Source: a virus. Taken from it: a stretch of DNA of 64,000 bases. Within the stretch, counting starts at the first letter, position 1. Each line of letters opens with the position of its first letter. The notes beneath the pieces were generated by a model. That model saw nothing but the letters and a program-made list of their open reading frames with translations, made no database searches and was not told where the DNA came from. Position numbers and translations under genes: made by a program. The stretch covers positions 32,001-96,000 of the IMG/VR virus record IMGVR_UViG_3300032397_000006; one strand, 5' to 3'. Shown piece after piece: positions 1 to 64,000 of this stretch.

Positions 1-307
1 CCTGCGTAACAGGTTCGGCTCGTAGCCCGTCGCGCCAGTCGAACCACGCGATAAACAGCACGTTGCAGGTCGCGTGTGCGAGGTGCGGCAGTCCGGTCTC
101 CGGATCTAGGAGCTCGCCCCTACGCCACGCAACGAGGTGCCTCTCTACTGCGCCGAAATACTGCTCGCGCGCGTTCGGCACTTTCTGCCAATTCCAAGGC
201 TCGTATTTGTTGGCCCCGTACCACAGTACACGCACGACGTCGCGAACCTGTTCCCACGGTAGAAGCTGCCACGGCTCTTTATCTCGAAATTCTTTAAAGC
301 CTTGCAT
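1..307 (-). CDS. dATP/dGTP diphosphohydrolase domain protein (DUF5664-like), truncated by the window edge
   Basis: Not in the ORF track. Manual translation from ATG 307: MQGFKEFRDKEPWQLLPWEQVRDVVRVLWYGANKYEPWNWQKV...YFGAVERHLVAWRRGELLDPETGLPHLAHATCNVLF, matching the GAxKY..NW / RH..W..GE..DPExGLxHLAHA.C motif. Confidence 0.85.
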   Translation of the reverse strand, partial: MQGFKEFRDKEPWQLLPWEQVRDVVRVLWYGANKYEPWNWQKVPNAREQYFGAVERHLVAWRRGELLDPETGLPHLAHATCNVLFIAWFDWRDGLRAEPVTQ

Positions 308-312
308 CCCGT

Positions 313-873
313 CTATCTATCACTGAACGCGGCGTGTGCCTCGATCAAGCTCGCGTAAAGGCCCTCGACATTGGATCGATTGCGAGCTCGCTCGAGTGCT
401 GCGCTGCCGACCAACAAACTGCGCGCCTTGAATCGAGCGATCCGATCCTCCGGCCAATCGGGAGCGTAACGTTTCAGATCGCGGAGATTCGCGATCTTGT
501 CCGCGAGCTTTACGCAGCGCACGAGATCCGAGGTCTCTGCGCGCAACATCACGCCGATCTGGTGATCGGTTTTCGCGGTGCCCTTCACGTGCGGATCGGT
601 AGTGAGCAGCTGGACGTCGCGCGCGATGTCCTCGCTAAACTCGCGTGCGATTTCTCGATAGCCGTAGGGAGTGTCCTCGATCACGTCGTGCAGAAACGCG
701 ACGACGTAGACCTCGTTGCCGAGCATGCGTGGCGCGAAACTCCCGCGCAGGATCGAAACTACGTCGCACGGGTGCTGTAGGAACGGCACGCCCTCAGCGC
801 CGTCGCGCACCTGCCCGCGGTGCGCCATCGCGGCAAATTCCAGAGCCTTTAGAACGTCCTCAGTTCTGTGCAC
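313..873 (-). CDS. HD-domain (p)ppGpp hydrolase-like protein (SpoT HD / Mesh1-type small alarmone hydrolase)
   Basis: Motifs AH.GQ.R..G.PF..HP, LHDVIEDT, VKLADKIANL. Probable GTG start at 873 after GGAAGG. Confidence 0.85.
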   Translation of the reverse strand: MHRTEDVLKALEFAAMAHRGQVRDGAEGVPFLQHPCDVVSILRGSFAPRMLGNEVYVVAFLHDVIEDTPYGYREIAREFSEDIARDVQLLTTDPHVKGTAKTDHQIGVMLRAETSDLVRCVKLADKIANLRDLKRYAPDWPEDRIARFKARSLLVGSAALERARNRSNVEGLYASLIEAHAAFSDR

Positions 874-1039
874 GGCTACCTTCCATTCCGCTTCCACCAC
901 CCGCACCGCCTTTGGCCTTTGCTCGGAGACACGCCCTCCCGTCCGGGCGATCATGATCTCGCATGAACGCAGCCCAGTTCTTACTCCAAGTTCGAACCTT
1001 GCAATGTGGACATTGCAGCCTGCTGTCTTTCTTTTCCAT
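860..1039 (-). CDS. small Cys/His (Zn-finger-like) hypothetical protein
   Basis: ATG 1039 follows the repeated promoter/RBS cassette; CPHC...H..C. Confidence 0.55.
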   Translation of the reverse strand: MEKKDSRLQCPHCKVRTWSKNWAAFMRDHDRPDGRACLRAKAKGGAGGGSGMEGSRAQN

Positions 1040-1091
1040 CGAACACCTTCCCTTCACTCCAGAGCTTATCGCGTCCTGCGATAACCTGCAA
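1032..1091 (-). promoter_or_regulatory. repeated promoter/operator/RBS cassette
   Basis: Minus strand TTGCAG-N17-TAAGCT; palindrome TTATCGC-N5-GCGATAA at 1066-1084; SD GAAGGGAAGGTG. Confidence 0.85.
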
Positions 1092-1232
1092 GCGCTTTCA
1101 AAGGCACGAGGAGAATCACCCGCTCCCACGCCTCGAGTGCGGCCCGGTACTCGGCTGAGCTCAGCCCGTGGCGCTCGCGTGCCGCGCGTACGCACTCGGC
1201 CGCGGCCTCTACGCGGAGCTCTCGCTCAGTGC

Positions 1233-1472
1233 TCACAGCTTCGGGCATCGCGCAATCGCCTCCGGAGTGAAATGCCACGCCTGCAGGCGCTTGGTGCACA
1301 CGGGACAAGTGAGCTCGTCTTCGTGCACGTCGCACAGGTTACCCGCCTTCACGCGCCCGCACAGTGCGGTTTTCCCGCCATCCTGAGACGCGTGCGTCAA
1401 GAGCGTGCCTGCAAGCGAGCTGTCCGCGTACGCGCCAGCGAGCACGCCGTGGAATGTGACGGGCGCGCTCAC
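1233..1472 (-). CDS. hypothetical Cys-rich protein
   Basis: Start overlaps the upstream stop; H..ALC...C..CPVC. Confidence 0.55.
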   Translation of the reverse strand: MSAPVTFHGVLAGAYADSSLAGTLLTHASQDGGKTALCGRVKAGNLCDVHEDELTCPVCTKRLQAWHFTPEAIARCPKL

Positions 1473-1852
1473 GACTCACACTCGAATTGCTGGCGCTGCT
1501 TGCGAAAGCCGTCGTAGCCGTGCAGAGCAATACAGCGGTATGTACGAAAACCGCACGCCTCGATCCGTGTGAGTGCTTCGGCAGCAAGTGCTTCGTCCGC
1601 GTTGTGGCTAAGCAACGAGATAGCCGACAGTGTGTCGTCGATGAATTCGACGGTAAGTGCGTGAGCGCGCAAAGGCTTTACAGCGCTAGCTATTTCGGCG
1701 CGTGATACAAGCGCGGCAGTATGCCGCCCTGCGTACTCCCTGTTAAACTCATACACGTTCGCAACGTGCGCGAGGTACAGGTCTCGTATTTCGGCACCTG
1801 TTAGATAGGCGATAGCCGCCAACTCTTGCACCGGCATGATCCGAACACTCAC
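1469..1852 (-). CDS. hypothetical protein
   Basis: Translationally coupled by GTGA overlaps. Confidence 0.6.
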   Translation of the reverse strand: MSVRIMPVQELAAIAYLTGAEIRDLYLAHVANVYEFNREYAGRHTAALVSRAEIASAVKPLRAHALTVEFIDDTLSAISLLSHNADEALAAEALTRIEACGFRTYRCIALHGYDGFRKQRQQFECES

Positions 1853-2253
1853 GATGCCACCTCCCGCACCTGCGAAGCCACGCCAACACCGCGCACGTAC
1901 CAGTACGGCTCCACCTCGAGGGGCAAGGCCAAGCTATGCCCCGGGCTGAAATCCACCGGGCCTGCGCTTGCTGCATACTGCCGCGCTTCCCCGTAGGTCC
2001 GCCAGCCCCCGTGATGCACGGTCGCGCCGAACACGCGGTCACCGTTCGCAGTCACAATCATCACCACGAAGTGACACAGCAACGCACGTGCCTCGCTGGT
2101 TTTGCCCTCGTGCGCGTGCTCGAGATCAGTCAGCCAGCCCATTTTATCAACGCCCATGGTTGCCACGGCCTCACGACGTTCCGGCGCAAACCGCCAGCTC
2201 TGCGCATCGCCTACCCGCCGCCACTCACGATCCATTTCCCGCTCATTTTCCAT
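1849..2253 (-). CDS. hypothetical early-type protein
   Basis: ATG 2253 follows the cassette SD. Confidence 0.65.
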   Translation of the reverse strand: MENEREMDREWRRVGDAQSWRFAPERREAVATMGVDKMGWLTDLEHAHEGKTSEARALLCHFVVMIVTANGDRVFGATVHHGGWRTYGEARQYAASAGPVDFSPGHSLALPLEVEPYWYVRGVGVASQVREVAS

Positions 2254-2305
2254 CGAACACCTTCCCTTCACTCCAGAGTTTATCGCACGCTGCGATAAAC
2301 AGCAA
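2246..2305 (-). promoter_or_regulatory. repeated promoter/operator/RBS cassette
   Basis: TTGCTG-N17-TAAACT; palindrome 2280-2298; 33 nt identical to 1032-1064. Confidence 0.85.
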
Positions 2306-2313
2306 GCCTCGAA

Positions 2314-2946
2314 TCAGCCGTCGTCGTCCTGCAAGAGATTTTGCAGTCGTTCCCGCAGCTTCGCGTCGCGCTCGTCGTCGTCTGCATCGTCGTCGTGTTT
2401 CTCGAGCCACTTTGCTGCGGCGCCGAGCAGCCACTTGCGCACGTCGTCTGCGTCGAGGGCCGCATCAGCGTTCGCGTTCGCGACCTCGTTAGCAACGAGC
2501 TCGCCGAGCTCAAGATCCGAGGTCACGACATCGTACAGAGTGACCGGCGCGAACCAGTCGGAGGCCTCCCAGTAGGTTCGCGCGCTTCCTACGGCCTCTC
2601 CGATTTTCTCGCACAGCCGATCCATGCGGTCGCGATCGGCCTCGCCGCCCCACGAACCCACGTGATTATTTCCATTCCACTTGGCGCCGCGATAGAAGCC
2701 CGCGAGCTCCACCAATTCAGCCTCGTGCGCCCGCAGCACGGCCTCAACCTCGTCAGGCACTGCGGTGGCCGACACGCGGCACACGCACAGCCAGCGGTGG
2801 TGCCAGGCGGGCTCTGGGCAGCCCGCGCCAACGGTGCCCCACACGAACACCTCAGGCGCTGGCCCGTCCGCAGGGATCAGGTACACGCTGTTGTTTGCAC
2901 CCGAGGTCTGCACGAGATCCATGTTTCCGTAACGCATCTTTTCCAC
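2314..2946 (-). CDS. hypothetical acidic protein
   Basis: Long ORF directly after the cassette SD; GTG start about 2946. Confidence 0.7.
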   Translation of the reverse strand: MEKMRYGNMDLVQTSGANNSVYLIPADGPAPEVFVWGTVGAGCPEPAWHHRWLCVCRVSATAVPDEVEAVLRAHEAELVELAGFYRGAKWNGNNHVGSWGGEADRDRMDRLCEKIGEAVGSARTYWEASDWFAPVTLYDVVTSDLELGELVANEVANANADAALDADDVRKWLLGAAAKWLEKHDDDADDDERDAKLRERLQNLLQDDDG

Positions 2947-2949
2947 GAT

Positions 2950-2997
2950 CACCTACCCTTCACCCTTGAAGTTATCGCGCTTTGTGATAACTGTCAA
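2950..2997 (-). promoter_or_regulatory. repeated promoter/operator/RBS cassette
   Basis: Consensus TTGACA-N17-TAACTT; near-palindrome 2972-2990; SD GAAGGGTAGGTG. Confidence 0.9.
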
Positions 2998-3215
2998 GGG
3001 AGTACCTCCGTTATTCCACGCAGCTCGGCGAGGGCCGATCGAAGTGCTTTGATGGCGGCTTCTGCGTCCTGCAGGGGAAGGGCGCCTCGTATTTGAGGGC
3101 GCACTCGCTCAAGCGCGCAAACTGCCTCGAGTAGTAGCGCGTGCAAATCCGCGGCTGTGATTTGCACAACTTCGGGAGTGCCCCGAGTCGGCAAATGGTA
3201 GCGCGAGATAATCAC
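2994..3215 (-). CDS. hypothetical protein
   Basis: Coupled small ORF. Confidence 0.5.
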   Translation of the reverse strand: MIISRYHLPTRGTPEVVQITAADLHALLLEAVCALERVRPQIRGALPLQDAEAAIKALRSALAELRGITEVLP

Positions 3216-3409
3216 AGCTCACTACTCAGCACGCCGTTACGCAGCCAACCACAAGCCTGCACCGGGCGCTTTCCGTTCCTCTGCACAACAAACTTTTCCT
3301 CGGAAGCAAGATGCACGTAAACGGCGTCACCTTCCTTGCAACCAACTGCGAGCACCTTCCAGCGAGCTCCAGCAATCAGCAACGCGGTGCCTTGTTTAAT
3401 TTCGTCCAT
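3212..3409 (-). CDS. hypothetical protein
   Basis: ATG lies 7 nt after a degenerate palindrome (3417-3435). Confidence 0.6.
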   Translation of the reverse strand: MDEIKQGTALLIAGARWKVLAVGCKEGDAVYVHLASEEKFVVQRNGKRPVQACGWLRNGVLSSEL

Positions 3410-3447
3410 GCTTCATTTATCGCACGCTTGGATAACAGCGGTCAACC

Positions 3448-4119
3448 CTAAAGCTCGATCTCGCACGAGCGCTCGACCGCGCCCTGCGCTTGCGCGTAAG
3501 ACTCGGCCTTGCCCTCAGTCGCCCGCGTACAGTAGCGCCAGCCCGCAGAGAGCGGCGCAAGGTCGTAGTAGACCAGGCCTAGCGGGAGCTCGTCGAAAAC
3601 ACCGGGTAGCGCCCAGCCGCTGCGATGGAGCTCCGTGGGAGCCTTACGCAGTCTGGCGATGGCCGCTGCGGGCACTCGGCCTACGTGCGTCCGACACTCC
3701 GGAGACAGCCCTGTCAGTGTCACGCAGCCAAGCCGTGGCACAATGGCCACGGCCGCAGGAAAGCTCGACGTGAGCTGCGACGCCTCGTAAAGCACGATCA
3801 GCCCTGGCACGCAGTTTTTCTCGGTCACGGTATCGTTGCAGCGCTCGCCTGCCTGCAGCGGCTGAAACGCGCTAGACAGGAGCTCACCCTCGAGTTGATA
3901 GCGCCACTTCGCGGAGTCCGAACCTCCGATCTCGACCTCGCGAGCAGGCGACGATTTCGCAGTTTCTGAAAACAGCAGATCGGATGCGAAAGTCATCACG
4001 CACACACGGTAAGGCCTCAGCACGCCTGGCACCGCAACGCGAACGGGCCACACGCCAAACCGAGCGTGCAGCCATTGCACCGAGCGTTGCAGACTGCGCG
4101 GATCAACGGGCTGCGTCAT
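3448..4119 (-). CDS. hypothetical protein
   Basis: ATGA overlap with the upstream gene. Confidence 0.6.
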   Translation of the reverse strand: MTQPVDPRSLQRSVQWLHARFGVWPVRVAVPGVLRPYRVCVMTFASDLLFSETAKSSPAREVEIGGSDSAKWRYQLEGELLSSAFQPLQAGERCNDTVTEKNCVPGLIVLYEASQLTSSFPAAVAIVPRLGCVTLTGLSPECRTHVGRVPAAAIARLRKAPTELHRSGWALPGVFDELPLGLVYYDLAPLSAGWRYCTRATEGKAESYAQAQGAVERSCEIEL

Positions 4120-4358
4120 TTACGAGCGCCCGCGTCCGCAGCAATCCGGGCGATCACGCGCTCGAGGCACTGCGGACAACCGAGCAACCTTCCTTTCTGC
4201 ACACTGTTGTAAAACCAGTGATCTGTGTCGACGAAAACAAACTCAGTAGCCCGTAGCTCGCCGTCGACATTACTGCCTATGCGGCGCCCGCACAAAGATC
4301 TGCCTATCCTGTCGGCGTGCGTAGCAGCAATGCACTTAACGTATCCAGGTCTGTCCAT
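4116..4358 (-). CDS. hypothetical Cys-containing protein
   Basis: Compact gene packing; C..SLCG...CPQC. Confidence 0.6.
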   Translation of the reverse strand: MDRPGYVKCIAATHADRIGRSLCGRRIGSNVDGELRATEFVFVDTDHWFYNSVQKGRLLGCPQCLERVIARIAADAGARK

Positions 4359-4361
4359 TGT

Positions 4362-4595
4362 CTAGATCCACGTTTCGATGATCTTCGGATCGTCTTGCTC
4401 GCAACGCTCCAAACGAGAGAGCCCCTTCTGCGAAAGGAAAGCGCGCAACGCTTCTAGCGTTTCGAATAGGTAGCACTCTTTCGGCGCAGTCAATTCCCAA
4501 CGCCTCGTCACGTAATGCTCCGGGTAGTCGCCTGGATGATCATAGACCGTCCAGATATCGAGAAGGTTCTGATCACTCACGACGGATCCCACCAC
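4362..4595 (-). CDS. conserved small phage protein
   Basis: WTVYDHPxDYP..YV.R.W ... DDPKIIETW motif typical of phage hypotheticals. Confidence 0.7.
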   Translation of the reverse strand: MVGSVVSDQNLLDIWTVYDHPGDYPEHYVTRRWELTAPKECYLFETLEALRAFLSQKGLSRLERCEQDDPKIIETWI

Positions 4596-4808
4596 ACGTC
4601 GCCGGGCTCGATATCGAACGCAGCTGTCGCGTGAATCGCTACGTTACTATTCGTGCCGTGCTTTTCGATAATCGTAGGCAACGTATTACGCAGCGCCGTT
4701 ACGACTGCCGTTGCTTCCTCCGCCGCAAGCACAGGATCGCTGTGCTCTTTAATGCTGCGCACATAAACCATGGACCAGATAACGATCGCACTTTCCACAG
4801 AGCACCTC

Positions 4809-5321
4809 TTACTGTTCCAAAGGGGGGTATTCGTGATCATATGCGTCGAGGTTCAAATCCTCGTCATCGATCTCGGCCTTTTCGTGGAAAACCTCCAAGA
4901 TCGCAGCCCGCACAATAGCGTCGTGCTCTTTATCGGAAAGCATGCCCTTGGATTTTTTCAGCGCCGCCCGTATGCGCGCAGTTAACATGGAAGCATCCGC
5001 TTCCATTAGAGCGATCGTTGCAAACACGTTTGCGCACCCCTCATAGTGTTCGAATACCTCTTGCAGATCGTGGAAAAACTCCTCACTTAGCTTTGACATA
5101 AGAGGGTGCAGCAACTCCTCCGCAATTTCACGCGCGAGTTGTACCGGCGGAGAATAGGGAGGTCTGCTCGCCAAGCCTCTACTCTGATCAGCAAGCTCTC
5201 TGTAAAATACAGACGCATCCTCGTGCGAATGAATTGACGCTTTGCGAACTTTATCGATCGCGTCCAGCACGTTATCGTGTAGCGCTTCTTCTTTATCGCG
5301 ATCTCGTTTTGTGTGCTTCAT
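4809..5321 (-). CDS. hypothetical protein
   Basis: Probable ATG at 5321 (MKHTKRD). Confidence 0.6.
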   Translation of the reverse strand: MKHTKRDRDKEEALHDNVLDAIDKVRKASIHSHEDASVFYRELADQSRGLASRPPYSPPVQLAREIAEELLHPLMSKLSEEFFHDLQEVFEHYEGCANVFATIALMEADASMLTARIRAALKKSKGMLSDKEHDAIVRAAILEVFHEKAEIDDEDLNLDAYDHEYPPLEQ

Positions 5322-5384
5322 AGTTTTCGCTCTGTACGATAAGCGCTCAGTGCGAGCAAGGCAACGCGAAAGCACCGCCACAAC

Positions 5385-6125
5385 TCACGTCAAAACGTCG
5401 CCCGCGATGGCCACGCGCACCGTCGTCACCTTCGCAGTCTCGAGACTGCTCAGCGTGATCGAGCTCGTGACCGCCGTAAGCAACGCGTACACGTACACGC
5501 CATCCGCACTCGACGCCGCGGCGTCGATCGGCTTGCGCAGCTGGATCGGCGCCGAGCCGATCAGCGGATCGGTCCCGAGGTCACTCGTCAACGCAGCGAA
5601 ACCAAGCACCGCATTGATGGTCAGCACCTCGACCTTGCCGGATAGCGAGGCGTTCGCGCCGCTCACTCGGATCTGCCCACCGTCGACCGTGAACGGTAGG
5701 AAGGCCAGCCCCGCCAGCACCGCGGCAGAATTGAGCCGCTGCGCGCACTGCGCGGCAGACTGATCGCCCGACAAGAACGTGCCCGAAACCGTCACGCCGT
5801 CAACCTTGAAACTGAACGCCTGTCCGCCCGTAAACGCAGTGGGGAACGTGCCCCCCACACCGAGCAGCGTGGCCACGGTGCCAACCGTCCCGCCCAACGT
5901 GACCTCGAGCGCCCCGTCCGCGTCGATCCAGATCAGGCGCGCTTGCGCGACGTCGCCAAAGTCGACCACCACGTTCTGCTCGCCCGCGTTCAGGGAGTAC
6001 GTCCCCGACTCCGCGCGTGCGAGCGAATCAAGTGCCTGCGACACACTGCCCGCAAACAAAGCAGGCGTGAGGGTCGCGCCGAGGCCCACGTCGAGAGTCA
6101 TTTCTACGCTATGCCGGACGCCCAT
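5385..6125 (-). CDS. putative virion structural protein
   Basis: Immediately downstream of the portal; Gly/Ala/Thr/Val-rich beta-type composition. Confidence 0.6.
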   Translation of the reverse strand: MGVRHSVEMTLDVGLGATLTPALFAGSVSQALDSLARAESGTYSLNAGEQNVVVDFGDVAQARLIWIDADGALEVTLGGTVGTVATLLGVGGTFPTAFTGGQAFSFKVDGVTVSGTFLSGDQSAAQCAQRLNSAAVLAGLAFLPFTVDGGQIRVSGANASLSGKVEVLTINAVLGFAALTSDLGTDPLIGSAPIQLRKPIDAAASSADGVYVYALLTAVTSSITLSSLETAKVTTVRVAIAGDVLT

Positions 6126-6128
6126 TTT

Positions 6129-7877
6129 TCAATCCTCCGTGATCTCGATCGTCTGCTCAGCGCCACGCACTACTCGAGTCACGCGCGCCTTACGTAGCTC
6201 GTTCGTCGCAAACTGCGCGATCGCCCTCGCCGATTTCCGCGCTTGCTGCGAAATCAGCTTGTCGTCGCCCTCGTCGTCGTCGCCCTGTGCGGCCCACGGC
6301 GGCGTCTGCCCGTCCTGGTGGAGCAAGTTATCGTCGGGCTCCTCGTCGGGCTGCGCTGGCCCCGCCGCGCCTGCGCCCGGGGGCTGCCCGGGCTCCCCTT
6401 GCCCAGGCTCCCCGCCTTGCTGCTGTTGCTGCGCGGCTGCGTCCTTTTGAAGCGCCCACTGGATCCAGGTGGAATTCAGAATCGCCTTACCCTGTTCGCC
6501 GGGCAGTGGCTTCATGTCCTCTTGAGCTCGGATCTCGTTGACCGTCTTGTAGGTAGAGCCGTCCTTCGACAACGCTTCGCGATCCGCTTCCTCACCCGAG
6601 CCGAACATACCGCCGAAAATGAATTCGAAGTCGGGCGCGAGATCCCAAATCAGGTGGCTGTTGATCACGTCCGTAAAGTGATCGGATAGCGGACGCAGGC
6701 CCTTGTCTTTCGACTCCGCGAGTTTCGATTCTTGATCGCCCGTGTTGAGCGAACTCGACTGCCCAGTGTTGCCGAACTGGAAATTGATCTCGAGCGGATC
6801 GACGCCGTACACCGCGCAGATCAGCTTAGTCACCCAATCCATCCACGCCGAGAATTCCATTTCTCGGTTGTTGGAGTGCATCGACACCCATTGAATGTCT
6901 TCGCTGTTTAGGATCGGCGTACGCCACGCATTCTCGACGCCGGAGATCATCGAATACCACTGGCGCCGGAAGGCACGCATTTGCTTATCCGGGATCGTAC
7001 CCTTGATATTAAGCAGCCCCTTTACCGCGCTGCCTTGCTGGAAAAAGGCCTGGTTATACTGGAATCCGAAAAGCCACGCAGTCACGAGGCGAATGATCTG
7101 CTCGATCGGCGAAAACCCAAACCCGTTCGTACGCAGGTCAGAGCGGGGATTCATGATGCACCACGCGAGCTCATCGTATGCGAACTCAGCGATCACCGTG
7201 TTTTCGTAGACCTGGACGTAGCTCACGCGCTGCCGCATTTCCGCCATGCCTGCATGCTCAACGTCGAGCACCGCGGGACGGATCGTTTCGCTTGGTAACG
7301 CAATGAAACGCGACACGCGCCCTTCTCGATCGGAGAGCTTTTCAAAGGCCCACTGATCGTAGGTCAGGGTGTCGCGCAGCCCCTTTTTCAAGAACGAGCG
7401 GAAGCTATCCCGGTCTCGAGCTCGCTCGCCGGTCTGCAGCACGCCGGTAGTCTCGAGCATGCGCTCAATTTCCATCGCGCGTTTACGCTCGACCGGAGTC
7501 ATGCTCCGATTTCGATCACGCCGATCTCGCAAGATCACGCGATAGCCCTTGTCATACTTCCCTTGTTGCGGGCGAGCGAACTGCGCCATTTGATTCGTGC
7601 GCAGCTGAATGATCGCAGCGAGGGGGGCGCACGTCATGGACATGTGCCGCAAAGCCTCGTAGGTCAGCATGGACGGACGCTGGCGCCACCCTCCCCAATC
7701 GTTGATCGCGTAGGGATCGAAGAACATCGCCTTAGGCTTTTCTTGCGTAGGCTCCGCGAGCCCACGCGCCTGCAGCGCCTTCACCATTTCATCGGCGGAG
7801 ATATCCTCGTTGCTCCCATTTGCCCACGCGCTGAGCGCGTTAACAGACCGTCGCCGGATATCGTCAATGATCCCCAT
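6129..7877 (-). CDS. phage portal protein
   Basis: GFSPIEQ, YNQAFFQQGSAVKGLLNI, MEFSAWMDW..KLICAVYGVDPLEI, KDKGLRPL, TVNEIRA motifs. Confidence 0.93.
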   Translation of the reverse strand: MGIIDDIRRRSVNALSAWANGSNEDISADEMVKALQARGLAEPTQEKPKAMFFDPYAINDWGGWRQRPSMLTYEALRHMSMTCAPLAAIIQLRTNQMAQFARPQQGKYDKGYRVILRDRRDRNRSMTPVERKRAMEIERMLETTGVLQTGERARDRDSFRSFLKKGLRDTLTYDQWAFEKLSDREGRVSRFIALPSETIRPAVLDVEHAGMAEMRQRVSYVQVYENTVIAEFAYDELAWCIMNPRSDLRTNGFGFSPIEQIIRLVTAWLFGFQYNQAFFQQGSAVKGLLNIKGTIPDKQMRAFRRQWYSMISGVENAWRTPILNSEDIQWVSMHSNNREMEFSAWMDWVTKLICAVYGVDPLEINFQFGNTGQSSSLNTGDQESKLAESKDKGLRPLSDHFTDVINSHLIWDLAPDFEFIFGGMFGSGEEADREALSKDGSTYKTVNEIRAQEDMKPLPGEQGKAILNSTWIQWALQKDAAAQQQQQGGEPGQGEPGQPPGAGAAGPAQPDEEPDDNLLHQDGQTPPWAAQGDDDEGDDKLISQQARKSARAIAQFATNELRKARVTRVVRGAEQTIEITED

Positions 7878-7886
7878 TTGCCTGCC

Positions 7887-9860
7887 TTAGCCGTGAGGGC
7901 AGGAACATGCCCCGAATGCGTGCGTGAGCATATCCGTTTGCTGCACCGCACGGTAACCGTGGATCACGCAGTCGCCCGCGATCGAAGCTTTTGCTACACG
8001 GTCGCGCTCGCTGTAGTCGAGCGCCACGTTTGCGGCGCGCCCGAAAGTCGGCACCTGCCGATCGTCTGCGAATCGCACCAACTTGAGATGCGAGGGGGCG
8101 ACAGAGAGCCGCGTCGAGGAACTGTGCGCGTGCTGGTTTGCGTCGAGCGCTTTGAACCAATCGTTTCCCTGACTGAGCTGAAACACCGCACCGCCGATGC
8201 CCGCCGATCCTGTCGCCGTGTGGCTGTCCTCGTCGGTGGGTAGCGTGCTTTTCGCCGCCAGCGCTTCGGTCACACCGATGATTTGTCGCTCGCGCAAGAT
8301 CTTGGCTACCGCGTCCTGCGTGACCTTGTAGCGCGACGCGGCTGCTCGCAAATTCTTACTCGTGCCCAGCGACTGCACGAGCTGCCCCATAATGGCTTGA
8401 GCCATTGCTTGCTCGTTGTACATTTGCTGCGGCGATTCTTGCGACACCACGCCGTAGCTCGTCTCGATAAAGCTCACGAGATACGGCATGAGAAACCGCT
8501 CCGGAATCGCGACGTCGGTACCGTCGTCTGCAAAGCCGTCGAGTCCCTTGCGCAGCACGTTGCGCTGCAACGCGTGGAAAAGTGATTTCCCAAGAGCACG
8601 CGCGCTTTTCTTGACCCTGAACGGATTCTGCTTTTCTTGCTCAGCTGCGTACTCGCGATCGAGGCGCTCTGCATACTCGCGCGCTTCCGCTTGCGGTTCG
8701 TACGTGTCCAGGTGTTCCTTGGCTGCGGCCTCGTGCTTCTCCGCTTCAGAATGAAAGCCGTACTTCCTGTGATCCTCTGCGACGATCAAATGCGCTTCTG
8801 CTGCGCGTTTGTGTAGCACTTTCTTGTTTTTTGCGCGCTTATTCGACGCTTCCATATCCGCAATCTCTGCGTCTGCTTTCTTAGCGCGCAGCAGACGGTG
8901 GATTTTCTCGTCGACCGCAACGGGCGCGGGAGGCGCAGAGCCCTCGATATACGCGTATTGCCAGCCTCCCTTACCGTCTGGCTTGCGCGTAATGTACTTG
9001 TGCCCAGGTCGCTCCGAATTCCAGCTCGATCCCTCCGCCTTAAACATGGAGGATTTTCCGAACGGCTTCTTTCCGCCGAACGCGGGAGGCTTCTTTTTCG
9101 GCTTGGCCTGATCGCCACCGAACGGCTTAGCCTTTGGCTTCGCGCCGAACTGCTGCGCGGGCTTTCCTGTACCGCCGTCTGCATCCTGATCGTCAGGTAC
9201 GCCGTCGTCGTCGGCATCCACGTCCTGATCGTCGGGCACGCCGTCCCCGTCCTGATCAGCATCCTGATCGTCAGGCACACCGTCCCCGTCCTGATCGGGC
9301 GCGTCCTGATCGGGCTGCTCGTCGCCGGGACCACCGCCGCCAGCCTCGAGCCCTTGCCCGCCCTGCACCGCACGCACGAGCTTGCGCACAAGCTTGTGGT
9401 ACGTGTCGAGCAGCGCCATGGAGTTATGGTGCTGCGCGCCGTGAAATCCCTTCGCGGCGTAGTAGTCGCGCTCTGCATCGGCGATTTGCTGCACGAGTGC
9501 CTGAGGGTCTTCGCTCGCGTCGCCACCTGCGTCCGCGCCGTCGTCGCCCTCCGGCAGATCCTCCCCATCGCCCTCGTCGTCGAAGCCCTCGTCGTCGCCT
9601 TCCTCGCCCGCGCCGTCGTCGAGCTCGTCACCGTCACCATCACCAGGCCCGGGCTCGCCCTCGTCGCCATCGGGCTCCTCGCCCTGATCGTCGCCCTGCC
9701 CGTCGTCGGGTGCCGTGTCAGACGCGTCCGGAGCTCCGCTGTTCGGATCCTGATCGTCGGGCACACCGTCCCCGTCCTGATCATTCTCCTCGTCAGCGCC
9801 CGCCTTTTTCTTGGCGAACGGCGGCACGGCTTTCAGCAAAAGATCGATCGCGTCTAGCAT
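7887..9860 (-). CDS. tagged head-associated protein with acidic DxDGDGVPDDQD repeats
   Basis: 657 aa; thrombospondin type-3-like Ca-binding repeats; one GHKY..PDGKGGW tag; many phi-x-K-[AS] sites; adjacent to the portal. Confidence 0.7.
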   Translation of the reverse strand: MLDAIDLLLKAVPPFAKKKAGADEENDQDGDGVPDDQDPNSGAPDASDTAPDDGQGDDQGEEPDGDEGEPGPGDGDGDELDDGAGEEGDDEGFDDEGDGEDLPEGDDGADAGGDASEDPQALVQQIADAERDYYAAKGFHGAQHHNSMALLDTYHKLVRKLVRAVQGGQGLEAGGGGPGDEQPDQDAPDQDGDGVPDDQDADQDGDGVPDDQDVDADDDGVPDDQDADGGTGKPAQQFGAKPKAKPFGGDQAKPKKKPPAFGGKKPFGKSSMFKAEGSSWNSERPGHKYITRKPDGKGGWQYAYIEGSAPPAPVAVDEKIHRLLRAKKADAEIADMEASNKRAKNKKVLHKRAAEAHLIVAEDHRKYGFHSEAEKHEAAAKEHLDTYEPQAEAREYAERLDREYAAEQEKQNPFRVKKSARALGKSLFHALQRNVLRKGLDGFADDGTDVAIPERFLMPYLVSFIETSYGVVSQESPQQMYNEQAMAQAIMGQLVQSLGTSKNLRAAASRYKVTQDAVAKILRERQIIGVTEALAAKSTLPTDEDSHTATGSAGIGGAVFQLSQGNDWFKALDANQHAHSSSTRLSVAPSHLKLVRFADDRQVPTFGRAANVALDYSERDRVAKASIAGDCVIHGYRAVQQTDMLTHAFGACSCPHG

Positions 9861-9921
9861 AGGTCTCCCCTCGGATTCTCGCCGAGAGTACCCTAGCGCC
9901 TACGCGAGCGCGAGCGTTGAC

Positions 9922-10095
9922 CTACTTCGCCGCGGACTCGCGTGCAACGCACGCACGGAATCGGACAACATCCTCGCTATCCTCGAGACTTGAATCCGCC
10001 CTGTCGTCGCTGTCGTCGCGCACGTAGTTTTTCAAGCGTTCAAGCATATCCTCGCGACTGAACGAGGCCTTTCTTGGTTTCTGATCCTCCATCAC
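9922..10095 (-). CDS. small acidic hypothetical protein
   Basis: Start overlaps the stop of the zeta-domain gene. Confidence 0.5.
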   Translation of the reverse strand: MMEDQKPRKASFSREDMLERLKNYVRDDSDDRADSSLEDSEDVVRFRACVARESAAK

Positions 10096-11387
10096 ACCCT
10101 CCGGAGCACGAGCTTTACAGCTCGCATAGACTTCATCCAACCACGGGCGCGCGCGATCAAATGTCGGCGTAATCCCGTCTGTTTGAATTTTCGCACATAG
10201 TTCGGATCAATAACAACGTCGGGCTGATTTTCTCCGCCCGCCCACACTAGGCGCGGTTTCGGGCCTGCGTTGTCAAATAGCGAGAATTCATGAGCTCTAC
10301 GCGCTATCTGCTCGAAATTCCCAGGAATGACGTGGTGCGCTTCCCGCACGAAATTGTCAGGCACGTAACGCCCGGTATTCCGCGCTCGGGAGCCCACGCG
10401 GGAGACAGCCTCAGCGAGCGGAATGTGTGGCATCACGAGGTGCACGTGGTAGCCCGCGGCTTTCAGTGCCTCGATTCGCCCAATGAATTTCTCCGTGTTT
10501 TTCCCCGTGCCGTCGAGAATCAAATTCTTGCGCTCTGCCACAGCGCGAGCTCGGACCTTTTCGCCGAGGTCGCTGGACTCCTCGTGTGCCATGGCCGCGG
10601 CATCTTTCGCCGTCACCGTCGATCCGTCCGCTGTGAGTCCGTACGCGAGAGCTCGCTGATACTCAGGTAGCTTTTCCTTACACGCGTCTGGATCGGACAC
10701 GACGAAATCATTGTGGTCGCCCACTAGCGTGGCGAGGATCGAGCCCTTGCCGACGCCGGAGCCTCCCATGGTGACGATCGCCGTGGGCGTGCGATCGAGC
10801 GGCACGGGCTTCACGTGCTTGGTAAATGAATCCACGATCGCCGCGTGGAGCGCTTTACGCTCAGGCGTGTAATCCTTGAAGCGCACCGGGCGAATACGAC
10901 CGACCTCGATTGTGTGCGCGGTTTTCGTTTCCGCAGGAAGCCCGATCGAAGTCGCGGATTCGAGCCAAGCGCGATCGCGCTTGGTTGCGTGCGTTGCGCG
11001 CTCCGCGTCTGAAAATACGTGCACCACTTCGGCCGGGCTCACGATCGGGAAACTGCTGGGCGCCTCGCGACGCTGCACCGGCTTTGTGCCCGTGTGTCCG
11101 TAGTCGTAGTTCCAGCCGCCCTTACCATCTGGCGTGCGACGAATGTATTTATGCCCGGGCCGCTCCTCGCCCTTTTCCGACTTGAGCAAATCGAGCGGGA
11201 TCACGTGCGCCTTTTGTGTCGGCTGCTGCTGCGCTTGCTGTCGAGGAAAGCGAGCTCGAAATCCGCGCTCCCTCGAGCGTCGGATGTCCGAATATTTCTT
11301 AGGCTGCGCGAGCCCTTGTGCGAGGCCTCCGCGCAGCATATCGGCGAGGCGTGCCGTCTCGCGTGGATCCTTCGGCGGTAGGCTCAC
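10092..11387 (-). CDS. tagged zeta-toxin-family P-loop kinase
   Basis: GGSGVGKG Walker A, DPDACKEKLPEY, AHEESS, NLILDGT, GRYVP, FSLFDN; one tag; GTGA-coupled start at 11387. Confidence 0.88.
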   Translation of the reverse strand: MSLPPKDPRETARLADMLRGGLAQGLAQPKKYSDIRRSRERGFRARFPRQQAQQQPTQKAHVIPLDLLKSEKGEERPGHKYIRRTPDGKGGWNYDYGHTGTKPVQRREAPSSFPIVSPAEVVHVFSDAERATHATKRDRAWLESATSIGLPAETKTAHTIEVGRIRPVRFKDYTPERKALHAAIVDSFTKHVKPVPLDRTPTAIVTMGGSGVGKGSILATLVGDHNDFVVSDPDACKEKLPEYQRALAYGLTADGSTVTAKDAAAMAHEESSDLGEKVRARAVAERKNLILDGTGKNTEKFIGRIEALKAAGYHVHLVMPHIPLAEAVSRVGSRARNTGRYVPDNFVREAHHVIPGNFEQIARRAHEFSLFDNAGPKPRLVWAGGENQPDVVIDPNYVRKFKQTGLRRHLIARARGWMKSMRAVKLVLRRV

Positions 11388-14300
11388 GTGTCCCCCCAAA
11401 TGCGCTTTCCTGCGGTCGCGCCCTGATAAATGTGCGAGGCGATTTTGCCTGCACGGTGCTGATCTTCAATGTAACTCATGGAGTCTCGATAAATCGAGTC
11501 TGCATTTATTGCGCGCGCACTGTCTGGCATGCTGTCGCCCAACGCTACGTTCGGTTTGCCCCCTGGAAATGTCACCTCAGCGAATACGAAATCCGCGTGA
11601 TCCTTGTGCGCTTCGTGGAATTTCGAGAAGTTTTTCGCGCCCTCTGCGTAGCTGTCGGCGAATACGCGTGCGTCGACCATACGCCCCGCGCCCACCGCAC
11701 GTGCGACAGCGCCTGGCCAAGCGCGCTTTGGATCCGAGTGCACAAACATGAACGTGGGCTTTATCCCACGTTTCGCGCACTCAGAAATCAACCACTCGTT
11801 CTCCGTTGCGTTCTGCTCGCCTGCCGCGTCCCAGGTAGCAGCTACTGACTTCGGCAGATCAGGACGCGCGGCAAGGCCTACGCCTTTGCCCGCCGCACAG
11901 CCGCCGCTCGTGACCAAGATCTTACGGTCTCCCGGTGCCATTTTCGCGATCTCGTCAAGGCGCGTGATAAAGGCACGCTTCGCGATCGCGTTCGCAGTCT
12001 GATGCAGCGCAGTGTTGTACAAGCTCCGCGCCTTGGCACGCTCGAGATTCATCGGCTCGCCTGGCTTATCCGGAGGCAAGTCGTCGCGCTTCCAGTCGGC
12101 GAGCAATGCCTTCGCGCCATCTGTTTCGAACACGTAATTGTTCTTTTTCGCGATCTCGCCGAAAGCCTGAGCTGTACCGTTCGGGTCGCGCTCGAATGCG
12201 TCCGCGAAACGCGTCTCGATCGCACGCTCCTCGTGCGTGAGGTTAGGCAGCTTCGGCACACCAGGCGGGGGCAGCACAGCATCGCCCGGAATGCCGACGC
12301 GTGCGGCTTTCTCGTTCGGCTTCTGCGGCGTGGCGCTCCTCGAGAGCGGCTTACGCTTGACGGCTTGGCCTTGCGCAGATCGCGCCGTGCGTGGTGGCGC
12401 GTTCGTGTAGAAATACTGCCAGCCGCCCTTACCATCTGGCTTGCGCCGCATGTACTTGTGGCCGGCGCGTTCTTGCCCCGGTACAAATGCCTTTTTCATC
12501 GCACGACGGCGCACGCAAAACGTCGTCTGCGATTCCTTCGCACCGGCTTCTACACTGCGCAGTTTCTTGTAGTAGTCCGGACGCTCGCACAGGTGATCGA
12601 GGGCGATATCCGCGGCTTTCTCGAGATCCTTTGTGTGCTCGAGCTCGACCTGCATTCCTGCCTGTAGATCGGTCGCTGTCCAGCGCGCATGCTCCCACTC
12701 CACACCGAGGCGCTTCGCAGCGCTCATAGCTGCATCGTGCGAAACACGAAGTGCTTTCGACTTCCGCGTAGTGTCAGTGGCGCAGCTCGCGCAAGGCACA
12801 ACGGGATCGCAGCCAGAGCAGCTCTTTTTCAGCCCCTTTTTCGCCTTCGCGCGAGCTCGGGCCTTACGCCCCTTTGCGCGGTGCGACCACTCGAGCGCCT
12901 TACCTTCTGGCAGCTTGCCCTCAGCTTCTGCAGCGAAAGCCCAACGGCGCTGCTTTTCGCTAAACGGGTGCTGCATCTTGCCCTTCGCGAAAGCTTCAAG
13001 CTCGTCGAGCGGATCGAGTGATTTCTTTTTCTCAGCTGCCGCCAGCTGCTTTGCTACGCCGTGCGCATAGCTTTCAGCCAGCAGAGAAGCTCCGCCAAAT
13101 TCGACATCCTTTGGTGCCACGTGCGACATCTCGCGCACAAAGTGCTCGGCCTCCGCTTTGCTCGTGAGTGCTCCGCCCGCGTTGATGGAGTATCCGCTCG
13201 GAATATGCGTGACGTGGTAAATGCCGTACTGCCCGCGCGTGATTCCGTAATCGCCGATCGCCGGCATGGACGTGACCTCAGGATCGCGGATTTCCTTACC
13301 GTCTTTATCGCGGATCGCCAAGTGCACGTCGACCGTGCGCAGCTTCTCAGGCTTGATGCCCGCGACCTTTTCAGCTGCGCGCATAGCGTCGCGGTGCTTC
13401 GCGACCTTTTCGAATGCAGATTCCATCGCCTCGTTCAGACCAGGCGCCGCTTTGCGTGAAAACACGTAGGGGTGGCTGTTCTCCCAAGACTCGCGCCGCG
13501 CCTTTGAAGCGACGTCGAGATCCTTACGCGCTTCGGAGAGCTGCTGACTGTGGGAGGCAGCCTCGCGCGCGTGCTCGTGTGGCGTATCGCCCGCGACGAC
13601 GTGTGAATAGACGTAGTGCCAGCCCCCGCGACCATCGGGCTTGCGAGTCAGGTATTTGTGCCCTGCAACCTCGTCGCCCTTCGCGGCCTTGCTGAGCTCG
13701 CCGAGATTGTCTAGCGCATCGCCACTCTTGAGAGCCAGCATTCCCCATTTTTGCGACTCGGCGAGGCCTGCGCGCATGCCTGAGAACGCACCCTCAGACA
13801 TACCTGCCCGCTCGAGAGCAGCATCTAAACGCTCGCGTGTGACCTTCGCATGCGCCTTGGCCTCAGCGTGCCGCGTCGAACCCGGAGTGTGCGCGTATTG
13901 GCTGGCGACACGCTCTGCGCTCGCGCGCTCGTGCTCGCGCGACGCTGCCACCACAGCGCGCTGTGCAAGTGGCGCCTTACGCTTCGCATGCGCGTCTGCG
14001 TAGTCGTAGCGCCAGCCGCCGTGCCCGTTCGGCTCGCGCTTGAGATACTTGTGGCTGGTTGCCTCGTCGCCCTTGGAGGCCTTGATCAAAGGCAAGAGTG
14101 CATCGATCGCGTCGGCTGATTTATACGCGAGCGAAGTCGTCTTGAGGGCAACCCTACGCACGGTGCTAGGACTCGCGCGCAAACGGGACACGGTTTGCTT
14201 GTTCCAGAAATGCTCGATCTTACGTTTCGCTTTGCGCTTGGCTTTACGCGCAGCGAGCGCGCCCTTGATCTTTGCGTAGACGTAACTCCAACCGCCCTTA

Positions 14301-15586
14301 CCGTCAGGCTTGCGCTCCGTGTACTGATGCCCTGCCTGCTCCCCGCCGCGTACAGCATCAGCCTTCGCTGCTTTAATAAACAGCACAGGTGCCGATTTCT
14401 CGACTTTTGCCGGACGCCACGCATCGGGCTTCGTGTCAGGCTTTACGCCGTCTGCATTCTTGTCGTAGGAGCTGTCTTTTATGTAGCCACGCGGCACGAC
14501 GTCGAACGTGCAGTAGATGCCCATAATACCGATCGTGCTCCCCCAATTTTCGGTTGTGATCGGCGACGCTTTGTAGACGCTGTGCCGCTCAGTAAGGATC
14601 TTTTTTCGCATCTCTTTCACAGCACCCCACAGAGCATCTTTCTCGCCCTTGTTCGCGTAGGTGCTGTGGAACTTGATCGTCGCCTTAGCAGTCGGGCGAA
14701 ATGTCTTCGGGTGCGTTTCGCGTATCACGCTAACGGTCCCTTTTTCGCCGAACGTCTTCGGTCCTTTCTCGATATCAGAGAGCAGCTTGTCTATTTCCGG
14801 TGGCGGCAGCTCGCCCTCTTTTTTAGAGGCCGCATGCTCCGCGCTACCCTCTGCGGGATATTCATAATCCCAGCCGCCCTTACCGTCTGGCTTGCGCGTA
14901 AGGTATTTGTGCCCCGGGCGCTCCTCGCCCTTGGCTAGAGATTTCTCGTATTTGAATTCCGCGGTCTCCCGCTCGTATTTCGGCACTTGATAAGGATCTA
15001 CGTGTTTCCACCGCCCCTCGTGCCATACGGGCTCGAGATTCTTTTTCTTGCGCGCAGCTGGTAAAGGCGCCGTAAATAGCGGCGTAGCCGGCTTGTGCTC
15101 ATCGATTCGCGCTTCGGAATAGCCGCCAGGCAAGCGCCGCGTGCGCACATACGAAGGGTAATTGCCGAGACTGCGCGGCATGTCGAAATCAACGTTGTCG
15201 GAAGTCGCGCCGTCTCCCTCCAATAGGTGCCCGAAAACCTTAATCTCTTTCGAGTGCCAGCTCCCGCCCGCCGTGGCCAGGTACACCTTACCGTTATGCG
15301 GCAGCAGAAAAGGCGCGCTGTGCCCCTCGGTCGCGGCTTGCTCGATCGCTTGCTTGAGCACGCTCGGATCAAAGGCGCCCACTTGTTTCTTGTGATCGGC
15401 GGGAGGCTTGTAGCTGTATTTCCATCCGCCTTTACCATCTGGCGAGCGCAGCAGATATTTGTGCCCCTCGACCTCTACGCCCTTCGCCGCTTTCTCGAGT
15501 AGCGCTAGGGGATCGAGCTCAGGCTGAGCTCTCACAAGGCTCAAGCCGATTGCGTGCTTTCGAAGTGCTGAGATCGCATCAGTCAT
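11384..15586 (-). CDS. tagged multi-module (polyvalent) protein: six tags, DUF5661-like domain, C-terminal zeta-like kinase
   Basis: ATGA-coupled start 15586; GMQVELEH...ALDHL.ERPDYY (DUF5661-like); VTSGGCAAGKG P-loop and GRMV motif. Confidence 0.85.
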   Translation of the reverse strand: MTDAISALRKHAIGLSLVRAQPELDPLALLEKAAKGVEVEGHKYLLRSPDGKGGWKYSYKPPADHKKQVGAFDPSVLKQAIEQAATEGHSAPFLLPHNGKVYLATAGGSWHSKEIKVFGHLLEGDGATSDNVDFDMPRSLGNYPSYVRTRRLPGGYSEARIDEHKPATPLFTAPLPAARKKKNLEPVWHEGRWKHVDPYQVPKYERETAEFKYEKSLAKGEERPGHKYLTRKPDGKGGWDYEYPAEGSAEHAASKKEGELPPPEIDKLLSDIEKGPKTFGEKGTVSVIRETHPKTFRPTAKATIKFHSTYANKGEKDALWGAVKEMRKKILTERHSVYKASPITTENWGSTIGIMGIYCTFDVVPRGYIKDSSYDKNADGVKPDTKPDAWRPAKVEKSAPVLFIKAAKADAVRGGEQAGHQYTERKPDGKGGWSYVYAKIKGALAARKAKRKAKRKIEHFWNKQTVSRLRASPSTVRRVALKTTSLAYKSADAIDALLPLIKASKGDEATSHKYLKREPNGHGGWRYDYADAHAKRKAPLAQRAVVAASREHERASAERVASQYAHTPGSTRHAEAKAHAKVTRERLDAALERAGMSEGAFSGMRAGLAESQKWGMLALKSGDALDNLGELSKAAKGDEVAGHKYLTRKPDGRGGWHYVYSHVVAGDTPHEHAREAASHSQQLSEARKDLDVASKARRESWENSHPYVFSRKAAPGLNEAMESAFEKVAKHRDAMRAAEKVAGIKPEKLRTVDVHLAIRDKDGKEIRDPEVTSMPAIGDYGITRGQYGIYHVTHIPSGYSINAGGALTSKAEAEHFVREMSHVAPKDVEFGGASLLAESYAHGVAKQLAAAEKKKSLDPLDELEAFAKGKMQHPFSEKQRRWAFAAEAEGKLPEGKALEWSHRAKGRKARARAKAKKGLKKSCSGCDPVVPCASCATDTTRKSKALRVSHDAAMSAAKRLGVEWEHARWTATDLQAGMQVELEHTKDLEKAADIALDHLCERPDYYKKLRSVEAGAKESQTTFCVRRRAMKKAFVPGQERAGHKYMRRKPDGKGGWQYFYTNAPPRTARSAQGQAVKRKPLSRSATPQKPNEKAARVGIPGDAVLPPPGVPKLPNLTHEERAIETRFADAFERDPNGTAQAFGEIAKKNNYVFETDGAKALLADWKRDDLPPDKPGEPMNLERAKARSLYNTALHQTANAIAKRAFITRLDEIAKMAPGDRKILVTSGGCAAGKGVGLAARPDLPKSVAATWDAAGEQNATENEWLISECAKRGIKPTFMFVHSDPKRAWPGAVARAVGAGRMVDARVFADSYAEGAKNFSKFHEAHKDHADFVFAEVTFPGGKPNVALGDSMPDSARAINADSIYRDSMSYIEDQHRAGKIASHIYQGATAGKRIWGDT

Positions 15587-18500
15587 CGCTTCCCCGTTTC
15601 CACAGCGTCCCGGATCGTAGCCCATTCTCGCACGTTGAAGCGTATCGAAGGCTTCTGCGGCGCCGCCCCATGGAAAGCGTATTTACCACTGTTCCGGCGT
15701 GCGAGGGCCTTCCTTCGGCGCCTGGAGGCCTTCACTTCCTTTTCGGTCTGCACGGTCCCGTAGATGCCCTCGAAATCGGGGGACTCCTGCGAAGGGCTGT
15801 AGCGCTGCACGACGTAGGATTTCACGAGAGCTCCGTGGTTGCTCGGGTCGGTCACGAACGCGGCGAAATCTTCGAACGCGACCGCGCGCACTTGCCCCAA
15901 GAATCGAGGATCGTCGTAGTGCGCTTGGTAAGCCTGCACCGCGGCACCGAGATTCGAAAACCCGAGCATGCACTTCTGTTCGTCTACGTGCACGAAGTCG
16001 GGCGACTTGAGCTGATCGATCACGAACACGTAAGGCGCCATCTTGTCGGGCCCGACGTAGACGTCCACGTGATCGCCATCCGTGCCTTGCGTGCGCCGCA
16101 CATAGCCGTAGTCGTGCACCATCTTTGTTTTGCCTGCGCGCTTCGCGTGTGCGTCGTACCAGTGCCGGTAAGATCCTGCCTGGTTTTCGACGCTCACCTT
16201 TAGCCCGCGGAAATCCCGACGCCTGTGCAGCTTGCGCGACTTCTCGAGCGGAGCTTTCAAGCTGTCGATCACTTCTGTAATCGCATCGTCGCTGTCCTCA
16301 ATATGCGCGCCGAAACGCGCGAAAGCCTGCCTGATCGCAGGTTCAATCATGCGCCGCCCCCCGGGCTCGCTCGCGAGCTCTGCGTACTCCTCTCGATATT
16401 CAGCCAGCGCATTGATCGCGTGCGACACTGCTTGCTTTCTGCCCTCAGGCGAAGCAATAGGCTGCAGCTCGTAGGAGCGTTGATCCTCTTTTGATAGAGG
16501 CGCGTCGTAGGTCACGGTGCCGTGCCGAAAAGCAGGATGCTTTCCAATCGAGGAAAATCCTTTAGGCGCTGTGAACGTACCGATCGGCCTATTCTGCATA
16601 CCGTACACGTAGTGCCAGCCTCCCTTACCATCAGGGTGACGCTCCGCGTAAAGGTGCCCCGCTTGCTCCTCGCCCTTTGCCGCTTTACGCAACACGAGCA
16701 GCGCCTTCAATACAGCATCCTGAAACGCGTGGCGCTTATCCCAATCGAAATCGAGCGCGAATTTCGACGGTCTGCCGGGTGTCTCGACGCGCGTATAGAA
16801 ATCCTCAGCTGCGGGCTTATATTCGTAGCCCTTGCCTTTATGGTGCTCGCCCGCGTGTCCGCCCGTCGTGAAATGCATCTCATGCGCTCCGCGGTGCGAA
16901 TGAATTACTGAGTCTTGATTAAACTGCTTTCCGAGCGCGCGCATAACACCAAACTCGCTAGGCGAATCGTGGTGCACCATGAAGGCATTACTTTTCTGCG
17001 GCTTCGCGCTCTCGTGATGCACGATAAAGCTCGCCTCACGCGAACCATAATGCCCCTCGACCTCGGTATAGCGGAGCTTGCGCTTTTTCAGCTCGCCTCG
17101 CAGGCGTTCGTGTCGCGCTTTGAATTCCGCGTGATCCTCAGACATGTCCTTTTCGCGCGCGTCGTTTCCGTTGCGACCTGCGCTGATAATCGAATAGGTG
17201 CCGTGCTCGAGCAGATCGTCCAGCTGCGGACGCGTGAGACGCACCTCGCCCGCGGGTTTGCGTGGAGGTCTGTCGCTCGGGTGCCCGGGCAGATCATAGC
17301 CGTAGCGCCAGCCTCCCTTACCGTCTGGCGTGCGGCGCACGTACTTGTGCCCCGGACGCTCGCCTTCGCTGCCCTCGCGCGCTTTACGGATCGCTTCGCC
17401 CCACGGAATGATATGCATACTTTTCTCCGTACCCTCTGCGCGGGCTTTGACGGCTGCGTAAGTGTCAGGGTGCACCGCAGGCGCATCGCCATCGTCGCGC
17501 GTCGCGTTGCCCTTCATGTCCACGCCCAGCCACATTCGCCAGTGTCGATCAAGCTGCCCGATCGAGGAAATCACTCCGGGCTTAGCGAGCAGTTCCTTTG
17601 CCATCTTTTCGCGCTCGGCCTTCGGCAGCTTGCTCGCGTGATACTGCTCGACCTCGAGTTTCTGTTGCTGCTCTGCGGCAACCTTGTCCTGCGCTGCGCG
17701 CTTCGCTTGCGCCGCTTCGCGTTCGGCCTGCGCGGCTGCCTCGCGTGCTGGAGCGCCCGCTTCCCACTCCGCTTGCTTTTGCTTCTCTGCAGCCTTCGCG
17801 GATTTCTTTTCAGCCTCTCGCCGCGCTTCGCGTTCGGCCTCGACCTTCTCTGTCTCGTGCGGCAACGAAATACGATGGCGCTTGAAAGCATCCGGATCCG
17901 GATCGCCGAGCTCCCCTTGTGCTTCCTGAATCGCTGCTGCGGGGACCTGCAAATCATCGCGTGCCATCACGAGCGTTTCTTCTTCGCCCTCGTACGCACC
18001 TAGATCAGCCTCGTGCTCCGCGTGAAACAAGACGGCTTCAACAGGCACGTCGAGCGTGACCACGGCGCCGCGCGTTGCGTACTGCGTGCCGAAGTCGTGC
18101 GCGCTTTCGTGGTCGCTGGTCCAGCTCGACAAGCTGCGCACTGCAACGGGAACGGTGCCGCCCTGCGCTTGCTTCGCTTGCTCGACAAGGGCCTTACCCT
18201 GGTCGTGCGCAATGCCGCGATGAATGCGCACTGTGCGCTCGCCCTTGGCAGCGAATAGCGCCTGCGTCGCTGCGTACTGCCTGATCGCCATCGCTTCGCA
18301 GTCGTCGATTTCCTTTTTCGAGATACGGGACGCACGCGTAACCGCTTCTGCAAACGTACGCTTTTCGTCTGCGCTTGCGCGACCTCGAGCGATCTTGCCG
18401 ATCAACGCGAGTTGTGGCGTGGTTTTCGTCATCCATTCATTTCGCCAAGCGTTACGCACGTGTGACTCGTCGGAATGATCGGCGAAAGCATCATCCGTGT

Positions 18501-20835
18501 GGGAAATGCCTTTCATGGACGCGGCGAGCGCTGCGATTTTCTTTTTATGCGCAGGCGACATGCCGAGATCAGGAGATACCGCGTAAGTGTTCTGCGCTGC
18601 CGGCGTGCGCACGCCCTTACTGTCCTCGTAGAAGTAGTTATGCCCGCCCTTACCATCGGGCTCACGGCGAATGTATTTGTGTCCCGGGCGCTCGCTGCCT
18701 TCGCTCTTTTTCAGTTTGAATCTGGCGAGCACTTCTGGCTTGCGCATTACGCGCTCGATCGGACGCCCAAAACGGTCAGTATCTTCTCCCTCCTCGGATG
18801 ATTGCGAGCCCAGCAGGAGGGCGTACTTTCCTTGATAGGCTTTTGCGTGATCTAATGCCCGCGAGACGTCGCTACCGTCTCGGCTACCTAGATCAATTGC
18901 GCTAGTCCCGTCGAGAACATCATCCGTAGGTTCACCATCCTCCCAGCGGCGGGACTCTGCTAAAATAGAACCGACCTCAGGTGGATCTGCGTCGTCAACA
19001 ATGCGCAAGCCGATCGTATGAAATTCAGGCGCATATTCTTTCAGTATCGACTTCACGGCGTCTATGTGCAACGGCGAGATGTCAGTTCTCTCGCGCTGCT
19101 TGAGTCTATCTTCGAATTGGAGGTCGGAGAATTGCCGCGTAGGCGCGAGCTCGCGCACTTTCGCAACATGCTCGCGCAGCTGATCGAGCGACATCGCGCC
19201 TTCATCGAAAGTCGCGAATAAATCGAGGCTCAAGTCGAGCGCGAGGTGCGGCTCAATCTGAAAATCAATTGCGCGTAGCCCTTTGATCTTGGTGTTGAGC
19301 TCTGCTGCTGCACGCTTACCGATCGGCTGCACGTAGCCGATATCGATCATCTTCGGTTTATCGCCCTCGATCACGAATGAGTTTTCCTTGAATTCAGGCG
19401 CTGTGAATTCGTGCTCGCGCAGCACCTTCGCAATCGTCTGGTGCGCCTCCCACAAGCCTTTCGAACCCCACCCCCCGGGTCTGCCCTCGACCTCAGCGCG
19501 CACGAGCGTGTCAGTGTCCGCGTCGTATTTTTCGAACGAGGGCACGAGGTCTTTCGTGCGCGGATCCTTGCTCAGCACCTCGAGAGCGTGCGCTTCATTC
19601 TTGCGCGAGCTCACGCCGCGGCGACCGACCTTGTACGCGGAGGCTCCATCCGTGAACACGATGCCCTCAGCGCCCGCCCCTAGCAGGCTCAGGGTGCCCG
19701 CTCTCGCGCCAGCCTTCACGGCACGTGCCGCAGCCTGCGGGAGCTCCGCGTGGACGGCGGCAGGCGCGTCCTCGAGTAACTTTGCGACGTCGACCTGTTC
19801 CGGGCGCTCCAACTTTTTCAGCGCTTCGGCCAGATCCTGATCAATGACCAGCTTACCGAAGGCGTCGGCATCCTTGCGGAGCGCGTGCGACATATCGATC
19901 AACTCGAGTGCGAATTTGTCCCGTTGCGCGTCTTGCTTCGGCGGGAACTTCAACACGTGTCGTAGCTGCGCTTCCCACTCATATTCGAGATTCGCGCCGC
20001 GAGGCGTGTAACGCTGTCCATTGCGTGCGTACAGACTCTCAAGTCCGTCGAGATCACTCTGCTGCGGAGACAGATGCCGGTAGCCGTCGTAGGGCTCCGC
20101 CTTGCCCGCCTTGCCTACGTCGAACATGAAGGCCTTACCGTCGTCATCGACACCGATCTGCGGCGTGTCGCCGAGCACGTAGCCGGCTTTGTGCATCGCG
20201 AGCACCGTATCGTGGGCCGCGTCGAGCTGCTCTAGCGTGAGCTTGTCGGGAATGCCGAGATAGCGCTTGATCGTGTAGCCGCGCCCGTCGTGCTCCACGA
20301 AGCGCTCAGGCAGTAGCCCGGGCACTCCGGCATCGCGGAGAGCTTGCTGTGTCTCGTGCTGCTCGCGTGCGACCTCGACAGCTTTCTGCGCTGTCTTGTA
20401 CCAGGGGTTTGACGGCTGATAGGGGACAACCGTGCTGACTTTGACAACGTTGTCCCCTGACTTGAAAACAAGACCGTCGTCGCCCTTACCAAGAAACTCG
20501 GCAGTACCTCCGGTCACGGCGTCGATATCCGGATCTCCGCTTTTCTTATCGCTGACTACGCGGCCTTCTAAATCATCCTTGTACATAGCAAGCGCGTCGT
20601 GCGAAATCTTGTGCCCGTAGCCAGGCACCGTCGCGTGAAAGCCGACGCTCGCGTGCGTGTCGTCGGAATCAAATACTTTCCATTTGAGCGTGCCGCGCAT
20701 TCCGAGCTTTTCGTGCGGCGTAATGTCGATCTCATGCCCCGCTAAATAGCGATAGAGCCAGCCGCCCTTACCATCAGGATGGCGCTCGAGATACTTGTGC
20801 CCCTCTACGGTTTCGCCCTTGGCTGCCTTCTGCAT
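15583..20835 (-). CDS. tagged polyvalent protein: two kinase-like, ART-like, SAM-lyase-like, DarA_C-like and inorganic pyrophosphatase domains
   Basis: 1750 aa with four tags. LGKGDDGLV..VVK..FDVG; LGAGAEGIV..AYK..IDIG; IHRG..SSWT..EEE; IISAGR..GHY..EAS..QDSVI; NRP..APKG..RHG.V.Y..PL..YEL; VENQAGSYR..YGYV..DGDHVDV..DEQKCMLGF. Confidence 0.85.
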   Translation of the reverse strand: MQKAAKGETVEGHKYLERHPDGKGGWLYRYLAGHEIDITPHEKLGMRGTLKWKVFDSDDTHASVGFHATVPGYGHKISHDALAMYKDDLEGRVVSDKKSGDPDIDAVTGGTAEFLGKGDDGLVFKSGDNVVKVSTVVPYQPSNPWYKTAQKAVEVAREQHETQQALRDAGVPGLLPERFVEHDGRGYTIKRYLGIPDKLTLEQLDAAHDTVLAMHKAGYVLGDTPQIGVDDDGKAFMFDVGKAGKAEPYDGYRHLSPQQSDLDGLESLYARNGQRYTPRGANLEYEWEAQLRHVLKFPPKQDAQRDKFALELIDMSHALRKDADAFGKLVIDQDLAEALKKLERPEQVDVAKLLEDAPAAVHAELPQAAARAVKAGARAGTLSLLGAGAEGIVFTDGASAYKVGRRGVSSRKNEAHALEVLSKDPRTKDLVPSFEKYDADTDTLVRAEVEGRPGGWGSKGLWEAHQTIAKVLREHEFTAPEFKENSFVIEGDKPKMIDIGYVQPIGKRAAAELNTKIKGLRAIDFQIEPHLALDLSLDLFATFDEGAMSLDQLREHVAKVRELAPTRQFSDLQFEDRLKQRERTDISPLHIDAVKSILKEYAPEFHTIGLRIVDDADPPEVGSILAESRRWEDGEPTDDVLDGTSAIDLGSRDGSDVSRALDHAKAYQGKYALLLGSQSSEEGEDTDRFGRPIERVMRKPEVLARFKLKKSEGSERPGHKYIRREPDGKGGHNYFYEDSKGVRTPAAQNTYAVSPDLGMSPAHKKKIAALAASMKGISHTDDAFADHSDESHVRNAWRNEWMTKTTPQLALIGKIARGRASADEKRTFAEAVTRASRISKKEIDDCEAMAIRQYAATQALFAAKGERTVRIHRGIAHDQGKALVEQAKQAQGGTVPVAVRSLSSWTSDHESAHDFGTQYATRGAVVTLDVPVEAVLFHAEHEADLGAYEGEEETLVMARDDLQVPAAAIQEAQGELGDPDPDAFKRHRISLPHETEKVEAEREARREAEKKSAKAAEKQKQAEWEAGAPAREAAAQAEREAAQAKRAAQDKVAAEQQQKLEVEQYHASKLPKAEREKMAKELLAKPGVISSIGQLDRHWRMWLGVDMKGNATRDDGDAPAVHPDTYAAVKARAEGTEKSMHIIPWGEAIRKAREGSEGERPGHKYVRRTPDGKGGWRYGYDLPGHPSDRPPRKPAGEVRLTRPQLDDLLEHGTYSIISAGRNGNDAREKDMSEDHAEFKARHERLRGELKKRKLRYTEVEGHYGSREASFIVHHESAKPQKSNAFMVHHDSPSEFGVMRALGKQFNQDSVIHSHRGAHEMHFTTGGHAGEHHKGKGYEYKPAAEDFYTRVETPGRPSKFALDFDWDKRHAFQDAVLKALLVLRKAAKGEEQAGHLYAERHPDGKGGWHYVYGMQNRPIGTFTAPKGFSSIGKHPAFRHGTVTYDAPLSKEDQRSYELQPIASPEGRKQAVSHAINALAEYREEYAELASEPGGRRMIEPAIRQAFARFGAHIEDSDDAITEVIDSLKAPLEKSRKLHRRRDFRGLKVSVENQAGSYRHWYDAHAKRAGKTKMVHDYGYVRRTQGTDGDHVDVYVGPDKMAPYVFVIDQLKSPDFVHVDEQKCMLGFSNLGAAVQAYQAHYDDPRFLGQVRAVAFEDFAAFVTDPSNHGALVKSYVVQRYSPSQESPDFEGIYGTVQTEKEVKASRRRRKALARRNSGKYAFHGAAPQKPSIRFNVREWATIRDAVETGKR

Positions 20836-20856
20836 GGGCGAGAGCGTAGCAAAAGG
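20836..20856 (-). promoter_or_regulatory. extended -10 promoter giving a probable leaderless mRNA for the tagged-protein operon
   Basis: TGcTACGCT-7 nt-ATG, with no SD. Confidence 0.5.
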
Positions 20857-21299
20857 CCTGACACGCGTGCGGTTTGAATGTCAGGCCCGGGGGAAGCTGT
20901 TATGTAACCTCAACTGCCCGGCAATTAAAACAGCACACCGAGAACACCTGAGGGGCGGGCGCAACCCGCGCGCATAAACCCGGAGTAGGTTTTGCCCTAA
21001 TGGCACAGCGCTTATATTGCCTGGTGTGTATGGATGCGGCAAACCGCGTTTCAGCGCGCGGGCGCAAGTGGCAAGTGACGTGGCGCGGCTGTGGGCTGAT
21101 CTCGCAGTGCTGCGGCGTAGCTCGGTCTATTTTCGAAGGTGGCGGCAAAGCTCCCGCGAAAACGAGAAAGCAAATCAGCAGTGCGAAGATCAGCGCCACG
21201 CGTTGATCCGTACACGAAGGGAGGCTGCGCTGTCTAGTCGATCAGTACGGGCCGATTATCCCCGTGCGGTCTGTGTTAATTGCAGAGGCGTTTTTGCGT

Positions 21300-22040
21300 T
21301 CAGAGCTCGTCGAGCGCGATATGAGCCGCTTCGTGATCGGGCAGCCCTTGCGAGACGAGGCGGTAAAAATCACTCAGCAGTTTCGGCGCCAGTATGCGCG
21401 ACGAGTAAGAAATCATGTAATCAGCCCACGTATCGTAATCGCTAGGCACCGTCGCAAATCCTGTCCATTCCATATGGCAGCCGCGGCAGTGGAAGCGCCC
21501 TACCGCACACGCGCTCGAGAGCGAGATATGAAGGCAGCGCTCGTAAAGCTCCTCGTGCAGATGCCGGTACTCGACTTCGCGCCCTTCGCTCAGCGCAGCC
21601 TTTATGGCCATTTGCATACCAGGAGAAACACCTCGATCCCTGTAAACAACGTGTGCCGCAGAGGCCGCACGAGCCCAGGCAAAGCCCGCATTCATACCCT
21701 GTGCACGCTCGCCCGGATCGAGATCGTCGAGCGCCTCTGTGTACATCTGGTGCGACGCGAAAGGGGCCTCGCCACGCAGGATGCTGTCTCGAATACAGCG
21801 CTGCAGATATTCCCTATTCGCTGCGACGTCTACAGCTTTATTCTCTGTCGCACCGCTCGCGTAGGGACTCTCGATCACTACGAGCCTAGGCACGCGCGGC
21901 ACAACGAGCGTTTCGCTCGGCAGCGGTTCACCCAGACAGTTAACAGCGTGCGTCTGCTCCATCCGAGACAAGCGATAGTCAGGATCGACGATGGAGTAGT
22001 AAATAGAGTTGCGACATTTTTTGCAGATGAAGTGAGCCAT
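21300..22040 (-). CDS. nucleoside deoxyribosyltransferase-like fold protein (DUF4406/DUF7768-type) with Cys motifs
   Basis: LVVIESPYA..N..Y...CIRDS..RGEAPFASH..Y...ER..G...VVY.DRGVS.GM. Confidence 0.7.
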   Translation of the reverse strand: MAHFICKKCRNSIYYSIVDPDYRLSRMEQTHAVNCLGEPLPSETLVVPRVPRLVVIESPYASGATENKAVDVAANREYLQRCIRDSILRGEAPFASHQMYTEALDDLDPGERAQGMNAGFAWARAASAAHVVYRDRGVSPGMQMAIKAALSEGREVEYRHLHEELYERCLHISLSSACAVGRFHCRGCHMEWTGFATVPSDYDTWADYMISYSSRILAPKLLSDFYRLVSQGLPDHEAAHIALDEL

Positions 22041-22474
22041 TACGCCTCTTTTGATAACCAATATTTTCGCACCACGCGAGGCGACACACCGAGCTCACGC
22101 CCCGCAGCGCGTGCCGAACCTGAGTGCACTCGGATCCTGCGAATAAGCGACGAGGGCAGTTTCTTGCACGCGCGCTTGTCCTCTTTCGATCGTGTGTTCT
22201 GGAATGACGCGGGTACCTTACGCGGCTGATCTGTACGCCCGTGCTCGAGCAGCCACGATGCCAAAGGCATGCACGCGAAACCCTCGTTGATCACCCAGCG
22301 TGTCTCGAAATCATCCTCGCTGATTAGCGCGGCGACCGGACGCACGACTACTTCGACACTTCCGCGTGTACCTTGGTAATGCCAGCCGAAACCATTTCGC
22401 ACCGCGCACCATTCCCAGTCCGGAGCTCGCTCGCGAAGGTAGGCCGCGTTCACGGTATCGACTCCGCGTCCCAT
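22040..22474 (-). CDS. hypothetical protein with C-terminal HTH
   Basis: GSARAAGRELGVSPRVVRKY. Confidence 0.55.
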   Translation of the reverse strand: MGRGVDTVNAAYLRERAPDWEWCAVRNGFGWHYQGTRGSVEVVVRPVAALISEDDFETRWVINEGFACMPLASWLLEHGRTDQPRKVPASFQNTRSKEDKRACKKLPSSLIRRIRVHSGSARAAGRELGVSPRVVRKYWLSKEA

Positions 22475-22725
22475 ATAGGTTCGAACGAAGTAATTCCTAC
22501 CCTGAAACGATAAAGCTCGCCGCTAGCAGCACGCACTGATATCGGCTGTCCTTGCCCTTGCCCTGTGGCGATCTCCCTTCCGTGGTCAGCGCAATACAAC
22601 TCCTCGCGCAGGCCCTCAGTATCCTGTTTTGCGTACGCGATCGCCGCGTCGTAGGGCTCCTCAACAAAAAACTCTTTCGCGTCCGACTCGTCCGCATTTA
22701 GCTCATCCCACACTCGATAAATCAT
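22450..22725 (-). CDS. hypothetical protein
   Basis: ATGA-coupled start at 22725. Confidence 0.55.
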   Translation of the reverse strand: MIYRVWDELNADESDAKEFFVEEPYDAAIAYAKQDTEGLREELYCADHGREIATGQGQGQPISVRAASGELYRFRVGITSFEPIWDAESIP

Positions 22726-23039
22726 ACGCTCTGATTCCCTTCGCTCGGCATAAATGACAGATCGATAGCGCAATCGCCGTGCCCCACTGAAAGCGTCCAC
22801 GCAACGCGCCCGTGATTCTTTTTCTCAGAAGCACCCACGACAATAATCGCGAACGTGCGCGTGATAGCGGCGACGACAAGAGACGGATCGGCAACACGCT
22901 CAGCCCAGGGGACACAAATCAGATCCATGTCGCGCCCGAGTGTCCCGTGTATCGCTAACGCGTAACCATAGGAACGCGCGATCACAGCGAGCTCCGGATA
23001 AAGCGCGCAGTACACGGGCGCGTAGGTCGGATCTTTCAC
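22722..23039 (-). CDS. conserved phage protein, minimal nucleotidyltransferase-like motif
   Basis: GYALAIHGTLGRDMDLICVPW. Confidence 0.55.
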   Translation of the reverse strand: MKDPTYAPVYCALYPELAVIARSYGYALAIHGTLGRDMDLICVPWAERVADPSLVVAAITRTFAIIVVGASEKKNHGRVAWTLSVGHGDCAIDLSFMPSEGNQSV

Positions 23040-23275
23040 GGCTCGTCTCCCTGCTCCTCCGCTAGCTCGGCCTCGACTTGCGCGAGAATCCGATCGAGCA
23101 AGAGTTTCGTTTCCAGCAGCGCATTACGCTGCATGCTCGAACCCCACACTCCCTCAAGCGACGTCTGCGAAATGTAGTGCTGCATTAATTCTTTCACTGA
23201 TCCGAACACGTCAACCTTTACGGTGCTCGGACTGTGAATAATCAGAGTCACGTGACCTTGCTTGATCATTCCCAC
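23036..23275 (-). CDS. hypothetical protein
   Basis: Coupled ORF. Confidence 0.5.
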   Translation of the reverse strand: MGMIKQGHVTLIIHSPSTVKVDVFGSVKELMQHYISQTSLEGVWGSSMQRNALLETKLLLDRILAQVEAELAEEQGDEP

Positions 23276-23279
23276 GGTA

Positions 23280-23480
23280 TTACTCCCATCCGATCGGCGC
23301 GCAGACGCACACCTGTTCGTACTGAGTCACAACAAATTCCGGACGCAGGCCTAGCGGGCATTTCGTACGCGCGCATTCGCGATGCTTATACGTCAAGCCC
23401 GCCACAGCACCGATTATCGCGACGATTAGGACGATCCAGATCGCGACGAAATACTTTTTAGTCGCTTGTACGCTGTCCAT
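23280..23480 (-). CDS. small membrane protein
   Basis: One hydrophobic helix and a Cys-rich tail. Confidence 0.6.
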   Translation of the reverse strand: MDSVQATKKYFVAIWIVLIVAIIGAVAGLTYKHRECARTKCPLGLRPEFVVTQYEQVCVCAPIGWE

Positions 23481-23492
23481 ACGGCGGAGCTC

Positions 23493-24137
23493 CTACTCGT
23501 TATCTAGTATCGCGAGCGCTGACAGTAACTGCACAGGCGCGTACGCAAATGAAACGACGTCAGCGTGAGACATAATGCGCCCTCGCAACGCGTGCCCCAC
23601 ACCGAGATCGAGCACGTCTACTTTGGTGCCTGATGGAGCTCCGCAAAGCGCGGGATCGGAGGTCACGAAATACGTGCGGCATGCGACGGGACGCACCGCG
23701 TACACGCTGCACGTATTGTCCGGCCGCAAGAACACGCAGGCTTCGTTTTCCTCCCACCACAACGTGCACAGTGCGTCGTTCTTTTTCGTGTAGTCGTCGA
23801 GGTCTTCGGTGCTCGCCAATTCCGTGTCAGGATTATCGCCGAACGTCTTCGCGTAATGCGGCTTGAGCTTTTCGACTTGAGCTAGCAGCTGCTTTCGCTT
23901 CGCGCGTAGCTTGTGCGGATAGGCCGCTGCGATGGCGAGAGCTTCCTCCGCGCTGATCAGAATCAGCATCTTGCAACAGTGCGCGCAGCCTTTTGTACAC
24001 GAGGGCTCGGCCTGCGCGAGCACCGCATCCATCGCAAGATCGGCGCGTAAGTATTCGTGCGTCAGCTGCTGTCCGATTATCGCCAACGAGCGCTTTCTTG
24101 ATTCAGGGACACCAGGAGCTTTCATGTGTCCCCTCAT
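23493..24137 (-). CDS. YkgJ-family CxxCxxCC Zn/Fe-chelating protein
   Basis: CTKGCAHCC ... CVFL....CSVY.VRP.ACR.Y. Confidence 0.88.
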   Translation of the reverse strand: MRGHMKAPGVPESRKRSLAIIGQQLTHEYLRADLAMDAVLAQAEPSCTKGCAHCCKMLILISAEEALAIAAAYPHKLRAKRKQLLAQVEKLKPHYAKTFGDNPDTELASTEDLDDYTKKNDALCTLWWEENEACVFLRPDNTCSVYAVRPVACRTYFVTSDPALCGAPSGTKVDVLDLGVGHALRGRIMSHADVVSFAYAPVQLLSALAILDNE

Positions 24138-24805
24138 AGCGCGTCGAGCTGCTTACTCTTGAATTGGCCAGGGTTGCTCCGCGGTGAGTTGCGGTATTTC
24201 TTGATCGTACTCTCTGCAACGCCGAGCTCTTTCGCCGCGGCCTTCACGGTGCCTTCGTGTTGTTTGATTTGCGTGATTAGCTCCGCAGACAGCACCTTGC
24301 GCGTGGACGCAGGTAGCTTGTGCCCCGTGACGGCACCGTGGCTCACGCCACGCTTAATGCAACCTACGTGCGCGGGAGACAGATCGTATTTCTGCCCGAT
24401 CTCCTGCAGCGTCCCCTTTGCAGCGTAGATCTCGAGCACCTGTTTCTTGGTCAGCTTTTCCGGCATCTTTTCCCCCAATGTGGCCGCGAACGTCTTGTGC
24501 TGCTCTCCTACTGTCACCATTTTACCGAAGCGCCCACCGAGAGCAGCAAAGCGCAGCGCTATATTGTTGCCCGGGCCTGCCTGATTTACGAACCAACCGA
24601 CGCACACTTGCTCGGCACCCGCCTCTGTTTCGTGGCACGCCATTAAGCGTAAGGCGCCGTCGCTGTTATAACCGCGATTCTCTGGCGTCGCGATCGTGCG
24701 CACGAGCGCAGCGTGTTTCGTTGCGCAATAGTTACCCGGGATATCGCGCTCGGGAACAGTGCTCGTTTTCCACGGGCACGCTTTACACTGCACGCGCGTT
24801 TTCAT
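24134..24805 (-). CDS. DUF6283-like Cys domain fused to tandem HTH motifs
   Basis: CKACPW...MACH...C.GW; LQEIGQKYDLS; VKAAAKELGVAESTI. Confidence 0.7.
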   Translation of the reverse strand: MKTRVQCKACPWKTSTVPERDIPGNYCATKHAALVRTIATPENRGYNSDGALRLMACHETEAGAEQVCVGWFVNQAGPGNNIALRFAALGGRFGKMVTVGEQHKTFAATLGEKMPEKLTKKQVLEIYAAKGTLQEIGQKYDLSPAHVGCIKRGVSHGAVTGHKLPASTRKVLSAELITQIKQHEGTVKAAAKELGVAESTIKKYRNSPRSNPGQFKSKQLDAL

Positions 24806-24817
24806 TCGATCACCTCA

Positions 24818-25081
24818 CTAGGGACTCAAAACGCTGCGTACCGCGCAGTCCTTCGACTCCAGCAGCTTGCGCAACGCTACCGTCGCCTCAGCGTTGGCAG
24901 GCATTGTATCCGCCATCTCGTACGCGAGCTCGCAGTAAGGCCTACTCACTTCCTGCAGGTTCTTCGGCAAGTGCTCGTACTTAAAGAAGCTCAAAAGCTT
25001 CCGTACGACGGGGTTATCGGACGCACAACCATTCACCTTGTACAAATCCTCAACGCTTTGCTTTACATCATCGTTACTCAT
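24818..25081 (-). CDS. small helical-hairpin protein, putative Acb2/Tad1-like nucleotide sponge
   Basis: FF.Y.HLP..LQ.VS.P..ELA...P.NAE.TVALRKLLESKDCAVR; adjacent to the Tad1 homologue. Confidence 0.55.
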   Translation of the reverse strand: MSNDDVKQSVEDLYKVNGCASDNPVVRKLLSFFKYEHLPKNLQEVSRPYCELAYEMADTMPANAEATVALRKLLESKDCAVRSVLSP

Positions 25082-25127
25082 TCTGTCACCTTTCTACACT
25101 GCACGTCCTCATCGCTAAGCGTGCGCG

Positions 25128-25499
25128 TCATATAACGTTCGTGCCTTCCACACCGCGTGCCACGCGCGCCCTCGTTCGTTCCTGCAGCCAGCGCATTGCA
25201 TTAAGCAAGCACGCGAGCACTTCGCGGTTATCCTCGCAAGCAAACGCTCCGGACTGAAATCCATCCATGCGATCAATAAGGATCGCTAAAAGCGCTTCGT
25301 TCGTAACGCCGTTGACGCCGACTTCCTTGATCGGGCCTCGCTGGAACTCGATGTCGCAGCCCTGAGGGTCGCCGTGCTTAGGCTGAAACCGAACCTTGTA
25401 GACGTGGCTCGCGTTGCCGTACTGCTCATCGCGCGCGTCCGCAATGATCGTGATCGCCTCGTTGCAGGCGTTGCTTTTATGTGACGTTACTTCGTGCAT
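25128..25499 (-). CDS. tad1: Thoeris anti-defence Tad1-family sponge protein
   Basis: H.Y...IEFQRGP..E.GVNGV....LL.I..DR...FQSG.F.C.DN....WL..RT..R..RGVEGT follows the Tad1 pattern along its length. Confidence 0.85.
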   Translation of the reverse strand: MHEVTSHKSNACNEAITIIADARDEQYGNASHVYKVRFQPKHGDPQGCDIEFQRGPIKEVGVNGVTNEALLAILIDRMDGFQSGAFACEDNREVLACLLNAMRWLQERTRARVARGVEGTNVI

Positions 25500-25524
25500 T
25501 ACTCGAGTACCCTTTCGCTATGGC

Positions 25525-25761
25525 TTACGGCATCACTCCCACAGACACGATCTCCGCGTAGCCCTGTGAGCGGATCGCGTGCTCTGCGAATTTCGCTCCG
25601 TGGAATACGCGCACGACATAGCAGCCGTCGCGACGCTCGGGCCCCTCAGGCGTCCCGCAACCCACGACGCGCGCCATACATACAGGCAGCATGGTTAGCG
25701 TCGCGTCGAGCGCATCAGGATTCGCCACGCGCACCAAGATCTCTACAATTTCATCCGCCAT
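25525..25761 (-). CDS. hypothetical protein
   Basis: ATG 25761 downstream of a degenerate cassette with TTGACA. Confidence 0.55.
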   Translation of the reverse strand: MADEIVEILVRVANPDALDATLTMLPVCMARVVGCGTPEGPERRDGCYVVRVFHGAKFAEHAIRSQGYAEIVSVGVMP

Positions 25762-26005
25762 ACGCACCCCGCAATTTCGGCGGTTATCGCGCGCAAGGGT
25801 AAGCTTGTCAAGCTGCGTGATTGCGTAGCAGGGCAAGCGCCTACGCATTCGCTACGCAATCTTTACGGGCCGCGCCTGCGCTGCGTGTACGCCTCATAGA
25901 GGCGCAGCGCGACCTTGAACAGGGCAGCACTCGCCCGCGAGCCTAGGGCGCCTGCAAGGAACAGCGCGAGGGCAAGCAACGCGTACAAAAGCCAGTCGTG
26001 CACTG

Positions 26006-26647
26006 TCAGAGATTCCACGCTCGTGCCTCCGCGCTATCGCGCCCTCCGGACATCTCCCACACAAAAGCGTTCGCGTGCAGCACGTCGCCGTCTGCGGCCA
26101 GCCCCGTGCACATTAATAGCACGTGCAAAGTCTCGTGCCGGATCGACGAAAGCACGTGCGTATTGTCTGGCGCGAGGTGCGCCGTGTAAACGACCGCTTG
26201 CCACGGTGCGTGGCTGAAAACCGAAGTTATGCAGCTCGTTGCACGCAGCGGATCGTCGTGCCTCAGCGCAGCAGCACACGTCTCTGCAAATGCCATGGAG
26301 TTGAGCTCACGCACAACGCGCAAATCGTCAATGCAGCTCGACCTTGGCATCGGGAGGCCTACGGCAAGCCACGCGTTACGCGCCGAAATGATCGCTGCTG
26401 TGTCCTGAATATCGCGCTCCGGTGTACAGCTCTCGAGCAGCACGATCACGCACACGAGAAACACGAACGCAGCGAAGGCCCACACCAGGCGGCGCACACG
26501 TTGAATGCGTTCACGCTCGCGCTCACGAAGTTGAGGGTGTTCGAACAGCACGCGATTACGGGCAGCGTTTCGAGCTCGGCGCCGTTCGAATTCATTCGTC
26601 GACAGTCGAATCGCGCGCAGTGCTCGCTCTCGTTCCGGACGGCTCAT
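26006..26647 (-). CDS. membrane-anchored protein with HExxH motif
   Basis: TM segment LVWAFAAFVFLVCVIVLL; RHETLH. Confidence 0.55.
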   Translation of the reverse strand: MSRPERERALRAIRLSTNEFERRRARNAARNRVLFEHPQLRERERERIQRVRRLVWAFAAFVFLVCVIVLLESCTPERDIQDTAAIISARNAWLAVGLPMPRSSCIDDLRVVRELNSMAFAETCAAALRHDDPLRATSCITSVFSHAPWQAVVYTAHLAPDNTHVLSSIRHETLHVLLMCTGLAADGDVLHANAFVWEMSGGRDSAEARAWNL

Positions 26648-26656
26648 GATTCCCCC

Positions 26657-27154
26657 TCAGTCGTCATAGGCAGCACGCAGTAGTTTACGCGCAGTGTGGA
26701 GCCTCGAGTACACGGTGCCTACCGGGATATCGAGCTCTGCCGCGATATCCTCGCACGTGTAGCCCATGGCAAACGACAGCAGCGCGTCTCGGTAGTGTGC
26801 GGGTATCGCGTCGAGCTCCGCACGTAGGCGCGCTACGGCTTGCTCTTGTCCTAGCTGCGCGTCCTGTGATGGCGTGCTGGCGACACGGTAGCGTGCGTAG
26901 CTCATTTCGCTGAATATCTTACGCTGTCTTGCTCGCCGCATATTCGCCGCGATTCGAATTGCGATAGCGCCAAGCCACGTGCGCGGTGCTGCAGCGCCTG
27001 GGCGATATCCGCCGTAGTGATTCGCCACAATAAACACGGACTGCACGCCGTCGTCGACCGCGGACGGGTGCACGCCTGAACGCAACAGTAAGGCCGCAAC
27101 GTAGTGCGAGTGCTGCCGGAATAACTGCCCCGCGTCTGCGGCTGCGTGTTCCAC
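26657..27154 (-). CDS. ECF (sigma-70 family group 4) RNA polymerase sigma factor
   Basis: Region 2 VDDGVQSVF..RTWL..IA; region 4 GYTCEDIAAELDIPVGTVYSRLHTARK. Confidence 0.92.
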   Translation of the reverse strand: MEHAAADAGQLFRQHSHYVAALLLRSGVHPSAVDDGVQSVFIVANHYGGYRPGAAAPRTWLGAIAIRIAANMRRARQRKIFSEMSYARYRVASTPSQDAQLGQEQAVARLRAELDAIPAHYRDALLSFAMGYTCEDIAAELDIPVGTVYSRLHTARKLLRAAYDD

Positions 27155-27170
27155 AGCTGCAAGAGTAACA

Positions 27171-27419
27171 CTACGGCAACTTTCGGATCTCGCGCTGAAT
27201 CTCTAGCAGGAAGTTCTGCACTTCCTTGGCTAAGCCTGAGAATTTCGGCTGCAACGAAACGAGACGCAAGTCTTGATCAAATTCGAGCATTTCCCCGCAC
27301 GCTACACAGAACGTAGCGTCCCCCGCTTCAGGCGCACTCTCGCCGGCAACGCGCATTGCGCCTACTGCCGCAAGCGGTGCGCTGCACGTCGGGCACAGGT
27401 CTCTGTCAGGCACTTTCAT
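27171..27419 (-). CDS. small Zn-ribbon protein
   Basis: CPTC...P..GD...CVACG. Confidence 0.6.
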   Translation of the reverse strand: MKVPDRDLCPTCSAPLAAVGAMRVAGESAPEAGDATFCVACGEMLEFDQDLRLVSLQPKFSGLAKEVQNFLLEIQREIRKLP

Positions 27420-27937
27420 TTCGTAGCTCTCATGCGATTCTCGAGTCCAGCGATGTCCCTATCGCGCAGGTGCACTTGCTCTGTGAGCGCGTCGACCGTG
27501 GCGTGCAGTCGGATAAATTCGCGGTCCCTCTGCGCGAGCACCGTTTGCAGCCTGACGATCTCTTTATCCTGTGCCTCGACCACCAAGCGCGTCACCTGCA
27601 GACGTAACGTGTCAGCGAGCGAAACAGGATCGGAAGGCTCCGCTGCAGTAATTCCGCGCATTACGTTACGTGCGAGCACAAGGTAGTGGAGCGCATCCTG
27701 TTTATGCAGCACCTCAACCATGCGTAGCCGATCGATCAGGATAGCGAGCAGTACGTCCTCAGTGATTCCATTGACGCTGCCGTTCGGCATTTCGCCTTCG
27801 TGAAACTCAAGTACGAAGCCGCAGCACTTGTTATCCGGGCCGCGCCACGTCACGGCATAGACGCGACTGGCGGTCACATCATCACCGTTACCCGTGATTG
27901 CGATCGCTGAATTGCTCGCGTGTTTTACGTCGCGCAT
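27416..27937 (-). CDS. diverged Tad1 paralogue fused to a coiled coil
   Basis: LEFHEG....SVNGITEDVLLAILIDRL aligns with 25128-25499; C-terminal heptads. Confidence 0.65.
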   Translation of the reverse strand: MRDVKHASNSAIAITGNGDDVTASRVYAVTWRGPDNKCCGFVLEFHEGEMPNGSVNGITEDVLLAILIDRLRMVEVLHKQDALHYLVLARNVMRGITAAEPSDPVSLADTLRLQVTRLVVEAQDKEIVRLQTVLAQRDREFIRLHATVDALTEQVHLRDRDIAGLENRMRATK

Positions 27938-27942
27938 TAGCG

Positions 27943-28131
27943 CTAGCCTTTCCGCTTGCCCGGAGCTCGGATCACGAGGCGTGAACCATCCGTGAATTCG
28001 ATTGTCGTTCCTACGCCCGGATTAAGCCTGCGGTAGGCCTGCACGAGCTGCGCGGCTGCAGTGACCATATTATCCGCGCGAATGTTGTACGCCCACGCGT
28101 GCTCTGGCGCTTCGTCCTCAGTCGACATCAC
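27943..28131 (-). CDS. hypothetical protein
   Basis: Coupled ORF. Confidence 0.5.
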   Translation of the reverse strand: MMSTEDEAPEHAWAYNIRADNMVTAAAQLVQAYRRLNPGVGTTIEFTDGSRLVIRAPGKRKG

Positions 28132-28553
28132 GTCACCCTCAGTGCGCGTAGTGCGCAGTCCCGGGCCTCGAGCAGTCTGCGCACTGCAACCACTGACTCA
28201 GCGTTCACGGTCAGGTATTGCGCGAGCATTTGCGCAAACTCGAAAAAGTCGCGAGTTACGTTCGGAGATTCAGGGCTGTACTCGAAAAAGCTCAAGATGG
28301 TTTGCACTGAGCTGTGCTCGCTTGCTGCACGTAGGCCGTGCTGCACGGCGCTGCGATCCAGGCGCTGCGAACGTAGCGCACAGTCCTGTGACTCAAGTAG
28401 CTTGCGCACCATCGTTGTTGCCTCTGCATTTGCCGGCAGCTGTGCGGCGATTACGCGTGCGAATACTCCAAACAGTGTTTCCTCGAAAAGCTGTAGCAAG
28501 CTCTGCACTGAGGGGTGCTGTGCCGCCGTTACCTTGTTATCGTCAGGTGTCAT
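28128..28553 (-). CDS. tandem-duplicated paralogue of the 24818-25081 hairpin protein
   Basis: Two repeats: PANAEATTMVRKLLESQDCALRS and VNAESVVAVRRLLEARDCALRA. Confidence 0.75.
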   Translation of the reverse strand: MTPDDNKVTAAQHPSVQSLLQLFEETLFGVFARVIAAQLPANAEATTMVRKLLESQDCALRSQRLDRSAVQHGLRAASEHSSVQTILSFFEYSPESPNVTRDFFEFAQMLAQYLTVNAESVVAVRRLLEARDCALRALRVT

Positions 28554-28819
28554 TCGCTCCCTTTACTCGCGGGTTGCGGCATCGCGTCTTTCAAGAGTTG
28601 CAACATGCGTTCTTGTACAGGCGCCACTTCTCCTACGTGCGACGCCACTTCCTTTTCTTTTCGTCCTACGACCAGAATGCGCGCCGTAATCGCTTCCGGC
28701 TGCACACTCACTCGCGGGAACTGCACGTGCAACAGGCTACCTGTGATCCTGACGATCTCGCCTGTATGCTGCTCACCTGCATATTCGAAGTCGACGATAT
28801 CTCCCACTGAGAAACTCAC
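28550..28819 (-). CDS. SH3/KOW-like hypothetical protein
   Basis: FSVGDIVDF....GEIVRI. Confidence 0.5.
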   Translation of the reverse strand: MSFSVGDIVDFEYAGEQHTGEIVRITGSLLHVQFPRVSVQPEAITARILVVGRKEKEVASHVGEVAPVQERMLQLLKDAMPQPASKGSE

Positions 28820-29043
28820 GGCTTATACCTTTCTAACGCGTCGACTAGGACATCGGTCAACGCGTCGGGCTCGTCCCTTACGTGTATGTGATTCGTTAGA
28901 ATGCCAGCAAGCTCGAGTAGCGTTTTACGCATAGCGGCATTCTCTTTTCGTAGCCGCTCCACCGTACCAGGCTCCTCGACATCCGCCAACTTTCCGAATG
29001 CTGCGTGTAGGGCTCTTACTATTCCGCGCTCGGTTTCGTCCAT
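28816..29043 (-). CDS. hypothetical protein
   Basis: SD GAGGT; downstream of a degenerate palindrome at 29066-29084. Confidence 0.55.
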   Translation of the reverse strand: MDETERGIVRALHAAFGKLADVEEPGTVERLRKENAAMRKTLLELAGILTNHIHVRDEPDALTDVLVDALERYKP

Positions 29044-29257
29044 TTTATACCTCTACGCTGGCGCCTTATCGCACGGTATTATAAGTGTGCATTGATCGAC
29101 TGCGCGGGATTTCCGAGTCTTGGTTTATGCGCTCCACTCGAGAGCCTTATCGCAGCGAGGACAAGCAATCATCGCCCGTTATCGAAATGCGCCCACGTCC
29201 ACACCAACCAGCACAGCAGCAGCGCTAACGAAAAAACAATTAGCGCATCGTAGCGTG

Positions 29258-29641
29258 TCATTTGTAGCGATCACTCAGCGTGCGGGCTGCGTCTAACCAC
29301 TCGTCGAGATCGCGTGCGAGACGCGCTGCGCTTTCATCCTGCAACGTGTACGTACCTATTCCGAACGCGAGCGAAGTCGAGTATCCGATCAGCCGGCCTT
29401 CGCCATCATGTAGTGGGAAATGATGCTGTCCGGATACGTGCTGAATCGCATCTTGCTCGTAGAGCTCGCACGCTCGCTTATGCGCCTCCATTTGTTCCGG
29501 TGCGCAGCTCTCTGGATCAGGGAAAAAGTCGCGCGGATCTCCGCCTGGAAAAAAGCCGTAGCTTACTATGCCGCTCTCCTCGCGGATCTTGTCTGCGATA
29601 GCGCGGAGCATGGTGATTTCGTCCTCGGGCAGTTCGTACAC
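29258..29641 (-). CDS. hypothetical protein
   Basis: GGDPRDFFPDPE.C..E...HK.AC motif. Confidence 0.6.
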   Translation of the reverse strand: MYELPEDEITMLRAIADKIREESGIVSYGFFPGGDPRDFFPDPESCAPEQMEAHKRACELYEQDAIQHVSGQHHFPLHDGEGRLIGYSTSLAFGIGTYTLQDESAARLARDLDEWLDAARTLSDRYK

Positions 29642-29949
29642 CGCGCGCCTTTCAGTGCGTTGCCGAATCCACGCGCTCCGAGATAGCCGCGAGCGCGATC
29701 TTTGCCGTGTCTGCTACGAACGTCTTTTCGTCGGCTAATTTAGCGCTCGCTCCCGTTAGCAGGAACAGCACGGCATTATGTCTACGGTGCCAGCGCTCGT
29801 GATCGAGCTTCGCCGTGCACTCGCTATCGTTGTCCGCATTCAGCACGCCCTCGTGTGCGTCCTGCCACTCCGTATCGAGCAGCATTAACGCCACTGCTAG
29901 CGTCACGACTCCGGTAAATAGACCCGTTGCATCCTCGTCAGTTTCCATT

Positions 29950-30513
29950 TTAGCTAGTCTCCATTCCCCACGCGTCCCAGCCGCTGACACGCGCACGCGC
30001 AAACAATTCAATTCGCGGCCTGTCGCCGTACAGACTCACGATCTTGTCGCGAATCACCGGAGGCTTCTCCGAGTGCCTTCCGCGACCGTGCAGCACGACC
30101 TGCCCCATTGCACAGTCCAGCAACGGAAAAGGTCGCCCGCGAGGCCTCAGCGTCGCCAGCAGGCATAATTCAGTCGTGGGCTTGGTGCACGTCGGAGGCA
30201 CGCCTTGCCCGTTGATTATCGCGCCTGATTTATTCGTTTTCACCCACACGAACGCGACACCTCGATAGTGCAAGCCCCACGATGCGATCGCGCGAAATGC
30301 GAGGTCCGCACGAGGACACGTGCACCACAGAAACAACGCACCTTCGCGCCCTCGAAACAGCGCGCGGATCGGCATGTCGCAAATCTCGTCGATCGACATC
30401 AGATCGTAGTGCTTACCCGCAGCTCCATCCTTTGTCGCCGAGCCGTACATAGGCCAGGGCGGATCGGCGTAGATCAGATCGTAGCCGGCTGCGTGCTCAC
30501 TGAGCGCGATCAT
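29950..30513 (-). CDS. MT-A70 family N6-adenine methyltransferase
   Basis: YADPPW, HY.LMS.DEI, LFLWCT, FVWVK, HSEKP, IELFAR, GWDAWG; ATGA start at 30513. Confidence 0.92.
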   Translation of the reverse strand: MIALSEHAAGYDLIYADPPWPMYGSATKDGAAGKHYDLMSIDEICDMPIRALFRGREGALFLWCTCPRADLAFRAIASWGLHYRGVAFVWVKTNKSGAIINGQGVPPTCTKPTTELCLLATLRPRGRPFPLLDCAMGQVVLHGRGRHSEKPPVIRDKIVSLYGDRPRIELFARARVSGWDAWGMETS

Positions 30514-30803
30514 TTGCGACACCGCGGCATCCTGCGCGCTAGCGGCACGGTGCGAAGTGCTGCCGTGTGCTCGCGTAGAAAATCGAGCACGTACCGCGTG
30601 GCCTCGGCCTTCGCGTCCTCGATTCCCTTGTGCTCTAACGGCACGCGCGAGATCCCTAGTCGGGGGCAGCTCAACAGCCACTGCGTAGCGGCAAAATCAA
30701 TATGCCGGTGCACGCACAGCTCGCACTGCCCGAATTTCACGCGATGCGCGTACGCGATCGTCGTGCCTGCCCTCGTGTCCTCGATCCAATCGCCCACGCT
30801 CAC
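30510..30803 (-). CDS. hypothetical protein
   Basis: Coupled ORF. Confidence 0.5.
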   Translation of the reverse strand: MSVGDWIEDTRAGTTIAYAHRVKFGQCELCVHRHIDFAATQWLLSCPRLGISRVPLEHKGIEDAKAEATRYVLDFLREHTAALRTVPLARRMPRCRK

Positions 30804-30851
30804 CCCTGCGCGCGGCTTTACTACGGCGTACGATAACCGTCAAGCTGCAGA

Positions 30852-31433
30852 TCAACGCTCGATAAACGCGAGCAAACGATCTATTGCTTCGACCTCCGGA
30901 TCGGGCGCTTGCGCGGGCACTAGGCGGAGCACCGCGGCTTGCCTAGGCGCGTGCAGCAGTCGCACCGGAGGTGCTGCTACAGGCGCTTCGAACGAGGCCA
31001 AGGTGCGCGCCTTATCGTCGCGCTCAAGCTCCCAATCAAACGAGACCGAACCGTAAAAGTTCACGTCGAAATAGTCGGTCATCCTGTCCGATCGGTCATA
31101 GTTGTAAGCGTCTCGAATGCCCTCTAGCGCGTCCAGCAAAGCCCGCGCTGCGTCGGTGTAGCGGCCTCCCGGGTGCGAGGTCGAGTGCGGGTAATCCCGT
31201 TCGTACAGCACGCGTTCAGGGCTGCAAATCACGAAACCCTCAGGCGCCGCAGTGACCTCCACGTCGAGACTGCGCCCTCCGCTATATTTTCGTACGCGCA
31301 CCGAGATTTTGCAGTCCGGCATCGCGCCCGACTTGATCGAGGCCTTGATCTCCGCGCGCACACGCTTTGCGATGGCCACGATCGACAAGTCGCGATCGTA
31401 TTTCGAACCTGAGCTATTGCAGTTTTCCATCAC
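30852..31433 (-). CDS. large polyvalent protein-associated (LPD29-like) domain protein
   Basis: AKRVRAEIK..KISVR..YSGG.SLDV...YN.D.SD.MTDYF; SD AAGGGAAGGG. Confidence 0.65.
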   Translation of the reverse strand: MMENCNSSGSKYDRDLSIVAIAKRVRAEIKASIKSGAMPDCKISVRVRKYSGGRSLDVEVTAAPEGFVICSPERVLYERDYPHSTSHPGGRYTDAARALLDALEGIRDAYNYDRSDRMTDYFDVNFYGSVSFDWELERDDKARTLASFEAPVAAPPVRLLHAPRQAAVLRLVPAQAPDPEVEAIDRLLAFIER

Positions 31434-31452
31434 GGTACCCTTCCCTTTTTAT

Positions 31453-31710
31453 TCACACGCGCTTGTACGAACTGCTCAGTGCGTACTCAGCGGCAACGCG
31501 CCGGCACGCGGATTTCAGAAAGCTTTTCGAGTACCCGCGCAGCACCTTCAACTCGTGCGCCCAGCATCCAAGAATACTCCCGCCAAGCACCTTCACTTCG
31601 ACGCGAACATCGTCCGCCCAAACCACTTCGCCCTCGAGACCAGCCCAGCTCGGACACTGCACACCGACGTACCGAACGATCGCGCCTTTTTTGACTTCCT
31701 TGTTTCCCAC
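31453..31710 (-). CDS. hypothetical early-type protein
   Basis: GTG after the cassette SD. Confidence 0.6.
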   Translation of the reverse strand: MGNKEVKKGAIVRYVGVQCPSWAGLEGEVVWADDVRVEVKVLGGSILGCWAHELKVLRGYSKSFLKSACRRVAAEYALSSSYKRV

Positions 31711-31714
31711 AAAG

Positions 31715-31761
31715 CACCTTCCCTTCAATCTAGTTATCTCACGACGCGATAACTCGCGCAA
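31715..31761 (-). promoter_or_regulatory. repeated promoter/operator/RBS cassette
   Basis: Near-palindrome 31734-31752; SD GAAGGGAAGGTG. Confidence 0.8.
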
Positions 31762-31777
31762 GCGGAAACGCCCGCGG

Positions 31778-32200
31778 TCAGGAGACCGAGCGCGCCAGAT
31801 CTTCGACCGCTCGCCGCAAGTCAAACCGATTCAAGTCTTCGTCCAGACTTTCGCGCCCGAGTACGCGCTCAGCGAGAGCTCGCACTTTCAAGATGTCGTC
31901 ACTGAATTCCTCGTTCACACACTCGAGTTTTTCCACCTGATCTTCGAGCTCGCTGATCTCGCCGCGCAAGCGCTCGATCACGTTGCGTTCACTCACGAGC
32001 TCGTCAACCAAGCACTGCGCCAGCTTCGCAAACTGCAGCGCGATAGGCCCCACGTCCCGCGCCACGCCGTTATCGACAACACACACGCCTTCACTTTGGA
32101 GCACTGAGACGAACGCCCGAAAATCCTCGATCTTCCGGTCAGCCGCTTCCTCGAGTGACAGCGCCTTCGGTCGCGCCTTCGCTTTTACGTTCCTTGCCAC
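31778..32200 (-). CDS. coiled-coil hypothetical protein
   Basis: GTG after the cassette SD. Confidence 0.65.
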   Translation of the reverse strand: MARNVKAKARPKALSLEEAADRKIEDFRAFVSVLQSEGVCVVDNGVARDVGPIALQFAKLAQCLVDELVSERNVIERLRGEISELEDQVEKLECVNEEFSDDILKVRALAERVLGRESLDEDLNRFDLRRAVEDLARSVS

Positions 32201-32204
32201 GACT

Positions 32205-32251
32205 CACCTTCCCTTCGATTTAGTTATCGCATGTTCCGATAAGCTATGCAA
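32205..32251 (-). promoter_or_regulatory. repeated promoter/operator/RBS cassette
   Basis: Near-palindrome 32224-32242; same SD. Confidence 0.8.
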
Positions 32252-32260
32252 GATCAAAAG

Positions 32261-32584
32261 CTAGTCGCTTGCGGCATCATCGTACGCTGCGATTCCGTGC
32301 CGATTCAGCACCTCAGCGAACACGCGCGCTCGTCCGAGAGCTCGGCCGTCCGCATTGTCGTAGCCCATGTAAATCGCGTTCTTGCCCACGCCGTAGCCTT
32401 GCGCGTTGAAGATCAGGCCAGACTGCTCACACACCTTTTTGACCGCTTTGATCAGAGCGCGGTCACCCGACACGCATACGTAAGCACGACCGCAGCCGGA
32501 CGCGCGAGCAGCAATGTAGGGCGCGTCATTTGCCTCGCGGATTGCTACGGCCACCTTGCTCTCGAGCTCTGAATTCTTTCCCAT
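32261..32584 (-). CDS. conserved phage early-type protein
   Basis: GCGRAYV...IYMGYDN..G...FAEVL..HGI.AY. Confidence 0.7.
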   Translation of the reverse strand: MGKNSELESKVAVAIREANDAPYIAARASGCGRAYVCVSGDRALIKAVKKVCEQSGLIFNAQGYGVGKNAIYMGYDNADGRALGRARVFAEVLNRHGIAAYDDAASD

Positions 32585-32588
32585 GAAA

Positions 32589-32635
32589 CACCTACCCTTC
32601 AATCTAGTTATCGCACGAGACGATAACAGCGGCAA
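32589..32635 (-). promoter_or_regulatory. repeated promoter/operator/RBS cassette
   Basis: Near-palindrome 32608-32626; SD GAAGGGTAGGTG. Confidence 0.8.
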
Positions 32636-32667
32636 CGCTTTTCGACCGCTAACGTAGGAGCGCTCGC

Positions 32668-34077
32668 TTAACTCTCGACGCTGTGTCTGTGAGCGGCGTG
32701 CCTCTCGGCTGCCTGCCGGCTGCCGGTCTCTGCGATCACGCTGCCTGCGCGGCGCACTTGCCAGAGCCCGTCCGATCCACGCTGTACCGTGTGCTGCCCG
32801 TGCGTCGCCACGACGGGCCCTGTAGCGCTCGCTGGATCGCGCACGGGCAAAGGGGGTGGCGTACCGCCAGCCTTGCCCGGAAGGGGCGGAGGCTTGGCGG
32901 CGTCGGCCTGTTTCGGCAACGGCGGAGGCACGCCCGCGGCACGCGTCGGAGGTGTCTCGCGCTTGCGCTGATCCACAGCCGCGAGCGCTGCCGCTTGCGC
33001 CGCAGCACGCTTTGCCTTCGCACCTCGAGGCTTCGCGCCCTTCGCGCCCTGCAACGAGGCCAACAGCTTCGCGTGCTGCGCGAGCTGCGCGCCTTGCTGC
33101 GCGAGCTGCGCCTGTAGCTTGCCCTCCCTGCGCGTCGATTTCGCATGCTCCGCGGTCAGTGCTGCGTGTCCATTCGCTTGCGCTGCTGCGTGCTCTCGCA
33201 ATTGCGAGCGTGCCGCTTTCGCTGCTCTCTGATCGCCTGAGCGTTTCGCCTGCACGAGTGCACTGCGCGCGATCTTGTGCTCGCGCACGAGCGCTTGCGT
33301 CGAGGCCTGATGCTGCGCGTGCTGTTGCGCGAGCTGACCGTGCAACGCCTTAAGCTGAACCTGAGTCTGTTTATGGGCTGCGATCAAATGCTGTTGCGCG
33401 ATCGCGTGCGCCTGCATTTGTTTCGCATTACGTTTCTTCGACTCTGCGAGCCGTCCCGACGCGGTGCGCTTATGTGCCTGCAGTTTTTTCGCGAACGCTT
33501 TCTGATGCGAAAGCAACGCGCCCGCAGAGATTCGCTTCTGCTGCTCGAGTCTCTTACTGTGTGCGCGAACCGTAAGCTTGAGCTTTTTCTTGAAGGCCTT
33601 CTGATGCGCGAGGAGCTTCTCTGTGTGCTGCTTTTTCTGCTGCTCAAGTTTCTGCTTAGGCGTGAGCTTTTTCGCCTTACTGCGCGCAGGCACGTGCAAC
33701 GGCATGCGGGCAAGCTTGCTCCACTTACCGCCAGCTTTACGACCTACCCATTTCTTACCGTCGAAACGAAACTCGTGCCGCTGGCCGCGCGACTTGACGT
33801 GAAAGGTGCTCGCCTTTCCGGAGTGCTCGATCTTGTGCACCATGCCCGCGGCACCCGTCCGCATCGCAACGGCGGTACCTACGCCTAGTCGTCGAGGAGC
33901 GCCCTGCGGCGCTGCGTAGACGTAATTCCAACCACCCTTACCGTCTGCTTTACGCGTAAGGTATTTATGACCAGGCATTTCCTGCCCGGGCACAGCAGCT
34001 TTACGCAAGGGCTCCGCAAAAGACAGCACGTCGAAGTGCGTCACGTCTTGTGCAGTCAACGGAATTACCAGGAGCAT
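32668..34077 (-). CDS. tagged, highly basic coiled-coil protein (putative internal head protein)
   Basis: LRKAAVPGQEMPGHKYLTRKADGKGGWNYVY tag; K/H/Q/A-rich; PPPLP repeats. Confidence 0.75.
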   Translation of the reverse strand: MLLVIPLTAQDVTHFDVLSFAEPLRKAAVPGQEMPGHKYLTRKADGKGGWNYVYAAPQGAPRRLGVGTAVAMRTGAAGMVHKIEHSGKASTFHVKSRGQRHEFRFDGKKWVGRKAGGKWSKLARMPLHVPARSKAKKLTPKQKLEQQKKQHTEKLLAHQKAFKKKLKLTVRAHSKRLEQQKRISAGALLSHQKAFAKKLQAHKRTASGRLAESKKRNAKQMQAHAIAQQHLIAAHKQTQVQLKALHGQLAQQHAQHQASTQALVREHKIARSALVQAKRSGDQRAAKAARSQLREHAAAQANGHAALTAEHAKSTRREGKLQAQLAQQGAQLAQHAKLLASLQGAKGAKPRGAKAKRAAAQAAALAAVDQRKRETPPTRAAGVPPPLPKQADAAKPPPLPGKAGGTPPPLPVRDPASATGPVVATHGQHTVQRGSDGLWQVRRAGSVIAETGSRQAAERHAAHRHSVES

Positions 34078-34598
34078 TATCCGGCGTCTCGCTTGCGCGT
34101 TACCATGATCACCAGGCGCTTCTGTGCAGGCGCGTAGAACTGCTCTGCCTTGATCACCGTACGTAGCGCAGGCGCGCGCTTTACGTCAGTGCTCTGATTT
34201 TTCCGCCAGAACGCGAGAGCTCTGCGCGTGATTTCGCCGCGCACGTCAGGATCAGGCACCATCACGCGCAGCGATTCGATCAAATGTCCTCGCCCGAGCG
34301 CGAGCCTTTGCTGACCTGCACGTGGCGCGTACTGCACGTTACTGCCTGCGACCAAGCGCTGCACTCGATCGCTCACGGTCGCGTCAAGGCCGAGCCCGCG
34401 CGTGATGTCCGCAACCGTGACAACGTGCCGCGGTTGCGGTGACGAGAAATCTTCGATCTCAGTCTCGAAAAGACGCGAAGGTCCGATCTCCGACTGCATC
34501 TCACCGAGGCCCATTCCAGCGCGAGCTCGCATCTTGTGCGAGCTCAGAGCGCTACCGAAACCGGGCTCGCTTAGACTGCGTAGCGGCTCTTTAATCAC
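34077..34598 (-). CDS. hypothetical protein (head-operon context)
   Basis: TAATG coupling; SD GGAGG; VIKA site. Confidence 0.65.
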   Translation of the reverse strand: MIKEPLRSLSEPGFGSALSSHKMRARAGMGLGEMQSEIGPSRLFETEIEDFSSPQPRHVVTVADITRGLGLDATVSDRVQRLVAGSNVQYAPRAGQQRLALGRGHLIESLRVMVPDPDVRGEITRRALAFWRKNQSTDVKRAPALRTVIKAEQFYAPAQKRLVIMVTRKRDAG

Positions 34599-34720
34599 GC
34601 AACCTCCAGAAAGTGCCGCCCAGCCCCCACCCTACCGGGTAGCGTGCCACGCTGCTAAGCGCGGCGCCCTATGCTGCGCGATTGGGGGACGCCGATCGCG
34701 CAGCATCACGCCAACAGCGC

Positions 34721-35122
34721 TTACTTCGATCCGTTCACGTCACGGAAGCCATACGCGATCACCTGCACCACTTCGGTGTTCGCTGCAACGGCGACGGCAA
34801 GCGTGACACGGCGTGGCTTTCCAGCTGCGTCGTTCGCGATGCTCAATCCCGTGGCTGCCGCGCCCGTGGCATCCACTTGCACCGCGGTACCCACGAACAG
34901 CTGCCGCTTGCGCGGAGTGCCTGCCGGGTTGACGATTTCGACGTAGCCGGGATCGAAGGGCAGATCCAGCGTACCTCCGACGCCGCCCGCACCCGTGATG
35001 GTCCCTGCGAAGATTTCGCAGGCGTGCTGCATGTAGCCCTGCGCGACCTTGTAATGATCGGTCGTCGGCACATCCGCTTTCGCGGTGGGAATGAGACTCT
35101 GCGCAAACGTAGTTCGTGGCAT
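34721..35122 (-). CDS. putative structural/decoration protein
   Basis: Beta-rich; LDLPFDPGYVEIVN; own promoter TTGACC-N17-TACCTT near 35186-35214. Confidence 0.55.
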   Translation of the reverse strand: MPRTTFAQSLIPTAKADVPTTDHYKVAQGYMQHACEIFAGTITGAGGVGGTLDLPFDPGYVEIVNPAGTPRKRQLFVGTAVQVDATGAAATGLSIANDAAGKPRRVTLAVAVAANTEVVQVIAYGFRDVNGSK

Positions 35123-35227
35123 CTGATTTTTCTCCCCTTGGTTTCAGTGAGCCGCGCACTCAGCGCGAGATCCCCAACGCGGGAAAAGGTATCGCGATCC
35201 TGCATAGCGGTCAACGCTGACAAATAG

Positions 35228-36820
35228 TCAGAATAATGGAGCGTCCTCAACAACCTCGCTATCGCCTAGCAGCACAGACTCCCAATTTTCGCCCAACACC
35301 TCGTCATCATCGTCCGCGTCCGCATCATCGAACGCAAAACCGAACCCACCCAGACGGGACGCCTCGGTCGCGATCCACCACGCCATAACGGTGTCATCAT
35401 GCGATCCAACGCCCTGCAATTTACCGTCGATATAACCGAATTGTCGCGACTCCTGAATCCATATATCGGTCTGCACGATGCTGTACTCGTCGCCCCTAGG
35501 GATCACGAGCTTACGATTCTCGAGCAGTAGCCGCTGACCAGGCACGCCTCGATCAAGCGGGTATTTGTTCGTCGCAAGCGTCACGAATTCCTTGATCGGT
35601 AAATCCGTTTCACGACGCAGCTCCGAACTGTAGAGCTGCTGCATAGCGTTCGACTCGATCAAAATCAGCGCCGGATCGTAAAGCTGCGCAGCGAGCTCGA
35701 TCTCATGCAACTGCGCGCGGAACGGAAGCCCTTTGCTACGCCGAATATCGAGCACGTATTGATTACCCTTACGATCGCGCCCGATCACGAAGATCACAAA
35801 GTAGTCGGCGCCTACGCTCGCACTGCGTGCGATATCCACGCCGAAATAAACAGTAAGGCCGTGCGCCTGAATCTCCGCCTTCGACATGCGCAAGCGCAAA
35901 GTATCGTCAAAGCACGGCGGAAACAGATGCTCAGGAAAGATCGAGACGTCATCAGAGATCGGTTCGCACATAATCTCGCGAGCAAAGGAAACGCTCCCGA
36001 TTTCAGCACGCCTTGCTTTCAGCTGCGGGAGCGTCCAGCGATAAGGGAACAGCGCGCGCTCAGTACCATCAGAAGATCGAACGATGCCTGGAAATTTCGC
36101 GAACACGTAAGAGCGATTCTTACGCAGGTACCCGTAAAGATCATTCGAGCTAAACGGCGTACCTACCACGACCAGCTGCCCGTCAGGCGGCACCATGTTA
36201 GTTATGGCGCTCTTAAAATATTCGATATTCTTTCGCCGTACCGTCTCGCTCCACATATCCTCGTCGTTAATCGGATCGTCGAGCACGACGTACTTAGGAT
36301 GCCGTCCGCGCATGGCTTTACCGTAGCCGGCCACTCGGATACGCGAGCCGTTGGTAAATCGAGCGTCGCTCCTATTCAGACGCAAACGGGGATCACTGCG
36401 GTGAAAGCCGACGCGCTCAGGTACCATTTTCGCAACGAGCGGAATATCGACCATTCCTTTCAGGTTGTTGCGCCCGTAAAGAATAATGTCTAGGAATTCC
36501 TGCGCCTGCTCGAGCGTGTTCGAAAAGACGTAGACCTCGCAGCCTGGCTCACGCCATGCACGCCAGATTGGATACGCGTACGAAAAGAACGCGGATTTTC
36601 CGTGGTCCCGAGCTGCGTTCAGTCCGATCCTGTTCTGCGCTGAAACGAGGTCGGACCACGCCACAATATGCGGGCCGATCTCGAGATTAAGCACCTCTTT
36701 TGAAAACAGGGCTAAATCCGTACGCAGCAAAGCTTCGAATAACTGAGCTCGATCCTTCTCGTCCAGCGACTCGTACAGCTCTGTGAAATAAGCCTCATCC
36801 CGAGCACTCACGGCGAGCAA
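35228..36820 (-). CDS. terL: terminase large subunit
   Basis: Walker A AARDHGKS, MRGRHP, Walker B VVLDD, VVGTP, nuclease GVDIA and HDDTVMA. Confidence 0.95.
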   Translation of the reverse strand: MLAVSARDEAYFTELYESLDEKDRAQLFEALLRTDLALFSKEVLNLEIGPHIVAWSDLVSAQNRIGLNAARDHGKSAFFSYAYPIWRAWREPGCEVYVFSNTLEQAQEFLDIILYGRNNLKGMVDIPLVAKMVPERVGFHRSDPRLRLNRSDARFTNGSRIRVAGYGKAMRGRHPKYVVLDDPINDEDMWSETVRRKNIEYFKSAITNMVPPDGQLVVVGTPFSSNDLYGYLRKNRSYVFAKFPGIVRSSDGTERALFPYRWTLPQLKARRAEIGSVSFAREIMCEPISDDVSIFPEHLFPPCFDDTLRLRMSKAEIQAHGLTVYFGVDIARSASVGADYFVIFVIGRDRKGNQYVLDIRRSKGLPFRAQLHEIELAAQLYDPALILIESNAMQQLYSSELRRETDLPIKEFVTLATNKYPLDRGVPGQRLLLENRKLVIPRGDEYSIVQTDIWIQESRQFGYIDGKLQGVGSHDDTVMAWWIATEASRLGGFGFAFDDADADDDDEVLGENWESVLLGDSEVVEDAPLF

Positions 36821-37604
36821 TCCCCTCTGCGAAATCTAACCGCGCAAATGTCAGAGCAAACTTCAAAGTGCCCAATCCACCCGGGTAGCGAGAACGCACG
36901 CCACGGCAATCGCAGCGGCACGTCGACCTCAAGGCAGATAGAAGCACCGCAGCAGTCGCAACGATACAAGATCAGCTTGCCTATTTCACGGTGCACCACA
37001 CCGCGAACGTAACACGTAAGGGCTCCTCGCAAGTTCGAGGACATGCGAGGAGCGCGGACACGGCAGCAAGCAATAAAGCTTACCAGCGGCGGGACCGCTG
37101 ATTTACCGCTATGTCTACGCTGGGCAGTCTAGCCCGGGACTACGCCAGTACAGAAACTCATTTCCAGAACGCGACAGCCTGGCAGCTCGTGCAGAAGTAG
37201 GGACCTCGACCGTCCCGACTCTTAGGCGGGATCACCTTGCTCCGGCAGCACGGGGATATGTTCCGAGCGATCGCTATGCGTCTCTGCTTCTCAGCTGCCT
37301 GCGCGGCAACATCGTCTTGCTGCTCCACACTTTGCATGCGCCTTATTACCCTTATCGCTGCGTGCAGTCAAACAACACGATCTGCGCACGCGGGAGTGTC
37401 GACGCGCAGGCTCCAAACAATTTCGCTCGTCCAGTAGCAGCGCACCTCGAGCGACTCTGCATTGGCAGCAAACGATCGCAAGCATGCTTTCGCCGCAGAA
37501 AGCGTCGCGAAAGGTGCCGCTGCTACGTAGCCGTCTACCTCGGCTATATAGCGATATTCGATCAGCTGGCCCATGGGGGATAAACATAGCAGGCCAACCG
37601 GGCT

Positions 37605-37793
37605 TTATCCAACGCAACGCCAACGGCGCGACACCCTATCGAACGAAACACGCCCTGATTTTTTCAGCCGGCGAAGCGCGAGATCGATTTCGTTGTCCGC
37701 AAATGGGCCCACCTCCAATCGAACACGACTTAGCGTCGTGCCCAATTTTCCAGCTTCCTTGATCACCCGTGCGACCCGTTCCTCGTCTAGCAT
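37605..37793 (-). CDS. small winged-helix DNA-binding protein
   Basis: EIDLALRRLKKSGRVSF....RW wing motif. Confidence 0.6.
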   Translation of the reverse strand: MLDEERVARVIKEAGKLGTTLSRVRLEVGPFADNEIDLALRRLKKSGRVSFDRVSRRWRCVG

Positions 37794-37887
37794 TTATCAC
37801 TCCGTAACGTAACTGCGCGCGGCACCGAGCACACACGGCCAAACGCGCGGTGTGTACCAGGCGCCGCGTACGGCGCGCAAGCATTCC

Positions 37888-38256
37888 TCAGCCTAGCCGC
37901 TTCCCGCCGTGCCGATACGATCGCGTCGCATTAAACGCGATCTTCTCAGCGAGCACAGGAGCAAGGATCAAACCTCGCGAAACGGCTGTGCTTGCTACGC
38001 GTAGCAGGACGTCCGCCAATTCAGAGCGCACCCCCTCAGGACCGCGATCAGACGACAACCGATCTGCAAATCCGAGCTCGCGATACGCCTCGAGCGCTTC
38101 GCTACACTCGGAATGCAACAGCGCCACCTGATCTCCGAACGTAAGCGGCTGATCGTACCATCCGCGCGCACGAGCTTCCTCGTAGACAAGGATCGCAAAT
38201 CGATCGAACGCTTCTCCGAATTCAAGTGCCGCTGCTAGCGTGGCCTCCGAAATCAC
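37888..38256 (-). CDS. MazG-like nucleotide pyrophosphohydrolase
   Basis: ALLHSECSEALEA.R...SELADVLLR...K..FN..R.YRHGGK. Confidence 0.88.
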   Translation of the reverse strand: MISEATLAAALEFGEAFDRFAILVYEEARARGWYDQPLTFGDQVALLHSECSEALEAYRELGFADRLSSDRGPEGVRSELADVLLRVASTAVSRGLILAPVLAEKIAFNATRSYRHGGKRLG

Positions 38257-38888
38257 GCAGACGGGCTGCCGTGGAAGTCGACGAAGCCCCCCTCAAATTT
38301 CAGACGAAGCCCACCACCTTCGATCAACTCGACAGCGGCACCTTCGGCACGCAGCCTGTGCCCGCCAAGGGCCATCATGAATCCGGGGACCGCGATCGAC
38401 GTCGCAATCGACGCCTTCGCGGGCTTTTCGACACGCACCTTAGGTGCGGCAGCCTTAGCCGGGGACGCGGGAGACGCCTCGATTTTCGCGGGAGCCTCGG
38501 CTGTTCGCAACTTCGGCGGACGTCCGCGACGCTTCGGTGCGGCAGCCGCAAGCTCGGAATGATGCCCGTTGCCGTTGCTGTGCCCGTTGCCGTTAGAAGC
38601 TGCGGCAGCCTTCGGCGGACGTCCGCGACGCTTCGGCGCGACAGCCGCAGGCGCAGCGGACGCTGCAGACGCAGCCGCCTTCGGAGGCCTGCCCCGACGC
38701 TTCGGCGCCGCGGCCCCATCGTCCGAAACAGCGGGTAGCTTTTGCTGCGCCGCAAGGCCCAGCGCAAACATACGCACCTGCACTGCGGTCGGCGTGCGAC
38801 CAAGAGTGCTTGCGATCTGCTCATAAGACTGTCCGGCCGCGAGCCCTTCGCGCACCGCAGCATCATCCGTTGAATTCCACTCAGCCAT
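38253..38888 (-). CDS. HTH plus triple AT-hook (HMGA/CarD-like) nucleoid-type protein
   Basis: W...DD...G.SYEQIASTLGRT..AV..R; three PKRRGRPPK repeats. Confidence 0.8.
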   Translation of the reverse strand: MAEWNSTDDAAVREGLAAGQSYEQIASTLGRTPTAVQVRMFALGLAAQQKLPAVSDDGAAAPKRRGRPPKAAASAASAAPAAVAPKRRGRPPKAAAASNGNGHSNGNGHHSELAAAAPKRRGRPPKLRTAEAPAKIEASPASPAKAAAPKVRVEKPAKASIATSIAVPGFMMALGGHRLRAEGAAVELIEGGGLRLKFEGGFVDFHGSPSA

Positions 38889-39035
38889 TTTTTCGTCCCC
38901 TTATCCGCAACTCAGGGACGATCCCCCGTCCGGAAGGTTGCGCTAGCGCGAAGCTCGATAATTCAGCGCGCCGTGTATTCCTATCACGTTAACTGCGGCC
39001 CTAATGAAAATCAAGCTACGCGTGTCTTTTGCGCG

Positions 39036-39413
39036 CTAGTGCAACTGCGAATTCGTAGGTAGCGCAAACAAAGCCTCCCGCAGCCCAGGGGGGAGATCTG
39101 AAAGTAACGCGGGCTGTGAGTCGAGCATGCGAACGACCTCCGCCAACGTATCGGCCTCGTCGACATCCGCGCAGTTTTCGACCAGTCGCGCAAACGCTAC
39201 CGCTCTAACAAGGCCAACGACGACAGCCAGATAAGGCGCACGCGCTCCAATTGCCACGTGCACGTGTCCGTGCGCGCACACCGAAAGATCAACAGTGAGG
39301 GTCTCAAGTTCCACACTCACGTAAATCGGCACTCTCGACATGCAGGGCGCAAGCTGCTGCAGCAACGCAGGCACACCCAGCGAATCCCAGAAAATAGATC
39401 TGCCCTTACTCAC
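39036..39413 (-). CDS. hypothetical protein
   Basis: Coupled ORF. Confidence 0.5.
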   Translation of the reverse strand: MSKGRSIFWDSLGVPALLQQLAPCMSRVPIYVSVELETLTVDLSVCAHGHVHVAIGARAPYLAVVVGLVRAVAFARLVENCADVDEADTLAEVVRMLDSQPALLSDLPPGLREALFALPTNSQLH

Positions 39414-40191
39414 GCAGGCACCCGGAGCGCGGCTTGGTCACGAATGGTGTTTTCGAGGCGCGAGGCAACACGCTGTGCGGACGCGCGTGGTCAATCGTCA
39501 ATTGCGCAAGTGCTGCCACCTCAGGATCAATCTCGTAACCAAGGCCTGCACGTCCGAGCTCTGCCGCAGCTAATAACGTCGAACCGCCTCCCGCAAAGGG
39601 ATCAAGGATCAGTTCCCCGGGTTGCGTGAAGTCAGCGATCAGCTGGCGCATCAGAGACGCGGGCTTCTGCGTGGAGTGCCGCCGATAGCGACGCTCGGCC
39701 GCGTCTCGGTAGACGCCAGCCATGCCGCGGCAGTTCCAGATACTGCGCTCTTGCCCTGCCCATACGGCGACGATCGCCTCTGCTGCTGCCGCGGGCCCGT
39801 CCCCTGAAAATTTAGGCGCTACGTTCGGCTTTACCCAAACCATCGTAGTTCGGCGCCGAGCTCCCGCAGCCAGTAGCAACTTTTGCCAGGCGGCAACTCC
39901 CTCGAGAGCGCTAAACACGAGGATCCACCCACGGCTCAGTCGCACAAACTCATGCGCGCACGCAAACCGCTCAGCCTCCGTAATTGCCGCAAACGGCATA
40001 GCCGGCTTAACGATTACGCCTCCATTGTAAGATCGCCTGTTCCCCGGAGCGTGCACGAACTCCTCGTAAGGCGGATCAGTGATCACGTGATTCACGCTCT
40101 TGTCCGCAAGCTGCGTGAGCCCGCGGGCAGGATCGAAACACGACAGCGGGTGCACGATGCTATTCACAACCCGAGCACCTGATACTGCCAC
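39406..40191 (-). CDS. N4-cytosine/N6-adenine DNA methyltransferase (beta class)
   Basis: VITDPPY, H.TQKP, ILDPFAGGGST, GYEID. Start may be about 40167. Confidence 0.92.
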   Translation of the reverse strand: MAVSGARVVNSIVHPLSCFDPARGLTQLADKSVNHVITDPPYEEFVHAPGNRRSYNGGVIVKPAMPFAAITEAERFACAHEFVRLSRGWILVFSALEGVAAWQKLLLAAGARRRTTMVWVKPNVAPKFSGDGPAAAAEAIVAVWAGQERSIWNCRGMAGVYRDAAERRYRRHSTQKPASLMRQLIADFTQPGELILDPFAGGGSTLLAAAELGRAGLGYEIDPEVAALAQLTIDHARPHSVLPRASKTPFVTKPRSGCLRE

Positions 40192-40448
40192 TCCTCGACC
40201 GCGCAGACCTCAGCCTCTGAAACTTGATCCGGGTAGCGAAACGCTTTCAGCTCCACCACATCCATCTCAATGCCCTGATCTTGCGGCTTGCTCACGACCG
40301 AAATCAAACCAGGCTCACGCGCGCACACGCGGGCAATCTGTTTGCCGTCCACCTCGACGATCACCGTGATCGATTTCGCTGCGTCTAAGCCAGCACCTTC
40401 AATCACGTAACGGCGTCGCTGAAAATACGCACGTGTCCACTCAGTCAT
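40164..40448 (-). CDS. hypothetical protein
   Basis: TGATG coupling. Confidence 0.5.
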   Translation of the reverse strand: MTEWTRAYFQRRRYVIEGAGLDAAKSITVIVEVDGKQIARVCAREPGLISVVSKPQDQGIEMDVVELKAFRYPDQVSEAEVCAVEEWQYQVLGL

Positions 40449-40954
40449 CAGTGCCCCTTCACCTGCCAGAACTCATTCATAGCCTGCCCGCACGGGATTT
40501 GCGTCCAGCCTGCACGCACAGCGCGCTCGTGATCCCCGCGGGAGTCTCCCCAATGGTCAGGATCGCATGCCGCGCGCACGCGCCCGTCGACGATCTCTGT
40601 CGCATGCGCAAGCATGGATAGCCACTTACCGCGGTGCTTTTCCCAATCCACAGTATTGGGCCACGACGACGGCTTATTACCCTGTGCGTCCAGCTCCTCA
40701 AGCCACGCACGATTCGCGGCAATCTTGCTGTAACGCTCAAGCATTTGTTCGTAGTAGGTGTGGCTTTCCATATCGGCTCGCTTTTGCACCACGGCATGAA
40801 TCGCTGCACAGTCGTCTGTGATTTTCCAGCCCGCTTCTTTTACGCAAGTGCGAGCTAGCAATAGTGCCGCCTGCAATCTCGACGCGGGCGGTAAAGCTCG
40901 AGCGGGAGACACACTGGCAAGTAGCACAAGACAGATCAATAGTGTTTTCGGCAT
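40448..40954 (-). CDS. secreted cell-wall hydrolase-like protein (SleB/Hydrolase_2-like), candidate endolysin
   Basis: Signal peptide ending ARA; LARTCVKEAG..AI..VV..R motif. Confidence 0.55.
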   Translation of the reverse strand: MPKTLLICLVLLASVSPARALPPASRLQAALLLARTCVKEAGWKITDDCAAIHAVVQKRADMESHTYYEQMLERYSKIAANRAWLEELDAQGNKPSSWPNTVDWEKHRGKWLSMLAHATEIVDGRVRAACDPDHWGDSRGDHERAVRAGWTQIPCGQAMNEFWQVKGH

Positions 40955-41182
40955 TCAGTCCTCATCTTCGAAGAACCGAGGATAACTGCGCGAGTCAGCT
41001 GCCCCCGGCTCCTCCGGTTGTTGTGCTCGCCGCTGTTCTAAAACAACAGCGAAGCCCTCCGTTGTCGCTGAAAAATGGATCGGCGCGTAGCCTTCCATAG
41101 CAGCCTTGTTTAGCCCAGAGATAAGTGCACGGAAACCATCGCTCGATAAATTATGCCAAGCTCCCGCATATCTCGGTTTCAC
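40955..41182 (-). CDS. hypothetical protein
   Basis: Coupled ORF. Confidence 0.5.
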   Translation of the reverse strand: MKPRYAGAWHNLSSDGFRALISGLNKAAMEGYAPIHFSATTEGFAVVLEQRRAQQPEEPGAADSRSYPRFFEDED

Positions 41183-41946
41183 TCGTCATCTCCCGATCGG
41201 CGCTCCGCATTAATCACGATCTCCGGTTGATCGTTTAGTTCGGGCTGCCGACGGCGCACGAGAACACGCGCCATAGCGCGCAGATCCTCTGAGCTCATTG
41301 CGCTAACGCCACCGCTCTCGTGCGCGTCTACGTCAGGAAGGCGTTCATTCGCGCCAGCAGAGCGCTCGATCGCCTCTCCTCGCTTCAACATGATTTGCTT
41401 ATCTAGCGCGATAAAAGCGGCAACAAACCGATCCAGCGACGGCATGCGCAAACCGTACATAGGAAGCCCTGCCAAAGGATTAGGCTCGTTATCCTCGAGA
41501 AACTCCGGATGCAGCTTGATCGCGCCGCCTCGCGAGGTCAGCGGGAATAGGTAGCGCGCCATATTATCGCGGGCGCTTTCCATCGCCTCAATCTCAGAAA
41601 CACGTTGATTCGCGATTTGCTCGGCACGCTTCGCCAGAATCCGAGCCTCGATCTGGCTCCACCACTGCGCGCGCCGATCCTGCCACTTACCGTCATTCGC
41701 CCAATTGTAAAACGTGGTCGTTGACACGTGCTTACGCCACGGGCGATCCAGCCTGGAGTAATGCTCCAACACGCTGCGTTGCTCTGGATCCGTGACGAAA
41801 TCAATCGTCGCCATTTCGCGAAGGCGTGGGCCTGTAATCGGAGCATCAGGCCGCACCTCTAACTGCAGCGGTACACCCGACTCGATCACAGTCGCTTCAG
41901 CGACACGCATAGCCCGCGCACGCTTTAACGGCTTCGGCTTAGTCAC
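41179..41946 (-). CDS. putative terminase small subunit
   Basis: VS.TT.YNW....W..RR HTH followed by helical segments; start estimated. Confidence 0.5.
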   Translation of the reverse strand: MTKPKPLKRARAMRVAEATVIESGVPLQLEVRPDAPITGPRLREMATIDFVTDPEQRSVLEHYSRLDRPWRKHVSTTTFYNWANDGKWQDRRAQWWSQIEARILAKRAEQIANQRVSEIEAMESARDNMARYLFPLTSRGGAIKLHPEFLEDNEPNPLAGLPMYGLRMPSLDRFVAAFIALDKQIMLKRGEAIERSAGANERLPDVDAHESGGVSAMSSEDLRAMARVLVRRRQPELNDQPEIVINAERRSGDDE

Positions 41947-42499
41947 GACGACACGTCTGTAGCAAAGTGCGGAGTACGTCTGAGTCCCGTGCCGCAAGCA
42001 CGCTCGCAGCGGCGTCGTAGCAATGCTCGCGCTTCCCCCGAGGTACCCGCGCGACCTCCACATCAATGCCGGACATGCGAGCAGCTACACCGCGGGCGAC
42101 GTCTTCTTTCGAGGCACTCTTATTCGAGGCCACTGCGAGCTTGATAGCCTGCGGAGAAATCGAAACGATCGGCAACGAAAAGCGCTCGGCTTGTGCGGCA
42201 ATTACTCCCCACGACATCGCCATTTTCGCAGCCACGCTCGAGCTCCGCGGAAAGCTCATAGCCTCGAGACACAAAGCAAGCGGCGTAAAGGCCTCGATCA
42301 ATTCGCGGAGCAACGCTGCTATTTCTCGCGCCCTTCGCACGTTGTCATGCGCTGCGTACGTGTTCTGTTTTTTGTCGGCTTTCTCTGTGCTGATCAGACC
42401 AGCCAACACCGCGCGAGGCTGCACGTCAAATAGGTCCACGACAGCCCACCCGAAATTGGCAAACCCCGGATCGATGCCTATGACACGCAGCGCTTTCAT
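41939..42499 (-). CDS. ruvC: RuvC Holliday junction resolvase
   Basis: IGIDPG...GWAV, LEA, PQ.IK.AV....ASKEDV, H.YDA. Confidence 0.92.
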   Translation of the reverse strand: MKALRVIGIDPGFANFGWAVVDLFDVQPRAVLAGLISTEKADKKQNTYAAHDNVRRAREIAALLRELIEAFTPLALCLEAMSFPRSSSVAAKMAMSWGVIAAQAERFSLPIVSISPQAIKLAVASNKSASKEDVARGVAARMSGIDVEVARVPRGKREHCYDAAASVLAARDSDVLRTLLQTCRRD

Positions 42500-45417
42500 A
42501 CCCTCACCAGCACCGAACCTTGCGGCGTCGAGCGCATTTCGATCACGTGATCAAATTCACCCTGAACGCTCAGATCGTGATCCACCACAATCACGGTATC
42601 ACGCTGCAGCGTGCGCAGCAGATTCACAGCTAGCGCTTTCTGCTGCGCGCCCAAATGCGTAGTGAGCTCATCGATCAAAAGCAACTTCAGGCGCGAGCCT
42701 AGCCGCGAGAAAATAAGGGCTGCGATTCCGAATGGCGAAAACGAGAGCTCCGCGCAGCGACGCTCGCCGCCTGACAATTGCTCGTAACGTCGTTCTCTGA
42801 TCTGTCGCGTGAACGGATCAAACTGCCGGAACAGCACGCGCAGATCGTCGTCACCCATCTCGAGCGCTACGTAAATCGAGCCCTGTGTCAGCTCACCGAG
42901 AAAGCGATTTACGTGCATTTCAAGATCCGAGATCGCCGAGCGCAGCACGAGGACGGGCAGTCCCTTTGCGCTGAACGCGCGCACCCAGAAAGAAAGCGCG
43001 CTCTCCTCAAGCTCTAGCGCCTGCCTTTCGTCTGTTAGCCGTTGAAGCTCAAGCGTTAACGCGCGCTCGCGTTCTTTCTGCTCGCTTTGCTTCACCAACC
43101 ACGGATTAATCGCGCCCTTCATTTGCGCGAAACTGGCCGTAATTCGCGCGGTCTGCTGCTCAGCATTCGCCAAATTTGAACGCAGCTGTGCGAACGTGGT
43201 CAACGCTTGCGCGATCTGCGCGAGCGCGCGCTGTACGTCGTCGAGCTGCGCACGCACGCCCTGCCTTTGCGCGTCGTGCTCCGCCGTGAGCGCGCCCAGG
43301 GCTACAACGGCGTCGCTCATGCGTATATCGTAAGATCGGAGCTGATCACTCAGACCGTTGATCTCTCTTTCGAGCAGCTCTAAGTGCTCCTCCGCTGCCG
43401 GCGCGTCGAACAAGCGTTTGCACGTAGGGCACGCAACGCCTTGCCCCGCCTGCCGCGATTCCATCGCCTTCTGCAAATGTCGGCGTTTTTCGAGGCCTGC
43501 ATTCTCGAGCGCCGTCTTTTCGGCGCGGTGCCCTGCCAGCTGCTGCTGCAGCTGCGCGATGCGCTCCGCTGCGGGAAACCGCACGAGCTGATCAGACAGT
43601 AAGGTCCGGTGCGCCTCGTGCTGACCCCGCGAGAGCTGCCAGCTCTCCTCGCCCTCGAGCCCCTGTTTACACTGCGTAATCACATTCTGATGATGCGCGT
43701 ACTCTACAACGAGAGCATCCCATTGCGACGCTTGCTCACTATCCCAGCGCTGCGCGGCTGCGGTGTAGTCCTGCGTCTGAATTTCGCTAAGGCTCCCATT
43801 ACAGGTAGAAACCTGATGCTTCGTTGTGTCGAGCCGCGTCAAAACACGTGCGAGACGTTCCCTTGTCAATTTCGCCGCGGGCTCACACGCGTCAAGCCCG
43901 TACGCAGTCGACAGAATTTCTTTTCTCCGCTTGTCTGCTGCGATCAAGAAATTCCCGACTGCACCCTGACCGAGCGACACGCACGCGCGCCATAGCGTGA
44001 AATCGAGCCCTATTACTCGGTCAATCCGTTCCTGCTGATCACGCACACCGTCCGCGTCGGCCGCTCCCTCGATCGTTACCTTCGCGCCCTTACCTCGCTT
44101 TTTCACGCGCTCCACTGAAAAGGGCTGATCGTCTACGAGCAGAAAAACATGCACGCTCGTACTCGAGGCGTCATCGTGGATCACGTCGTCGCCAGATAAT
44201 GACGGCGCATCAGCCCCTACTTTACGCGGGGTTGTTGCGCCGTAGAAACACCACGTGATCGCGTCGAGCAGCGCTGTTTTTCCAACGCCTTGATCTCCGC
44301 GCAATAGCAGTAGCCCTTGCTCCGCAAGGTCAATGGAAACCTCCCCGCGCAACGCACAGAAGTCACGCGCGGTAGCTCTCACAAATTGAACCGTCTGCCC
44401 GATCGGTGCGAGATTCCGGACCTGAGAAACATCGTGCAGTAGTGCGTGCCCGAGCTCGACAAGTTGTTCTGCCGGCATCGCGGGCAACGGATCAGCAAGC
44501 GACACGTAGACAGGCAGCGCCGCTTCAAGCGCCATCGCCGTAGCGGAGCTCGATTGGCTTTCCGCGCGCACAGGACGAGGGCGCACGTCGCGCGCGGGCA
44601 GAAGTGCTAGCGACGACTCGAGTACGCCCTGAGGCGTCTCTGCTGGCCACAGCACCTCGACAACATCCTGTGCACGCACGCTTGCCGCACGCACGGGGAT
44701 CTCGTGCAGATCCATCCGTACGTGTTTCGGCATGTCGTCGAAATCCACGAAATACGGCTTGATATCGTGCGACGTGACGATCGCAACACCGTGAGGCGTG
44801 TCCCGCTCGCCAAAATTCATTTCAAACGGCGAACCTACGTACCAGGTGCAAGCGCCTAGCTGCTGGCGCTTATGATAATGCCCCACGTAGCAAGCGCGAG
44901 CGCAGGCCTCGATATCAACGAGCGTCACTCTGCCGGCCGCGACGTGAGCCTGATTCGTAACCGCGCCCTGCACCTCAGCATGCGCAAAGATCGTCCACTT
45001 CTCATCTCCCGCAAGCGCCCAGAACAATTCAGCCTGCGCCTGCGGACTCTCACGCCACGGCAAGAACACCGTGCGTTCTTCGAAACGCACCATCGGCTCG
45101 GTGGCGACTTGGATATTAGGAAACGCTGAAAACACGTCGACACCGTGCACGGTGCCGTCGACAGTCACCTGATCGTGGTTGCCCGGAATCAGGATCAGGT
45201 CGAGGTTATCCTTTTGCCACTGCTCGAATTCGCGCTGCACCGCGTGCAGCTGGCGCACCTGCAGAGTACCGCGCCGTTCCCAGAAATCACCCAGGCACAC
45301 AACCTTAGATCTCGTTTTCAACGCGAGTCGGCGAACACGCTGCAGCACTTCAAGGCAACGATCTAGCGTGCGCGCCTCGACGTGCAGATCTGTAAACACC
45401 ACGTAGCTGAAATTCAC
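42496..45417 (-). CDS. single-chain SbcD(Mre11)-SbcC(Rad50) nuclease/ATPase
   Basis: TDLH, GD, GNHD, GHYH; Walker A GDQGVGKT; hook CPTC; LSGGE; LLIDE. Confidence 0.92.
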   Translation of the reverse strand: MNFSYVVFTDLHVEARTLDRCLEVLQRVRRLALKTRSKVVCLGDFWERRGTLQVRQLHAVQREFEQWQKDNLDLILIPGNHDQVTVDGTVHGVDVFSAFPNIQVATEPMVRFEERTVFLPWRESPQAQAELFWALAGDEKWTIFAHAEVQGAVTNQAHVAAGRVTLVDIEACARACYVGHYHKRQQLGACTWYVGSPFEMNFGERDTPHGVAIVTSHDIKPYFVDFDDMPKHVRMDLHEIPVRAASVRAQDVVEVLWPAETPQGVLESSLALLPARDVRPRPVRAESQSSSATAMALEAALPVYVSLADPLPAMPAEQLVELGHALLHDVSQVRNLAPIGQTVQFVRATARDFCALRGEVSIDLAEQGLLLLRGDQGVGKTALLDAITWCFYGATTPRKVGADAPSLSGDDVIHDDASSTSVHVFLLVDDQPFSVERVKKRGKGAKVTIEGAADADGVRDQQERIDRVIGLDFTLWRACVSLGQGAVGNFLIAADKRRKEILSTAYGLDACEPAAKLTRERLARVLTRLDTTKHQVSTCNGSLSEIQTQDYTAAAQRWDSEQASQWDALVVEYAHHQNVITQCKQGLEGEESWQLSRGQHEAHRTLLSDQLVRFPAAERIAQLQQQLAGHRAEKTALENAGLEKRRHLQKAMESRQAGQGVACPTCKRLFDAPAAEEHLELLEREINGLSDQLRSYDIRMSDAVVALGALTAEHDAQRQGVRAQLDDVQRALAQIAQALTTFAQLRSNLANAEQQTARITASFAQMKGAINPWLVKQSEQKERERALTLELQRLTDERQALELEESALSFWVRAFSAKGLPVLVLRSAISDLEMHVNRFLGELTQGSIYVALEMGDDDLRVLFRQFDPFTRQIRERRYEQLSGGERRCAELSFSPFGIAALIFSRLGSRLKLLLIDELTTHLGAQQKALAVNLLRTLQRDTVIVVDHDLSVQGEFDHVIEMRSTPQGSVLVRV

Positions 45418-47030
45418 GACTGCTCACTTTCCTGCAAGAACAGCGTAGCAAGCAACTCGTAAAGCTTCGGTTGCTCGCGCAGTAATGCGCTGAATCCTAA
45501 ATAGGTGCCTTGCCACTGCTGCACCTCGCCTGTATCCGGCATCGTCAGATAACACCAGGATCCGCGCTGCTCGATCCAGCGGTGTTTCTCCCCGACGCCA
45601 TTTACCTTGCCCCATTCAAACAGCGTCCACGCGTTGTCGAAGCCACTACCGAAGATCAGCCCGAGCTCGATCGGAGGCTTCGGGCTGCCAAGGCGCGTCT
45701 TTCGCATCTTGACGTTGACGATCTGGCCTACGTCCGTTGTGCCCGACTTGAGATAATTCCCTTTTGTCATCCACAGGCGTAGTGACGTAAAATAGCGAAC
45801 GCCTGATCCTCCGGAAGTAGCGAGGCCTCCCATACCTCCTATTTTCTCGTAGAATTGATTCGCGAACACGAGGCAGCCGCGGAGCTCGTTAAGTCGCATA
45901 CACAAGCGCCTGAAATTCTGCTTAATCATGATCGCTTGCGTTGCGACGTGCCGATCATCCGCTGCACCTTCGAGCTCTGCCTTCGTGGGAGTGCCGCCGA
46001 GCGAATCCCAAAACAACATGAAGGGTCGCGCCCGTGCTTCACCCTCGAGCATGATCGCTTCCTGCACCGCAAGCATACTGTCAGCCGCCTCGAAACCCTG
46101 TTCCAGTGTGTCGATCGAAGCGATAATCAATTCGTCGAGATTTACACCGAGGCGCCTCGTGTATTCGCGGTCGCGCGCTTTCTCGCTATCGATCAACGCC
46201 ACGATCGCGCCAGACTGCTGCGCCATAGCAATGGACTGATCAATAAGGGTCGAATTGTGAGTAACGATAAAGTCTTCGATTACGAACAAGCCGTCAGCCG
46301 CTTCGACACGAATACACTGACACTCGGCCTCCCCTGCAGGTTCAATCGAAGTTAGTACACGGGAAGGAAAAAGAGAATCTGTCCACTTCAGCTCGTTTGT
46401 CGAAGATGCCGCGGACTGCATAATAGGAATCGAAACCTTAGTGTGCTGCAATTCACGTAGCGGTCTCGTGCTAACGGTACCGTCGTAATAATTACGCACT
46501 GTCCACAGATGATCGGCGGTGCTGTGTGTCTGCGCCCCGTCTGAAAACGTAAGCCTGTAAATAGGCTGCAGCCCTTGCGGATACACGCCTAGCACCTTCG
46601 TCGGGAGCCCATTCTGCCCCAGCACAGAACTGCCCTCTTTAACATCCCGCATGGGAACAAAACCAGCCGGCGTGAGCACAGGCGTATCCAGGCTGAGCGC
46701 TTTGCCGATATTCTCCCACGCGGCGAGCTCTACAATTCGACCTACCGGGTACCCTCCGCCGATGAATTTGTCGAGCTCTAGTAATCCGGTACTTACGCGC
46801 TCTTTTACGGGCTGCAAACCCGCGTCCTCGTCGGCCGCGAGTACGAATGCGATATCGCTGTCAGCAGACCTCGATCTACTTTTCAGAGACATTAGCCGCG
46901 CTAAATAAGAGTCTACCGCGTAGCTTCCCCCTACTACCTTCGACGCTTTCTTTCTGCGCTTAGGTGCAGGATCGGCTAACTCAGCCTCGGCTGCCACAGC
47001 GGCAGCTTTCGGCTTCTTTCGTCCCTTCAC
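45414..47030 (-). CDS. recA: RecA/UvsX recombinase with intein
   Basis: STG..ELD..IGGG.PVGRIVE, split GK/ST, IDSE, WDSLG, FANQ, GGSGVRYF.S.R. Confidence 0.92.
   Translation of the reverse strand: MKGRKKPKAAAVAAEAELADPAPKRRKKASKVVGGSYAVDSYLARLMSLKSRSRSADSDIAFVLAADEDAGLQPVKERVSTGLLELDKFIGGGYPVGRIVELAAWENIGKALSLDTPVLTPAGFVPMRDVKEGSSVLGQNGLPTKVLGVYPQGLQPIYRLTFSDGAQTHSTADHLWTVRNYYDGTVSTRPLRELQHTKVSIPIMQSAASSTNELKWTDSLFPSRVLTSIEPAGEAECQCIRVEAADGLFVIEDFIVTHNSTLIDQSIAMAQQSGAIVALIDSEKARDREYTRRLGVNLDELIIASIDTLEQGFEAADSMLAVQEAIMLEGEARARPFMLFWDSLGGTPTKAELEGAADDRHVATQAIMIKQNFRRLCMRLNELRGCLVFANQFYEKIGGMGGLATSGGSGVRYFTSLRLWMTKGNYLKSGTTDVGQIVNVKMRKTRLGSPKPPIELGLIFGSGFDNAWTLFEWGKVNGVGEKHRWIEQRGSWCYLTMPDTGEVQQWQGTYLGFSALLREQPKLYELLATLFLQESEQS
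46254..46700 (-). mobile_element. 149-aa class 3 mini-intein in the RecA Walker A motif
   Basis: Starts ALSLDTPVLTP, block B TADHLW, block F CQCIRV, ends VTHN followed by Ser; no endonuclease domain. Confidence 0.9.
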
Positions 47031-47039
47031 GTTAACACC

Positions 47040-48584
47040 TCAGAACGGAATGGAATCTCTACCCACAAGCTGCTCAAGCTGATCAGGTGTCATCGGGCCG
47101 TTAGGCTGAGGCACAGCTCCTAGGCCAGGAGGTAAGCCCGGGGCTACTTGCTGCGGAAATGCCGGAGCTCCGGGCGGCCCTACAGGGGGCAAATTGGGAG
47201 CGGTACGCGGCGGCTGCCACGCCTGAGGTGGTTGCTGCGGTGGCGCCTGCGGCGGCTGCCACGCCTGAGGTGGTTGCTGCGGTGGCGCCTGCGGCGGCTG
47301 CCACGCCTGAGGTGGTTGCTGCGGTGGCGCCTGCGGCGGCTGCCCGTAGGAGGGAGGCTGCCCGTGCTGCGCGGGCTGCGGTGTGTACGCGGCAGCGTGC
47401 GGGGCAACCTGTCCGTAAGCTACAGGCGGAGGGGGCGCGGCCTGACCGTAAGGCGCCGCCGCACCCTGCATCGGTCGCGTCTGCTGGTAGCGCGGATTGT
47501 ACTCAGTCCCCGGGCCCGGGTTGTTTTGCATCCAGTCGCCAGCCCCGCGGGACTGCACAAGCACCGCGCGCAGAACGTCCGCTAGCGCGTGCATTTCCTC
47601 CGCAGGCTTGAAATGGATCAACTGATCATAGAGCGGGAACAGGTGGTAAAGCGCACTCTCGTAAGTGCTGCCGCGAAGCGGCAAAACATCCTCAATATAA
47701 GCTGCGTACTCGACCTCGAGGTCGCCCGCTCCCATTTTCGTACGCACTAGCTTGACGACGTAACCGCGATCCACGTGCGTAGGATCGACGTTATGCGCAC
47801 GTGGATCGTCCATCAGCTGAGCGACCTTACGGTACGCGGTATTGTTCATGCTGATCACGCCAGGCTGAATTTTCAGAACGGGCTGTCCGTTGGCGTCGTA
47901 TTGCGGGCGTCCGTCCGGCTGCAGAACAGGCACGTAATGTCGAGCAGGATTCCCTAGATCGAGCACGAGGGCGTAGATCTTTTTCGTAGCACCGCAGACG
48001 CTACGGTAGCGCTTCAAGGCCTCGCCATCCTCGCCGAGCGATTTACGAATCGCGCAAATCGGACAATCCCCGGGACCGCCCACCGAATCGTAGCAGTCTA
48101 CGAACAGCATCTGTCTTTTCGGATTCTGCGCTTGCAGTGCAGGGACGTGCTTAAGCATGATCTTGTGCTTCGCGCCGAGCACGAAGTGATCCCGTTTATC
48201 GAGGACGGGCAGAAAACGCAGATAAAGCACGTTCTGCGATCCGACATGGCGATCGAGCTTCCCCATGTCTACCCAGATCACATCTTCTCTGCTGTCCGAC
48301 TGAAAGAAATTGTGCCTCATTTTCGGAGGCTCCTCGAAAGCGGGTAACGCTTTCGGCGGCTCTTGTCGCGGCTGCTGCGCGGGGGCATAGGCAGGCGCGG
48401 GAGGCTGAGCTCCGTAAGCGGGAGGCTGGTACGACGCAGGTGCAGGCGGTGCGCCGTACGGGGCCTGATACGGCGCGGGCGCGGGAGGGCGAGCCAATTC
48501 TTGAGCCTGCGCCTCAGAGATCCATTGATTCGTCTGTGTATCGAACAGGTAGCCCGGGTATTGTGGGTGTTGCTGAAATCTCAC
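47040..48584 (-). CDS. gp32-like single-stranded DNA-binding protein with Pro/Gln-rich extensions
   Basis: LRFLP, H..C....CPIC, DP....GY.V.L..TK....VEY; C-terminal DSIPF. Confidence 0.75.
   Translation of the reverse strand: MRFQQHPQYPGYLFDTQTNQWISEAQAQELARPPAPAPYQAPYGAPPAPASYQPPAYGAQPPAPAYAPAQQPRQEPPKALPAFEEPPKMRHNFFQSDSREDVIWVDMGKLDRHVGSQNVLYLRFLPVLDKRDHFVLGAKHKIMLKHVPALQAQNPKRQMLFVDCYDSVGGPGDCPICAIRKSLGEDGEALKRYRSVCGATKKIYALVLDLGNPARHYVPVLQPDGRPQYDANGQPVLKIQPGVISMNNTAYRKVAQLMDDPRAHNVDPTHVDRGYVVKLVRTKMGAGDLEVEYAAYIEDVLPLRGSTYESALYHLFPLYDQLIHFKPAEEMHALADVLRAVLVQSRGAGDWMQNNPGPGTEYNPRYQQTRPMQGAAAPYGQAAPPPPVAYGQVAPHAAAYTPQPAQHGQPPSYGQPPQAPPQQPPQAWQPPQAPPQQPPQAWQPPQAPPQQPPQAWQPPRTAPNLPPVGPPGAPAFPQQVAPGLPPGLGAVPQPNGPMTPDQLEQLVGRDSIPF
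47207..47344. repeat. perfect 42-bp tandem repeat (about 3.3 copies) encoding QPPQAPPQQPPQAW
   Basis: gcggcggctgccacgcctgaggtggttgctgcggtggcgcct three times plus a partial copy. Confidence 0.95.
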
Positions 48585-48589
48585 GTTCG

Positions 48590-49174
48590 TTATCCCTTCG
48601 GCATGTACGGTTTAGGGGGCTGCGAAACCACGGGAGGCGCACCGCGTGGCATCTGGAATGTTTCCGGTACGCGATCTTCGACCGCGAAGTTAGCCTGCGA
48701 ACGCGCGAGCGCTTGGTACTGATCGCGGATCACGTTGGCCTTAATGGCGAACGCCTTTTGTACGTCCTCCATCACGCCAGCGATAGCACGCAACCGAGCA
48801 CCTTCCGTAGACATCGCCTGATAATCAGGCAGTCCGCGATAATGATCCTCGACCTCGGCGACTGTGAATTTCGTGCCCTTACTGCCCGCACGCAATTGCG
48901 CGCTCTGTCCACTTTTCCATTTCGCGTAGGCGAAGTCTGCGCGCTCGGCAGCGAGCTCAGCGCCGCGGCGAGCTCGTGAAAACGTCGCATACTGAGCTGC
49001 AACGAGCTGCGCCTCCTGATGCAAGTGCGGCGTATCCACGACAAGCGACGCTAATACGTCGTCGCGATCAAGCTGAAAAGGTTCGCCTGTAATCGGGTCA
49101 GGCAACGTGACTTGAATCGGCATCGTTGCGCGCAAGACGCGCACGAGCTCTGCCGCCGAGTAGTAAGGCCCCAT
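48590..49174 (-). CDS. UvsY-like recombination mediator
   Basis: Helical; K.TVAEVE...PDY; lies between the polymerase and SSB. Confidence 0.55.
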   Translation of the reverse strand: MGPYYSAAELVRVLRATMPIQVTLPDPITGEPFQLDRDDVLASLVVDTPHLHQEAQLVAAQYATFSRARRGAELAAERADFAYAKWKSGQSAQLRAGSKGTKFTVAEVEDHYRGLPDYQAMSTEGARLRAIAGVMEDVQKAFAIKANVIRDQYQALARSQANFAVEDRVPETFQMPRGAPPVVSQPPKPYMPKG

Positions 49175-49218
49175 CTCTTTATCGCTCCCCTCGAAAACGA
49201 GAGAGCGACACTAGCGAC

Positions 49219-51402
49219 TCACTCACCCAATTGCAAGCCTCCATCAGGCGTGATTTTCAATTCGCGCAAATGCTCCCAATCTACGGTCGCGAGTTTGCAA
49301 GCTACGCGGATCGGAACACCGCGATCCGAAAACATAGGCCAATCCTCCATCGTCCGCTTAATGTCGACCGCGAGGCTTGCCCAGCCGGCTGTGGCACGCA
49401 GATCGAACACAAGCTCGTCGTGAATAGACTGCACCATTTTCGACTCCGGCGACCGCGCACGCAGCAACGCATCGCAGCGCAGCATGCACTCTTTCAGCAG
49501 ATCAGCGGCTGTGCCTGAGATAATCGACGACATCATCCTGCGCTCGGCTCGCTCACGCTTCCACTGTTCAAATGCTCCGATTTCTGGCAAACGGCGCGGA
49601 CGTCCGAACGGATTCACGAACATATTGCCGTGTGCACGCATGTCACGCGCGAATTCCAAACGAAAGCGTGGGACGCCTGCGTAGACAATGAAGTAGCGGC
49701 GCAAGATCTGCCGTGCAAGCACGCGCGTGCCCTCAGGATCAGCGTAATAACCGCTAATTCTTTTCGCGAGCCCCACCTCAGTCATGCCGTAGTTGTTTCC
49801 GAAATTGACCTGTTTCGCGATCTCCCGATCATCGTTCGTCACCTCGGCCGCGGTAATCGCGTGCACGTCGAGATCATTCGCGTAGCACTCGAGTAGCCGC
49901 GGATCGCGTGAAAACCAAGCGAGCACCCTCAGTTCGATCTGCGAGAAATCGAATAGCAGCCGCACAAATCCCTTCGGCACCGTAAAATAGCGACGAACCG
50001 AGATCGTGTCCGCGGGACCGATCAAAAGCTTTTCAGCCTCGTCGAGGTCCTTCGCCTGCTTACCTAGCTTTTCGGCGACACAAGCTGCGCAAGAACAACG
50101 GCGCAAGTGCACCGGCTTTTTCGCGCAGTTCTGAATGTTCGGATCACCTGAGGAAAGGCGGCCTGTTACAGGTACGCCTCCCTCGTCGCGGCGCTCGACC
50201 TGATTATAACTAGGGTGGATGCGCTCGGTCGTTTCAGACCAGTGACGCAAGAACGCATCGGTGTACGTCGACACGAGCTTTTCGACACGGGCCGCTCGAT
50301 CGACTGCCTTAATCAGTGGTGCAAATTCCGGGTACCTGTGCGCGAGCAATTGCCGGGCTTCCCGATCTGTACTGTCTGCGCCTGTTTTGGTTTGCTTTGG
50401 CGGCTCAAGCCCGAAGCGCTGGTAAAATAGCTCTTTTAGGAACTCAGGCGACAGCTCGATCGTCTCGATCGGAGCCTGCGGCGGGACCGTTTCATCGAGC
50501 ATGATATTAGCGAGACGTGTGGACTCGCCTACCCAATACGCTAAATCCTCGACACACGCGGCGTGCGCTCGCAAGATCTCCTGTCGGTCTGCGGGTAATC
50601 CCGTCCACTCCATTTCATGCAGTATGTGCATGACGCCGTGCTCGCGTTCGACGACGGCGGGATATTCATACTCGACCTTTGCGTATTTGTCTGTGTACAG
50701 GTGCAGCGTGTAAAACACGTCCTTTGCGCCGTAGAAACCGCACAATGTAATGGGGGTGCGCGCGTAACCAAAACGCTCGAGATAGGTAGGCTCGTCGGGC
50801 TTATTTTTCGAGCGCTTCTTGTAGGAGAACTTCAAAATGCGCGCGTCTTTTTTCATCCACGCGTCGAGCTGCTTTTCCTCAGCCTCAGCATCTACGCAGC
50901 TGTATTTCGAAGCTAGTCGTTTCAGTCCGAAGCCTGTCTCATTCTCATTGTCGGCCGTCGCGAGAATCACAGTGTCTCGGATTTTCCGGCGTATGAAAAT
51001 CCCGTCTGCCCGCGCCATAGCGAGATCGAATTTCGCATGATGCAGCACTGCCCTGTCCGTAGGCGAAATGCCGTCAAGCACTTCCTGCACCACAGGCACG
51101 ACCACTTCGATCGGCAATTGCGGCAAACTCTCGTCATTCGTGTGCCGCACTGGAATGTAATAAGCGGTGATCACGTCCGGAGCGGTTAGCGCGGCCAAGC
51201 AATAGCCTATCGCTCGAGCTCCCAACGAGACCTTAAGCCCGCTTGTCTCCGTATCGAACGCAACCAGCGGCGCGTGCTTCAAGCGACGAACGCCCTCGAG
51301 CTGCTCTGCCGTCGTGACGATCGTATACGAGAAAGTCAACAGCTTGCCGGTAACGGTCGGAATTACACAAGCGCCCTCAGTCGGTAGTTTCGCTGCCTCC
51401 AC
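49219..51402 (-). CDS. family A DNA polymerase with 3'-5' exonuclease
   Basis: FDTETSG, HAKFD, YGAKD, TGRLSS.DPNIQN, DFSQIELR, AKQVNFG..YG, IHDEL. Confidence 0.95.
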   Translation of the reverse strand: MEAAKLPTEGACVIPTVTGKLLTFSYTIVTTAEQLEGVRRLKHAPLVAFDTETSGLKVSLGARAIGYCLAALTAPDVITAYYIPVRHTNDESLPQLPIEVVVPVVQEVLDGISPTDRAVLHHAKFDLAMARADGIFIRRKIRDTVILATADNENETGFGLKRLASKYSCVDAEAEEKQLDAWMKKDARILKFSYKKRSKNKPDEPTYLERFGYARTPITLCGFYGAKDVFYTLHLYTDKYAKVEYEYPAVVEREHGVMHILHEMEWTGLPADRQEILRAHAACVEDLAYWVGESTRLANIMLDETVPPQAPIETIELSPEFLKELFYQRFGLEPPKQTKTGADSTDREARQLLAHRYPEFAPLIKAVDRAARVEKLVSTYTDAFLRHWSETTERIHPSYNQVERRDEGGVPVTGRLSSGDPNIQNCAKKPVHLRRCSCAACVAEKLGKQAKDLDEAEKLLIGPADTISVRRYFTVPKGFVRLLFDFSQIELRVLAWFSRDPRLLECYANDLDVHAITAAEVTNDDREIAKQVNFGNNYGMTEVGLAKRISGYYADPEGTRVLARQILRRYFIVYAGVPRFRLEFARDMRAHGNMFVNPFGRPRRLPEIGAFEQWKRERAERRMMSSIISGTAADLLKECMLRCDALLRARSPESKMVQSIHDELVFDLRATAGWASLAVDIKRTMEDWPMFSDRGVPIRVACKLATVDWEHLRELKITPDGGLQLGE

Positions 51403-52072
51403 GTAAGATCACCTCTCCTAGTTCGTTTCGTACCTCCGTTCGCTTGTGCGAAAGGTGGAAAAACTCATTACCAGACACGCTGCGTTTTTCTAGCGCAATC
51501 GCTGCAGTGCTCAGCGAGGGATATTTCGTACCTTCAACCTCGAAACCGTCCTCGCGTAGTACCACAATACTTTCGCTGCCATTCAATTTGCGGCGCACAA
51601 GCTGCATTCCGATACGCAGCGGAATCGACTGGCCTATGCGGACGCCGCGATCTTTATAGCCGTGGGGGCCCTGCAGCTGGGCGAGCATATACTCAGGCGC
51701 GATCGTGCCAGCCTGCGCTTTCCACTCGCGGCGCACTCGCTTTTTCGCCTTCGGCTCAATAGGCGTCGTGTGCCGCAACGCGAGCGGGATCGGAGCATCG
51801 CCCAGAGCATGCCTGCGCAGCATTCGATTAATCCCCGTGCTGTAATTGATCAGGCCTCGCGAAAGCGCGAGCACTTCCTGATCGACCTCTAGCCCGTGAG
51901 AAGGGCCTAGGCCCTTTTCGATCGAAGCGGGTAAACACGAGAACTTATCGCGGCAATTAGGACACGCGGTGCTCCGTGCAGAATAGCCCTCAGGCGCTTC
52001 GCCTAACGCGTGGCATTCTGGAAGCCATTGCGGATCTACCGCAGGCACTCCTGGTAATAATCCCATCGTCAC
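51377..52072 (-). CDS. Cys-rich N-terminus plus DUF2924/RAMA-like domain protein
   Basis: C...CPNC....C; DGFEVEG..Y.SLS.AA......SGNEFF. Confidence 0.6.
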   Translation of the reverse strand: MTMGLLPGVPAVDPQWLPECHALGEAPEGYSARSTACPNCRDKFSCLPASIEKGLGPSHGLEVDQEVLALSRGLINYSTGINRMLRRHALGDAPIPLALRHTTPIEPKAKKRVRREWKAQAGTIAPEYMLAQLQGPHGYKDRGVRIGQSIPLRIGMQLVRRKLNGSESIVVLREDGFEVEGTKYPSLSTAAIALEKRSVSGNEFFHLSHKRTEVRNELGEVILRGGSETTD

Positions 52073-52133
52073 CCCTTGATCGAACGGTTATCACTCCGAG
52101 CTATAGGGCAACGCGCGCGATTGCGCAAGAGAT

Positions 52134-53165
52134 CTACAGACCGACTCCAAGCAAGCGCGCGCGAGCAGCGTCGTAGCGTACAGCGCGCTCGATCACGTAG
52201 TTGTTCTGTTCGAACGTCAAAGCGCCTGGATCGTAGCCTTCCGGAGGCGTCGCGATGAATGTTGGCGCATACGTGCTCAGCTCCCCCGCAAGCTTCATTG
52301 CTGCTTTTGCTTCGGCTTCGCCGCGATCTAGATAGACCGTATAGCGAGCTGCGCGCATGCGTCTCAGCAAATTGATCTTGCCGTCGCTCGCCGATTTGCC
52401 GAGCAGCGCTACCGCGTGCGGCCCCACCTGCATAGCGTCGAACGGGCCCTCATTAATCACGACGTGTTGCGACTGGCAGGCGCGATCGTAATTAAACAGC
52501 ACGTCGGCAGCCGTCGCATTCTCGCCGACACTGACCGGATTCAGCGTCTTTCGAAAGTGATTTTCCTTAATCCATTCTTTCCGCTGCGCCGGATACAGCT
52601 GGGCAGGCGGATCCCATGTCGCGCGCGCCTGCCAATACACGAGGCGCCCGTCCTGATAACACGGAAAAACGAGGTACTTTTCCAGCCTCCCGAACCGCCC
52701 GATTCCCACGCGATACGAGAGCGCAGTAGCGGCAGACACGCCGCGCTTGGCAAGGTACCGCCACGCGAAGCGGTGCGCGTCCACGTCCGCGAGCACGTCT
52801 ACGCCAGTAGGCCAGGGCATCGCAGGCAGATCGCCGATCGAGCGCACCGGACGTGCGACGACAAGCGGCGTGAGCTCTAGCGACGCGTCCCCGCCCACGT
52901 AGAGTTTCTCGACGTAGCGCATCGCCTCGAGCAGATCGAGTTTCTCTAGCGCCTGCACGAGATCGAGCGTCGATCCAGTGCGACGGCAGCCCCAACAGAT
53001 CCAGAGCTGTTTCGTCGGATGATTCCAGCGCAAACGATCCGACGAGCAGTAAGGACACGGCAGTAGGTACTCACTCGACGACGGCGACGGACTCTCTTTA
53101 TAGCCGCCGTGCCGCGCAACAAAAGCCCGCGCGTCAAAGGCGCGCAGTGCTCGATCGATATTCAC
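52134..53165 (-). CDS. DnaG-type DNA primase
   Basis: CPYC..CWGC zinc finger; YL..RG; TOPRIM EGPFDA, ALLGK, YLD. Confidence 0.9.
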   Translation of the reverse strand: MNIDRALRAFDARAFVARHGGYKESPSPSSSEYLLPCPYCSSDRLRWNHPTKQLWICWGCRRTGSTLDLVQALEKLDLLEAMRYVEKLYVGGDASLELTPLVVARPVRSIGDLPAMPWPTGVDVLADVDAHRFAWRYLAKRGVSAATALSYRVGIGRFGRLEKYLVFPCYQDGRLVYWQARATWDPPAQLYPAQRKEWIKENHFRKTLNPVSVGENATAADVLFNYDRACQSQHVVINEGPFDAMQVGPHAVALLGKSASDGKINLLRRMRAARYTVYLDRGEAEAKAAMKLAGELSTYAPTFIATPPEGYDPGALTFEQNNYVIERAVRYDAARARLLGVGL

Positions 53166-54493
53166 GACTCCGCCCGCGGCGCCATTTCTTCGGCCCAGTC
53201 CAGCATGCGCATGGTTGATAGATCATTGCGACACCCGTAAAGTTTATTGACGGCTGCGTCGCGGTGATTTTCCCAAAATACCCGCATTTCCCCTCGTTCC
53301 CATTCTGAATCTGTTGCGTTGATCGATCCGTAAGAATCCACGATCCGAACTTTCGCAAATGCGTCTGCGACGCTTGCTGATGTCAGCACGTGCTCTTTCA
53401 GATTATCACCAGGCCGCCCGCGCTGTGCTTGCCAGGCTGTCCATCCTTGAATTTCCTCCTCGTTCACGAAGCGCTTCAAATCTCGGCTCGCTTCGACTTG
53501 GTGCTGTGTCTCCCCCTCGACACGGGTATCTCTACTTCGCAGCAAATCGACATAATCCACGATCAACCTACGAGGCTTGAATCCGCGGGCCTTCAATTCG
53601 CGATATTCAGCGAGCACGTGATCCATCGTCACGCGCCAGTCATTCAAGGTCCGGATCACGAGCAGCGATCGCAGTCTCATGAATTCGGCCACCATGTCAT
53701 TGTACGTGTCTGGCCTTATTTCCCCTAACTTGACCAAGTTGTATTGCTCGCGTGAAAACCACGAATCATATTTCGCCGCGATCTGCTTACCGTGTCCCTC
53801 GAGCTGTATGTGCAGCGTAGGCTGTCGCTCAAGTCGGCACGAGCGCCCGCCCTGATTCACGAGAAACGTCGTCTTTCCGCGCTTCGCGTACGCCAGCACA
53901 GCCCAGAGCTCGCCCTCTTGCACGCCGCCATTTGTCGCGCGGTCAAGCTGCTCTATTCCCGTCGACCACGGCATTCTCGTTAGATCGTTGCGCTCCTGAA
54001 AACGAGCAAGCTGCCGCTCGGCTAGCTCCTCGAAATACCATTGTCGCTTAGGCCGCTCGAATGTGATGTCGCGGATCTTATCAAGAGCCGTCGACATCAC
54101 GTCGTAACTCTGCATGTACTGCCCTCGCGTAAAGAGCTCAGCACTCGAGCGGTGCGCCTGCGCAAACAGATTCACGCGCGCGAATTCCGTTAGCCGTTCT
54201 TTCACGTAGTCGGCCTCAGGAACACCGCCCGGGTACAGGAGCCATTCGACCTCGACCTCGTAAAGCACCCGCTTTTCCGCGGCCAAGCGACGTAGCTCCT
54301 CACGCAGTACCATGCCTGGAGGCGCGGCGAGGTGCGCCTTCCAATAGCCAGCGAAGCACTTAAAACTCCAACCTAGCGCCTCGACTGAGAAGAAACTCTC
54401 ATCTATGTAGCGCAAAGTCTGTTGCGCGAAGATCTCATCGGACAGCATGAGTCGCAGCACTGAGCGCTGAAATCCTACTCCAAAGTCGTGCAC
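53162..54493 (-). CDS. DnaB-like replicative helicase
   Basis: STG...LD..T.GG...GEL, GKTT, LE, IVDYVDL, TAWQ..R. Confidence 0.9.
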   Translation of the reverse strand: MHDFGVGFQRSVLRLMLSDEIFAQQTLRYIDESFFSVEALGWSFKCFAGYWKAHLAAPPGMVLREELRRLAAEKRVLYEVEVEWLLYPGGVPEADYVKERLTEFARVNLFAQAHRSSAELFTRGQYMQSYDVMSTALDKIRDITFERPKRQWYFEELAERQLARFQERNDLTRMPWSTGIEQLDRATNGGVQEGELWAVLAYAKRGKTTFLVNQGGRSCRLERQPTLHIQLEGHGKQIAAKYDSWFSREQYNLVKLGEIRPDTYNDMVAEFMRLRSLLVIRTLNDWRVTMDHVLAEYRELKARGFKPRRLIVDYVDLLRSRDTRVEGETQHQVEASRDLKRFVNEEEIQGWTAWQAQRGRPGDNLKEHVLTSASVADAFAKVRIVDSYGSINATDSEWERGEMRVFWENHRDAAVNKLYGCRNDLSTMRMLDWAEEMAPRAES

Positions 54494-54502
54494 GGACAGA
54501 CC

Positions 54503-55132
54503 TTACTTTTTGACCACGGCCAGCACCTCAGCGGGCAGCCTCGAAAAAAGCCCAACACGCAGCGCGCCTACGTCGAATCCATGCCGACGATTTGTGCCGA
54601 GCAGGCACCCGTATTTATTGGGGCAGGCGGGACATAAGCGCGAGCGCGGATCATATCCTCCGGTGGTCGGATCGAGCATGCACAACGAATAGCGGTGAGA
54701 ACCTGCGTAATCTGCGCGGGCGGCTTCCTGTGCTTTCGTTGGCTTTGCGCGAAGCCTCGTAACATCGCGCTCTAGCTTAGATCGTACGACACGGACCTGT
54801 TTACGAAACGTCTCCTGCTCGAGAGCACGACCCTCGTATTTCTCGCGCCAAGCAGGTAACAACTTTTTCGCGCGCATTCCCGCGAGTCCTGGTGCGGCGC
54901 CTGAGCGAGCGTGCGCAAATATCTCGAAAACATAGCGCATAAACAAACGAGGATCTACGTGCTCCGCCTCCGCCCACGCTAAATAGCGAGCGCCGTATTC
55001 TAATGCCCGTTTTTTTGCACGTGCAGGCCGTGCTATTCGAGCGTACTCAAGCCTGAAATCGTAATAATCCGTGACAATAGCCCACGCCGCGGGCTCTACC
55101 ACTTGCGCTGTGTCCCCCATCATCTCCCCCAC
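54503..55132 (-). CDS. hypothetical replication protein (possible helicase loader)
   Basis: Lies between the two helicases; C-terminal C..CPAC...C. Confidence 0.5.
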   Translation of the reverse strand: MGEMMGDTAQVVEPAAWAIVTDYYDFRLEYARIARPARAKKRALEYGARYLAWAEAEHVDPRLFMRYVFEIFAHARSGAAPGLAGMRAKKLLPAWREKYEGRALEQETFRKQVRVVRSKLERDVTRLRAKPTKAQEAARADYAGSHRYSLCMLDPTTGGYDPRSRLCPACPNKYGCLLGTNRRHGFDVGALRVGLFSRLPAEVLAVVKK

Positions 55133-55135
55133 TAA

Positions 55136-56521
55136 TCACGTTGCGTAAACATACCTCGCACCCAATTGCTCTCTTGCAAAGCGCAGACGATCCTCACTCT
55201 GCCCACGCAGCATTTCCGCATGGGAATCCCAGAGATCGTAAATCCGCCCAATAGGCTTACCACTGTGCCCCGTCAGTGGTCGAAAATAAGACTGCATCAT
55301 CTGCACGCCACCGTTGCCGCCCGCGGCATAGACAAGCGCACTCGCCCTTGGAAGGTCCACACCTTCGCCTATTACTGTCGTGCCGATCAAGACAGAGTAA
55401 CGTCCGGCTAGAAAATCACGGATCGCGTTCGCTGTCTGAGGGCCCTCACCGCCCTTCACGACGATTGAATCCGCGATCTCACGCCCTAGTAGATCCGCGT
55501 GCGCGCGACGCCTCGTTAGCACGATCGTAGGCTCGCCATGGTCACGCAGCGCGCTCGCGATATTCACGACGGCCGCATTGCGTGGCTCGTACTCAGCAAT
55601 ACCCGCTTTATAAATCGCTGGGAAGTTGTTGCCGGATGGCAGCTTGATCTTACCTTTGCTGTGCCTCATCCAGATCACACGAGGCACGGCAAGAAAACCC
55701 CCGCTAATCAATTCGACGAGCGGAATATCCGCGATCACCTCGCCGAGCACGGCGTGCATAGCAAGCGCGTCCTCGCCCGATCGGTAATGCGTGCCTGTAT
55801 AGCCGTAGCGATGGTAAATATGCTCAGCTCTCTGATTTATCGAGTGCCAAGTATCGGCCGCGGAATGGTGCACCTCGTCGAAAATCAGCACCTGCCTCGT
55901 GTGCCACCACTCGAGCGGCAGCGCGAGCGCGCTCGGGATCGTCGCGACGACGATCGGGCGCGACGGATCACGCTCACTATCTGCAGCGTCCCCGTCGAGC
56001 CGCGACACTAGATCGGCGCCCCAGATCTCAGCGAAGCGTCGATAGGTCTGCGCCACGATAGCGACCGTGGGGGCAAGCACGATTGCGGGTAGTGCAAGCA
56101 CGTCGAGCAAGCGCGCTTGCAGTAGCGTTTTGCCGGCGCGCGGTGGGGCCACGATCACACCCGATCCGTGCTCGACCGCGGCAGCGTGCGCGCGCTCCTG
56201 GTACGGCCTCCAGGCGACGCCGGAGAGCGAGTGCCACGGATAGCCCTGCGGCGGGCGAGCTCGTGTGTCCCGCAGGTCGCACGCGAGCCCGTAGTGACGC
56301 GCAATCGCCTGCGCGCGAGCCGCCAGACCAGCCGGCAAGCGGTCAGCCCAGACCATGGAGCCCCACCATTGATCCGCATGCAAAAACGTCCGCGAAAACC
56401 GCACGCCCTGCGCGACAGTCGGGTTGATCGGCACAGCCAAGTGCCGAGCCAGGCACTGCAGAAGCCATTCCGGCGCGTCGCGGACATGAGCCCACGCGTT
56501 CCCCCTATCGATCGACACCAT
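55136..56521 (-). CDS. superfamily 2 DEAD/DEAH-like helicase (UvsW-like)
   Basis: RPYQ, APPRAGKT, DEVHH, TGT, GEGVDLP; probable ATG at 56521. Confidence 0.9.
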   Translation of the reverse strand: MVSIDRGNAWAHVRDAPEWLLQCLARHLAVPINPTVAQGVRFSRTFLHADQWWGSMVWADRLPAGLAARAQAIARHYGLACDLRDTRARPPQGYPWHSLSGVAWRPYQERAHAAAVEHGSGVIVAPPRAGKTLLQARLLDVLALPAIVLAPTVAIVAQTYRRFAEIWGADLVSRLDGDAADSERDPSRPIVVATIPSALALPLEWWHTRQVLIFDEVHHSAADTWHSINQRAEHIYHRYGYTGTHYRSGEDALAMHAVLGEVIADIPLVELISGGFLAVPRVIWMRHSKGKIKLPSGNNFPAIYKAGIAEYEPRNAAVVNIASALRDHGEPTIVLTRRRAHADLLGREIADSIVVKGGEGPQTANAIRDFLAGRYSVLIGTTVIGEGVDLPRASALVYAAGGNGGVQMMQSYFRPLTGHSGKPIGRIYDLWDSHAEMLRGQSEDRLRFAREQLGARYVYAT

Positions 56522-57059
56522 CCCAATTAAGGGAAACCCCGATCCAGCGAACAGCACTGGATCGGGGCAGGGGGGTGCGCGACTCCGCAGGGAAGCAAGT
56601 GTCGAACGAGGCAAACGTGCACTTATCGCAGACTGGAGTCAAGCGACTTTGTTTGCACTCGCGAAATCGCGAGGGTAGGCTCCGGCCGCCTGAATCGGTG
56701 ATCTCCGAGGACACCGAGGACCACTGGGCACGATCTGGATACTGATCCTATGAATTCCACGAAAATGGAACTAGGCACGCGGGCGAGGGGTGGCTCCCCC
56801 CCGTGGATCACTACGTCGTGCACAGCCGTTACTCGTGCGCCAACGAGAGCTATCGCAGCCCCTAGCAAGGCCTCCTAAATTGTGACCCGACACAAGTACC
56901 ACCGTACCGCACCACGTGAAACGCTGACATTGGCGCAATTACGCGCCCAGCGGGGACGTGAGAGTGCGTGCGAATGGCGGGGTTACAGGAGTGCACCGAT
57001 TTCGGCGGTGCACGTCGCGCGTTCGCGCGTCGAAAAATGCGAGCTCTTTAAGCACACCA

Positions 57060-57390
57060 CAAACCCGCTAGCGCATTTCTCTTTTCTGCTTTCTCCTGAT
57101 CCGGAAACCGAAGGTTTCTCCGTGGTTTTTTTTGAGCGCGAGCGCAAGCGAGCTCTCTGCTCAAAAAAAACTTCTTTAAGCGGGGATTTATTCCCGCTTA
57201 AAGACTGAGCCAGATCGAGTCTGATCAAGATCCTAAGGTCCTTAGTTCCGGTTTCCCTAGAAGCTCACGAAGTGAACTTCAAACGAGTCCCGAACTGAAC
57301 CTTAGGAAAAAAAAGCAAAACGAGAAATGCACTAGCCGGGTGCCCGCGCTTTTCGCTATTGAACTTGGTTCAATAAGGAACGAAAAGCCC
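57060..57390. other. hairpin-dense non-coding element (candidate replication origin or structured RNA)
   Basis: Several perfect stems plus an enclosing long-range inverted repeat; AT-rich runs. Confidence 0.6.
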
Positions 57391-57485
57391 AACGATATCA
57401 GCAGCTTAGGCTACTGAACGCAGTTCCCACGAACCTTACTCTGTTTGACCAGACTTATTACAGCCTCGCCCGGTGAGTTACCGTG

Positions 57486-57929
57486 TCACTGCGACAAAGC
57501 GTAAGCTCCGGCTGCTACGGCTAATGCGCTTAGGGCAGCACCGACGCCGAACCATAGGGCGGGCGACCTGTGCCAGGCGTCGCGCTGTTTCTCGACCTCG
57601 AGTCTCGCGAACACTGCGCGGTCAAGCGCGTCCGACGCGCGCATTTCGCCCTGTTCGGCGAGCGCGAGTAATCGCTGAGACGCCGCAATCTCCTCGTCTA
57701 GTAATTCGATCTTACGCTCGTACAGCGTCTGCAGATCGATCGTGAGTTTTGCCGTTTGCAGATCGCGCAGCACTCGTTGCGCGACGTCGGCACGAAACCA
57801 TATCCCGTCGATACCCTCTCGGCGCATAGGCACTTGCGTAGCGCCTACAGGCGGATCTTCGCCGTGCTCAACATCAGCTCGAGCTGTGGCGCACGCGAGA
57901 CTCAGCAAAACGATCAGAATTTTTGACAT
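57486..57929 (-). CDS. signal-peptide plus coiled-coil plus C-terminal TM protein (spanin-like)
   Basis: MSKILIVLLSLACATARA; C-terminal LWFGVGAALSALAVAAGAYAL. Confidence 0.55.
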   Translation of the reverse strand: MSKILIVLLSLACATARADVEHGEDPPVGATQVPMRREGIDGIWFRADVAQRVLRDLQTAKLTIDLQTLYERKIELLDEEIAASQRLLALAEQGEMRASDALDRAVFARLEVEKQRDAWHRSPALWFGVGAALSALAVAAGAYALSQ

Positions 57930-57951
57930 AGCGCCCGTGTACCATGGGGGC

Positions 57952-58284
57952 ATGCTTTGGCTGTCGATACGCAAGCGCGCTCGGGCGTTGATCTGGGCAG
58001 TCCTCGGCCTGCTCGGCGTGGGCGCTCTGCTGTCGCTGCGGCGACGCAGGCAAGCGCTACTGCTCGCGAGCGCAGACAGTACCGTGATCGAGGCGCGGGC
58101 GAAGGTGCGCGAGCTTCGTGCGACACGAGCTGCACTTGCTGAGGACAGCACCGCACGCCTCGACGAGATCGCGCAGATCGATCAGTCGATCGAATCTCAT
58201 AAATCGAGGATTGCAGCGGTGCAGAAACAGCACGGCCTCACGGCGGAGGAAATCTCCGCGGAGTTTTCGAAACTCGGCTACTGA
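57952..58284 (+). CDS. N-terminal TM plus coiled-coil protein (i-spanin-like)
   Basis: LIWAVLGLLGVGALLSL followed by heptads. Confidence 0.55.
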   Translation: MLWLSIRKRARALIWAVLGLLGVGALLSLRRRRQALLLASADSTVIEARAKVRELRATRAALAEDSTARLDEIAQIDQSIESHKSRIAAVQKQHGLTAEEISAEFSKLGY

Positions 58285-59084
58285 CCTGCGTCCGCATACT
58301 CGCGGGCGATCAGCCTGGCCTCGTAACGAGCTCGCTCGCTCGACATGCGCTGCCACGCTCCGGTGGACGGGGCCCAGCGAAAGCCCGCGCGCTTCAAGCG
58401 CTCCCTGATTGCATCCGGGGGTTTGCCCGGAAACACGAGCTGAGTCCTATTGTCCTCGTCACGCAGGGTGACCTCGCCGATCTCCTCGTCTGCGATCTCG
58501 CCGCGCTTCTCTGCCGCCTCGAGTACGACCAAGCGCTTTCGCAGTCTCCGGATTTCGGCCCCGTCGTTAGTCAGCTGGTACGGGGCAAACCCGATCCGCC
58601 CTGCGAAATCCGGCGCTATGATTTGCGCGGCGAGCACTGGCGAAAATCCGAGCGCTTGCAGGCTAGTGCGTGCCTTACTGTTGTCGCCCTTGGCTGCGCG
58701 GATTGCTTTGTTCGCCGCCTTCATGCGCGCGACATCGTTCTCGAGTTTCGCGATTTTCTCGCGGATCCGATCTGCTGCACTCGGATCGTCCGAGCTGATC
58801 ATGTTGTTTCGCTCCGCGCTCGCTGCGCGGCTCACGAGAGCCTTGGCTTTATCGAGCGCTTCGAAGCCCGCGCGATAGCACGAATCGATTCGTGCGAGGT
58901 CCTTGCGGTGCCTGCGCTCACTGTGATGCCCGATCAGGATCGGTTGCCCCATGGGAATCATCGCCCCGATCCTGCGTGCCGCGTTGATCCGGCTGTGCGC
59001 TGCGCCCTCGACCTCTGCCGCCCGTGAGCGCAAACGATCGATCCGCACGGCCTTACGCTCTGCGTAGTCTGCTCGACCAGTCAC
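58278..59084 (-). CDS. DUF3560 domain protein
   Basis: IPMGQPILIGHHSERRHR, ISSDDP.A, F.GKP...R..LK..GFRWAPS..AWQR. Confidence 0.9.
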   Translation of the reverse strand: MTGRADYAERKAVRIDRLRSRAAEVEGAAHSRINAARRIGAMIPMGQPILIGHHSERRHRKDLARIDSCYRAGFEALDKAKALVSRAASAERNNMISSDDPSAADRIREKIAKLENDVARMKAANKAIRAAKGDNSKARTSLQALGFSPVLAAQIIAPDFAGRIGFAPYQLTNDGAEIRRLRKRLVVLEAAEKRGEIADEEIGEVTLRDEDNRTQLVFPGKPPDAIRERLKRAGFRWAPSTGAWQRMSSERARYEARLIAREYADAGQ

Positions 59085-59320
59085 GACACCACCGCAATTC
59101 GGCAGAGCTCAACCAGCTGTGCTTCGGCCGCGAGCTCCGCCACCACAGCAGCGTGATCTTCACAGCGCACCCAGCAGTCCTTATCTGCAACCCAGACCAA
59201 CCTGCTAGCGCTGAACTCAACCCCCACGCAACCGACCAGCACGCGGTCAGCTCGCAATTCAGAGACAGTCCAGTAACCGCCGCAACGCACCGCGTCTCCC
59301 ACCGCTATTTTCTTTTCCAT
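59081..59320 (-). CDS. hypothetical early-type protein
   Basis: ATG after the cassette SD. Confidence 0.6.
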   Translation of the reverse strand: MEKKIAVGDAVRCGGYWTVSELRADRVLVGCVGVEFSASRLVWVADKDCWVRCEDHAAVVAELAAEAQLVELCRIAVVS

Positions 59321-59324
59321 CGCA

Positions 59325-59371
59325 CACCTTCCCTTCATTTCCAGATTATCATACGCCGCGATAACTGCAAG
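59325..59371 (-). promoter_or_regulatory. repeated promoter/operator/RBS cassette
   Basis: Near-palindrome 59346-59364; SD GAAGGGAAGGTG. Confidence 0.8.
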
Positions 59372-59695
59372 CTAGCCGTGCGCCGCCCCGTGATTTTTCC
59401 CGCCGCACGCGCACTCGCACACGTGACCAGTGGCGCCCATGCAGCGCCCGTCGCATTTTTTGTCTGCCACCACTTTGCCGAACACGGGCTTGAGCCTCGC
59501 CGATCCACCGCAGCCGCACGGATATTCGAGCTCGAATACGTTGGTGCCCATCGGCGGAGAATAGAAAAGGGAGCTGCCGCTCACGAACTTCCCGCACCAC
59601 GCACCGCGGTAAAAAACAGTGTTTTTCTCGCGCTCAGCCAGCACACTGAATCGCTTTTTGCAGCGGAGGCACTTCCCGTTGTAACGCTTTTCCAT
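59372..59695 (-). CDS. Cys-rich Zn-binding early-type protein
   Basis: KCDGRCMGATG..CECACGGKNHG. Confidence 0.75.
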   Translation of the reverse strand: MEKRYNGKCLRCKKRFSVLAEREKNTVFYRGAWCGKFVSGSSLFYSPPMGTNVFELEYPCGCGGSARLKPVFGKVVADKKCDGRCMGATGHVCECACGGKNHGAAHG

Positions 59696-59699
59696 CACA

Positions 59700-59747
59700 C
59701 ACCTGCCCTTCACTCAGAAGCTTATCGCGTTACGCGATAACACGCAA
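59700..59747 (-). promoter_or_regulatory. repeated promoter/operator/RBS cassette
   Basis: TTGCGT-N17-TAAGCT; palindrome 59722-59740. Confidence 0.85.
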
Positions 59748-59774
59748 GCACAAAGCCTCGTGATACCGTCACAC

Positions 59775-60260
59775 GTGGCCTACGACTCCGAACGTCCGAC
59801 CATTCCGATCGCCGTGAGGCGTGAGGTGCGCCTCGCCCGGGCAAAGGACGCGCTAGCGGTACTCGGCACCTCTGGCGCGCTGATCGGGTCTGCGTGGGGC
59901 CTCGCGTGGTCCGCGATTGACCATTTCGCGACGGACGCTGAGGTCGCGACGGCGACCTCGACACACGACACGAGCGCGCAGGCCCATTTACGCCTGCGCA
60001 ATCGCATCGATGACCTCGAGTCCACGACGCGAGCTCAGCACGCGGCCTTGCTCGCTGCGCAAGATCAGCTGCTCGCACTCTGGCGATGGCAAGTCGGATA
60101 CGCAGCGGCTGACCGCGAGGACGATCACCGACTGCGCGCAGCTGCAGCATCTTACTATCGCGAGATTTTCGATCGGCTCGTCCGCGAAGGGGTGCCTCCG
60201 GAGCAAGCGTTTCGCGATAGCCTGACAGAGCGCTGGTCAGATCGGCCGCGCCTACGATAG
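59775..60260 (+). CDS. membrane protein with coiled coil (holin/lysis-associated candidate)
   Basis: One TM segment; preceded by TGaTACCGT-5 nt-GTG. Confidence 0.5.
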   Translation: MAYDSERPTIPIAVRREVRLARAKDALAVLGTSGALIGSAWGLAWSAIDHFATDAEVATATSTHDTSAQAHLRLRNRIDDLESTTRAQHAALLAAQDQLLALWRWQVGYAAADREDDHRLRAAAASYYREIFDRLVREGVPPEQAFRDSLTERWSDRPRLR

Positions 60261-60270
60261 GAGCTCCCCT

Positions 60271-60945
60271 GTGCTAGTTCTCGCTCCATTACGCGACACT
60301 GAGGGCAAGCGCGACGTAACCGGCGCATTCCTGCCTGAGGCTCGAGCGCTCGCCGATCGCCATGGCGGGACTCTGCGGCAGATCGAAAACACGGTGCCCT
60401 TCACCGCACGTCGTGCGCTGTCGCTGCGTGAGATCAATCGGTACGTACAAGAGCGCGGTGCGCTCGACGCATTTGCCATGTGCTGTCACGGATGGCCGCA
60501 GGGCGTGCAGCTCGGATTCAGGATCGAGGACGCGGGACTACTCGCGCGAGCTCTCGCGCAAAAGCGCAGCCTGCGCACCGAGCCGTTCGCGGTGGGGCTG
60601 CTCTGCTGCGATACGGCGCGCGACGCGGACGCGGATCGAGCTGACGATCTCGCGGATGGGCCCGGGGGCATCGGCGGGTTTGCGGACACGTTGTGCGAGG
60701 CGATCGGGAATCTCGGATTCCACGCACGCGTGACAGCGCACGCAACGCTCGGCCACACGACCTCGAATCCACACGTGCGCGTATTCGACTCGGCCGATCG
60801 GACACCGGGAGGCGTCTGGATCGTGCCTCCGCGCTCGCCGCGGTGGGTGCGCTGGACTCGCGCGCTACGCGATACGGATTTGCGTCTGCGTGTGCCCTTC
60901 ATGCAGCAGGACGCGATCGAGCGCGAGCTAGACGCCATCGCCTAG
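60271..60945 (+). CDS. caspase/CHAT-fold (clan CD, DUF4347-like) His-Cys protein
   Basis: FAMCCHGWP and VGLLCCDTA, GFA..L; SD AGGAG. Confidence 0.55.
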   Translation: MLVLAPLRDTEGKRDVTGAFLPEARALADRHGGTLRQIENTVPFTARRALSLREINRYVQERGALDAFAMCCHGWPQGVQLGFRIEDAGLLARALAQKRSLRTEPFAVGLLCCDTARDADADRADDLADGPGGIGGFADTLCEAIGNLGFHARVTAHATLGHTTSNPHVRVFDSADRTPGGVWIVPPRSPRWVRWTRALRDTDLRLRVPFMQQDAIERELDAIA

Positions 60946-61335
60946 GTAGTCGTAAATCTCAAGCGGCACTTTCGAGCGCTCTCGAAACGCCTGCAGCGAC
61001 GCTCGGAATTCCTTGGTCCACTCCGGGCTGAACGAGCTGTGCCGAGTGATGCTGCTGCCGTCGCCGTTGGCCTCTAGCGCGCCCGCGATAAAGTCAGGGT
61101 GCCCCCACCCAGCGATCACCACTACGCTGTGCCCAGGCTCGTAACTTGAGGCCACGAAGCCCTCACGCGAGCGCTTGCGTGGCCTCCGGTAGCTCACGTG
61201 CAGGGCCTCTTTATATTGCGCGTAAGGGCCTTTCTCGACCGAGACATCGTTTGCCTCGACCGAGGTCCAGCCGAACATGCTGGATCTGTAAACGGTCGCC
61301 TTCGCCAACTCGAGCACTTTGATTTTTTCTCCCAT
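60928..61335 (-). CDS. hypothetical phage protein
   Basis: YAQY..AL.V.Y..PRKR; GWGHPD. Confidence 0.65.
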   Translation of the reverse strand: MGEKIKVLELAKATVYRSSMFGWTSVEANDVSVEKGPYAQYKEALHVSYRRPRKRSREGFVASSYEPGHSVVVIAGWGHPDFIAGALEANGDGSSITRHSSFSPEWTKEFRASLQAFRERSKVPLEIYDYLGDGV

Positions 61336-61366
61336 GGCACTCCCCTAATCTGCTCGCCGCGCGAGC

Positions 61367-61558
61367 TCAACCCATTGCGGTGATCACCAGAAAAGTTGCG
61401 AGGTCTGCGGGCTTGGTTTTCCCGATCTCGCTCGCGGCCAACTTCCGCACGATCGGAGCGTTGTGCTCCGAGGCTGCCCACGCGCGGATCGAGTTGCTCT
61501 CGATTGCCGCAAGAACCGCCGCTACGTACGCATCTAGTTTTTTCTCCGAGACCTTCAT
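61367..61558 (-). CDS. hypothetical early-type protein
   Basis: SD GGAGGT; follows a cassette. Confidence 0.55.
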   Translation of the reverse strand: MKVSEKKLDAYVAAVLAAIESNSIRAWAASEHNAPIVRKLAASEIGKTKPADLATFLVITAMG

Positions 61559-61565
61559 GACTTCA

Positions 61566-61606
61566 ACCTCCGATCTAGTTATCGCACGTCGCGATAACTC
61601 ATGCAA
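61566..61606 (-). promoter_or_regulatory. repeated promoter/operator cassette
   Basis: Palindrome 61579-61597. Confidence 0.8.
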
Positions 61607-61613
61607 CACGAAA

Positions 61614-61853
61614 TCAGCAGCCCTCGAAAAAGATGCTCAGGTCCAGTTCGGGCAGCGCAGGCTCCTCGAATACCGGGCCTGCGAACGGCTCGACCACGGG
61701 CACCTCGGTGTAGCTGCCGTACGCGCCCTCCACGAAGCTGGTTACGACGCAGAAGCCCAGCGGTCTCTCTGCCGAGCGGGAGCGCGCTCCCGCGCACACG
61801 GTCACACGCACGGTCCCTTTTACGTCCTCGTAGCTCAGGATATCTTCGTACAC
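61614..61853 (-). CDS. hypothetical early-type protein
   Basis: GTG after the cassette SD. Confidence 0.55.
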   Translation of the reverse strand: MYEDILSYEDVKGTVRVTVCAGARSRSAERPLGFCVVTSFVEGAYGSYTEVPVVEPFAGPVFEEPALPELDLSIFFEGC

Positions 61854-61855
61854 AA

Positions 61856-61902
61856 AACACCTTCCCTTCGATCTAGTTATCGCACTTCGCGATAACTTGC
61901 AA
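61856..61902 (-). promoter_or_regulatory. repeated promoter/operator/RBS cassette
   Basis: TTGCAA-N17-TAACTA; palindrome 61877-61895. Confidence 0.85.
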
Positions 61903-61906
61903 TCCC

Positions 61907-62173
61907 TCATTCGCCTGGATGGCGGTAGTCGATCGCCATCACGAAGGGAGCAGCCTCCCCGCGAGCAGCGGCCTCGCTTTTGTGCGCCTTCACGAAAGCT
62001 TGCGCGTCTTTTTTGGCACGGAACAGCACTTGCTCGCCTGCGGCGTACACAAACCGCTTTTCCGGTACATCGCAGATTTTCGAAGTCACTCCGTTACAAA
62101 CCGAAACAAGCTCAGTCGCAGGGATCACCTGTTCAAACGAGCGCACACAAACCACGATTGCCTTTGCCATCAC
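61907..62173 (-). CDS. hypothetical early-type protein
   Basis: Follows a cassette. Confidence 0.6.
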   Translation of the reverse strand: MMAKAIVVCVRSFEQVIPATELVSVCNGVTSKICDVPEKRFVYAAGEQVLFRAKKDAQAFVKAHKSEAAARGEAAPFVMAIDYRHPGE

Positions 62174-62220
62174 AACACCTTCCCTTCGATCTAGTTATCG
62201 CATATCTCGATAAGCCGCGC
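62174..62220 (-). promoter_or_regulatory. repeated promoter/operator/RBS cassette
   Basis: 29 nt identical to 61856-61884; near-palindrome 62195-62213. Confidence 0.8.
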
Positions 62221-62228
62221 ACCTGAAA

Positions 62229-62696
62229 TCAACCGAGTGAGGCGATTACCTCGAGTTGCCGCGGCGAGGGCGCTTTGCCTGACCTGATCTGCCCCGCTAC
62301 CGATTCCGCGAACATGCCAGGAAATCCTGGGCGCGCTGACATGCCGTCAAGCCTCTCGAGCAGCGATGCGAACCGCTCGCGCATCGCTGCCGCCTTGGCT
62401 GCCTTCCGGGCCTTCCTGAGCTCGCGTTCGTGTTTCTTCTGCCAGTCCTCGACTCGCTTCTGCATGCCTGCACCGCCCGCGCTCAGGGCGCAGTCGCACC
62501 CCACCTTGAAGCGAGCTCCACACGCACCCTGCAGCTGCGCGGCATACATGATCGAGGCGCCGCAGTAGTCGCACGATCCACCAGGCTTGATCGGCTCACC
62601 AGGCGCCGCCTGAAACTTGTGCTCGCTCACACCGAGAAATCTGTACGGGGCCTTGCCTAGCCCCGCCTTTTCGAACTTGTGCACCATTTCGTCCAT
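62229..62696 (-). CDS. Zn-finger early-type protein
   Basis: HKFE.AGLG.APY, CDYCG..I, FKVGCDC, S.RQ. Confidence 0.75.
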   Translation of the reverse strand: MDEMVHKFEKAGLGKAPYRFLGVSEHKFQAAPGEPIKPGGSCDYCGASIMYAAQLQGACGARFKVGCDCALSAGGAGMQKRVEDWQKKHERELRKARKAAKAAAMRERFASLLERLDGMSARPGFPGMFAESVAGQIRSGKAPSPRQLEVIASLG

Positions 62697-62703
62697 CTCG
62701 CTA

Positions 62704-62747
62704 CCCGTCCCTTCGATCTAGTTATCGCATGTCGCGATAAGGCTTGC
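62704..62747 (-). promoter_or_regulatory. repeated promoter/operator/RBS cassette
   Basis: Palindrome 62722-62740. Confidence 0.8.
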
Positions 62748-62755
62748 ACGCGAAA

Positions 62756-63025
62756 TCAGCCCACGACGACGATTTCGATGGCGCGTGTCGGGTTTCCGTC
62801 CAGCAAACGAAGGACGTTGGCCTGCAGTCTGTTAGGGTGCCGCGCCCACAACGTCTTACGCTTGCCCGCTTTGTAGCCGTTCGTGAATTCGAGCGTAACG
62901 GCCACGTTGTGGCAGTAGTCCGCGCCTAGCTCTTTAATCTCGGTCACTTTGGCCGAGGCGTTTTTAGCGATGTCCAGGGCTTTGCAGCCCCTGGAAATTT
63001 TGACTTTTGCTCCGACTGTAATCAT
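62756..63025 (-). CDS. SH3-like hypothetical protein
   Basis: ATGA-coupled start at 63025. Confidence 0.6.
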   Translation of the reverse strand: MITVGAKVKISRGCKALDIAKNASAKVTEIKELGADYCHNVAVTLEFTNGYKAGKRKTLWARHPNRLQANVLRLLDGNPTRAIEIVVVG

Positions 63026-63345
63026 ACGCCCCCCGCCTCTTTCTCGAGCTTCGCCGCGCAGCGTCCCGCCCACTCGCCCGCGGCATGCTGATCGTCCTCG
63101 TCGAGAGCTGCATCCCAGCACGCTACGGCGATCTCCCACTCTTGCTCTGCGGAGTAGGGCGAGAACACCTCGAGCACGCGGTACGCGCTCAGCACGCGGA
63201 TCCAAGGGCGCACCACGCGCCCGACTTCTGCCTCACTCAGGCGACACTGCACCTCGCTCTCGGTACCCTCGAGCAGACCCGAGACGTACAACGCTTTGAC
63301 TCGCACGAACGGGTCAACCCCCGCAGCTGGCTTTTTCGCTTCCAT
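63022..63345 (-). CDS. hypothetical protein
   Basis: Coupled ORF. Confidence 0.55.
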   Translation of the reverse strand: MEAKKPAAGVDPFVRVKALYVSGLLEGTESEVQCRLSEAEVGRVVRPWIRVLSAYRVLEVFSPYSAEQEWEIAVACWDAALDEDDQHAAGEWAGRCAAKLEKEAGGV

Positions 63346-63348
63346 GAC

Positions 63349-63588
63349 CTACACCGCCTTTTCGAACTTGGGCGCAGTGCCCGACGCAGCGCTTGCTTGA
63401 GCGTTTTTGATCGCGTCGTGACGTGCTGCCTTCGGAGTCGGGCCCCAACCGATCGCCACCGAGGTCCCGTGGTTGCTCACTTCTGCTACCCAGGCATACG
63501 CGGGATTGCGCCCGTGAAATTCTGCCGCTTTGCTGGCGCGCACGCCCACGCGCCCGGTTACGTTGTTTGAGAATCCCTTCGCCATCAC
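63349..63588 (-). CDS. hypothetical early-type protein
   Basis: Follows the cassette SD. Confidence 0.6.
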   Translation of the reverse strand: MMAKGFSNNVTGRVGVRASKAAEFHGRNPAYAWVAEVSNHGTSVAIGWGPTPKAARHDAIKNAQASAASGTAPKFEKAV

Positions 63589-63638
63589 AACACCTTCCCT
63601 TCACTCAAGAGGTTATCGGAGAACGCGATAACTGTCAA
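63589..63638 (-). promoter_or_regulatory. repeated promoter/operator/RBS cassette
   Basis: TTGACA-N17-TAACCT; near-palindrome 63613-63631. Confidence 0.88.
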
Positions 63639-63721
63639 CGCTAAATCAGTGCCCGCTACGTGTGCCTCGCACGCCGCAACGGGACTGAAAGGGCGCTCTG
63701 TCTGGATCGCCGGCTGCGACA

Positions 63722-64000
63722 CTAGCGCGCAGGGGGGCCCGGAGGCAACACGGGACGCTCCGAATCTCCGGGCAGCGTGAGCAGCACGCCCTTGTGCTTC
63801 GCCCAGGCCTTGACCGCGATCCAGGCAAACAGCGAGGTCGCACCGCAGAACGTCCAGTAGACCGCGCTCACGATCCAGGCCCAGCCCTGGCCCTCAGGAT
63901 CACGCCAGAGCAGCGCGAGCACGAGGCCAGCCGCGATCGGATGCGCGGGTAGCGTCTCGCGGCCCCACCAGAAAAATCCGTGCAGCCACGCACCGCGCCC
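63722..64000 (-). CDS. membrane protein (holin-like), 5' end beyond the window
   Basis: Frame open to the edge; two hydrophobic segments; Pro-rich tail. Confidence 0.5.
   Translation of the reverse strand, partial: GRGAWLHGFFWWGRETLPAHPIAAGLVLALLWRDPEGQGWAWIVSAVYWTFCGATSLFAWIAVKAWAKHKGVLLTLPGDSERPVLPPGPPAR

Follow-up and report, generated by a model that had tools for sequence, protein, structure and literature searches.

The 64,000-nt window analysed here, the whole stretch of DNA under study, belongs to the 104,085-bp genome of an uncultured phage (~60% GC) that encodes a family-A polymerase and a DnaB-type helicase, is not T4-like, and shares no more than 31% TerL identity with its best cultured relative. 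Thirteen copies of a composite repeat, here called cassettes, are confined to three islands that break a backbone common to three relatives of ~100 kb (G001, G003 and G004; Table 1). The islands are almost without homologues in these relatives, their flanks are syntenic, and none of the minus-strand genes of island 1 has a homologue in any of the three genomes. Island 3 separates two genes of the head module that all three relatives carry side by side.

Table 1. Cassettes, degenerate copies and associated features in the window (ECF, extracytoplasmic-function-type sigma; SD, Shine-Dalgarno)
Feature	Position	Strand	Details	Downstream gene
Island 1	56623..63722	-	cassettes 1-7; between tail-fibre end of structural module and replication module	
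Cassette 1	63587..63641	-	subtype A; -35 TTGACA; dyad 63613-63631; leader CCTCTTGAGT; SD box; 52.7 bits	63349-63585 (-), 78-aa ORFan
Cassette 2	62700..62753	-	subtype B; dyad 62722-62740; variant SD GAAGGGACGGGT; 45.5 bits	62229-62696 (-), 155-aa ORFan
Cassette 3	62172..62225	-	subtype B; dyad 62195-62213; 52.2 bits	61907-62170 (-), 87-aa ORFan
Cassette 4	61852..61907	-	hybrid, A-type -35 register and B-type leader CTAGATC; dyad 61877-61895; 60.9 bits	61614-61853 (-), 79-aa ORFan
Cassette 5	61567..61609	-	subtype B; dyad 61579-61597; SD GGAGG replaces box; 39.7 bits	61367-61558 (-), 63-aa ORFan
Cassette 6	59694..59752	-	subtype A; dyad 59722-59740; 48.9 bits; divergent from plus-strand gene pair 59826-60945	59372-59695 (-), 107-aa Cys-rich ORFan
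Cassette 7	59319..59368	-	subtype A; dyad 59346-59364, 2 mismatches; 40.5 bits	59081-59320 (-), 79-aa ORFan
Terminator-like hairpin, strong	57173..57204	-	12-bp stem then T8; closes cluster 1 before replication module	
Island 2	21030..32657	-	cassettes 8-10 and degenerate copies; ~33 small genes	
Cassette 8	32583..32635	-	subtype B; dyad 32608-32626; 49.2 bits; first of island 2, ~40 nt past stop of 469-aa gene	32261-32584 (-), 107-aa ORFan
Cassette 9	32199..32253	-	subtype B; dyad 32224-32242; 45.4 bits	31778-32200 (-), 140-aa ORFan
Cassette 10	31709..31764	-	subtype B; dyad 31734-31752; 56.4 bits	31453-31710 (-), 85-aa ORFan
Degenerate copy	30818..30836	-	TTGACG, 1 nt, TTATCGT-N5-GTAGTAA	30510-30797
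MT-A70 methylase gene	29950-30513		in island 2	
Relic	29135-29168		left arm missing; near copy 29066	
Degenerate copy	29066..29084	-	3 mismatches	heads operon 29043 to 26657, last gene ECF sigma
ECF sigma gene	26657-27154		in island 2	
Degenerate copy	25784..25802	-	TTGACA, 3 nt, dyad with 3 mismatches	25525-25761, 78 aa
Weak HTH protein	24134-24805		in island 2	
Weak HTH protein	22040-22453		in island 2	
Island 3	1..5321	-	cassettes 11-13; extends ~170 nt beyond window's left edge	
Degenerate copy	3417..3435	-	TTGACC, then dyad with 2 mismatches	3212-3409
Cassette 11	2946..3001	-	subtype A; dyad 2972-2990 within longer inverted repeat; 44.5 bits	2314-2946 (-), ~210-aa ORFan
Cassette 12	2252..2310	-	subtype A; dyad 2280-2298; 55.2 bits; 33 nt identical to cassette 13	1849-2253 (-), 134-aa ORFan
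Cassette 13	1038..1095	-	subtype A; dyad 1066-1084; 54.2 bits	860-1039 (-), 59-aa Cys-rich ORFan

The core of the repeat is the dyad TTATCGC-N5-GCGATAA, which has six perfect copies in the window, 12 when one mismatch is allowed and 16 when two are allowed, against 0 to 0.3 in shuffled sequence. Across the whole genome, every dyad at ≤1 mismatch falls within the window. A sequence model trained on the cassettes and run on the phage genome and the three relatives matched exactly the 13 cassettes (40–61 bits, E 1e-10 to 1e-17), all on the minus strand and all inside the window, with no comparable match elsewhere in this genome or among the relatives. The thirteen palindromes named in the initial annotation (dyad starts in Table 1) are all real, and sequence comparison bears out its division into two subtypes (A and B), the identity it noted over 33 nt between 2280 and 1066 and over 29 nt between 62195 and 61877, and the MEK or MEN starts of proteins downstream. 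The degenerate copies it placed at 3417, 25784 and 29066 do exist, with two to three mismatches, but they have no SD box and fall below the model threshold; those at 3417 and 25784 retain a -35-like TTGAC. The copy at 3417 has its ATG 7 nt past the dyad and no SD box, which means that its mRNA may be leaderless. Additional relics beyond that list were found at 30818, 29135-29168, 5324 and 49179.

Each cassette is a unit of ~55–60 nt that makes up the entire intergenic spacer from the upstream stop codon to the next start codon, and reads in order stop codon, -35 TTGnnn, a 19-bp dyad overlapping the -10, a GAAGGGAAGGTG Shine-Dalgarno box and the start codon. All 13 lie in intergenic spacers of 41–130 nt in the same orientation as the minus-strand genes, which agrees with their earlier description as promoter-like and ribosome-binding units each at the head of its own small gene. 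The GAAGGGAAGGTG box is present downstream of the dyad at ≤1 mismatch in 11 of the 13 cassettes, the exceptions being 62722 (GAAGGGACGGGT) and 61579 (GGAGG), and the start codon follows 4–7 nt past the box, opening frames of 59–210 aa, or 59–212 aa in the automatic gene call. The encoded proteins are mutually unrelated and not paralogues; a Pfam search of all 13 gave no family match, and a PHROGs search of five gave nothing.

A -35 TTG is present in 11 of the 13 cassettes and a TG at the extended -10 position in all seven subtype-B sites, while the -10 itself is weak and far from the sigma-70 consensus; a generic promoter scanner reported none of the 13. Relative to the dyad, the promoter position is offset by 2–3 nt between subtypes A and B and the SD box moves along with it, a shift that is required if a 17-bp spacing is to be kept in both subtypes. 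We posit that the host RNA polymerase, carrying the primary sigma, would bind the -35 TTGnnn together with the weak -10, which at 17 bp would be TAAnCT in subtype A and a TG-extended GATAAC in subtype B. In both subtypes transcription is predicted to start at the first bases of the GAAGGGAAGGTG box, giving an mRNA leader of 16–20 nt in which AAGGTG would act as the Shine-Dalgarno site. No terminators of the strong hairpin type were found between cassettes, and transcription would thus be expected to accumulate along a cluster.

A different sigma factor may read these promoters. One phage gene product is a sigma of the ECF type, comprising regions 2 and 4, whose operon is itself headed by a degenerate cassette. 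The 13 cassettes could be its promoters, and the accessory genes behind them would then make up a self-amplifying regulon of the middle class. In favour of this, the cassettes have both a -35 and a -10 and score poorly as sigma-70 promoters, and relatives with another sigma-like protein (Sigma70_r2 + DUF2924) lack the cassette, one of them having a different single-element motif instead. Most ECF -35 elements, however, have an AAC core and the usual ECF -10 is CGT(C). The cassettes have neither, their -35 being TTGAC/TTGCA, of primary-sigma type, and the TG extension needs sigma region 3, which is absent from ECF sigmas. Furthermore, the distance from -35 to dyad differs by 2 nt between subtypes, a difference that a rigidly spaced ECF promoter could not accommodate with its -10 inside the dyad, and cluster 1 follows the last tail genes and precedes the replication genes, the classical place for early genes. 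On balance we regard dependence on the ECF sigma as credible but unlikely. It is exceedingly improbable that an RNA polymerase delivered with the virion uses the dyads as hairpin promoters in the manner of phage N4, although each is a short inverted repeat just upstream of a predicted start and nearby genes encode giant multi-domain proteins that are probably injected. These proteins showed no RNA polymerase domain, and a search for the single-subunit polymerase family was empty, which is weak evidence since the controls were equally silent. The early promoters of N4 are not known to have a well-placed -35 TTG. The cassettes do have one, and they are scattered over 62 kb rather than gathered at one genome end.

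Under the primary-sigma reading, the dyad would be a separate element lying across the spacer and the -10. Its arms are equally conserved (10.7 bits each), and all seven single-arm changes are uncompensated: five of these one-sided substitutions break a pair and one retains a G-U wobble, and in cassette 59346 the innermost pair is broken and the next pair is still G-U. The hairpins are mostly weak (-6 to -16 kcal/mol in 49 nt), with z-scores from -5.0 to +1.4 that are mostly non-significant, and no U tract follows any of the 13. Equal arm conservation, uncompensated changes, weak hairpins and the 2–3 nt promoter offset together favour a putative operator over a stem-loop terminator. The candidate binder is most likely a dimeric DNA-binding protein that would switch the whole regulon at once. 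As to the repressor control proposed in the initial annotation, a search for repressor, integrase and partition genes revealed no clear one, and the only DNA-binding candidates are two proteins with weak HTH matches.

It is quite unlikely that the dyad works instead as a nucleic-acid structure, like the stem-loop of T4-type PeSL (promoter-early stem-loop) cassettes, either by attenuating or processing read-through transcripts or as an extruded DNA hairpin. PeSL stem-loops do lie mostly between -35 and -10 or over the -10, and have been shown to terminate transcription (PMC2839356), and four of the 13 copies here fold significantly better than shuffles, with several stems extended to 8–17 bp. 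Yet in most copies the hairpin is weak and lacks a significant z-score, none has the U tract, and what is conserved is the sequence of the arms rather than their pairing; the dyad is also fixed in sequence and position, whereas PeSL stems vary in both.

Gene shuffling was assessed against one metagenome contig, L056, of 1,435 bp and 92–99% identity to this phage. Homology in L056 begins exactly at the -35 of cassette 1 (63613), with the upstream gene replaced. An 821-nt segment (window 63034 to 62214) comprising an 89-aa gene, cassette 2 (62722) and its 155-aa gene is missing from the contig, one edge of this indel lying inside cassette 62195 and the other at a gene end outside any cassette here. 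In the place of cassette 3, before the MAKAIVV gene, L056 carries a chimera in which the -35 and dyad of 61877 are joined to the leader of 63613, and its counterpart of cassette 4 (61877) has the same promoter with an A-type instead of a B-type leader. Gene replacement, indel and chimeras thus break at or inside cassettes and, as all cassettes lie in lineage-specific ORFan islands, support the T4-type PeSL-like behaviour suggested earlier. The phage has recombination genes (UvsX/RecA-like, SbcCD-like and SSB) for which the cassettes may serve as portable homology patches, and recombination at them would move, delete and re-promote accessory genes.

The repeats could alternatively be mere co-regulation signals that arose by local duplication, the differences in L056 reflecting general recombination that fell near cassettes by chance. 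The comparison is with a single relative contig, one indel edge falls at a gene end, and intergenic DNA in cluster 1 is mostly cassette, so that breakpoints sparing genes must hit cassettes. Nonetheless, three independent differences map within cassettes or to their edges, and two cassettes are clean mosaics of segments found in other cassettes. The downstream genes are not paralogues, which argues that gene duplication did not spread the repeat, and the same cassette types recur in three islands 25–30 kb apart. We thus consider co-regulation alone very unlikely, and the 13 repeats are probably composite regulatory cassettes of the PeSL kind, combining a predicted host-sigma promoter and a predicted dyad operator with gene shuffling.

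Several known systems share parts of this arrangement. As in the gene-cassette arrays of integrons, a repeated site that is partly palindromic stands between small genes with no relation to each other; here, however, no integrase was found, each gene has its own promoter instead of one in common, and homologous recombination is the simplest explanation of exchange. Dispersed operators occur in temperate phages, including the C1 operators of P1, the conserved inverted repeats at early promoters of phiC31 and the stoperators of mycobacteriophage L5. The likeness is a short protein-binding sequence repeated at many promoters, with one regulator over scattered small operons, but this phage has no detected repressor, integrase or partition gene, and its sites are confined to lineage-specific islands and form part of a larger cassette that itself recombines. 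Morons (Hendrix et al. 2000; see PMC2839356) are likewise extra genes with their own promoters between conserved genes, as in island 3 inside the head module, whereas the genes here share one common cassette, without terminators, at which exchange occurs.

The closest known system is the PeSL cassettes of T4-like phages (Arbiol et al. 2010, PMC2839356; Comeau et al. 2014, PMC4122927), in which the -35 and -10 flank a stem-loop and the 3' end consists of SD and start codon (PMC2839356). Both are composite units that begin at the stop codon of the preceding gene, take in the -35 and -10 and end with SD and start codon. In both, an inverted repeat occupies the interval from -35 to -10 or overlaps the -10, many copies are concentrated in hyperplastic regions before ORFans, and close relatives differ where genes have been inserted, deleted or replaced, the joints carrying chimeric cassettes. 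They differ in that the genome carrying the cassettes here is not T4-like, that the dyad is one fixed sequence at a fixed position and not terminator-like, whereas PeSL stems are variable, G/C-based and of five positional classes, that the -10 is far from consensus, and that the repeat also includes the SD box and first codons. A mechanism known only from T4-like phages thus seems to operate in an unrelated phage.

The element TTATCGC-N5-GCGATAA, a dyad of 19 bp, is present in six exact copies, in 12 with at most one mismatch and in 16 with at most two, against 0 to 0.3 in shuffled sequences, and the whole-genome set at up to one mismatch lies entirely inside the window. The 13 cassettes listed in the initial annotation, named here by the start of their dyad, are real: they have a common minus-strand layout, and a sequence-only model built from them and four cassettes of a relative, run on the genome and on three relatives of ~100 kb, recovers exactly these 13 at 40–61 bits. 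Outside these, the sole match of the model in the genome has E 0.025, and it gave none in the three relatives; the dyad is absent from five ~100-kb relatives. Searches with the cassette returned only two chance matches in IMG/VR, both on contigs of 40% GC, and only six single chance matches in bacterial and archaeal genomes. In minus-strand order a cassette consists of an upstream stop codon and short motif (often TGA followed by TTTCG), a -35 of the form TTGnnn, the dyad, a leader of 7 or 10 nt, GAAGGGAAGGTG and a start codon, which lies 4–7 nt beyond the box and opens a frame of 59–210 aa. Most spacers are 41–67 nt long and almost wholly cassette. Identical runs of 33 nt and 29 nt between cassette pairs, noted earlier, were found again; the degenerate copies proposed at 3417, 25784 and 29066 are present but weak, and additional relics occur at 30818, 29135–29168, 5324 and 49179.

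Several other repeated motifs were seen in the genome and its relatives. The minus strand of the 104-kb genome has 36 copies of the half-site GCGATAA (~4.5 expected from composition), and two minus-strand copies of TTGACT-N7-GCGATAAG without the left arm lie at 56622–56642, directly 5' of the replication module, and at 37351–37371, 5' of the block preceding TerL. Left of the window, just 3' of the probable major capsid gene, is a long imperfect inverted repeat (G000:C1:24704–24861 in the genome under study) with arms of ~22 nt that contain TTATCGC and GCGATAA ~33 nt apart, followed by a G+C-rich terminator. The upstream regions of TerL (36887, minus) and of a 173-aa gene (34641, minus) have in common a ~30-nt motif, CGCTACCCGG..GG.T.GGG..CACTTT, that may be a late promoter type; with two copies only, it was set aside as a second promoter class. 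Among the ~100-kb relatives, G001 (L041–L046) has 12 copies of GTAATCGTGTAAG 8–35 nt before start codons, one of them after PolA at the spot of weak site 49179 in the genome under study, and G004 (L047–L052) has ~12 copies of CCAAAGGATAAT 1–17 nt before start codons. It seems that each lineage uses a repeated expression signal peculiar to it.

The division of the cassettes into two subtypes, A and B, is borne out by the distance from -35 to dyad and by the leader (Table). A TTGnnn -35 is found in 11 of the 13 cassettes, the dyad begins 0–3 nt after it, and the right arm supplies the -10, which amounts to no more than TAAnCT or a TG-extended GATAAC at 17 bp. In subtype A the hexamer TAAnCT takes its first three bases from the end of the dyad and the other three from the sequence after it, at a distance of 17 bp from the -35 (16 bp for 59346); in subtype B the hexamer is GATAAC, again at 17 bp, and all copies have the extended -10 TG before it, or 7/7 if cassette 61877 is counted, a hybrid of A-type -35 register and B-type leader. 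Since the hexamer ends 6–7 nt before the GAAGGG box in both subtypes, standard sigma-70 geometry predicts a start at the first bases of this box, with a leader of 16–20 nt in which AAGGTG would be the Shine-Dalgarno (SD) sequence. As -35, -10 and box shift jointly by 2–3 nt against an unchanged dyad, we read the cassette as two overlapping elements, a putative promoter and a separate dyad site. A consensus promoter scanner reports none of the 13 cassettes because their hexamers are without either T6 or four matches; given this silence, that the cassettes are promoters is something we infer, together with the polymerase that would read them and the start site.

Coordinates of cassettes, islands, modules and genes (window positions)
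Feature	Position	Strand	Remarks
Cassettes, subtype A	63613, 59722, 59346, 2972, 2280, 1066	minus	-35 ends 0–1 nt before dyad; leader (G/C)CTCTGGAGT-like
Cassettes, subtype B	62722, 62195, 61579, 32608, 32224, 31734	minus	-35 ends 3 nt before dyad; leader CTAGATC
Baseplate and tail-fibre genes	just right of window		first module in minus-strand reading order
Island 1	56623–63722		
Cluster 1 small genes, then strong terminator	57204–57173 (terminator)	minus	after baseplate and tail-fibre genes
Gene pair, 144 and 224 aa	59826–60945	plus	within cluster 1
AT-richer non-coding stretch	57000–57490		between cluster 1 and replication module
Back-to-back terminator-like hairpins	57125–57171 and 57173–57204		within the non-coding stretch
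Replication/recombination block	56521 to 42496	minus	helicases, primase, family-A polymerase, SSB, UvsX/RecA-like, fused SbcCD-like protein
DUF2924 gene and gap	51377–51874 (gene); 51377–52133 (with gap)		259-nt non-coding gap follows gene
UvsX/RecA-like protein	45414–47030	minus	538 aa
TerL	36820–35228	minus	after replication/recombination block
Island 2	21030–32657		
Cluster 2 small genes	between TerL and giant proteins	minus	
ECF sigma	26657–27154	minus	165 aa; island 2
223-aa protein	24134–24805		
Partial paralogue of 223-aa protein	22040–22453		
Giant multi-domain proteins	20835–11384	minus	probably injected
1750-aa protein	15583–20835	minus	
435-aa protein	10092–11399	minus	
Portal	7877–6129	minus	
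Island 3	left edge of window to 5321		
Cluster 3 small genes	after portal, before head/tail genes left of window	minus	

The phage itself encodes an ECF-type sigma factor with Sigma70_r2 and Sigma70_r4_2 domains, which raises the alternative that the cassettes are promoters for this protein. ECF promoters have an AAC core in the -35, a CGT core in the -10 and rigid spacing, a general consensus that may not be that of the phage's sigma. The cassettes have a -35 of TTGAC/TTGCA type and contain neither AAC nor CGT(C), the TG extension is a primary-sigma feature, and the -35-to-dyad register differs by 2 nt between the subtypes, so that we consider recognition by the ECF sigma unlikely. The nearest homologues of the protein are bacterial (40–53% identity, one from a Polyangiales MAG), and a search of IMG/VR with it gave no match. 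The relatives carry another sigma-like protein of 463–639 aa with an N-terminal Sigma70_r2, encoded between primase and PolA (L037:443–2362; L049:1418–2809), and the 639-aa version in relative G003 has a C-terminal DUF2924 match. The syntenic gene in the genome under study holds the DUF2924 part only, followed by a non-coding gap. No relationship is detectable between the phage ECF sigma and the relatives' sigma-like protein, and the phage sigma looks as if it had been replaced non-orthologously. The argument that the ECF sigma is an accessory gene, and the cassettes hence its regulon, was dropped because the relatives carry this other sigma-like gene in the replication module.

The 13 dyads overlap the putative promoters, and their arms are equal in information (10.7 bits each). 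Seven copies are changed in one arm, none with a compensating change in the other, and for this one-sidedness a structure-driven hairpin was marked down. The predicted RNA hairpins are modest, 9 of the 13 folding no better than shuffles, and none of the 13 cassettes has a U tract after the hairpin; by these sequence criteria the stem-loop was rejected as an effective terminator or attenuator. A terminator scan found none at the cassettes, and an Rfam search of the window found no RNA family. Because the sequence is conserved without pairing, has dyad symmetry and lies across the spacer and -10, the dyad is probably an operator for a dimeric protein and not a terminator. The only putative DNA-binding candidates are three, namely the ECF sigma, the 223-aa protein, which has weak helix-turn-helix matches (HTH_23, HTH_28, HTH_3) and a PHROG match to 'transcriptional repressor' at E 1.7e-4, and the partial paralogue of the latter. 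A symmetric dyad fixed in sequence offers a concrete handle toward its putative binding protein. A search for single-subunit RNA polymerase gave no match; as its controls were silent too, it is uninformative.

One operator-like dyad repeated at many promoters (13) recalls the repressor-operator immunity regulons of temperate phages. As candidates for a cognate repressor gene, only the weak helix-turn-helix matches of the 223-aa protein and its partial paralogue came up. Unlike in such phages, no integrase or plasmid partition function was found here: Phage_integrase and ParA-type ATPase gave no match in the 104-kb genome, with controls positive in 14/14 genomes. A temperate lifestyle was rejected on these grounds, and since integrase and ParA are both missing, the dyad regulon is probably not a lysogenic immunity system.

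A tblastn comparison set all gene calls against three complete relatives, which have TerL proteins 58–65% identical to that of this phage. The backbone (baseplate, replication block, TerL, portal, capsid and tail) is syntenic and conserved, and all 13 cassettes, plus degenerate copies heading small genes, are confined to three lineage-specific islands, which together cover 23% of the genome and whose genes have almost no homologue in any of the three relatives. In each of the three relatives the genes bordering island 3 are immediate neighbours, as are those bordering island 2 in one; in islands 1 and 2 the first cassette lies 40–80 nt past the last pre-island gene. None of the 13 cassette-headed proteins has a Pfam match, and none of the five tried against PHROGs has a match there; they are not paralogues, which rules out gene duplication as the source of the repeat. 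These 13 ORFans would form a defined, co-regulated set of candidate host-interaction genes. Other island genes encode an MT-A70 methylase, an HD protein, a DUF3560 protein and the ECF sigma. The units are not separated by terminators, and a strong terminator closes cluster 1.

Within cluster 1 the plus-strand gene pair is divergent from cassette 59722 and convergent on gene 60928–61335, has normal codon-position GC and no family match, and its 224-aa member has a homologue in G004 (36%). The AT-richer stretch between cluster 1 and the replication module contains, besides its hairpins, short GGTTC/AAGTTCA repeats; it may mark a transcription boundary, serve as an origin, or do both.

Scanning metagenomes for the cassette revealed one true relative, a contig of 1,435 bp and 59% GC with four cassettes (Ga0315277_10389205, here L056), which is 95.7% identical to window 61825–62213 and 92.5% to 63035–63643, the common coding parts reaching ~96–99%. 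The differences from this close relative fall at cassettes, with chimeras at the joints and one edge at a gene end, as seen on a single contig; this is the comparison that the initial annotation had called for. Homology starts at the -35 of cassette 63613; upstream of this point the contig carries another small gene, Cys-rich like some of those here but different, which has a subtype-B cassette of its own. A stretch of 821 nt is missing from the contig, comprising an 89-aa gene, cassette 62722, a 155-aa gene and the beginning of cassette 62195 up to its SD box, where high identity returns. The cassette before the MAKAIVV gene in the contig is a chimera, with -35 and dyad identical to those of 61877 and a leader matching that of 63613 at 31/32 nt. 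Cassette 61877 itself has an A-type leader in the contig and a B-type leader in the genome under study. The contig's copy of the 78-aa gene contains, close to its 3' end, a 33-nt insert (reverse strand 653–685 vs window 62663–62699) that copies the stretch from SD to codon 11 of the 155-aa gene (MDEM..KFEKA); the 78-aa protein ends in PKFEKAV in both phages, and the insert looks like the remnant of an earlier junction that joined a gene body to a gene start next to a cassette. Because one edge of the 821-nt indel is a gene end in the genome under study and not a cassette, the comparison calls for one or more further events besides exchange at cassettes. Variants of the cluster-1 ORFans were found by a cluster look-up on several other small metagenome contigs, in differing combinations; the contigs listed measure 587, 931, 1178, 2122, 2340, 2827, 4718, 7641 and 8294 bp.

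A more elaborate reading would have TTATC-N9-GATAA targeted by a phage protein of its own, acting at once as repressor of the regulon and as guide of strand exchange, possibly with the SbcCD-like nuclease of the phage cleaving hairpins; on this reading the array would be an integron-like system of site-directed gene capture in a lytic phage, and not a product of passive homologous recombination. We regard this as very improbable.

The genome (IMG/VR record of 104,085 bp, ~60% GC), of which the window covers bases 32001–96000, is rated complete by CheckV, a search for end repeats found none, and ~133 of its 141 gene calls are on the minus strand. Megablast gave no DNA match to cultured phages, and TerL and PolA are <31% identical to their best matches in the phage collection, which rules out close kinship to any cultured phage. 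These distances, together with a family-A polymerase and a DnaB-like helicase and primase, place the phage outside the T4-like myoviruses.

Further features of its large proteins were recorded. The 1750-aa protein has InPase and SAM-lyase-like domains and weaker, sub-threshold DarA_C and DRAT-like matches, and its 435-aa neighbour has a zeta-toxin-type kinase domain; both are typical polyvalent proteins, probably packaged in the virion. Proteins of 657, 435, 1400, 1750 and 469 aa (window 7887–34077) have stretches of 22–60 aa in common. Left of the window, three tandem paralogues of 550–579 aa (G000:C1:10608–15752), mutually 52–57% identical, are absent in the relatives. Residues ~100–200 of the UvsX/RecA-like protein also match terminase and DnaC-type ATPase families, and this protein may be a fusion or carry an insertion.

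The closest known counterparts of the cassettes are the PeSLs (promoter-early stem-loops) of T4-like phages. A PeSL begins with an upstream stop codon and has sigma-70-like -35 and -10 boxes, a stem-loop mostly between these boxes or over the -10, and an SD and start codon at its 3' end; PeSLs cluster in hyperplastic regions before ORFans, and chimeric units mark indels between close relatives (PMC2839356; PMC4122927). The study that described them posed, without an answer, the questions whether other viruses owe plasticity to analogous cassettes and whether a protein targets the stem-loop (PMC2839356), and the literature searched holds no description of PeSLs outside T4-like phages. The likeness to the cassettes described here is point for point in architecture and genomic behaviour: the inverted repeat lies between -35 and -10 or overlaps the -10, the unit spans upstream stop codon to downstream SD and start, all 13 copies sit directly 5' of ORFans in hyperplastic islands, and close-relative differences are bounded by cassettes with chimeras at the joints, as far as one contig tells. 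In contrast to PeSLs, the inverted repeat here keeps one sequence and one position and does not resemble a terminator, the -10 departs far from the consensus, no terminators separate the units, a strong one closing cluster 1, and the phage that carries them is not T4-like. Our preferred interpretation is a PeSL-like cassette for co-regulation and shuffling, in a lineage unrelated to T4, the sequence-specific dyad probably being an operator. For exchange at the cassettes we infer a role of the phage recombination genes, and the regulon would presumably be early. Finding the same architecture and close-relative signature, the recombination side resting on one short contig, in an unrelated, high-GC, uncultured phage lineage suggests that large phages generally keep and trade accessory genes by coupling co-regulation with recombination.

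Follow-up and report, generated by a model that had tools for sequence, protein, structure and literature searches.

Five proteins of a phage head region carry one short peptide 13 times, each time ahead of a different sequence. The question raised by this locus is what such a peptide does and whether the proteins that bear it are cut at it. The DNA belongs to IMG/VR record IMGVR_UViG_3300032397_000006 (104,085 bp); the window analysed is a stretch of 64,000 nucleotides, positions 32,001 to 96,000 of that record, and coordinates are those of the window unless indicated.

Tag copies, carrier genes and cargo

The motif is laid out as phi-x-K-[A/S], a spacer of 7-13 residues and a GHKY..R.PDGKGGW.Y.Y core. 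A six-frame scan with the core pattern G-[KRH]-G-G-[WH]-x-Y-x-[YF] returned 13 copies in five proteins, all on the minus strand, and a profile built from them recovered exactly the same 13 in the 104,085-bp record, each with an E value of 1e-17 to 5e-21. Both searches agree with the initial annotation in the number and places of the copies. The copies are the following (the arrow marks the putative cut):

20746..20835, minus strand: tag module 1, G of GKGG at 20772, site MQK↓A, at the extreme N-terminus of P0001
18628..18714, minus strand: tag module 2, G at 18654, site LKK↓S
17296..17391, minus strand: tag module 3, G at 17322, site IRK↓A
16603..16692, minus strand: tag module 4, G at 16629, site LRK↓A, with a second site VLK↓A shortly upstream
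15410..15499, minus strand: tag module 5, G at 15436, site LEK↓A
14858..14950, minus strand: tag module 6, G at 14884, site YEK↓S
14276..14380, minus strand: tag module 7, G at 14302, site FIK↓A
14000..14089, minus strand: tag module 8, G at 14026, site LIK↓A, with a D-A-I-D-A-L helix and another K-S ahead
13607..13696, minus strand: tag module 9, G at 13633, site LSK↓A
12407..12499, minus strand: tag module 10, G at 12433, site MKK↓A, directly behind DUF5661
11100..11189, minus strand: tag module 11, G at 11126, site LLK↓S
8949..9047, minus strand: tag module 12, G at 8975, site MFK↓A
33916..34008, minus strand: tag module 13, G at 33942, site LRK↓A

In 13 of 13 tags phi-x-K-[A/S] lies 7-13 residues ahead of the G-H-K-Y core, P3 is hydrophobic and the tetrapeptides are those first listed. 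It had also been claimed that the sequence after each tag differs, and BLAST among the 13 cargo segments indeed gave no mutual similarity at E<0.01. The genes that carry the tags and their neighbours are:

6129..7877, minus strand: portal protein, SPO1/Herelleviridae type
7887..9860, minus strand: P0004, 274-aa very acidic leader, one tag, conserved C-terminal domain
10092..11399, minus strand: P0003, leader of ~70 aa, one tag, then a zeta-toxin-family kinase
11384..15625, minus strand: P0002, polyvalent protein of ~1400 aa, 6 tags
15583..20835, minus strand: P0001, 1750-aa polyvalent protein, 4 tags
32668..34077, minus strand: P0005, 26-aa leader, one tag, basic low-complexity cargo of no known family
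35228..36820, minus strand: large terminase subunit (terL)
G000:C1:29147-30889, 1.1-2.9 kb upstream of the window: MuF-like minor head protein with H-E-I-G-H
G000:C1:27227-27967, minus strand: prohead protease

The proposal of four coupled genes upstream of the portal and a fifth near terL is borne out by the gene order and by stop/start overlaps between P0001 and P0002 (the likely start of P0002 being 15586, over the P0001 stop) and between P0002 and P0003. P0004 ends 9 nt from the portal gene, and P0005 is downstream of terL with one small ORF between them. The tagged genes thus sit between terL and portal of a Herelleviridae-type head module, and the same context is seen in relatives.

Cutting at the tags of P0001 would give products 4-710 (without family match), 711-1151 (DRAT/ART-like), 1152-1384 (SAM-lyase-like) and 1385-1750 (DarA_C plus InPase); only the InPase and SAM-lyase matches were above the Pfam cut-off. 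The cargo of P0002 includes DUF5661 and a C-terminal P-loop module, the latter with no family match. The C-terminal domain of P0004 has an invariant C/H/C/C set; residues 25-110 of this domain were predicted as a confident helical bundle and the rest poorly, and Foldseek found nothing similar to the fold in the PDB at E<=0.001. In PHROG, relatives of the cargo domains carry the annotation of a minor head protein, an internal virion protein or an ejected protein ("released upon infection"). The five tagged proteins belong to the class of polyvalent proteins, and P0001 joins at least two unrelated effector domains in one polypeptide. Additional phi-x-K-[A/S] sites with no hairpin occur inside the same proteins, for example ahead of the InPase domain, so a tag is not required for every product. 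The cargo order differs from that of a close relative whose portal is 91% identical.

Tag family and predicted structure

The family in public data comprises 232 tags, with about 230 cluster-level relatives. A phi-x-K-[ASG] site was present within 16 residues upstream of 211 of the 232 (91%), compared with 7.4% of control windows taken from the same proteins, which excludes that the motif is no commoner ahead of tags than by chance. The distance from site to hairpin is 1-13 residues family-wide and 7-13 in the studied phage. Cargo follows the tag in nearly all of the 151 proteins: the median length after the last tag was 305 residues, fewer than 30 residues remained in just 3, and the tag stands at the head of the protein in 84. 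Among the domains carried by the wider family are ART-PolyVal, Kinase-PolyVal, ddrB-ParB and RelA_SpoT. The tag also keeps to head genes, since a homologue of the portal, the capsid protein or the protease is encoded in at least 32 of 40 tag-bearing viral loci (GC 30-72%), and in one locus (L032) it lies within the same ORF as the prohead protease. One record with tags (L042) lacks a capsid protein of this type. A few members (P0120, P0135-P0137) have H replacing K before A; two scans of viral contigs found no loci for them.

Among 50,697 phage records, which include Herelleviridae isolates of Staphylococcus, Bacillus, Listeria and Enterococcus, only three weak tag matches were obtained, in Thermus phages, gp4 of Lalka being such a case. 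Considering that true Herelleviridae isolates are devoid of the tag, it does not belong to head assembly itself. No clearly related cultured phage was found, and the DarA_C-plus-tag stretch gave one weak, uninformative match among isolated phages. Neither Pfam, home of the domains of Iyer et al., nor NCBIfam has a model for the tag; for 2 of the 13 tags there was a match to positions 47-66 only of Pfam DUF3892 (E 0.007-0.02, 17 bits against a cut-off of 22.3). A search of the ESM Atlas with the tag gave nothing usable and a literature search, including the motif string, no mention of it, in line with the initial remark that no function had been described.

AlphaFold2 predicted a flexible helix followed by a beta-hairpin, with a pLDDT of ~80 in the hairpin and ~57 in the helix; confidence is low in the site region, which suggests that the site is exposed. 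The hairpin (H-K-Y-x-x-R-x-P-D-G-K-G-G-W-x-Y-x-Y) is basic and aromatic, and it hardly varies among phages with capsid proteins of only ~26-33% identity.

Head maturation motif and proposed cleavage at the tags

According to its sequence matches, the head of the phage is of the SPO1/Staphylococcus-K (Herelleviridae) type. The capsid protein matches phrog_752 (6e-91) and SPO1 Gp6.1 (9vel, 8e-61), and the portal is 33-38% identical to the best-matching of the SPO1-like isolates listed. The prohead protease, which the initial annotation proposed to seek elsewhere in the genome, is present (phrog_1028, 7e-44); it scored 16.5 bits against Peptidase S78 (PF04586), below the 21-bit cut-off, and no change at its H69, S128 or E130 was seen in 12 relatives.

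The capsid protein carries LRK↓A at residues 25-28, and in the protease LAK↓S precedes a segment that nearly repeats the N-terminus of the mature capsid protein; capsid protein and protease of Listeria phage P61 are arranged alike. All related capsid proteins retain phi-x-K-A at the place of maturation. That Herelleviridae-type capsid precursors are cut at K↓S, as had been claimed, agrees with PDB chain 9row_B of a Staphylococcus relative: this 439-aa capsid protein begins with the serine after V-V-K of the full-length, 463-aa 5lii_P and is 24 residues shorter than the latter at the N-terminus. The protease has 7 phi-x-K-[A/S] sites where 0.57 would be expected, such sites are enriched 2-4 fold in the tagged proteins, and a scaffold-like protein has four K-S sites. 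Judged by sequence, the tag motif is like that at the maturation sites of capsid protein, protease and scaffold in this same phage.

We scored 28,614 sites with a matrix made from capsid maturation sites alone (P7-P1'). A top-100 site was found upstream of 5 of the 13 tags and in 4.8% of random windows, and the VLK↓A upstream of tag module 4 was the top-scoring site genome-wide. The other 8 tag sites scored poorly on this extended matrix and have the minimal motif only. An earlier matrix that included the P' side was dropped, being dominated by capsid-specific residues and one misaligned site. The minimal motif phi-x-K-[A/S] is also a common helix pattern.

Taking these data together, we lean towards the reading that the tags are modules cut by the prohead protease, with the hairpin kept on the product, and that they head the units of a packaged and injected polyvalent cargo. 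Each tag would then have two parts. The first is a short stretch, probably a flexible helix, with hydrophobic-x-K-[A/S] at its end; it would be a substrate site of the S78-like serine protease of the phage, an enzyme that would use this motif also to trim capsid protein, scaffold and its own chain. The second, the beta-hairpin, would stay on the cargo after release, at its new N-terminus. The five proteins would be incorporated in the prohead and cut there into ~13 tagged enzymes or binding modules (zeta kinase, pyrophosphatase, ADP-ribosyltransferase, SAM lyase, DarA-like and others), which would reach the host together with the DNA. The hairpin would most likely dock each product to a conserved partner in the head, which could be the inside of the capsid wall or the packaged DNA, and small products would in this way be retained after cleavage and exit with the genome. 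We infer the cleavage, the packaging and the role of the hairpin from the observed motif, its coupling to the hairpin, the sites shared with capsid protein, protease and scaffold, the link to one head type and the hairpin prediction. The initial idea of polyproteins loaded into the prohead and cut there gains from the position of polyvalent genes in the head module, from cargo relatives that are head, internal or ejected proteins and from the shared motif. The analogy with T4 that accompanied it is loose, as the T4 targeting peptide is removed, whereas the conserved hairpin would stay on the product here. It is possible, though doubtful, that the hairpin is a portable delivery address, such that any domain placed behind site and hairpin would be loaded, freed by the protease, held on the wall or the DNA and injected.

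The tag could also be an uncut structural linker, a helix-plus-hairpin spacer in giant proteins that enter the head and then the host intact, like the N4 virion RNA polymerase and P1 DarB; L-x-K-A would then be only the end of a helix. Stand-alone tagged proteins retain the motif at extreme N-termini, where cutting would remove merely 3-10 residues, so that the motif could be a structural part of the tag; the 8 poorly scoring sites point the same way, and in the passages searched of Iyer et al. (PMC5512222) some polyvalent proteins are packaged unprocessed. We nevertheless consider such a linker unlikely: the helix is predicted with less confidence than the hairpin, a pure spacer would not need K and A/S to stay nearly invariant in phages of 30-72% GC, and the motif recurs at the capsid, protease and scaffold sites with strong enrichment in the protease. 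Cutting by another enzyme is less likely still. The MuF-like minor head protein encoded nearby has an H-E-x-x-H motif, gave no Pfam or NCBIfam match and is not fused to the tagged proteins. A zincin-like metallopeptidase is the route proposed for polyvalent proteins in general in the searched parts of the same 2017 paper (PMC5512222), in which case the prohead protease would not be involved. However, the tags share their motif with the maturation site of the capsid protein, and capsid proteins of this head type are cut by the prohead protease; the MuF-like protein has itself an LRK↓A ahead of its peptidase domain and so looks like a substrate.

The cleavage could also take place as we propose while the hairpin acts in the host cell, on a common target such as incoming DNA, RNA or membrane. 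A basic and aromatic hairpin that is nearly invariant despite capsids only 26-33% identical fits a universal partner such as nucleic acid, and DarA-Hdf of P1 touches DNA and leaves with it (PMC12810830). Still, restriction of the tag to one head type would not be expected if a host target alone mattered, and one locus fuses it to the prohead protease, which acts inside the head; this role appears improbable to us. Finally, the repeats might be mainly DNA-level recombination joints for shuffling of cargo cassettes, the peptide being functionless. The different cargo order in the relative with the 91%-identical portal and a codon identity among copies slightly above expectation (0.555 against 0.447) would fit, but mean DNA identity among copies is just 71% with many synonymous differences, and the peptide is conserved over 30-72% GC, where DNA similarity cannot persist. 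DNA-level conservation was consequently rejected as the driver of the repeats, and joints of this kind are extremely unlikely.

Relation to known packaged proteins and meaning

Polyvalent proteins were described in 2017 by Iyer, Burroughs, Anand, de Souza and Aravind (PMC5512222). In the passages searched, they resemble the tagged proteins in being giant strings of unrelated effectors (InPase, ART-PolyVal, zeta/kinase, DarA, ddrB-ParB, RelA/SpoT), with genes beside portal and head genes and with packaging and injection predicted. They differ in that processing by a zincin-like peptidase was proposed there, whereas here a putative prohead-serine-protease motif and a hairpin stand at each junction; no recurring junction peptide is described in those passages.

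Internal proteins of T4 bear a short N-terminal peptide with a prohead-protease site, are loaded into the prohead and are injected. The ~10-residue leader, the capsid targeting sequence, serves as the address and is cut off by the protease gp21 at L/I-x-E. Mullaney and Black (1996) are cited for such proteins in PMC10052503. The present tag is likewise a short peptide tied to a prohead-protease site, but its conserved element lies behind the site and would remain on the product, phi-x-K↓[A/S] takes the place of L/I-x-E and an S78-like protease that of gp21, and up to six units occur per polypeptide. The features of a T4-type targeting sequence were not found and the protease has no match to the gp21-type family, so the resemblance holds in a broad sense only.

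In the phiKZ-like SPN3US the prohead protease (gp245) processes many proteins of the head interior at a short motif, sometimes at several sites, and the identified cuts all remove N-terminal propeptides, self-cleavage of the protease excepted (PMC10052503); in contrast to what is proposed for the tag system, neither a polyprotein divided into several effectors nor a tag that stays on the product is known there. The Dar proteins of P1 (DarA, Hdf, DarB, Ulx) are also head-internal antirestriction cargo, DarA-Hdf being located on the inner capsid wall and the DNA and lost at ejection (PMC12810830), and P0001 has a DarA_C-like stretch directly after a tag; they differ as separate proteins with a fixed loading order, another head type and no common peptide tag reported. 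Herelleviridae (phi812/K, A511/P61, SPO1) share the capsid, portal and protease families and the phi-x-K↓[S/A] with the segment that follows it repeated near the protease C-terminus, and their isolates differ from the studied phage in having no tag.

Tag-based cleavage of giant polyvalent proteins was not found described in a literature search. The module offers a concrete and testable answer to how polyvalent proteins are packaged and taken apart in one large group of uncultured phages: in the proposed view the head-maturation protease doubles as a polyprotein processor, and all products share an N-terminal hairpin. If this is true, the module would be a new signal for packaging, retention or ejection, virion cargo could be predicted from sequence alone, and about 230 protein clusters of unknown function are flagged as candidate injected effectors. 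It would also be a possible tool to load foreign proteins into capsids, like the T4 targeting sequence, and should the hairpin be a portable address, the polyproteins would be evolving "magazines" of such cassettes.

The tag module and the proteins that carry it

The virus record (104,085 bp in IMG/VR, rated complete by CheckV; the window covers bases 32001-96000) has a GC content of about 0.6 and nearly all of its genes on the minus strand. A six-frame scan for the core G-[KRH]-G-G-[WH]-x-Y-x-[YF] found 13 copies, all in five minus-strand ORFs, and a profile built from the alignment of these copies matched exactly the same 13 in the whole genome, which bears out in full the number and positions given by the initial annotation. 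The tagged proteins and their flanking genes are, in window coordinates:

6129-7877: portal, SPO1/Herelleviridae type, one flank of the tagged-gene region
7887-9860, minus strand: P0004, one tag
10092-11399, minus strand: P0003, one tag
11384-15625, minus strand: P0002, six tags
15583-20835, minus strand: P0001, four tags
32668-34077, minus strand: P0005, one tag
35228-36820: terL, the other flank

Every copy is formed by a hydrophobic-x-K-[A/S] tetrapeptide (phi-x-K-[A/S]), a spacer of 7-13 residues, commonly x-K-G-E-E-x-x, and a 19-residue core, G-H-K-Y-x-x-R-x-P-D-G-K-G-G-W-x-Y-x-Y. The presence of the tetrapeptide ahead of all 13 copies was as first described, and so was the unlike sequence behind them, for which BLAST among the 13 following segments found no mutual similarity. 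The tag has no Pfam model, and its one resemblance there, to a part of DUF3892, was below threshold; NCBIfam and PHROGs gave no match, nor did the motif string in the literature searched.

Pfam domains were recognized in P0001 (InPase, S-adenosylmethionine-lyase-like, DarA_C and a DRAT/ART-like stretch), P0002 (DUF5661) and P0003 (zeta-toxin kinase), and PHROG relatives of the cargo are annotated as minor head, virion structural or internal virion protein, or as "released from the phage upon host infection". The DUF5661 domain, with its D-P-x-Y-Y motif (P0002 residues 969-1026, window 12500-12720), directly precedes a tag, as it often does in several other members of the tag family, low-GC relatives among them. 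The claim of coupled genes directly upstream of the portal held: among the first three tagged genes stop and start codons overlap, and P0004 ends 9 nt from the portal. A small acidic ORF (window 9922-10092) separates P0003 and P0004.

By the definition of Iyer et al. 2017 (PMC5512222), the five tagged proteins count as polyvalent proteins. Passages of that work present these as long chains of mutually unrelated effector domains whose genes neighbour those of the portal and head; such proteins are presumed to enter the virion and to be injected, with zincin-like peptidases proposed as their processors. In the passages searched, no recurring junction peptide is described.

P0004 begins with an extremely acidic leader (residues 1-274, window 9039-9860) containing four copies of D-x-D-G-D-G-V-P-D-D-Q-D, which resemble thrombospondin-type-3 calcium-binding repeats and had no Pfam match. 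An acidic run is also found in the scaffold-like head protein. Residues ~420-657 of P0004 (window 7890-8603) form a conserved domain that in relatives is always the extreme C-terminus of the tagged polyprotein encoded immediately before the portal gene. Its model includes a confident helical bundle (residues 25-110 of the domain) and is poor elsewhere, with no fold match in the PDB at E<=0.001, and its invariant C/H/C/C set (C-x-I-H-G ... C-x-C-P) is probably a zinc site.

The probable maturation site of the head

Four further head genes were located, in coordinates of the whole virus record; the scaffold-like and MuF-like genes are both upstream of the window.

24862-26262: major capsid protein, SPO1/Herelleviridae type
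26328-27221: acidic scaffold-like protein, between the capsid and protease genes, four phi-x-K-S sites
27227-27967: prohead protease, SPO1/Herelleviridae type, S78-like
29147-30889: MuF-like minor head protein, C-terminal H-E-I-G-H zincin motif, L-R-K-A before the peptidase part

The match of the protease to Pfam S78 was below threshold; comparison with 12 relatives showed invariant His, Ser and Glu residues. Residues 25-28 of the capsid protein read L-R-K↓A (the arrow marks the proposed cut), and near its C-terminus the protease contains L-A-K↓S, after which the ~25 residues that come next in the capsid protein recur as a near-copy. The same pairing is seen in Listeria phage P61, whose capsid protein has L-K↓S and whose protease has M-K↓S. 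By comparison with the full-length 463-residue sequence 5lii_P, the 439-residue Staphylococcus-phage capsid chain 9row_B starts at the serine directly after V-V-K, a position that aligns to the L-R-K↓A of this phage. The start of this solved chain, as deposited, is in our view good evidence that heads of this type are indeed matured at phi-x-K↓[S/A]. In agreement with this, phi-x-K-A is conserved at the aligned position in all related capsid proteins of the loci retrieved, and the scaffold-like and MuF-like proteins contain the sites listed above.

The protease has 7 phi-x-K-[A/S] sites against 0.57 expected from composition, and three tagged proteins are enriched 2-4 fold. A conserved F-x-K-A is also present at the N-termini of the protease relatives (alignment A5), which suggests an N-terminal self-cut.

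Coupling of site and tag in the family

The tag profile, searched against 1.84 billion representative proteins, matched 227 of them at E<=0.001, of which 42 reached E<=1e-10. Many of the matched proteins contain 2-6 copies, and many have the tag at the extreme N-terminus. A phi-x-K-[A/S/G] site was within 16 residues upstream of 91% of 232 tags, compared with 7.4% of control windows taken within these proteins; the motif is thus more frequent before tags than by chance, as proposed. Spacers fall into two length classes, a very short one of 1-3 residues and one of ~8-9 residues. In a small sub-group (P0120, P0135, P0136 and P0137) H replaces K before A (Y-L-S-H-A...).

A matrix made only from capsid maturation sites (P7-P1') was used to rank 28,614 sites of the genome. 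Five of the 13 tags have a top-100 site ahead of them, compared with 4.8% of random windows; the other 8 share only the minimal motif with capsid sites. Head and tagged proteins, which hold 23.5% of residues, contain 41 of the 100 best-scoring sites.

Tags were found in 40 IMG/VR loci (GC 30-72%), at least 32 of them with a portal, capsid protein or protease homologue, usually less than 10 kb away. In a low-GC relative (L032:9197-10288) a single ORF joins the prohead protease, a capsid-like segment and a tag with ~80 residues of cargo. Across the family the cargo consists of the domains classically found in polyvalent proteins (zeta toxin, InPase, ART-PolyVal, ddrB-ParB, RelA/SpoT, DarA_C, Kinase-PolyVal, NUDIX, SAM lyase), in an order shuffled even between close relatives. 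Only four tag loci occurred among 185,579 prokaryote genomes. One of them, L045, occupies one end (the first 15.7 kb) of an Acidimicrobiia MAG contig of 469 kb. Its portal is 91% identical to that of this phage, and its portal/polyprotein block is closely related, with reordered cargo modules; the locus may point to the host, be a prophage or result from faulty binning. The tag matched, weakly, only three Thermus "Lalka" phages in a search of 50,697 phage records. The hypothetical protein gp4 of Lalka27a (L049:9001-10284) has a divergent N-terminal tag (M-A-K-A ... G-H-K-Y-I-R-R), with DarB-like and Ulx-like antirestriction genes nearby.

Proposed processing and delivery of the cargo

We propose that the five tagged proteins are co-assembled into the prohead, where cleavage by the prohead protease at each phi-x-K↓[A/S] would release ~13 products, 97-707 residues long; the acidic leader of P0004 would be lost through the cut at MFK↓A. 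Every product would retain, only a few residues behind the new N-terminus, a hairpin of basic and aromatic character, which could dock it to the inner capsid wall or the DNA, and by this docking small products would stay after maturation and then exit with the genome.

AlphaFold2, given a 53-row alignment, predicted the core as a beta-hairpin (strands at residues 35-38 and 44-47, pLDDT ~80) preceded by a short helix, predicted with low confidence, that spans the proposed cut motif; this model fits an exposed site beside a small autonomous hairpin. Less probably, the same helix-hairpin might be an uncut linker, or the MuF-linked zincin peptidase might be the processing enzyme in place of the prohead protease. 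The hairpin could also be active solely in the host cell. That the repeats are a DNA-level recombination joint is weakly supported at best, with a codon identity among copies of 0.555 versus 0.447 expected and a mean DNA identity of only 71%.

The address peptide of T4 is removed, whereas the hairpin would be retained. In SPN3US all identified cuts, besides the self-cleavage of the protease, take off N-terminal propeptides (PMC10052503) and split no polyprotein, unlike those proposed here. The DarA-Hdf cargo of P1, bound to capsid wall and DNA and lost on ejection (PMC12810830), is a precedent for cargo held in this way.

Judged from the sequences, cleavage at the tags is likely, and one tag per product would be best explained if each product needs it individually; we lean, with less assurance, towards the full scheme, in which the cargo would be packaged and the hairpin would serve for docking.

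Follow-up and report, generated by a model that had tools for sequence, protein, structure and literature searches.

Could a phage bring a SAM lyase into its host ready-made, as one domain of a long protein encoded among its head genes? The question is raised by P0001, a polyvalent-protein ORF of 1750 aa (15583..20835, minus strand) that contains a SAM-lyase-like module among its Pfam domains. It lies in the 64,000 nucleotides analysed here (the window), which come from an uncultured phage of 104 kb known solely as a metagenomic record.

Family membership and predicted fold of the module

A sequence-only reading of this DNA had picked out a series of strings as similar to a motif pattern of the T3 SAM lyase. 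That pattern is real, as T3 gene 0.3 (901-1356) reads VLVSAFRS, SRHRHM, GCYRE, TEEK and EQDCVL. The strings quoted from the window are likewise all present, in a single reading frame on the minus strand, that of P0001: YSIISAGR (P0001 residues 1214-1221, window 17173-17196), RHERLRGEL (residues 1241-1249), EGHY (residues 1260-1263), REASF (residues 1266-1270), LGKQFNQDSVI (residues 1301-1311) and FYT (residues 1346-1348, window 16792-16800). The module had been placed at 16750-17200. It does lie there, but the domain as folded in an AF2 model is somewhat larger, covering residues 1201-1364 (16744..17235, minus strand).

In a Pfam scan, residues 1216-1348 (16792..17190, minus strand) matched S-AdoMet_lyase (PF23780), the curated gathering threshold of which is 28 bits. 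The score was 35.8 bits (E 9e-9) for the isolated segment, 29.8 bits for full-length P0001 and 34.4 bits for the module in a six-frame genome search, all above that threshold; T3 gp0.3, as the positive reference, scored 143 bits (E 6e-42). PF23780 was also matched by 32 of 36 short relatives, and the Pfam scan gave no match for the overlapping ORFs at 16915-18003 (plus strand), 16522-16911 (plus strand) and 17088-17492 (minus strand). Sequence searches of the PDB with the segment (phmmer) and with the family profile (hmmsearch) found no SAM lyase; thus, the link to SAM lyases is visible through Pfam and fold only. At the sequence level the similarity to T3 is marginal, with hhalign E values of about 0.01 at low probability whether the target was T3 alone or a 16-member T3 family profile; these runs, which disagree with each other between G-x-Y and the second helix, were used for residue correspondence alone.

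The AF2 model of the module, built as a monomer, has a pLDDT of 93.3 and a pTM of 0.88. An N-terminal helix is followed by a beta-alpha-beta-beta-alpha-beta core and then by C-terminal strands (strands at model residues 19-24, 61-68, 72-79, 115-120, 123-128, 137-145, 153-156 and 163-169; helices at 42-57 and 100-110), and in the model the core and the C-terminal strands together close a barrel that is self-contained and has two helices on its outside. When the model was compared with the PDB using Foldseek, the top two matches were both T3 SAM lyase. VIA-align superposed it on the T3 SAM lyase chain 8bb1_E with a Z of 12.5 and an rmsd of 3.5 (132/147 residues aligned), pairing model residues 9-169 with chain residues 3-153, and a further T3 SAM lyase match gave a Z of 12.0; model and enzyme were both covered over almost their whole length. 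In an independent scan of 48,161 PDB representatives, T3 SAM lyase 7ock_L (Z 11.5) was the sole chain with Z >= 8. Svi3-3 gave Z values of 7.4-7.9 with about 101 residues aligned, unrelated ferredoxin folds reached at most 7.4 with numerous matches at 5-7, and SAM-AMP lyase matched weakly (9gad_E, Z 4.8; 9lqe_G, Z 4.9). Fold matches in BFVD included SAM hydrolases of T7-like phages, an ART-PolyVal protein and the 'structural protein' of Flavobacterium phage vB_FspP_elemoC_14-1A; cyanophage P-TIM40 was also among the sources of the matched proteins. Taken together, the module is very probably a homolog of SAM lyases and, as modelled, it is a SAM lyase domain of the T3 type and not of the Svi3-3 type. 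The assignment to a T3-like lyase in the sequence-only reading, which had named structure prediction against the T3 and Svi3-3 enzymes as its check, therefore stands.

Residues of the predicted SAM site and of MetK contact

Profile alignment places G1261-H-Y1263 (17047..17055, minus strand) on G55-C-Y57 of T3, the counterpart of G56-V-Y58 in Svi3-3, and Q1307-D1308 (16912..16917, minus strand) on Q94-D95 of T3, the counterpart of Q104-E105 in Svi3-3. In known enzymes, G-x-Y serves in ribose packing and in a cation-pi contact to the sulfonium (PMC7877911). The glutamate listed as contacting the SAM amino group and 3'-OH is E68 in T3 and E69 in Svi3-3, and its candidate equivalent in the module is E1267 (17035..17037, minus strand), which opens the strand that follows the G-x-Y hairpin in the AF2 model. 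Because the hhalign runs disagree on this middle segment, the correspondence with T3 E68 rests on position in the model and is a positional match, not a residue-level superposition. The module thus carries Gly and Tyr, a Glu, and a Gln followed by Asp, and the SAM-site residues kept here are those reported as conserved or critical (PMC7877911; 10.1101/2023.02.27.530186).

Over 152 representative domains, G was conserved in 150, Y in 145, E in 149 and Q in 151. The position after the conserved Gln is D in 114 domains and N or E in 26 more (140/152 together). S1218, N1222 and R1241 are further near-invariant polar residues in the same set.

The T3 residues that contact MetK behave differently in the two groups: T4, N9, Q103, T104 and H105 are invariant within the T3 family, whereas the profile alignment pairs Q103 and T104 with G and A of the module, and T4 and N9 are likewise not kept. 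The N-terminal tail that binds MetK in T3 is replaced in the module by an internal helix. With these contacts lost, the module is not expected to act through MetK binding as well; it belongs to the wider S-AdoMet_lyase family, outside the MetK-binding T3 subgroup proper.

Polyvalent architecture, genomic setting and relatives

The suggestion that the module sits inside a polyprotein was borne out by the other domains of the same ORF. When segments were scanned singly, an ADP-ribosyltransferase-like domain (DRAT match; 17965..18252, minus strand; 26.1 bits against a cut-off of 25), S-AdoMet_lyase, a DarA_C domain (16456..16611, minus strand; 29.9 bits against a cut-off of 27) and an InPase domain of the polyvalent-protein type (15856..16224, minus strand; 114 bits, E 5e-32 to 6e-33) all passed their cut-offs. 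P0001 therefore joins at least two unrelated effector domains, including ones restricted to phage polyvalent proteins. A kinase-like fold considered for residues 90-560 on the basis of two glycine-rich loops was dropped, as it had no Pfam or PDB sequence match.

P0001 also contains four copies of a GHKY..PDGKGGW motif with a repeat unit of about 26 residues. In the motif search (GHKY..R.PDGKGGW.Y.Y), copy 3 (17287..17364, minus strand) lies immediately upstream of the module and copy 4 (16594..16671, minus strand) immediately downstream. Three other proteins on the minus strand carry the same tag: a second large protein of 1413 aa with five copies and a DUF5661 match (11384..15625), a 435-aa protein that combines a Zeta-toxin domain with a single copy (10092..11399), and a 657-aa protein with one copy and no family match (7887..9860). 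Family scans of all four tagged ORFs and of those downstream of portal detected no MuF domain and no metallopeptidase or prohead-protease family.

P0001 is encoded beside head genes, between the terminase large subunit upstream (Terminase_6C; 35228..36820) and the portal protein downstream (phrog_12, E 2.5e-51; 6129..7877), all on the minus strand, and the Zeta-toxin protein is also downstream. Two SAM-dependent methyltransferases had been noted in the phage, and a family scan recovered both within the window, an N6/N4 DNA methyltransferase (39406..40191, minus strand) and an MT-A70 family enzyme (29950..30681, minus strand); a third SAM-dependent DNA methyltransferase (N6_N4) lies just beyond it, giving a total of three. 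The sequence-only reading took the pairing of methyltransferases with a SAM lyase to imply that they would act at different times.

At 50% identity the module family falls into at least 461 clusters, the majority of them within larger proteins, and the closest relative (P0003) shares 86% identity. A related-locus search seeded with a 9-member alignment found module fusions in 25 other IMG/VR viral loci, with Zeta toxin, Topo IB, ParB, LPD1, RelA/SpoT, SNF2, NUDIX and mCpol as partners; in eight related loci the module had a portal homolog no more than 10 kb away, and InPase was nearby in six. The module thus recurs across phage polyvalent proteins. A tblastn search of the module against 50,697 GenBank phage records and 72,556 plasmids gave no match, nor did megablast of the P0001 ORF against phages, and tblastn of whole P0001 matched through the InPase domain alone. 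A clade of this size with no tblastn match in GenBank phage and plasmid records has probably been overlooked. Searching the literature for PF23780, for DUF3293 and for SAM-lyase domains within virion or polyvalent proteins gave no result; the main text of the polyvalent-protein paper (PMC5512222) does not mention a SAM-degrading domain, and the searchable SAM-lyase papers do not mention the module in polyvalent proteins.

Proposed function and comparison with known systems

We infer the catalysis, packaging, processing, injection and defence target of the module as follows. By family and fold, residues about 1201-1364 of P0001 are a T3-type SAM lyase domain; because its barrel, flanked by two helices, is self-contained like that of T3 gp0.3, the module should act singly, without an Svi3-3-like trimer. 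Its G-x-Y, Glu and Gln-Asp would hold SAM in the reactive conformation, and the expected reaction is the conversion of SAM to 5'-methylthioadenosine and homoserine lactone. The module would be one cargo of the polyvalent protein, alongside ART, DarA_C and InPase. P0001 would be synthesised late, packaged in the capsid, possibly cleaved into modules at the GHKY-PDGKGGW junctions, and would enter the next host together with the DNA. There, the delivered module would lower SAM and weaken type I and III restriction and BREX before phage gene expression. The module is probably active on SAM. We lean slightly towards its delivery in the virion, and the overall reading, a T3-type SAM lyase packaged and injected as polyvalent cargo and acting before expression, is one that we favour with similar caution. 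It is a more tentative idea, somewhat less likely than not, that a widespread, monomeric T3-type clade of at least 461 clusters is pre-made in capsids, excised at GHKY-PDGKGGW junctions and injected, with depletion of SAM or of a SAM-derived signal as an immediate, transcription-free counter-defence.

Against the packaged-lyase reading stand the marginal sequence similarity to T3, the failure of the family scans to find a head-incorporation domain or a protease, and the following points on kinetics and competition. A bacterial SAM pool is of the order of 1e5 molecules. At the turnover reported for Svi3-3, 9.5 per second (PMC7877911), 10-100 injected copies would need minutes to work through such a pool, resynthesis aside. 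In addition, a SAM lyase synthesised late would compete with the three methyltransferases of the phage itself.

The kinetic point has a bearing on an unlikely but substantive alternative, that the module has the same fold and chemistry but acts on SAM-AMP, the messenger of type III CRISPR-CorA, or on another sulfonium nucleoside, as an injected anti-signalling enzyme. A scarce signal would be a better target for a few injected molecules than about 1e5 SAM, SAM-AMP lyases have the same fold, and an anti-CRISPR role has been proposed for one that a phage encodes (PMC12255297). One relative of the module is fused to mCpol, and the near-invariant S1218, N1222 and R1241 fall outside the set of residues with assigned roles. 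The structural match is far poorer, however, with Z values of 4.8-4.9 for SAM-AMP lyase against 12.5 for T3 SAM lyase; the conserved SAM-site residues have no discriminating power here, since their contacts are with methionine and ribose, which SAM and SAM-AMP both contain. We give an equally low probability to an active SAM lyase that stays unpackaged and works late in the producing cell, where it might shut down methylation or metabolism in the host or leave the progeny DNA only partly methylated, the position in the head block then being uninformative on delivery. It draws on the finding that the family scan recognised no capsid-targeting or MuF domain in P0001, packaging being deduced solely from gene position and from DarA_C and InPase, which are packaged, or predicted to be, elsewhere. 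Yet a late SAM lyase would oppose the three phage methyltransferases, the module turns up repeatedly in typical polyvalent architectures adjoining portal genes, and P1 DarA is a precedent, head-packaged antirestriction being its established role (PMC5512222); InPase-type polyvalent proteins are also predicted to be virion-packaged (PMC5512222).

That the module is catalytically silent, serving to bind SAM or MTA, to inhibit the SAM synthetase of the host or to act as a structural spacer, seems very improbable. Catalytically dead T3 SAMase does retain partial anti-BREX activity via MetK binding (10.1101/2023.02.27.530186), but the catalytic and ligand residues are strongly conserved across the 152 clusters, the T3 MetK-contact residues are not, and an internal domain has no free equivalent of the MetK-binding N-terminal tail. 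Least credible of all, and scarcely worth entertaining, is that a generic ferredoxin-like domain resembles SAM lyases by chance. Such folds are common and hhalign against the narrow profile of the T3 family falls short of significance by itself, but the module and 32 of 36 relatives score above the curated Pfam threshold, T3 SAM lyase scores 4-5 Z units above all unrelated folds in an end-to-end alignment that includes the C-terminal strands, and the motif residues coincide with those of SAM lyases.

To our knowledge, the characterised SAM lyases (T3 gp0.3, Svi3-3, Orf1 and Svi3-7) are all small free proteins from early genes, and the injected anti-restriction cargo that we know of so far consists of DNA-binding or DNA- or protein-modifying proteins, such as DarA/DarB and Alt. 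If true, a SAM lyase in a head-associated polyvalent protein would extend this cargo to cofactor depletion, add a named enzymatic function to the polyvalent-protein domain catalogue, and explain how a phage with three methyltransferases also carries a SAM destroyer. Capsid delivery would be a mode that is not known to have been described for any SAM lyase, in which the anti-restriction enzyme arrives ready-made with the phage DNA and not as a post-infection product. A quantitative question follows, whether a few injected enzyme molecules can reduce SAM so quickly that type I restriction or BREX is weakened.

Among known systems, T3 gp0.3 (PDB 8BB1, 7OCK; PF23780) is closest, being of the same Pfam family and the best structural match, aligned end to end with the C-terminal strands that close the barrel taken in. 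The SA.R, RH, G-x-Y, Glu and Q-D motifs are common to both, and the presumed reaction and the anti-restriction and anti-BREX logic are the same. T3 SAMase is a monomeric nine-stranded barrel (10.1101/2023.02.27.530186), a form that suits a module within a long chain. T3 gp0.3 differs in being a free protein of 152 aa and the product of the first gene expressed after infection, whereas the module is internal to P0001, the gene of which lies with the late head genes. Identity in the structural alignment is 12-14%, the hairpin from G-x-Y to Glu is shorter in the module, a variable insert of about 20 residues (model 80-99, low pLDDT) is present, and the MetK-binding tail and beta4-beta5 loop residues of T3 are not conserved. 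Svi3-3 (PDB 6ZM9, 6ZNB) has the ferredoxin-like core and the Gly/Tyr/Glu/Gln(Glu) ligand site in common with the module, but it forms an obligate trimer, its active sites lying at the subunit interfaces, and lacks the C-terminal strands, whereas the module resembles the self-contained T3 form. The SAM-AMP lyase of type III CRISPR-CorA (PDB 9GAD) belongs to the same fold superfamily and, as a lyase, likewise has the methionine moiety as its point of attack, but it is trimeric and matches the module weakly (Z 4.8). Beyond the lyases, P0001 resembles the published polyvalent proteins (Iyer et al. 2017, PMC5512222; packaged prototypes P1 DarA/DarB and T4 Alt), in which unrelated effector domains are strung along one polypeptide, and differs from them in that no MuF or metallopeptidase was detected, its modules being punctuated instead by the motif of about 26 residues.

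Location, family and fold of the module

The interval 16750-17200 falls within a 5253-base minus-strand ORF (15583..20835) that encodes a polyvalent protein of 1750 aa (P0001), and all strings quoted in the sequence-only reading were recovered in its frame, at residues 1214-1348. None of the ORFs that overlap this stretch, whether in another frame or on the plus strand, gave a family match. The source IMG/VR virus record, of which the window spans bases 32001-96000, is 104,085 bases long, with a G+C content of ~59%, and is rated complete by CheckV. Residues 1216-1348 of P0001 matched the S-adenosylmethionine lyase family of Pfam (PF23780; curated cut-off 28 bits) with 29.8 bits when the entire protein was scored and with 35.8 bits (E 9e-9) when the excised segment P0002 (window:16726-17253:-) was used. 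The translated gene 0.3 of phage T3 (NC_003298) matches PF23780 at E 6e-42; thus, the family is the one to which the classical SAMase belongs. Direct comparison by hhalign with T3 or a T3-family profile was much weaker than the Pfam match (E ~0.01), and neither phmmer nor the family profile found a SAM lyase among all PDB sequences.

Among 1.84 billion representative proteins scanned, 461 relatives of the module were found at E <= 0.001, including 260 at E <= 1e-10. The AlphaFold2 model of the segment, built from an alignment of P0002 with 35 short relatives (A1), had a pLDDT of 93.3 and a pTM of 0.88 and was uncertain only at segment residues 80-99; its elements run helix, strand, helix, two strands, helix, two strands and three more strands. 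When the model was compared with 350,542 PDB chains using Foldseek, the T3 SAM lyase entries 7ock and 8bb1 came out on top, with Svi3-3 close behind. VIA-align gave Z 12.5 for 8bb1_E (rmsd 3.5, 132/147 aligned, model 9-169 on chain 3-153), Z 12.0 for 7ock_J and Z 7.9 for Svi3-3, compared with Z <= 7.4 for unrelated ferredoxin folds. Furthermore, when 48,161 representative chains were scanned independently of Foldseek, T3 SAMase was the sole chain with Z >= 8 (11.5), and Svi3-3 ranked second (Z 7.4). BFVD matches of the model comprised an 'ART-PolyVal-like' protein, a Flavobacterium phage 'structural protein', cyanophage proteins and small SAM hydrolases of T7-like phages. The T3-type SAM-lyase-like module proposed from the sequence is therefore upheld, with a score above the PF23780 cut-off and T3 SAM lyase as the best fold match.

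Pfam DUF3293 was also matched, at E <= 0.001, by 16 of the 36 relatives over the first helix and hairpin, and a BFVD 'DUF3293 domain-containing protein' likewise matches the model fold; one possibility is that DUF3293 represents a bacterial branch within the SAM-lyase superfamily. In RefSeq record NC_003298, T3 gene 0.3 (L002:901-1359) is misannotated as 'SAM-dependent methyltransferase'. One Pectobacterium phage homolog bears the same name, and the label could spread to homologs.

Active-site residues

Few conserved residues have been named in SAM lyases: G56, Y58, E69, Q104 and E105 in Svi3-3, where E69 mutants lose activity >1000-fold (PMC7877911), and E68, Q94 and D95 in T3 SAMase, where E68Q/Q94A is inactive (10.1101/2023.02.27.530186). 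Profile-profile alignment placed T3 G55-C-Y57 on G1261-H-Y1263 and T3 Q94-D95 on Q1307-D1308 of P0001. E1267 is the first residue of the strand after the G-x-Y hairpin, the site of T3 E68 and Svi3-3 E69, and is their putative equivalent in the model by position, since the module has a shorter hairpin and two hhalign runs differ on that segment. Among 152 representative domains, G is present in 150, Y in 145 (with W in five more), E in 149 and Q in 151, while the D1308 position holds D in 114, N in 13 and E in 13; S1218, N1222 and R1241 are additional near-invariant polar residues. This pattern of sequence conservation argues for an active enzyme over a decayed fold. The MetK-binding residues of T3 are invariant in T3's own family but absent from the module in the profile alignment, so the module is not predicted to inhibit SAM synthetase.

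Architecture, neighbours and relatives

A segment-wise scan of P0001 (minus strand) also detected a DRAT-like ADP-ribosyltransferase domain (26.1 bits, cut-off 25), a DarA_C domain (29.9 bits, cut-off 27) and an InPase domain (114 bits). In addition, a motif of ~26 residues, GHKY..R.PDGKGGW.Y.Y, occurs at residues ~8-33, 714-739, 1158-1183 and 1389-1414, its third and fourth copies bracketing the SAM-lyase module. By the strict pattern, there are 4, 5, 1 and 1 copies, respectively, in four consecutive large ORFs (7887-20835, minus strand), which encode P0001 and proteins of 1413 aa (with DUF5661), 435 aa (with a Zeta-toxin domain) and 657 aa. Each copy immediately precedes a different module. 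The motif matches Pfam DUF3892 weakly and in part, and cleavage, targeting or a recombination anchor are candidate roles.

The portal gene (6129-7877) follows the 657-aa ORF, and the terminase large subunit (35228-36820) lies upstream of P0001. The portal is closest to those of SPO1/CP-51-like Herelleviridae of Firmicutes (34-38% identity), despite the 59% G+C here. The three ORFs downstream of it, the expected place of the prohead protease and capsid protein, had no family match. Downstream of the head block, an ORF of 213 aa (313-954, minus strand) carries an HD_4 domain (HD-type phosphohydrolase). At P0001 residues 90-560 (19156-20568), two similar blocks each have a glycine-rich loop ahead of V.KV or Y.KV; tandem kinase-like modules were considered there and rejected, Pfam and PDB sequence searches giving no match.

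The module was found in 25 IMG/VR loci, in ORFs of 181-1860 aa, fused to partners including Zeta toxin, eukaryotic-type topoisomerase I, ParB, LPD1, RelA/SpoT, SNF2 helicases, DUF5661, NUDIX and mCpol. Eight loci have a portal homolog within 10 kb, and six have an InPase domain nearby. Of 151 representative proteins, only 8 have the GHKY-type motif, which is therefore not a general trait of the module's clade. Searches with tblastn yielded no match to the module among GenBank phages or PLSDB plasmids. One viral ORF (L022:7694-10450) joins the module to NUDIX and mCpol (minimal CRISPR polymerase), an unusual pairing for a phage polyvalent protein; a 1860-aa viral protein (L016:6824-12403) combines a eukaryotic-type topoisomerase IB catalytic core, ParB_N, HTH_ParB, the module and LPD1.

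Since current Pfam detects the domain, its annotation as such is not new; what is new is the architecture, a SAM lyase inside a polyvalent protein, and its implications. The main text of Iyer et al. (PMC5512222) does not mention a SAM-degrading domain, and full-text literature searches found no paper linking SAM lyases to polyvalent or virion proteins and none mentioning PF23780 or DUF3293.

Substrate and delivery

The module is best read as an injected SAM lyase, a combined statement for which we infer activity, packaging and processing, and which the balance of probability slightly favours. The bacterial SAM pool is of the order of 1e5 molecules. At the turnover of Svi3-3, 9.5 per second (PMC7877911), tens of enzyme molecules would take minutes to use up such a pool, which counts against this reading. 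The two SAM-dependent methyltransferases noticed from the sequence are indeed in the window (N6/N4 methylase, 39406-40191; MT-A70 enzyme, 29950-30681), and a third, N6_N4_Mtase (genome 30886-31812; 111 bits), lies just upstream of it; a SAM lyase made late would be in competition with these phage enzymes, which also counts against an injected SAM lyase. Because of these doubts, SAM-AMP (PMC12255297) or another SAM-derived signal of low abundance, instead of SAM, is a serious alternative substrate.

Svi3-3 forms a trimer whose active sites lie between subunits, and MetK-bound T3 SAMase is described as a monomeric nine-stranded barrel (10.1101/2023.02.27.530186). The alignment of our model with T3 SAMase extends through T3's extra C-terminal strands, and a self-contained barrel of this kind would suit a domain built into a chain of 1750 residues.
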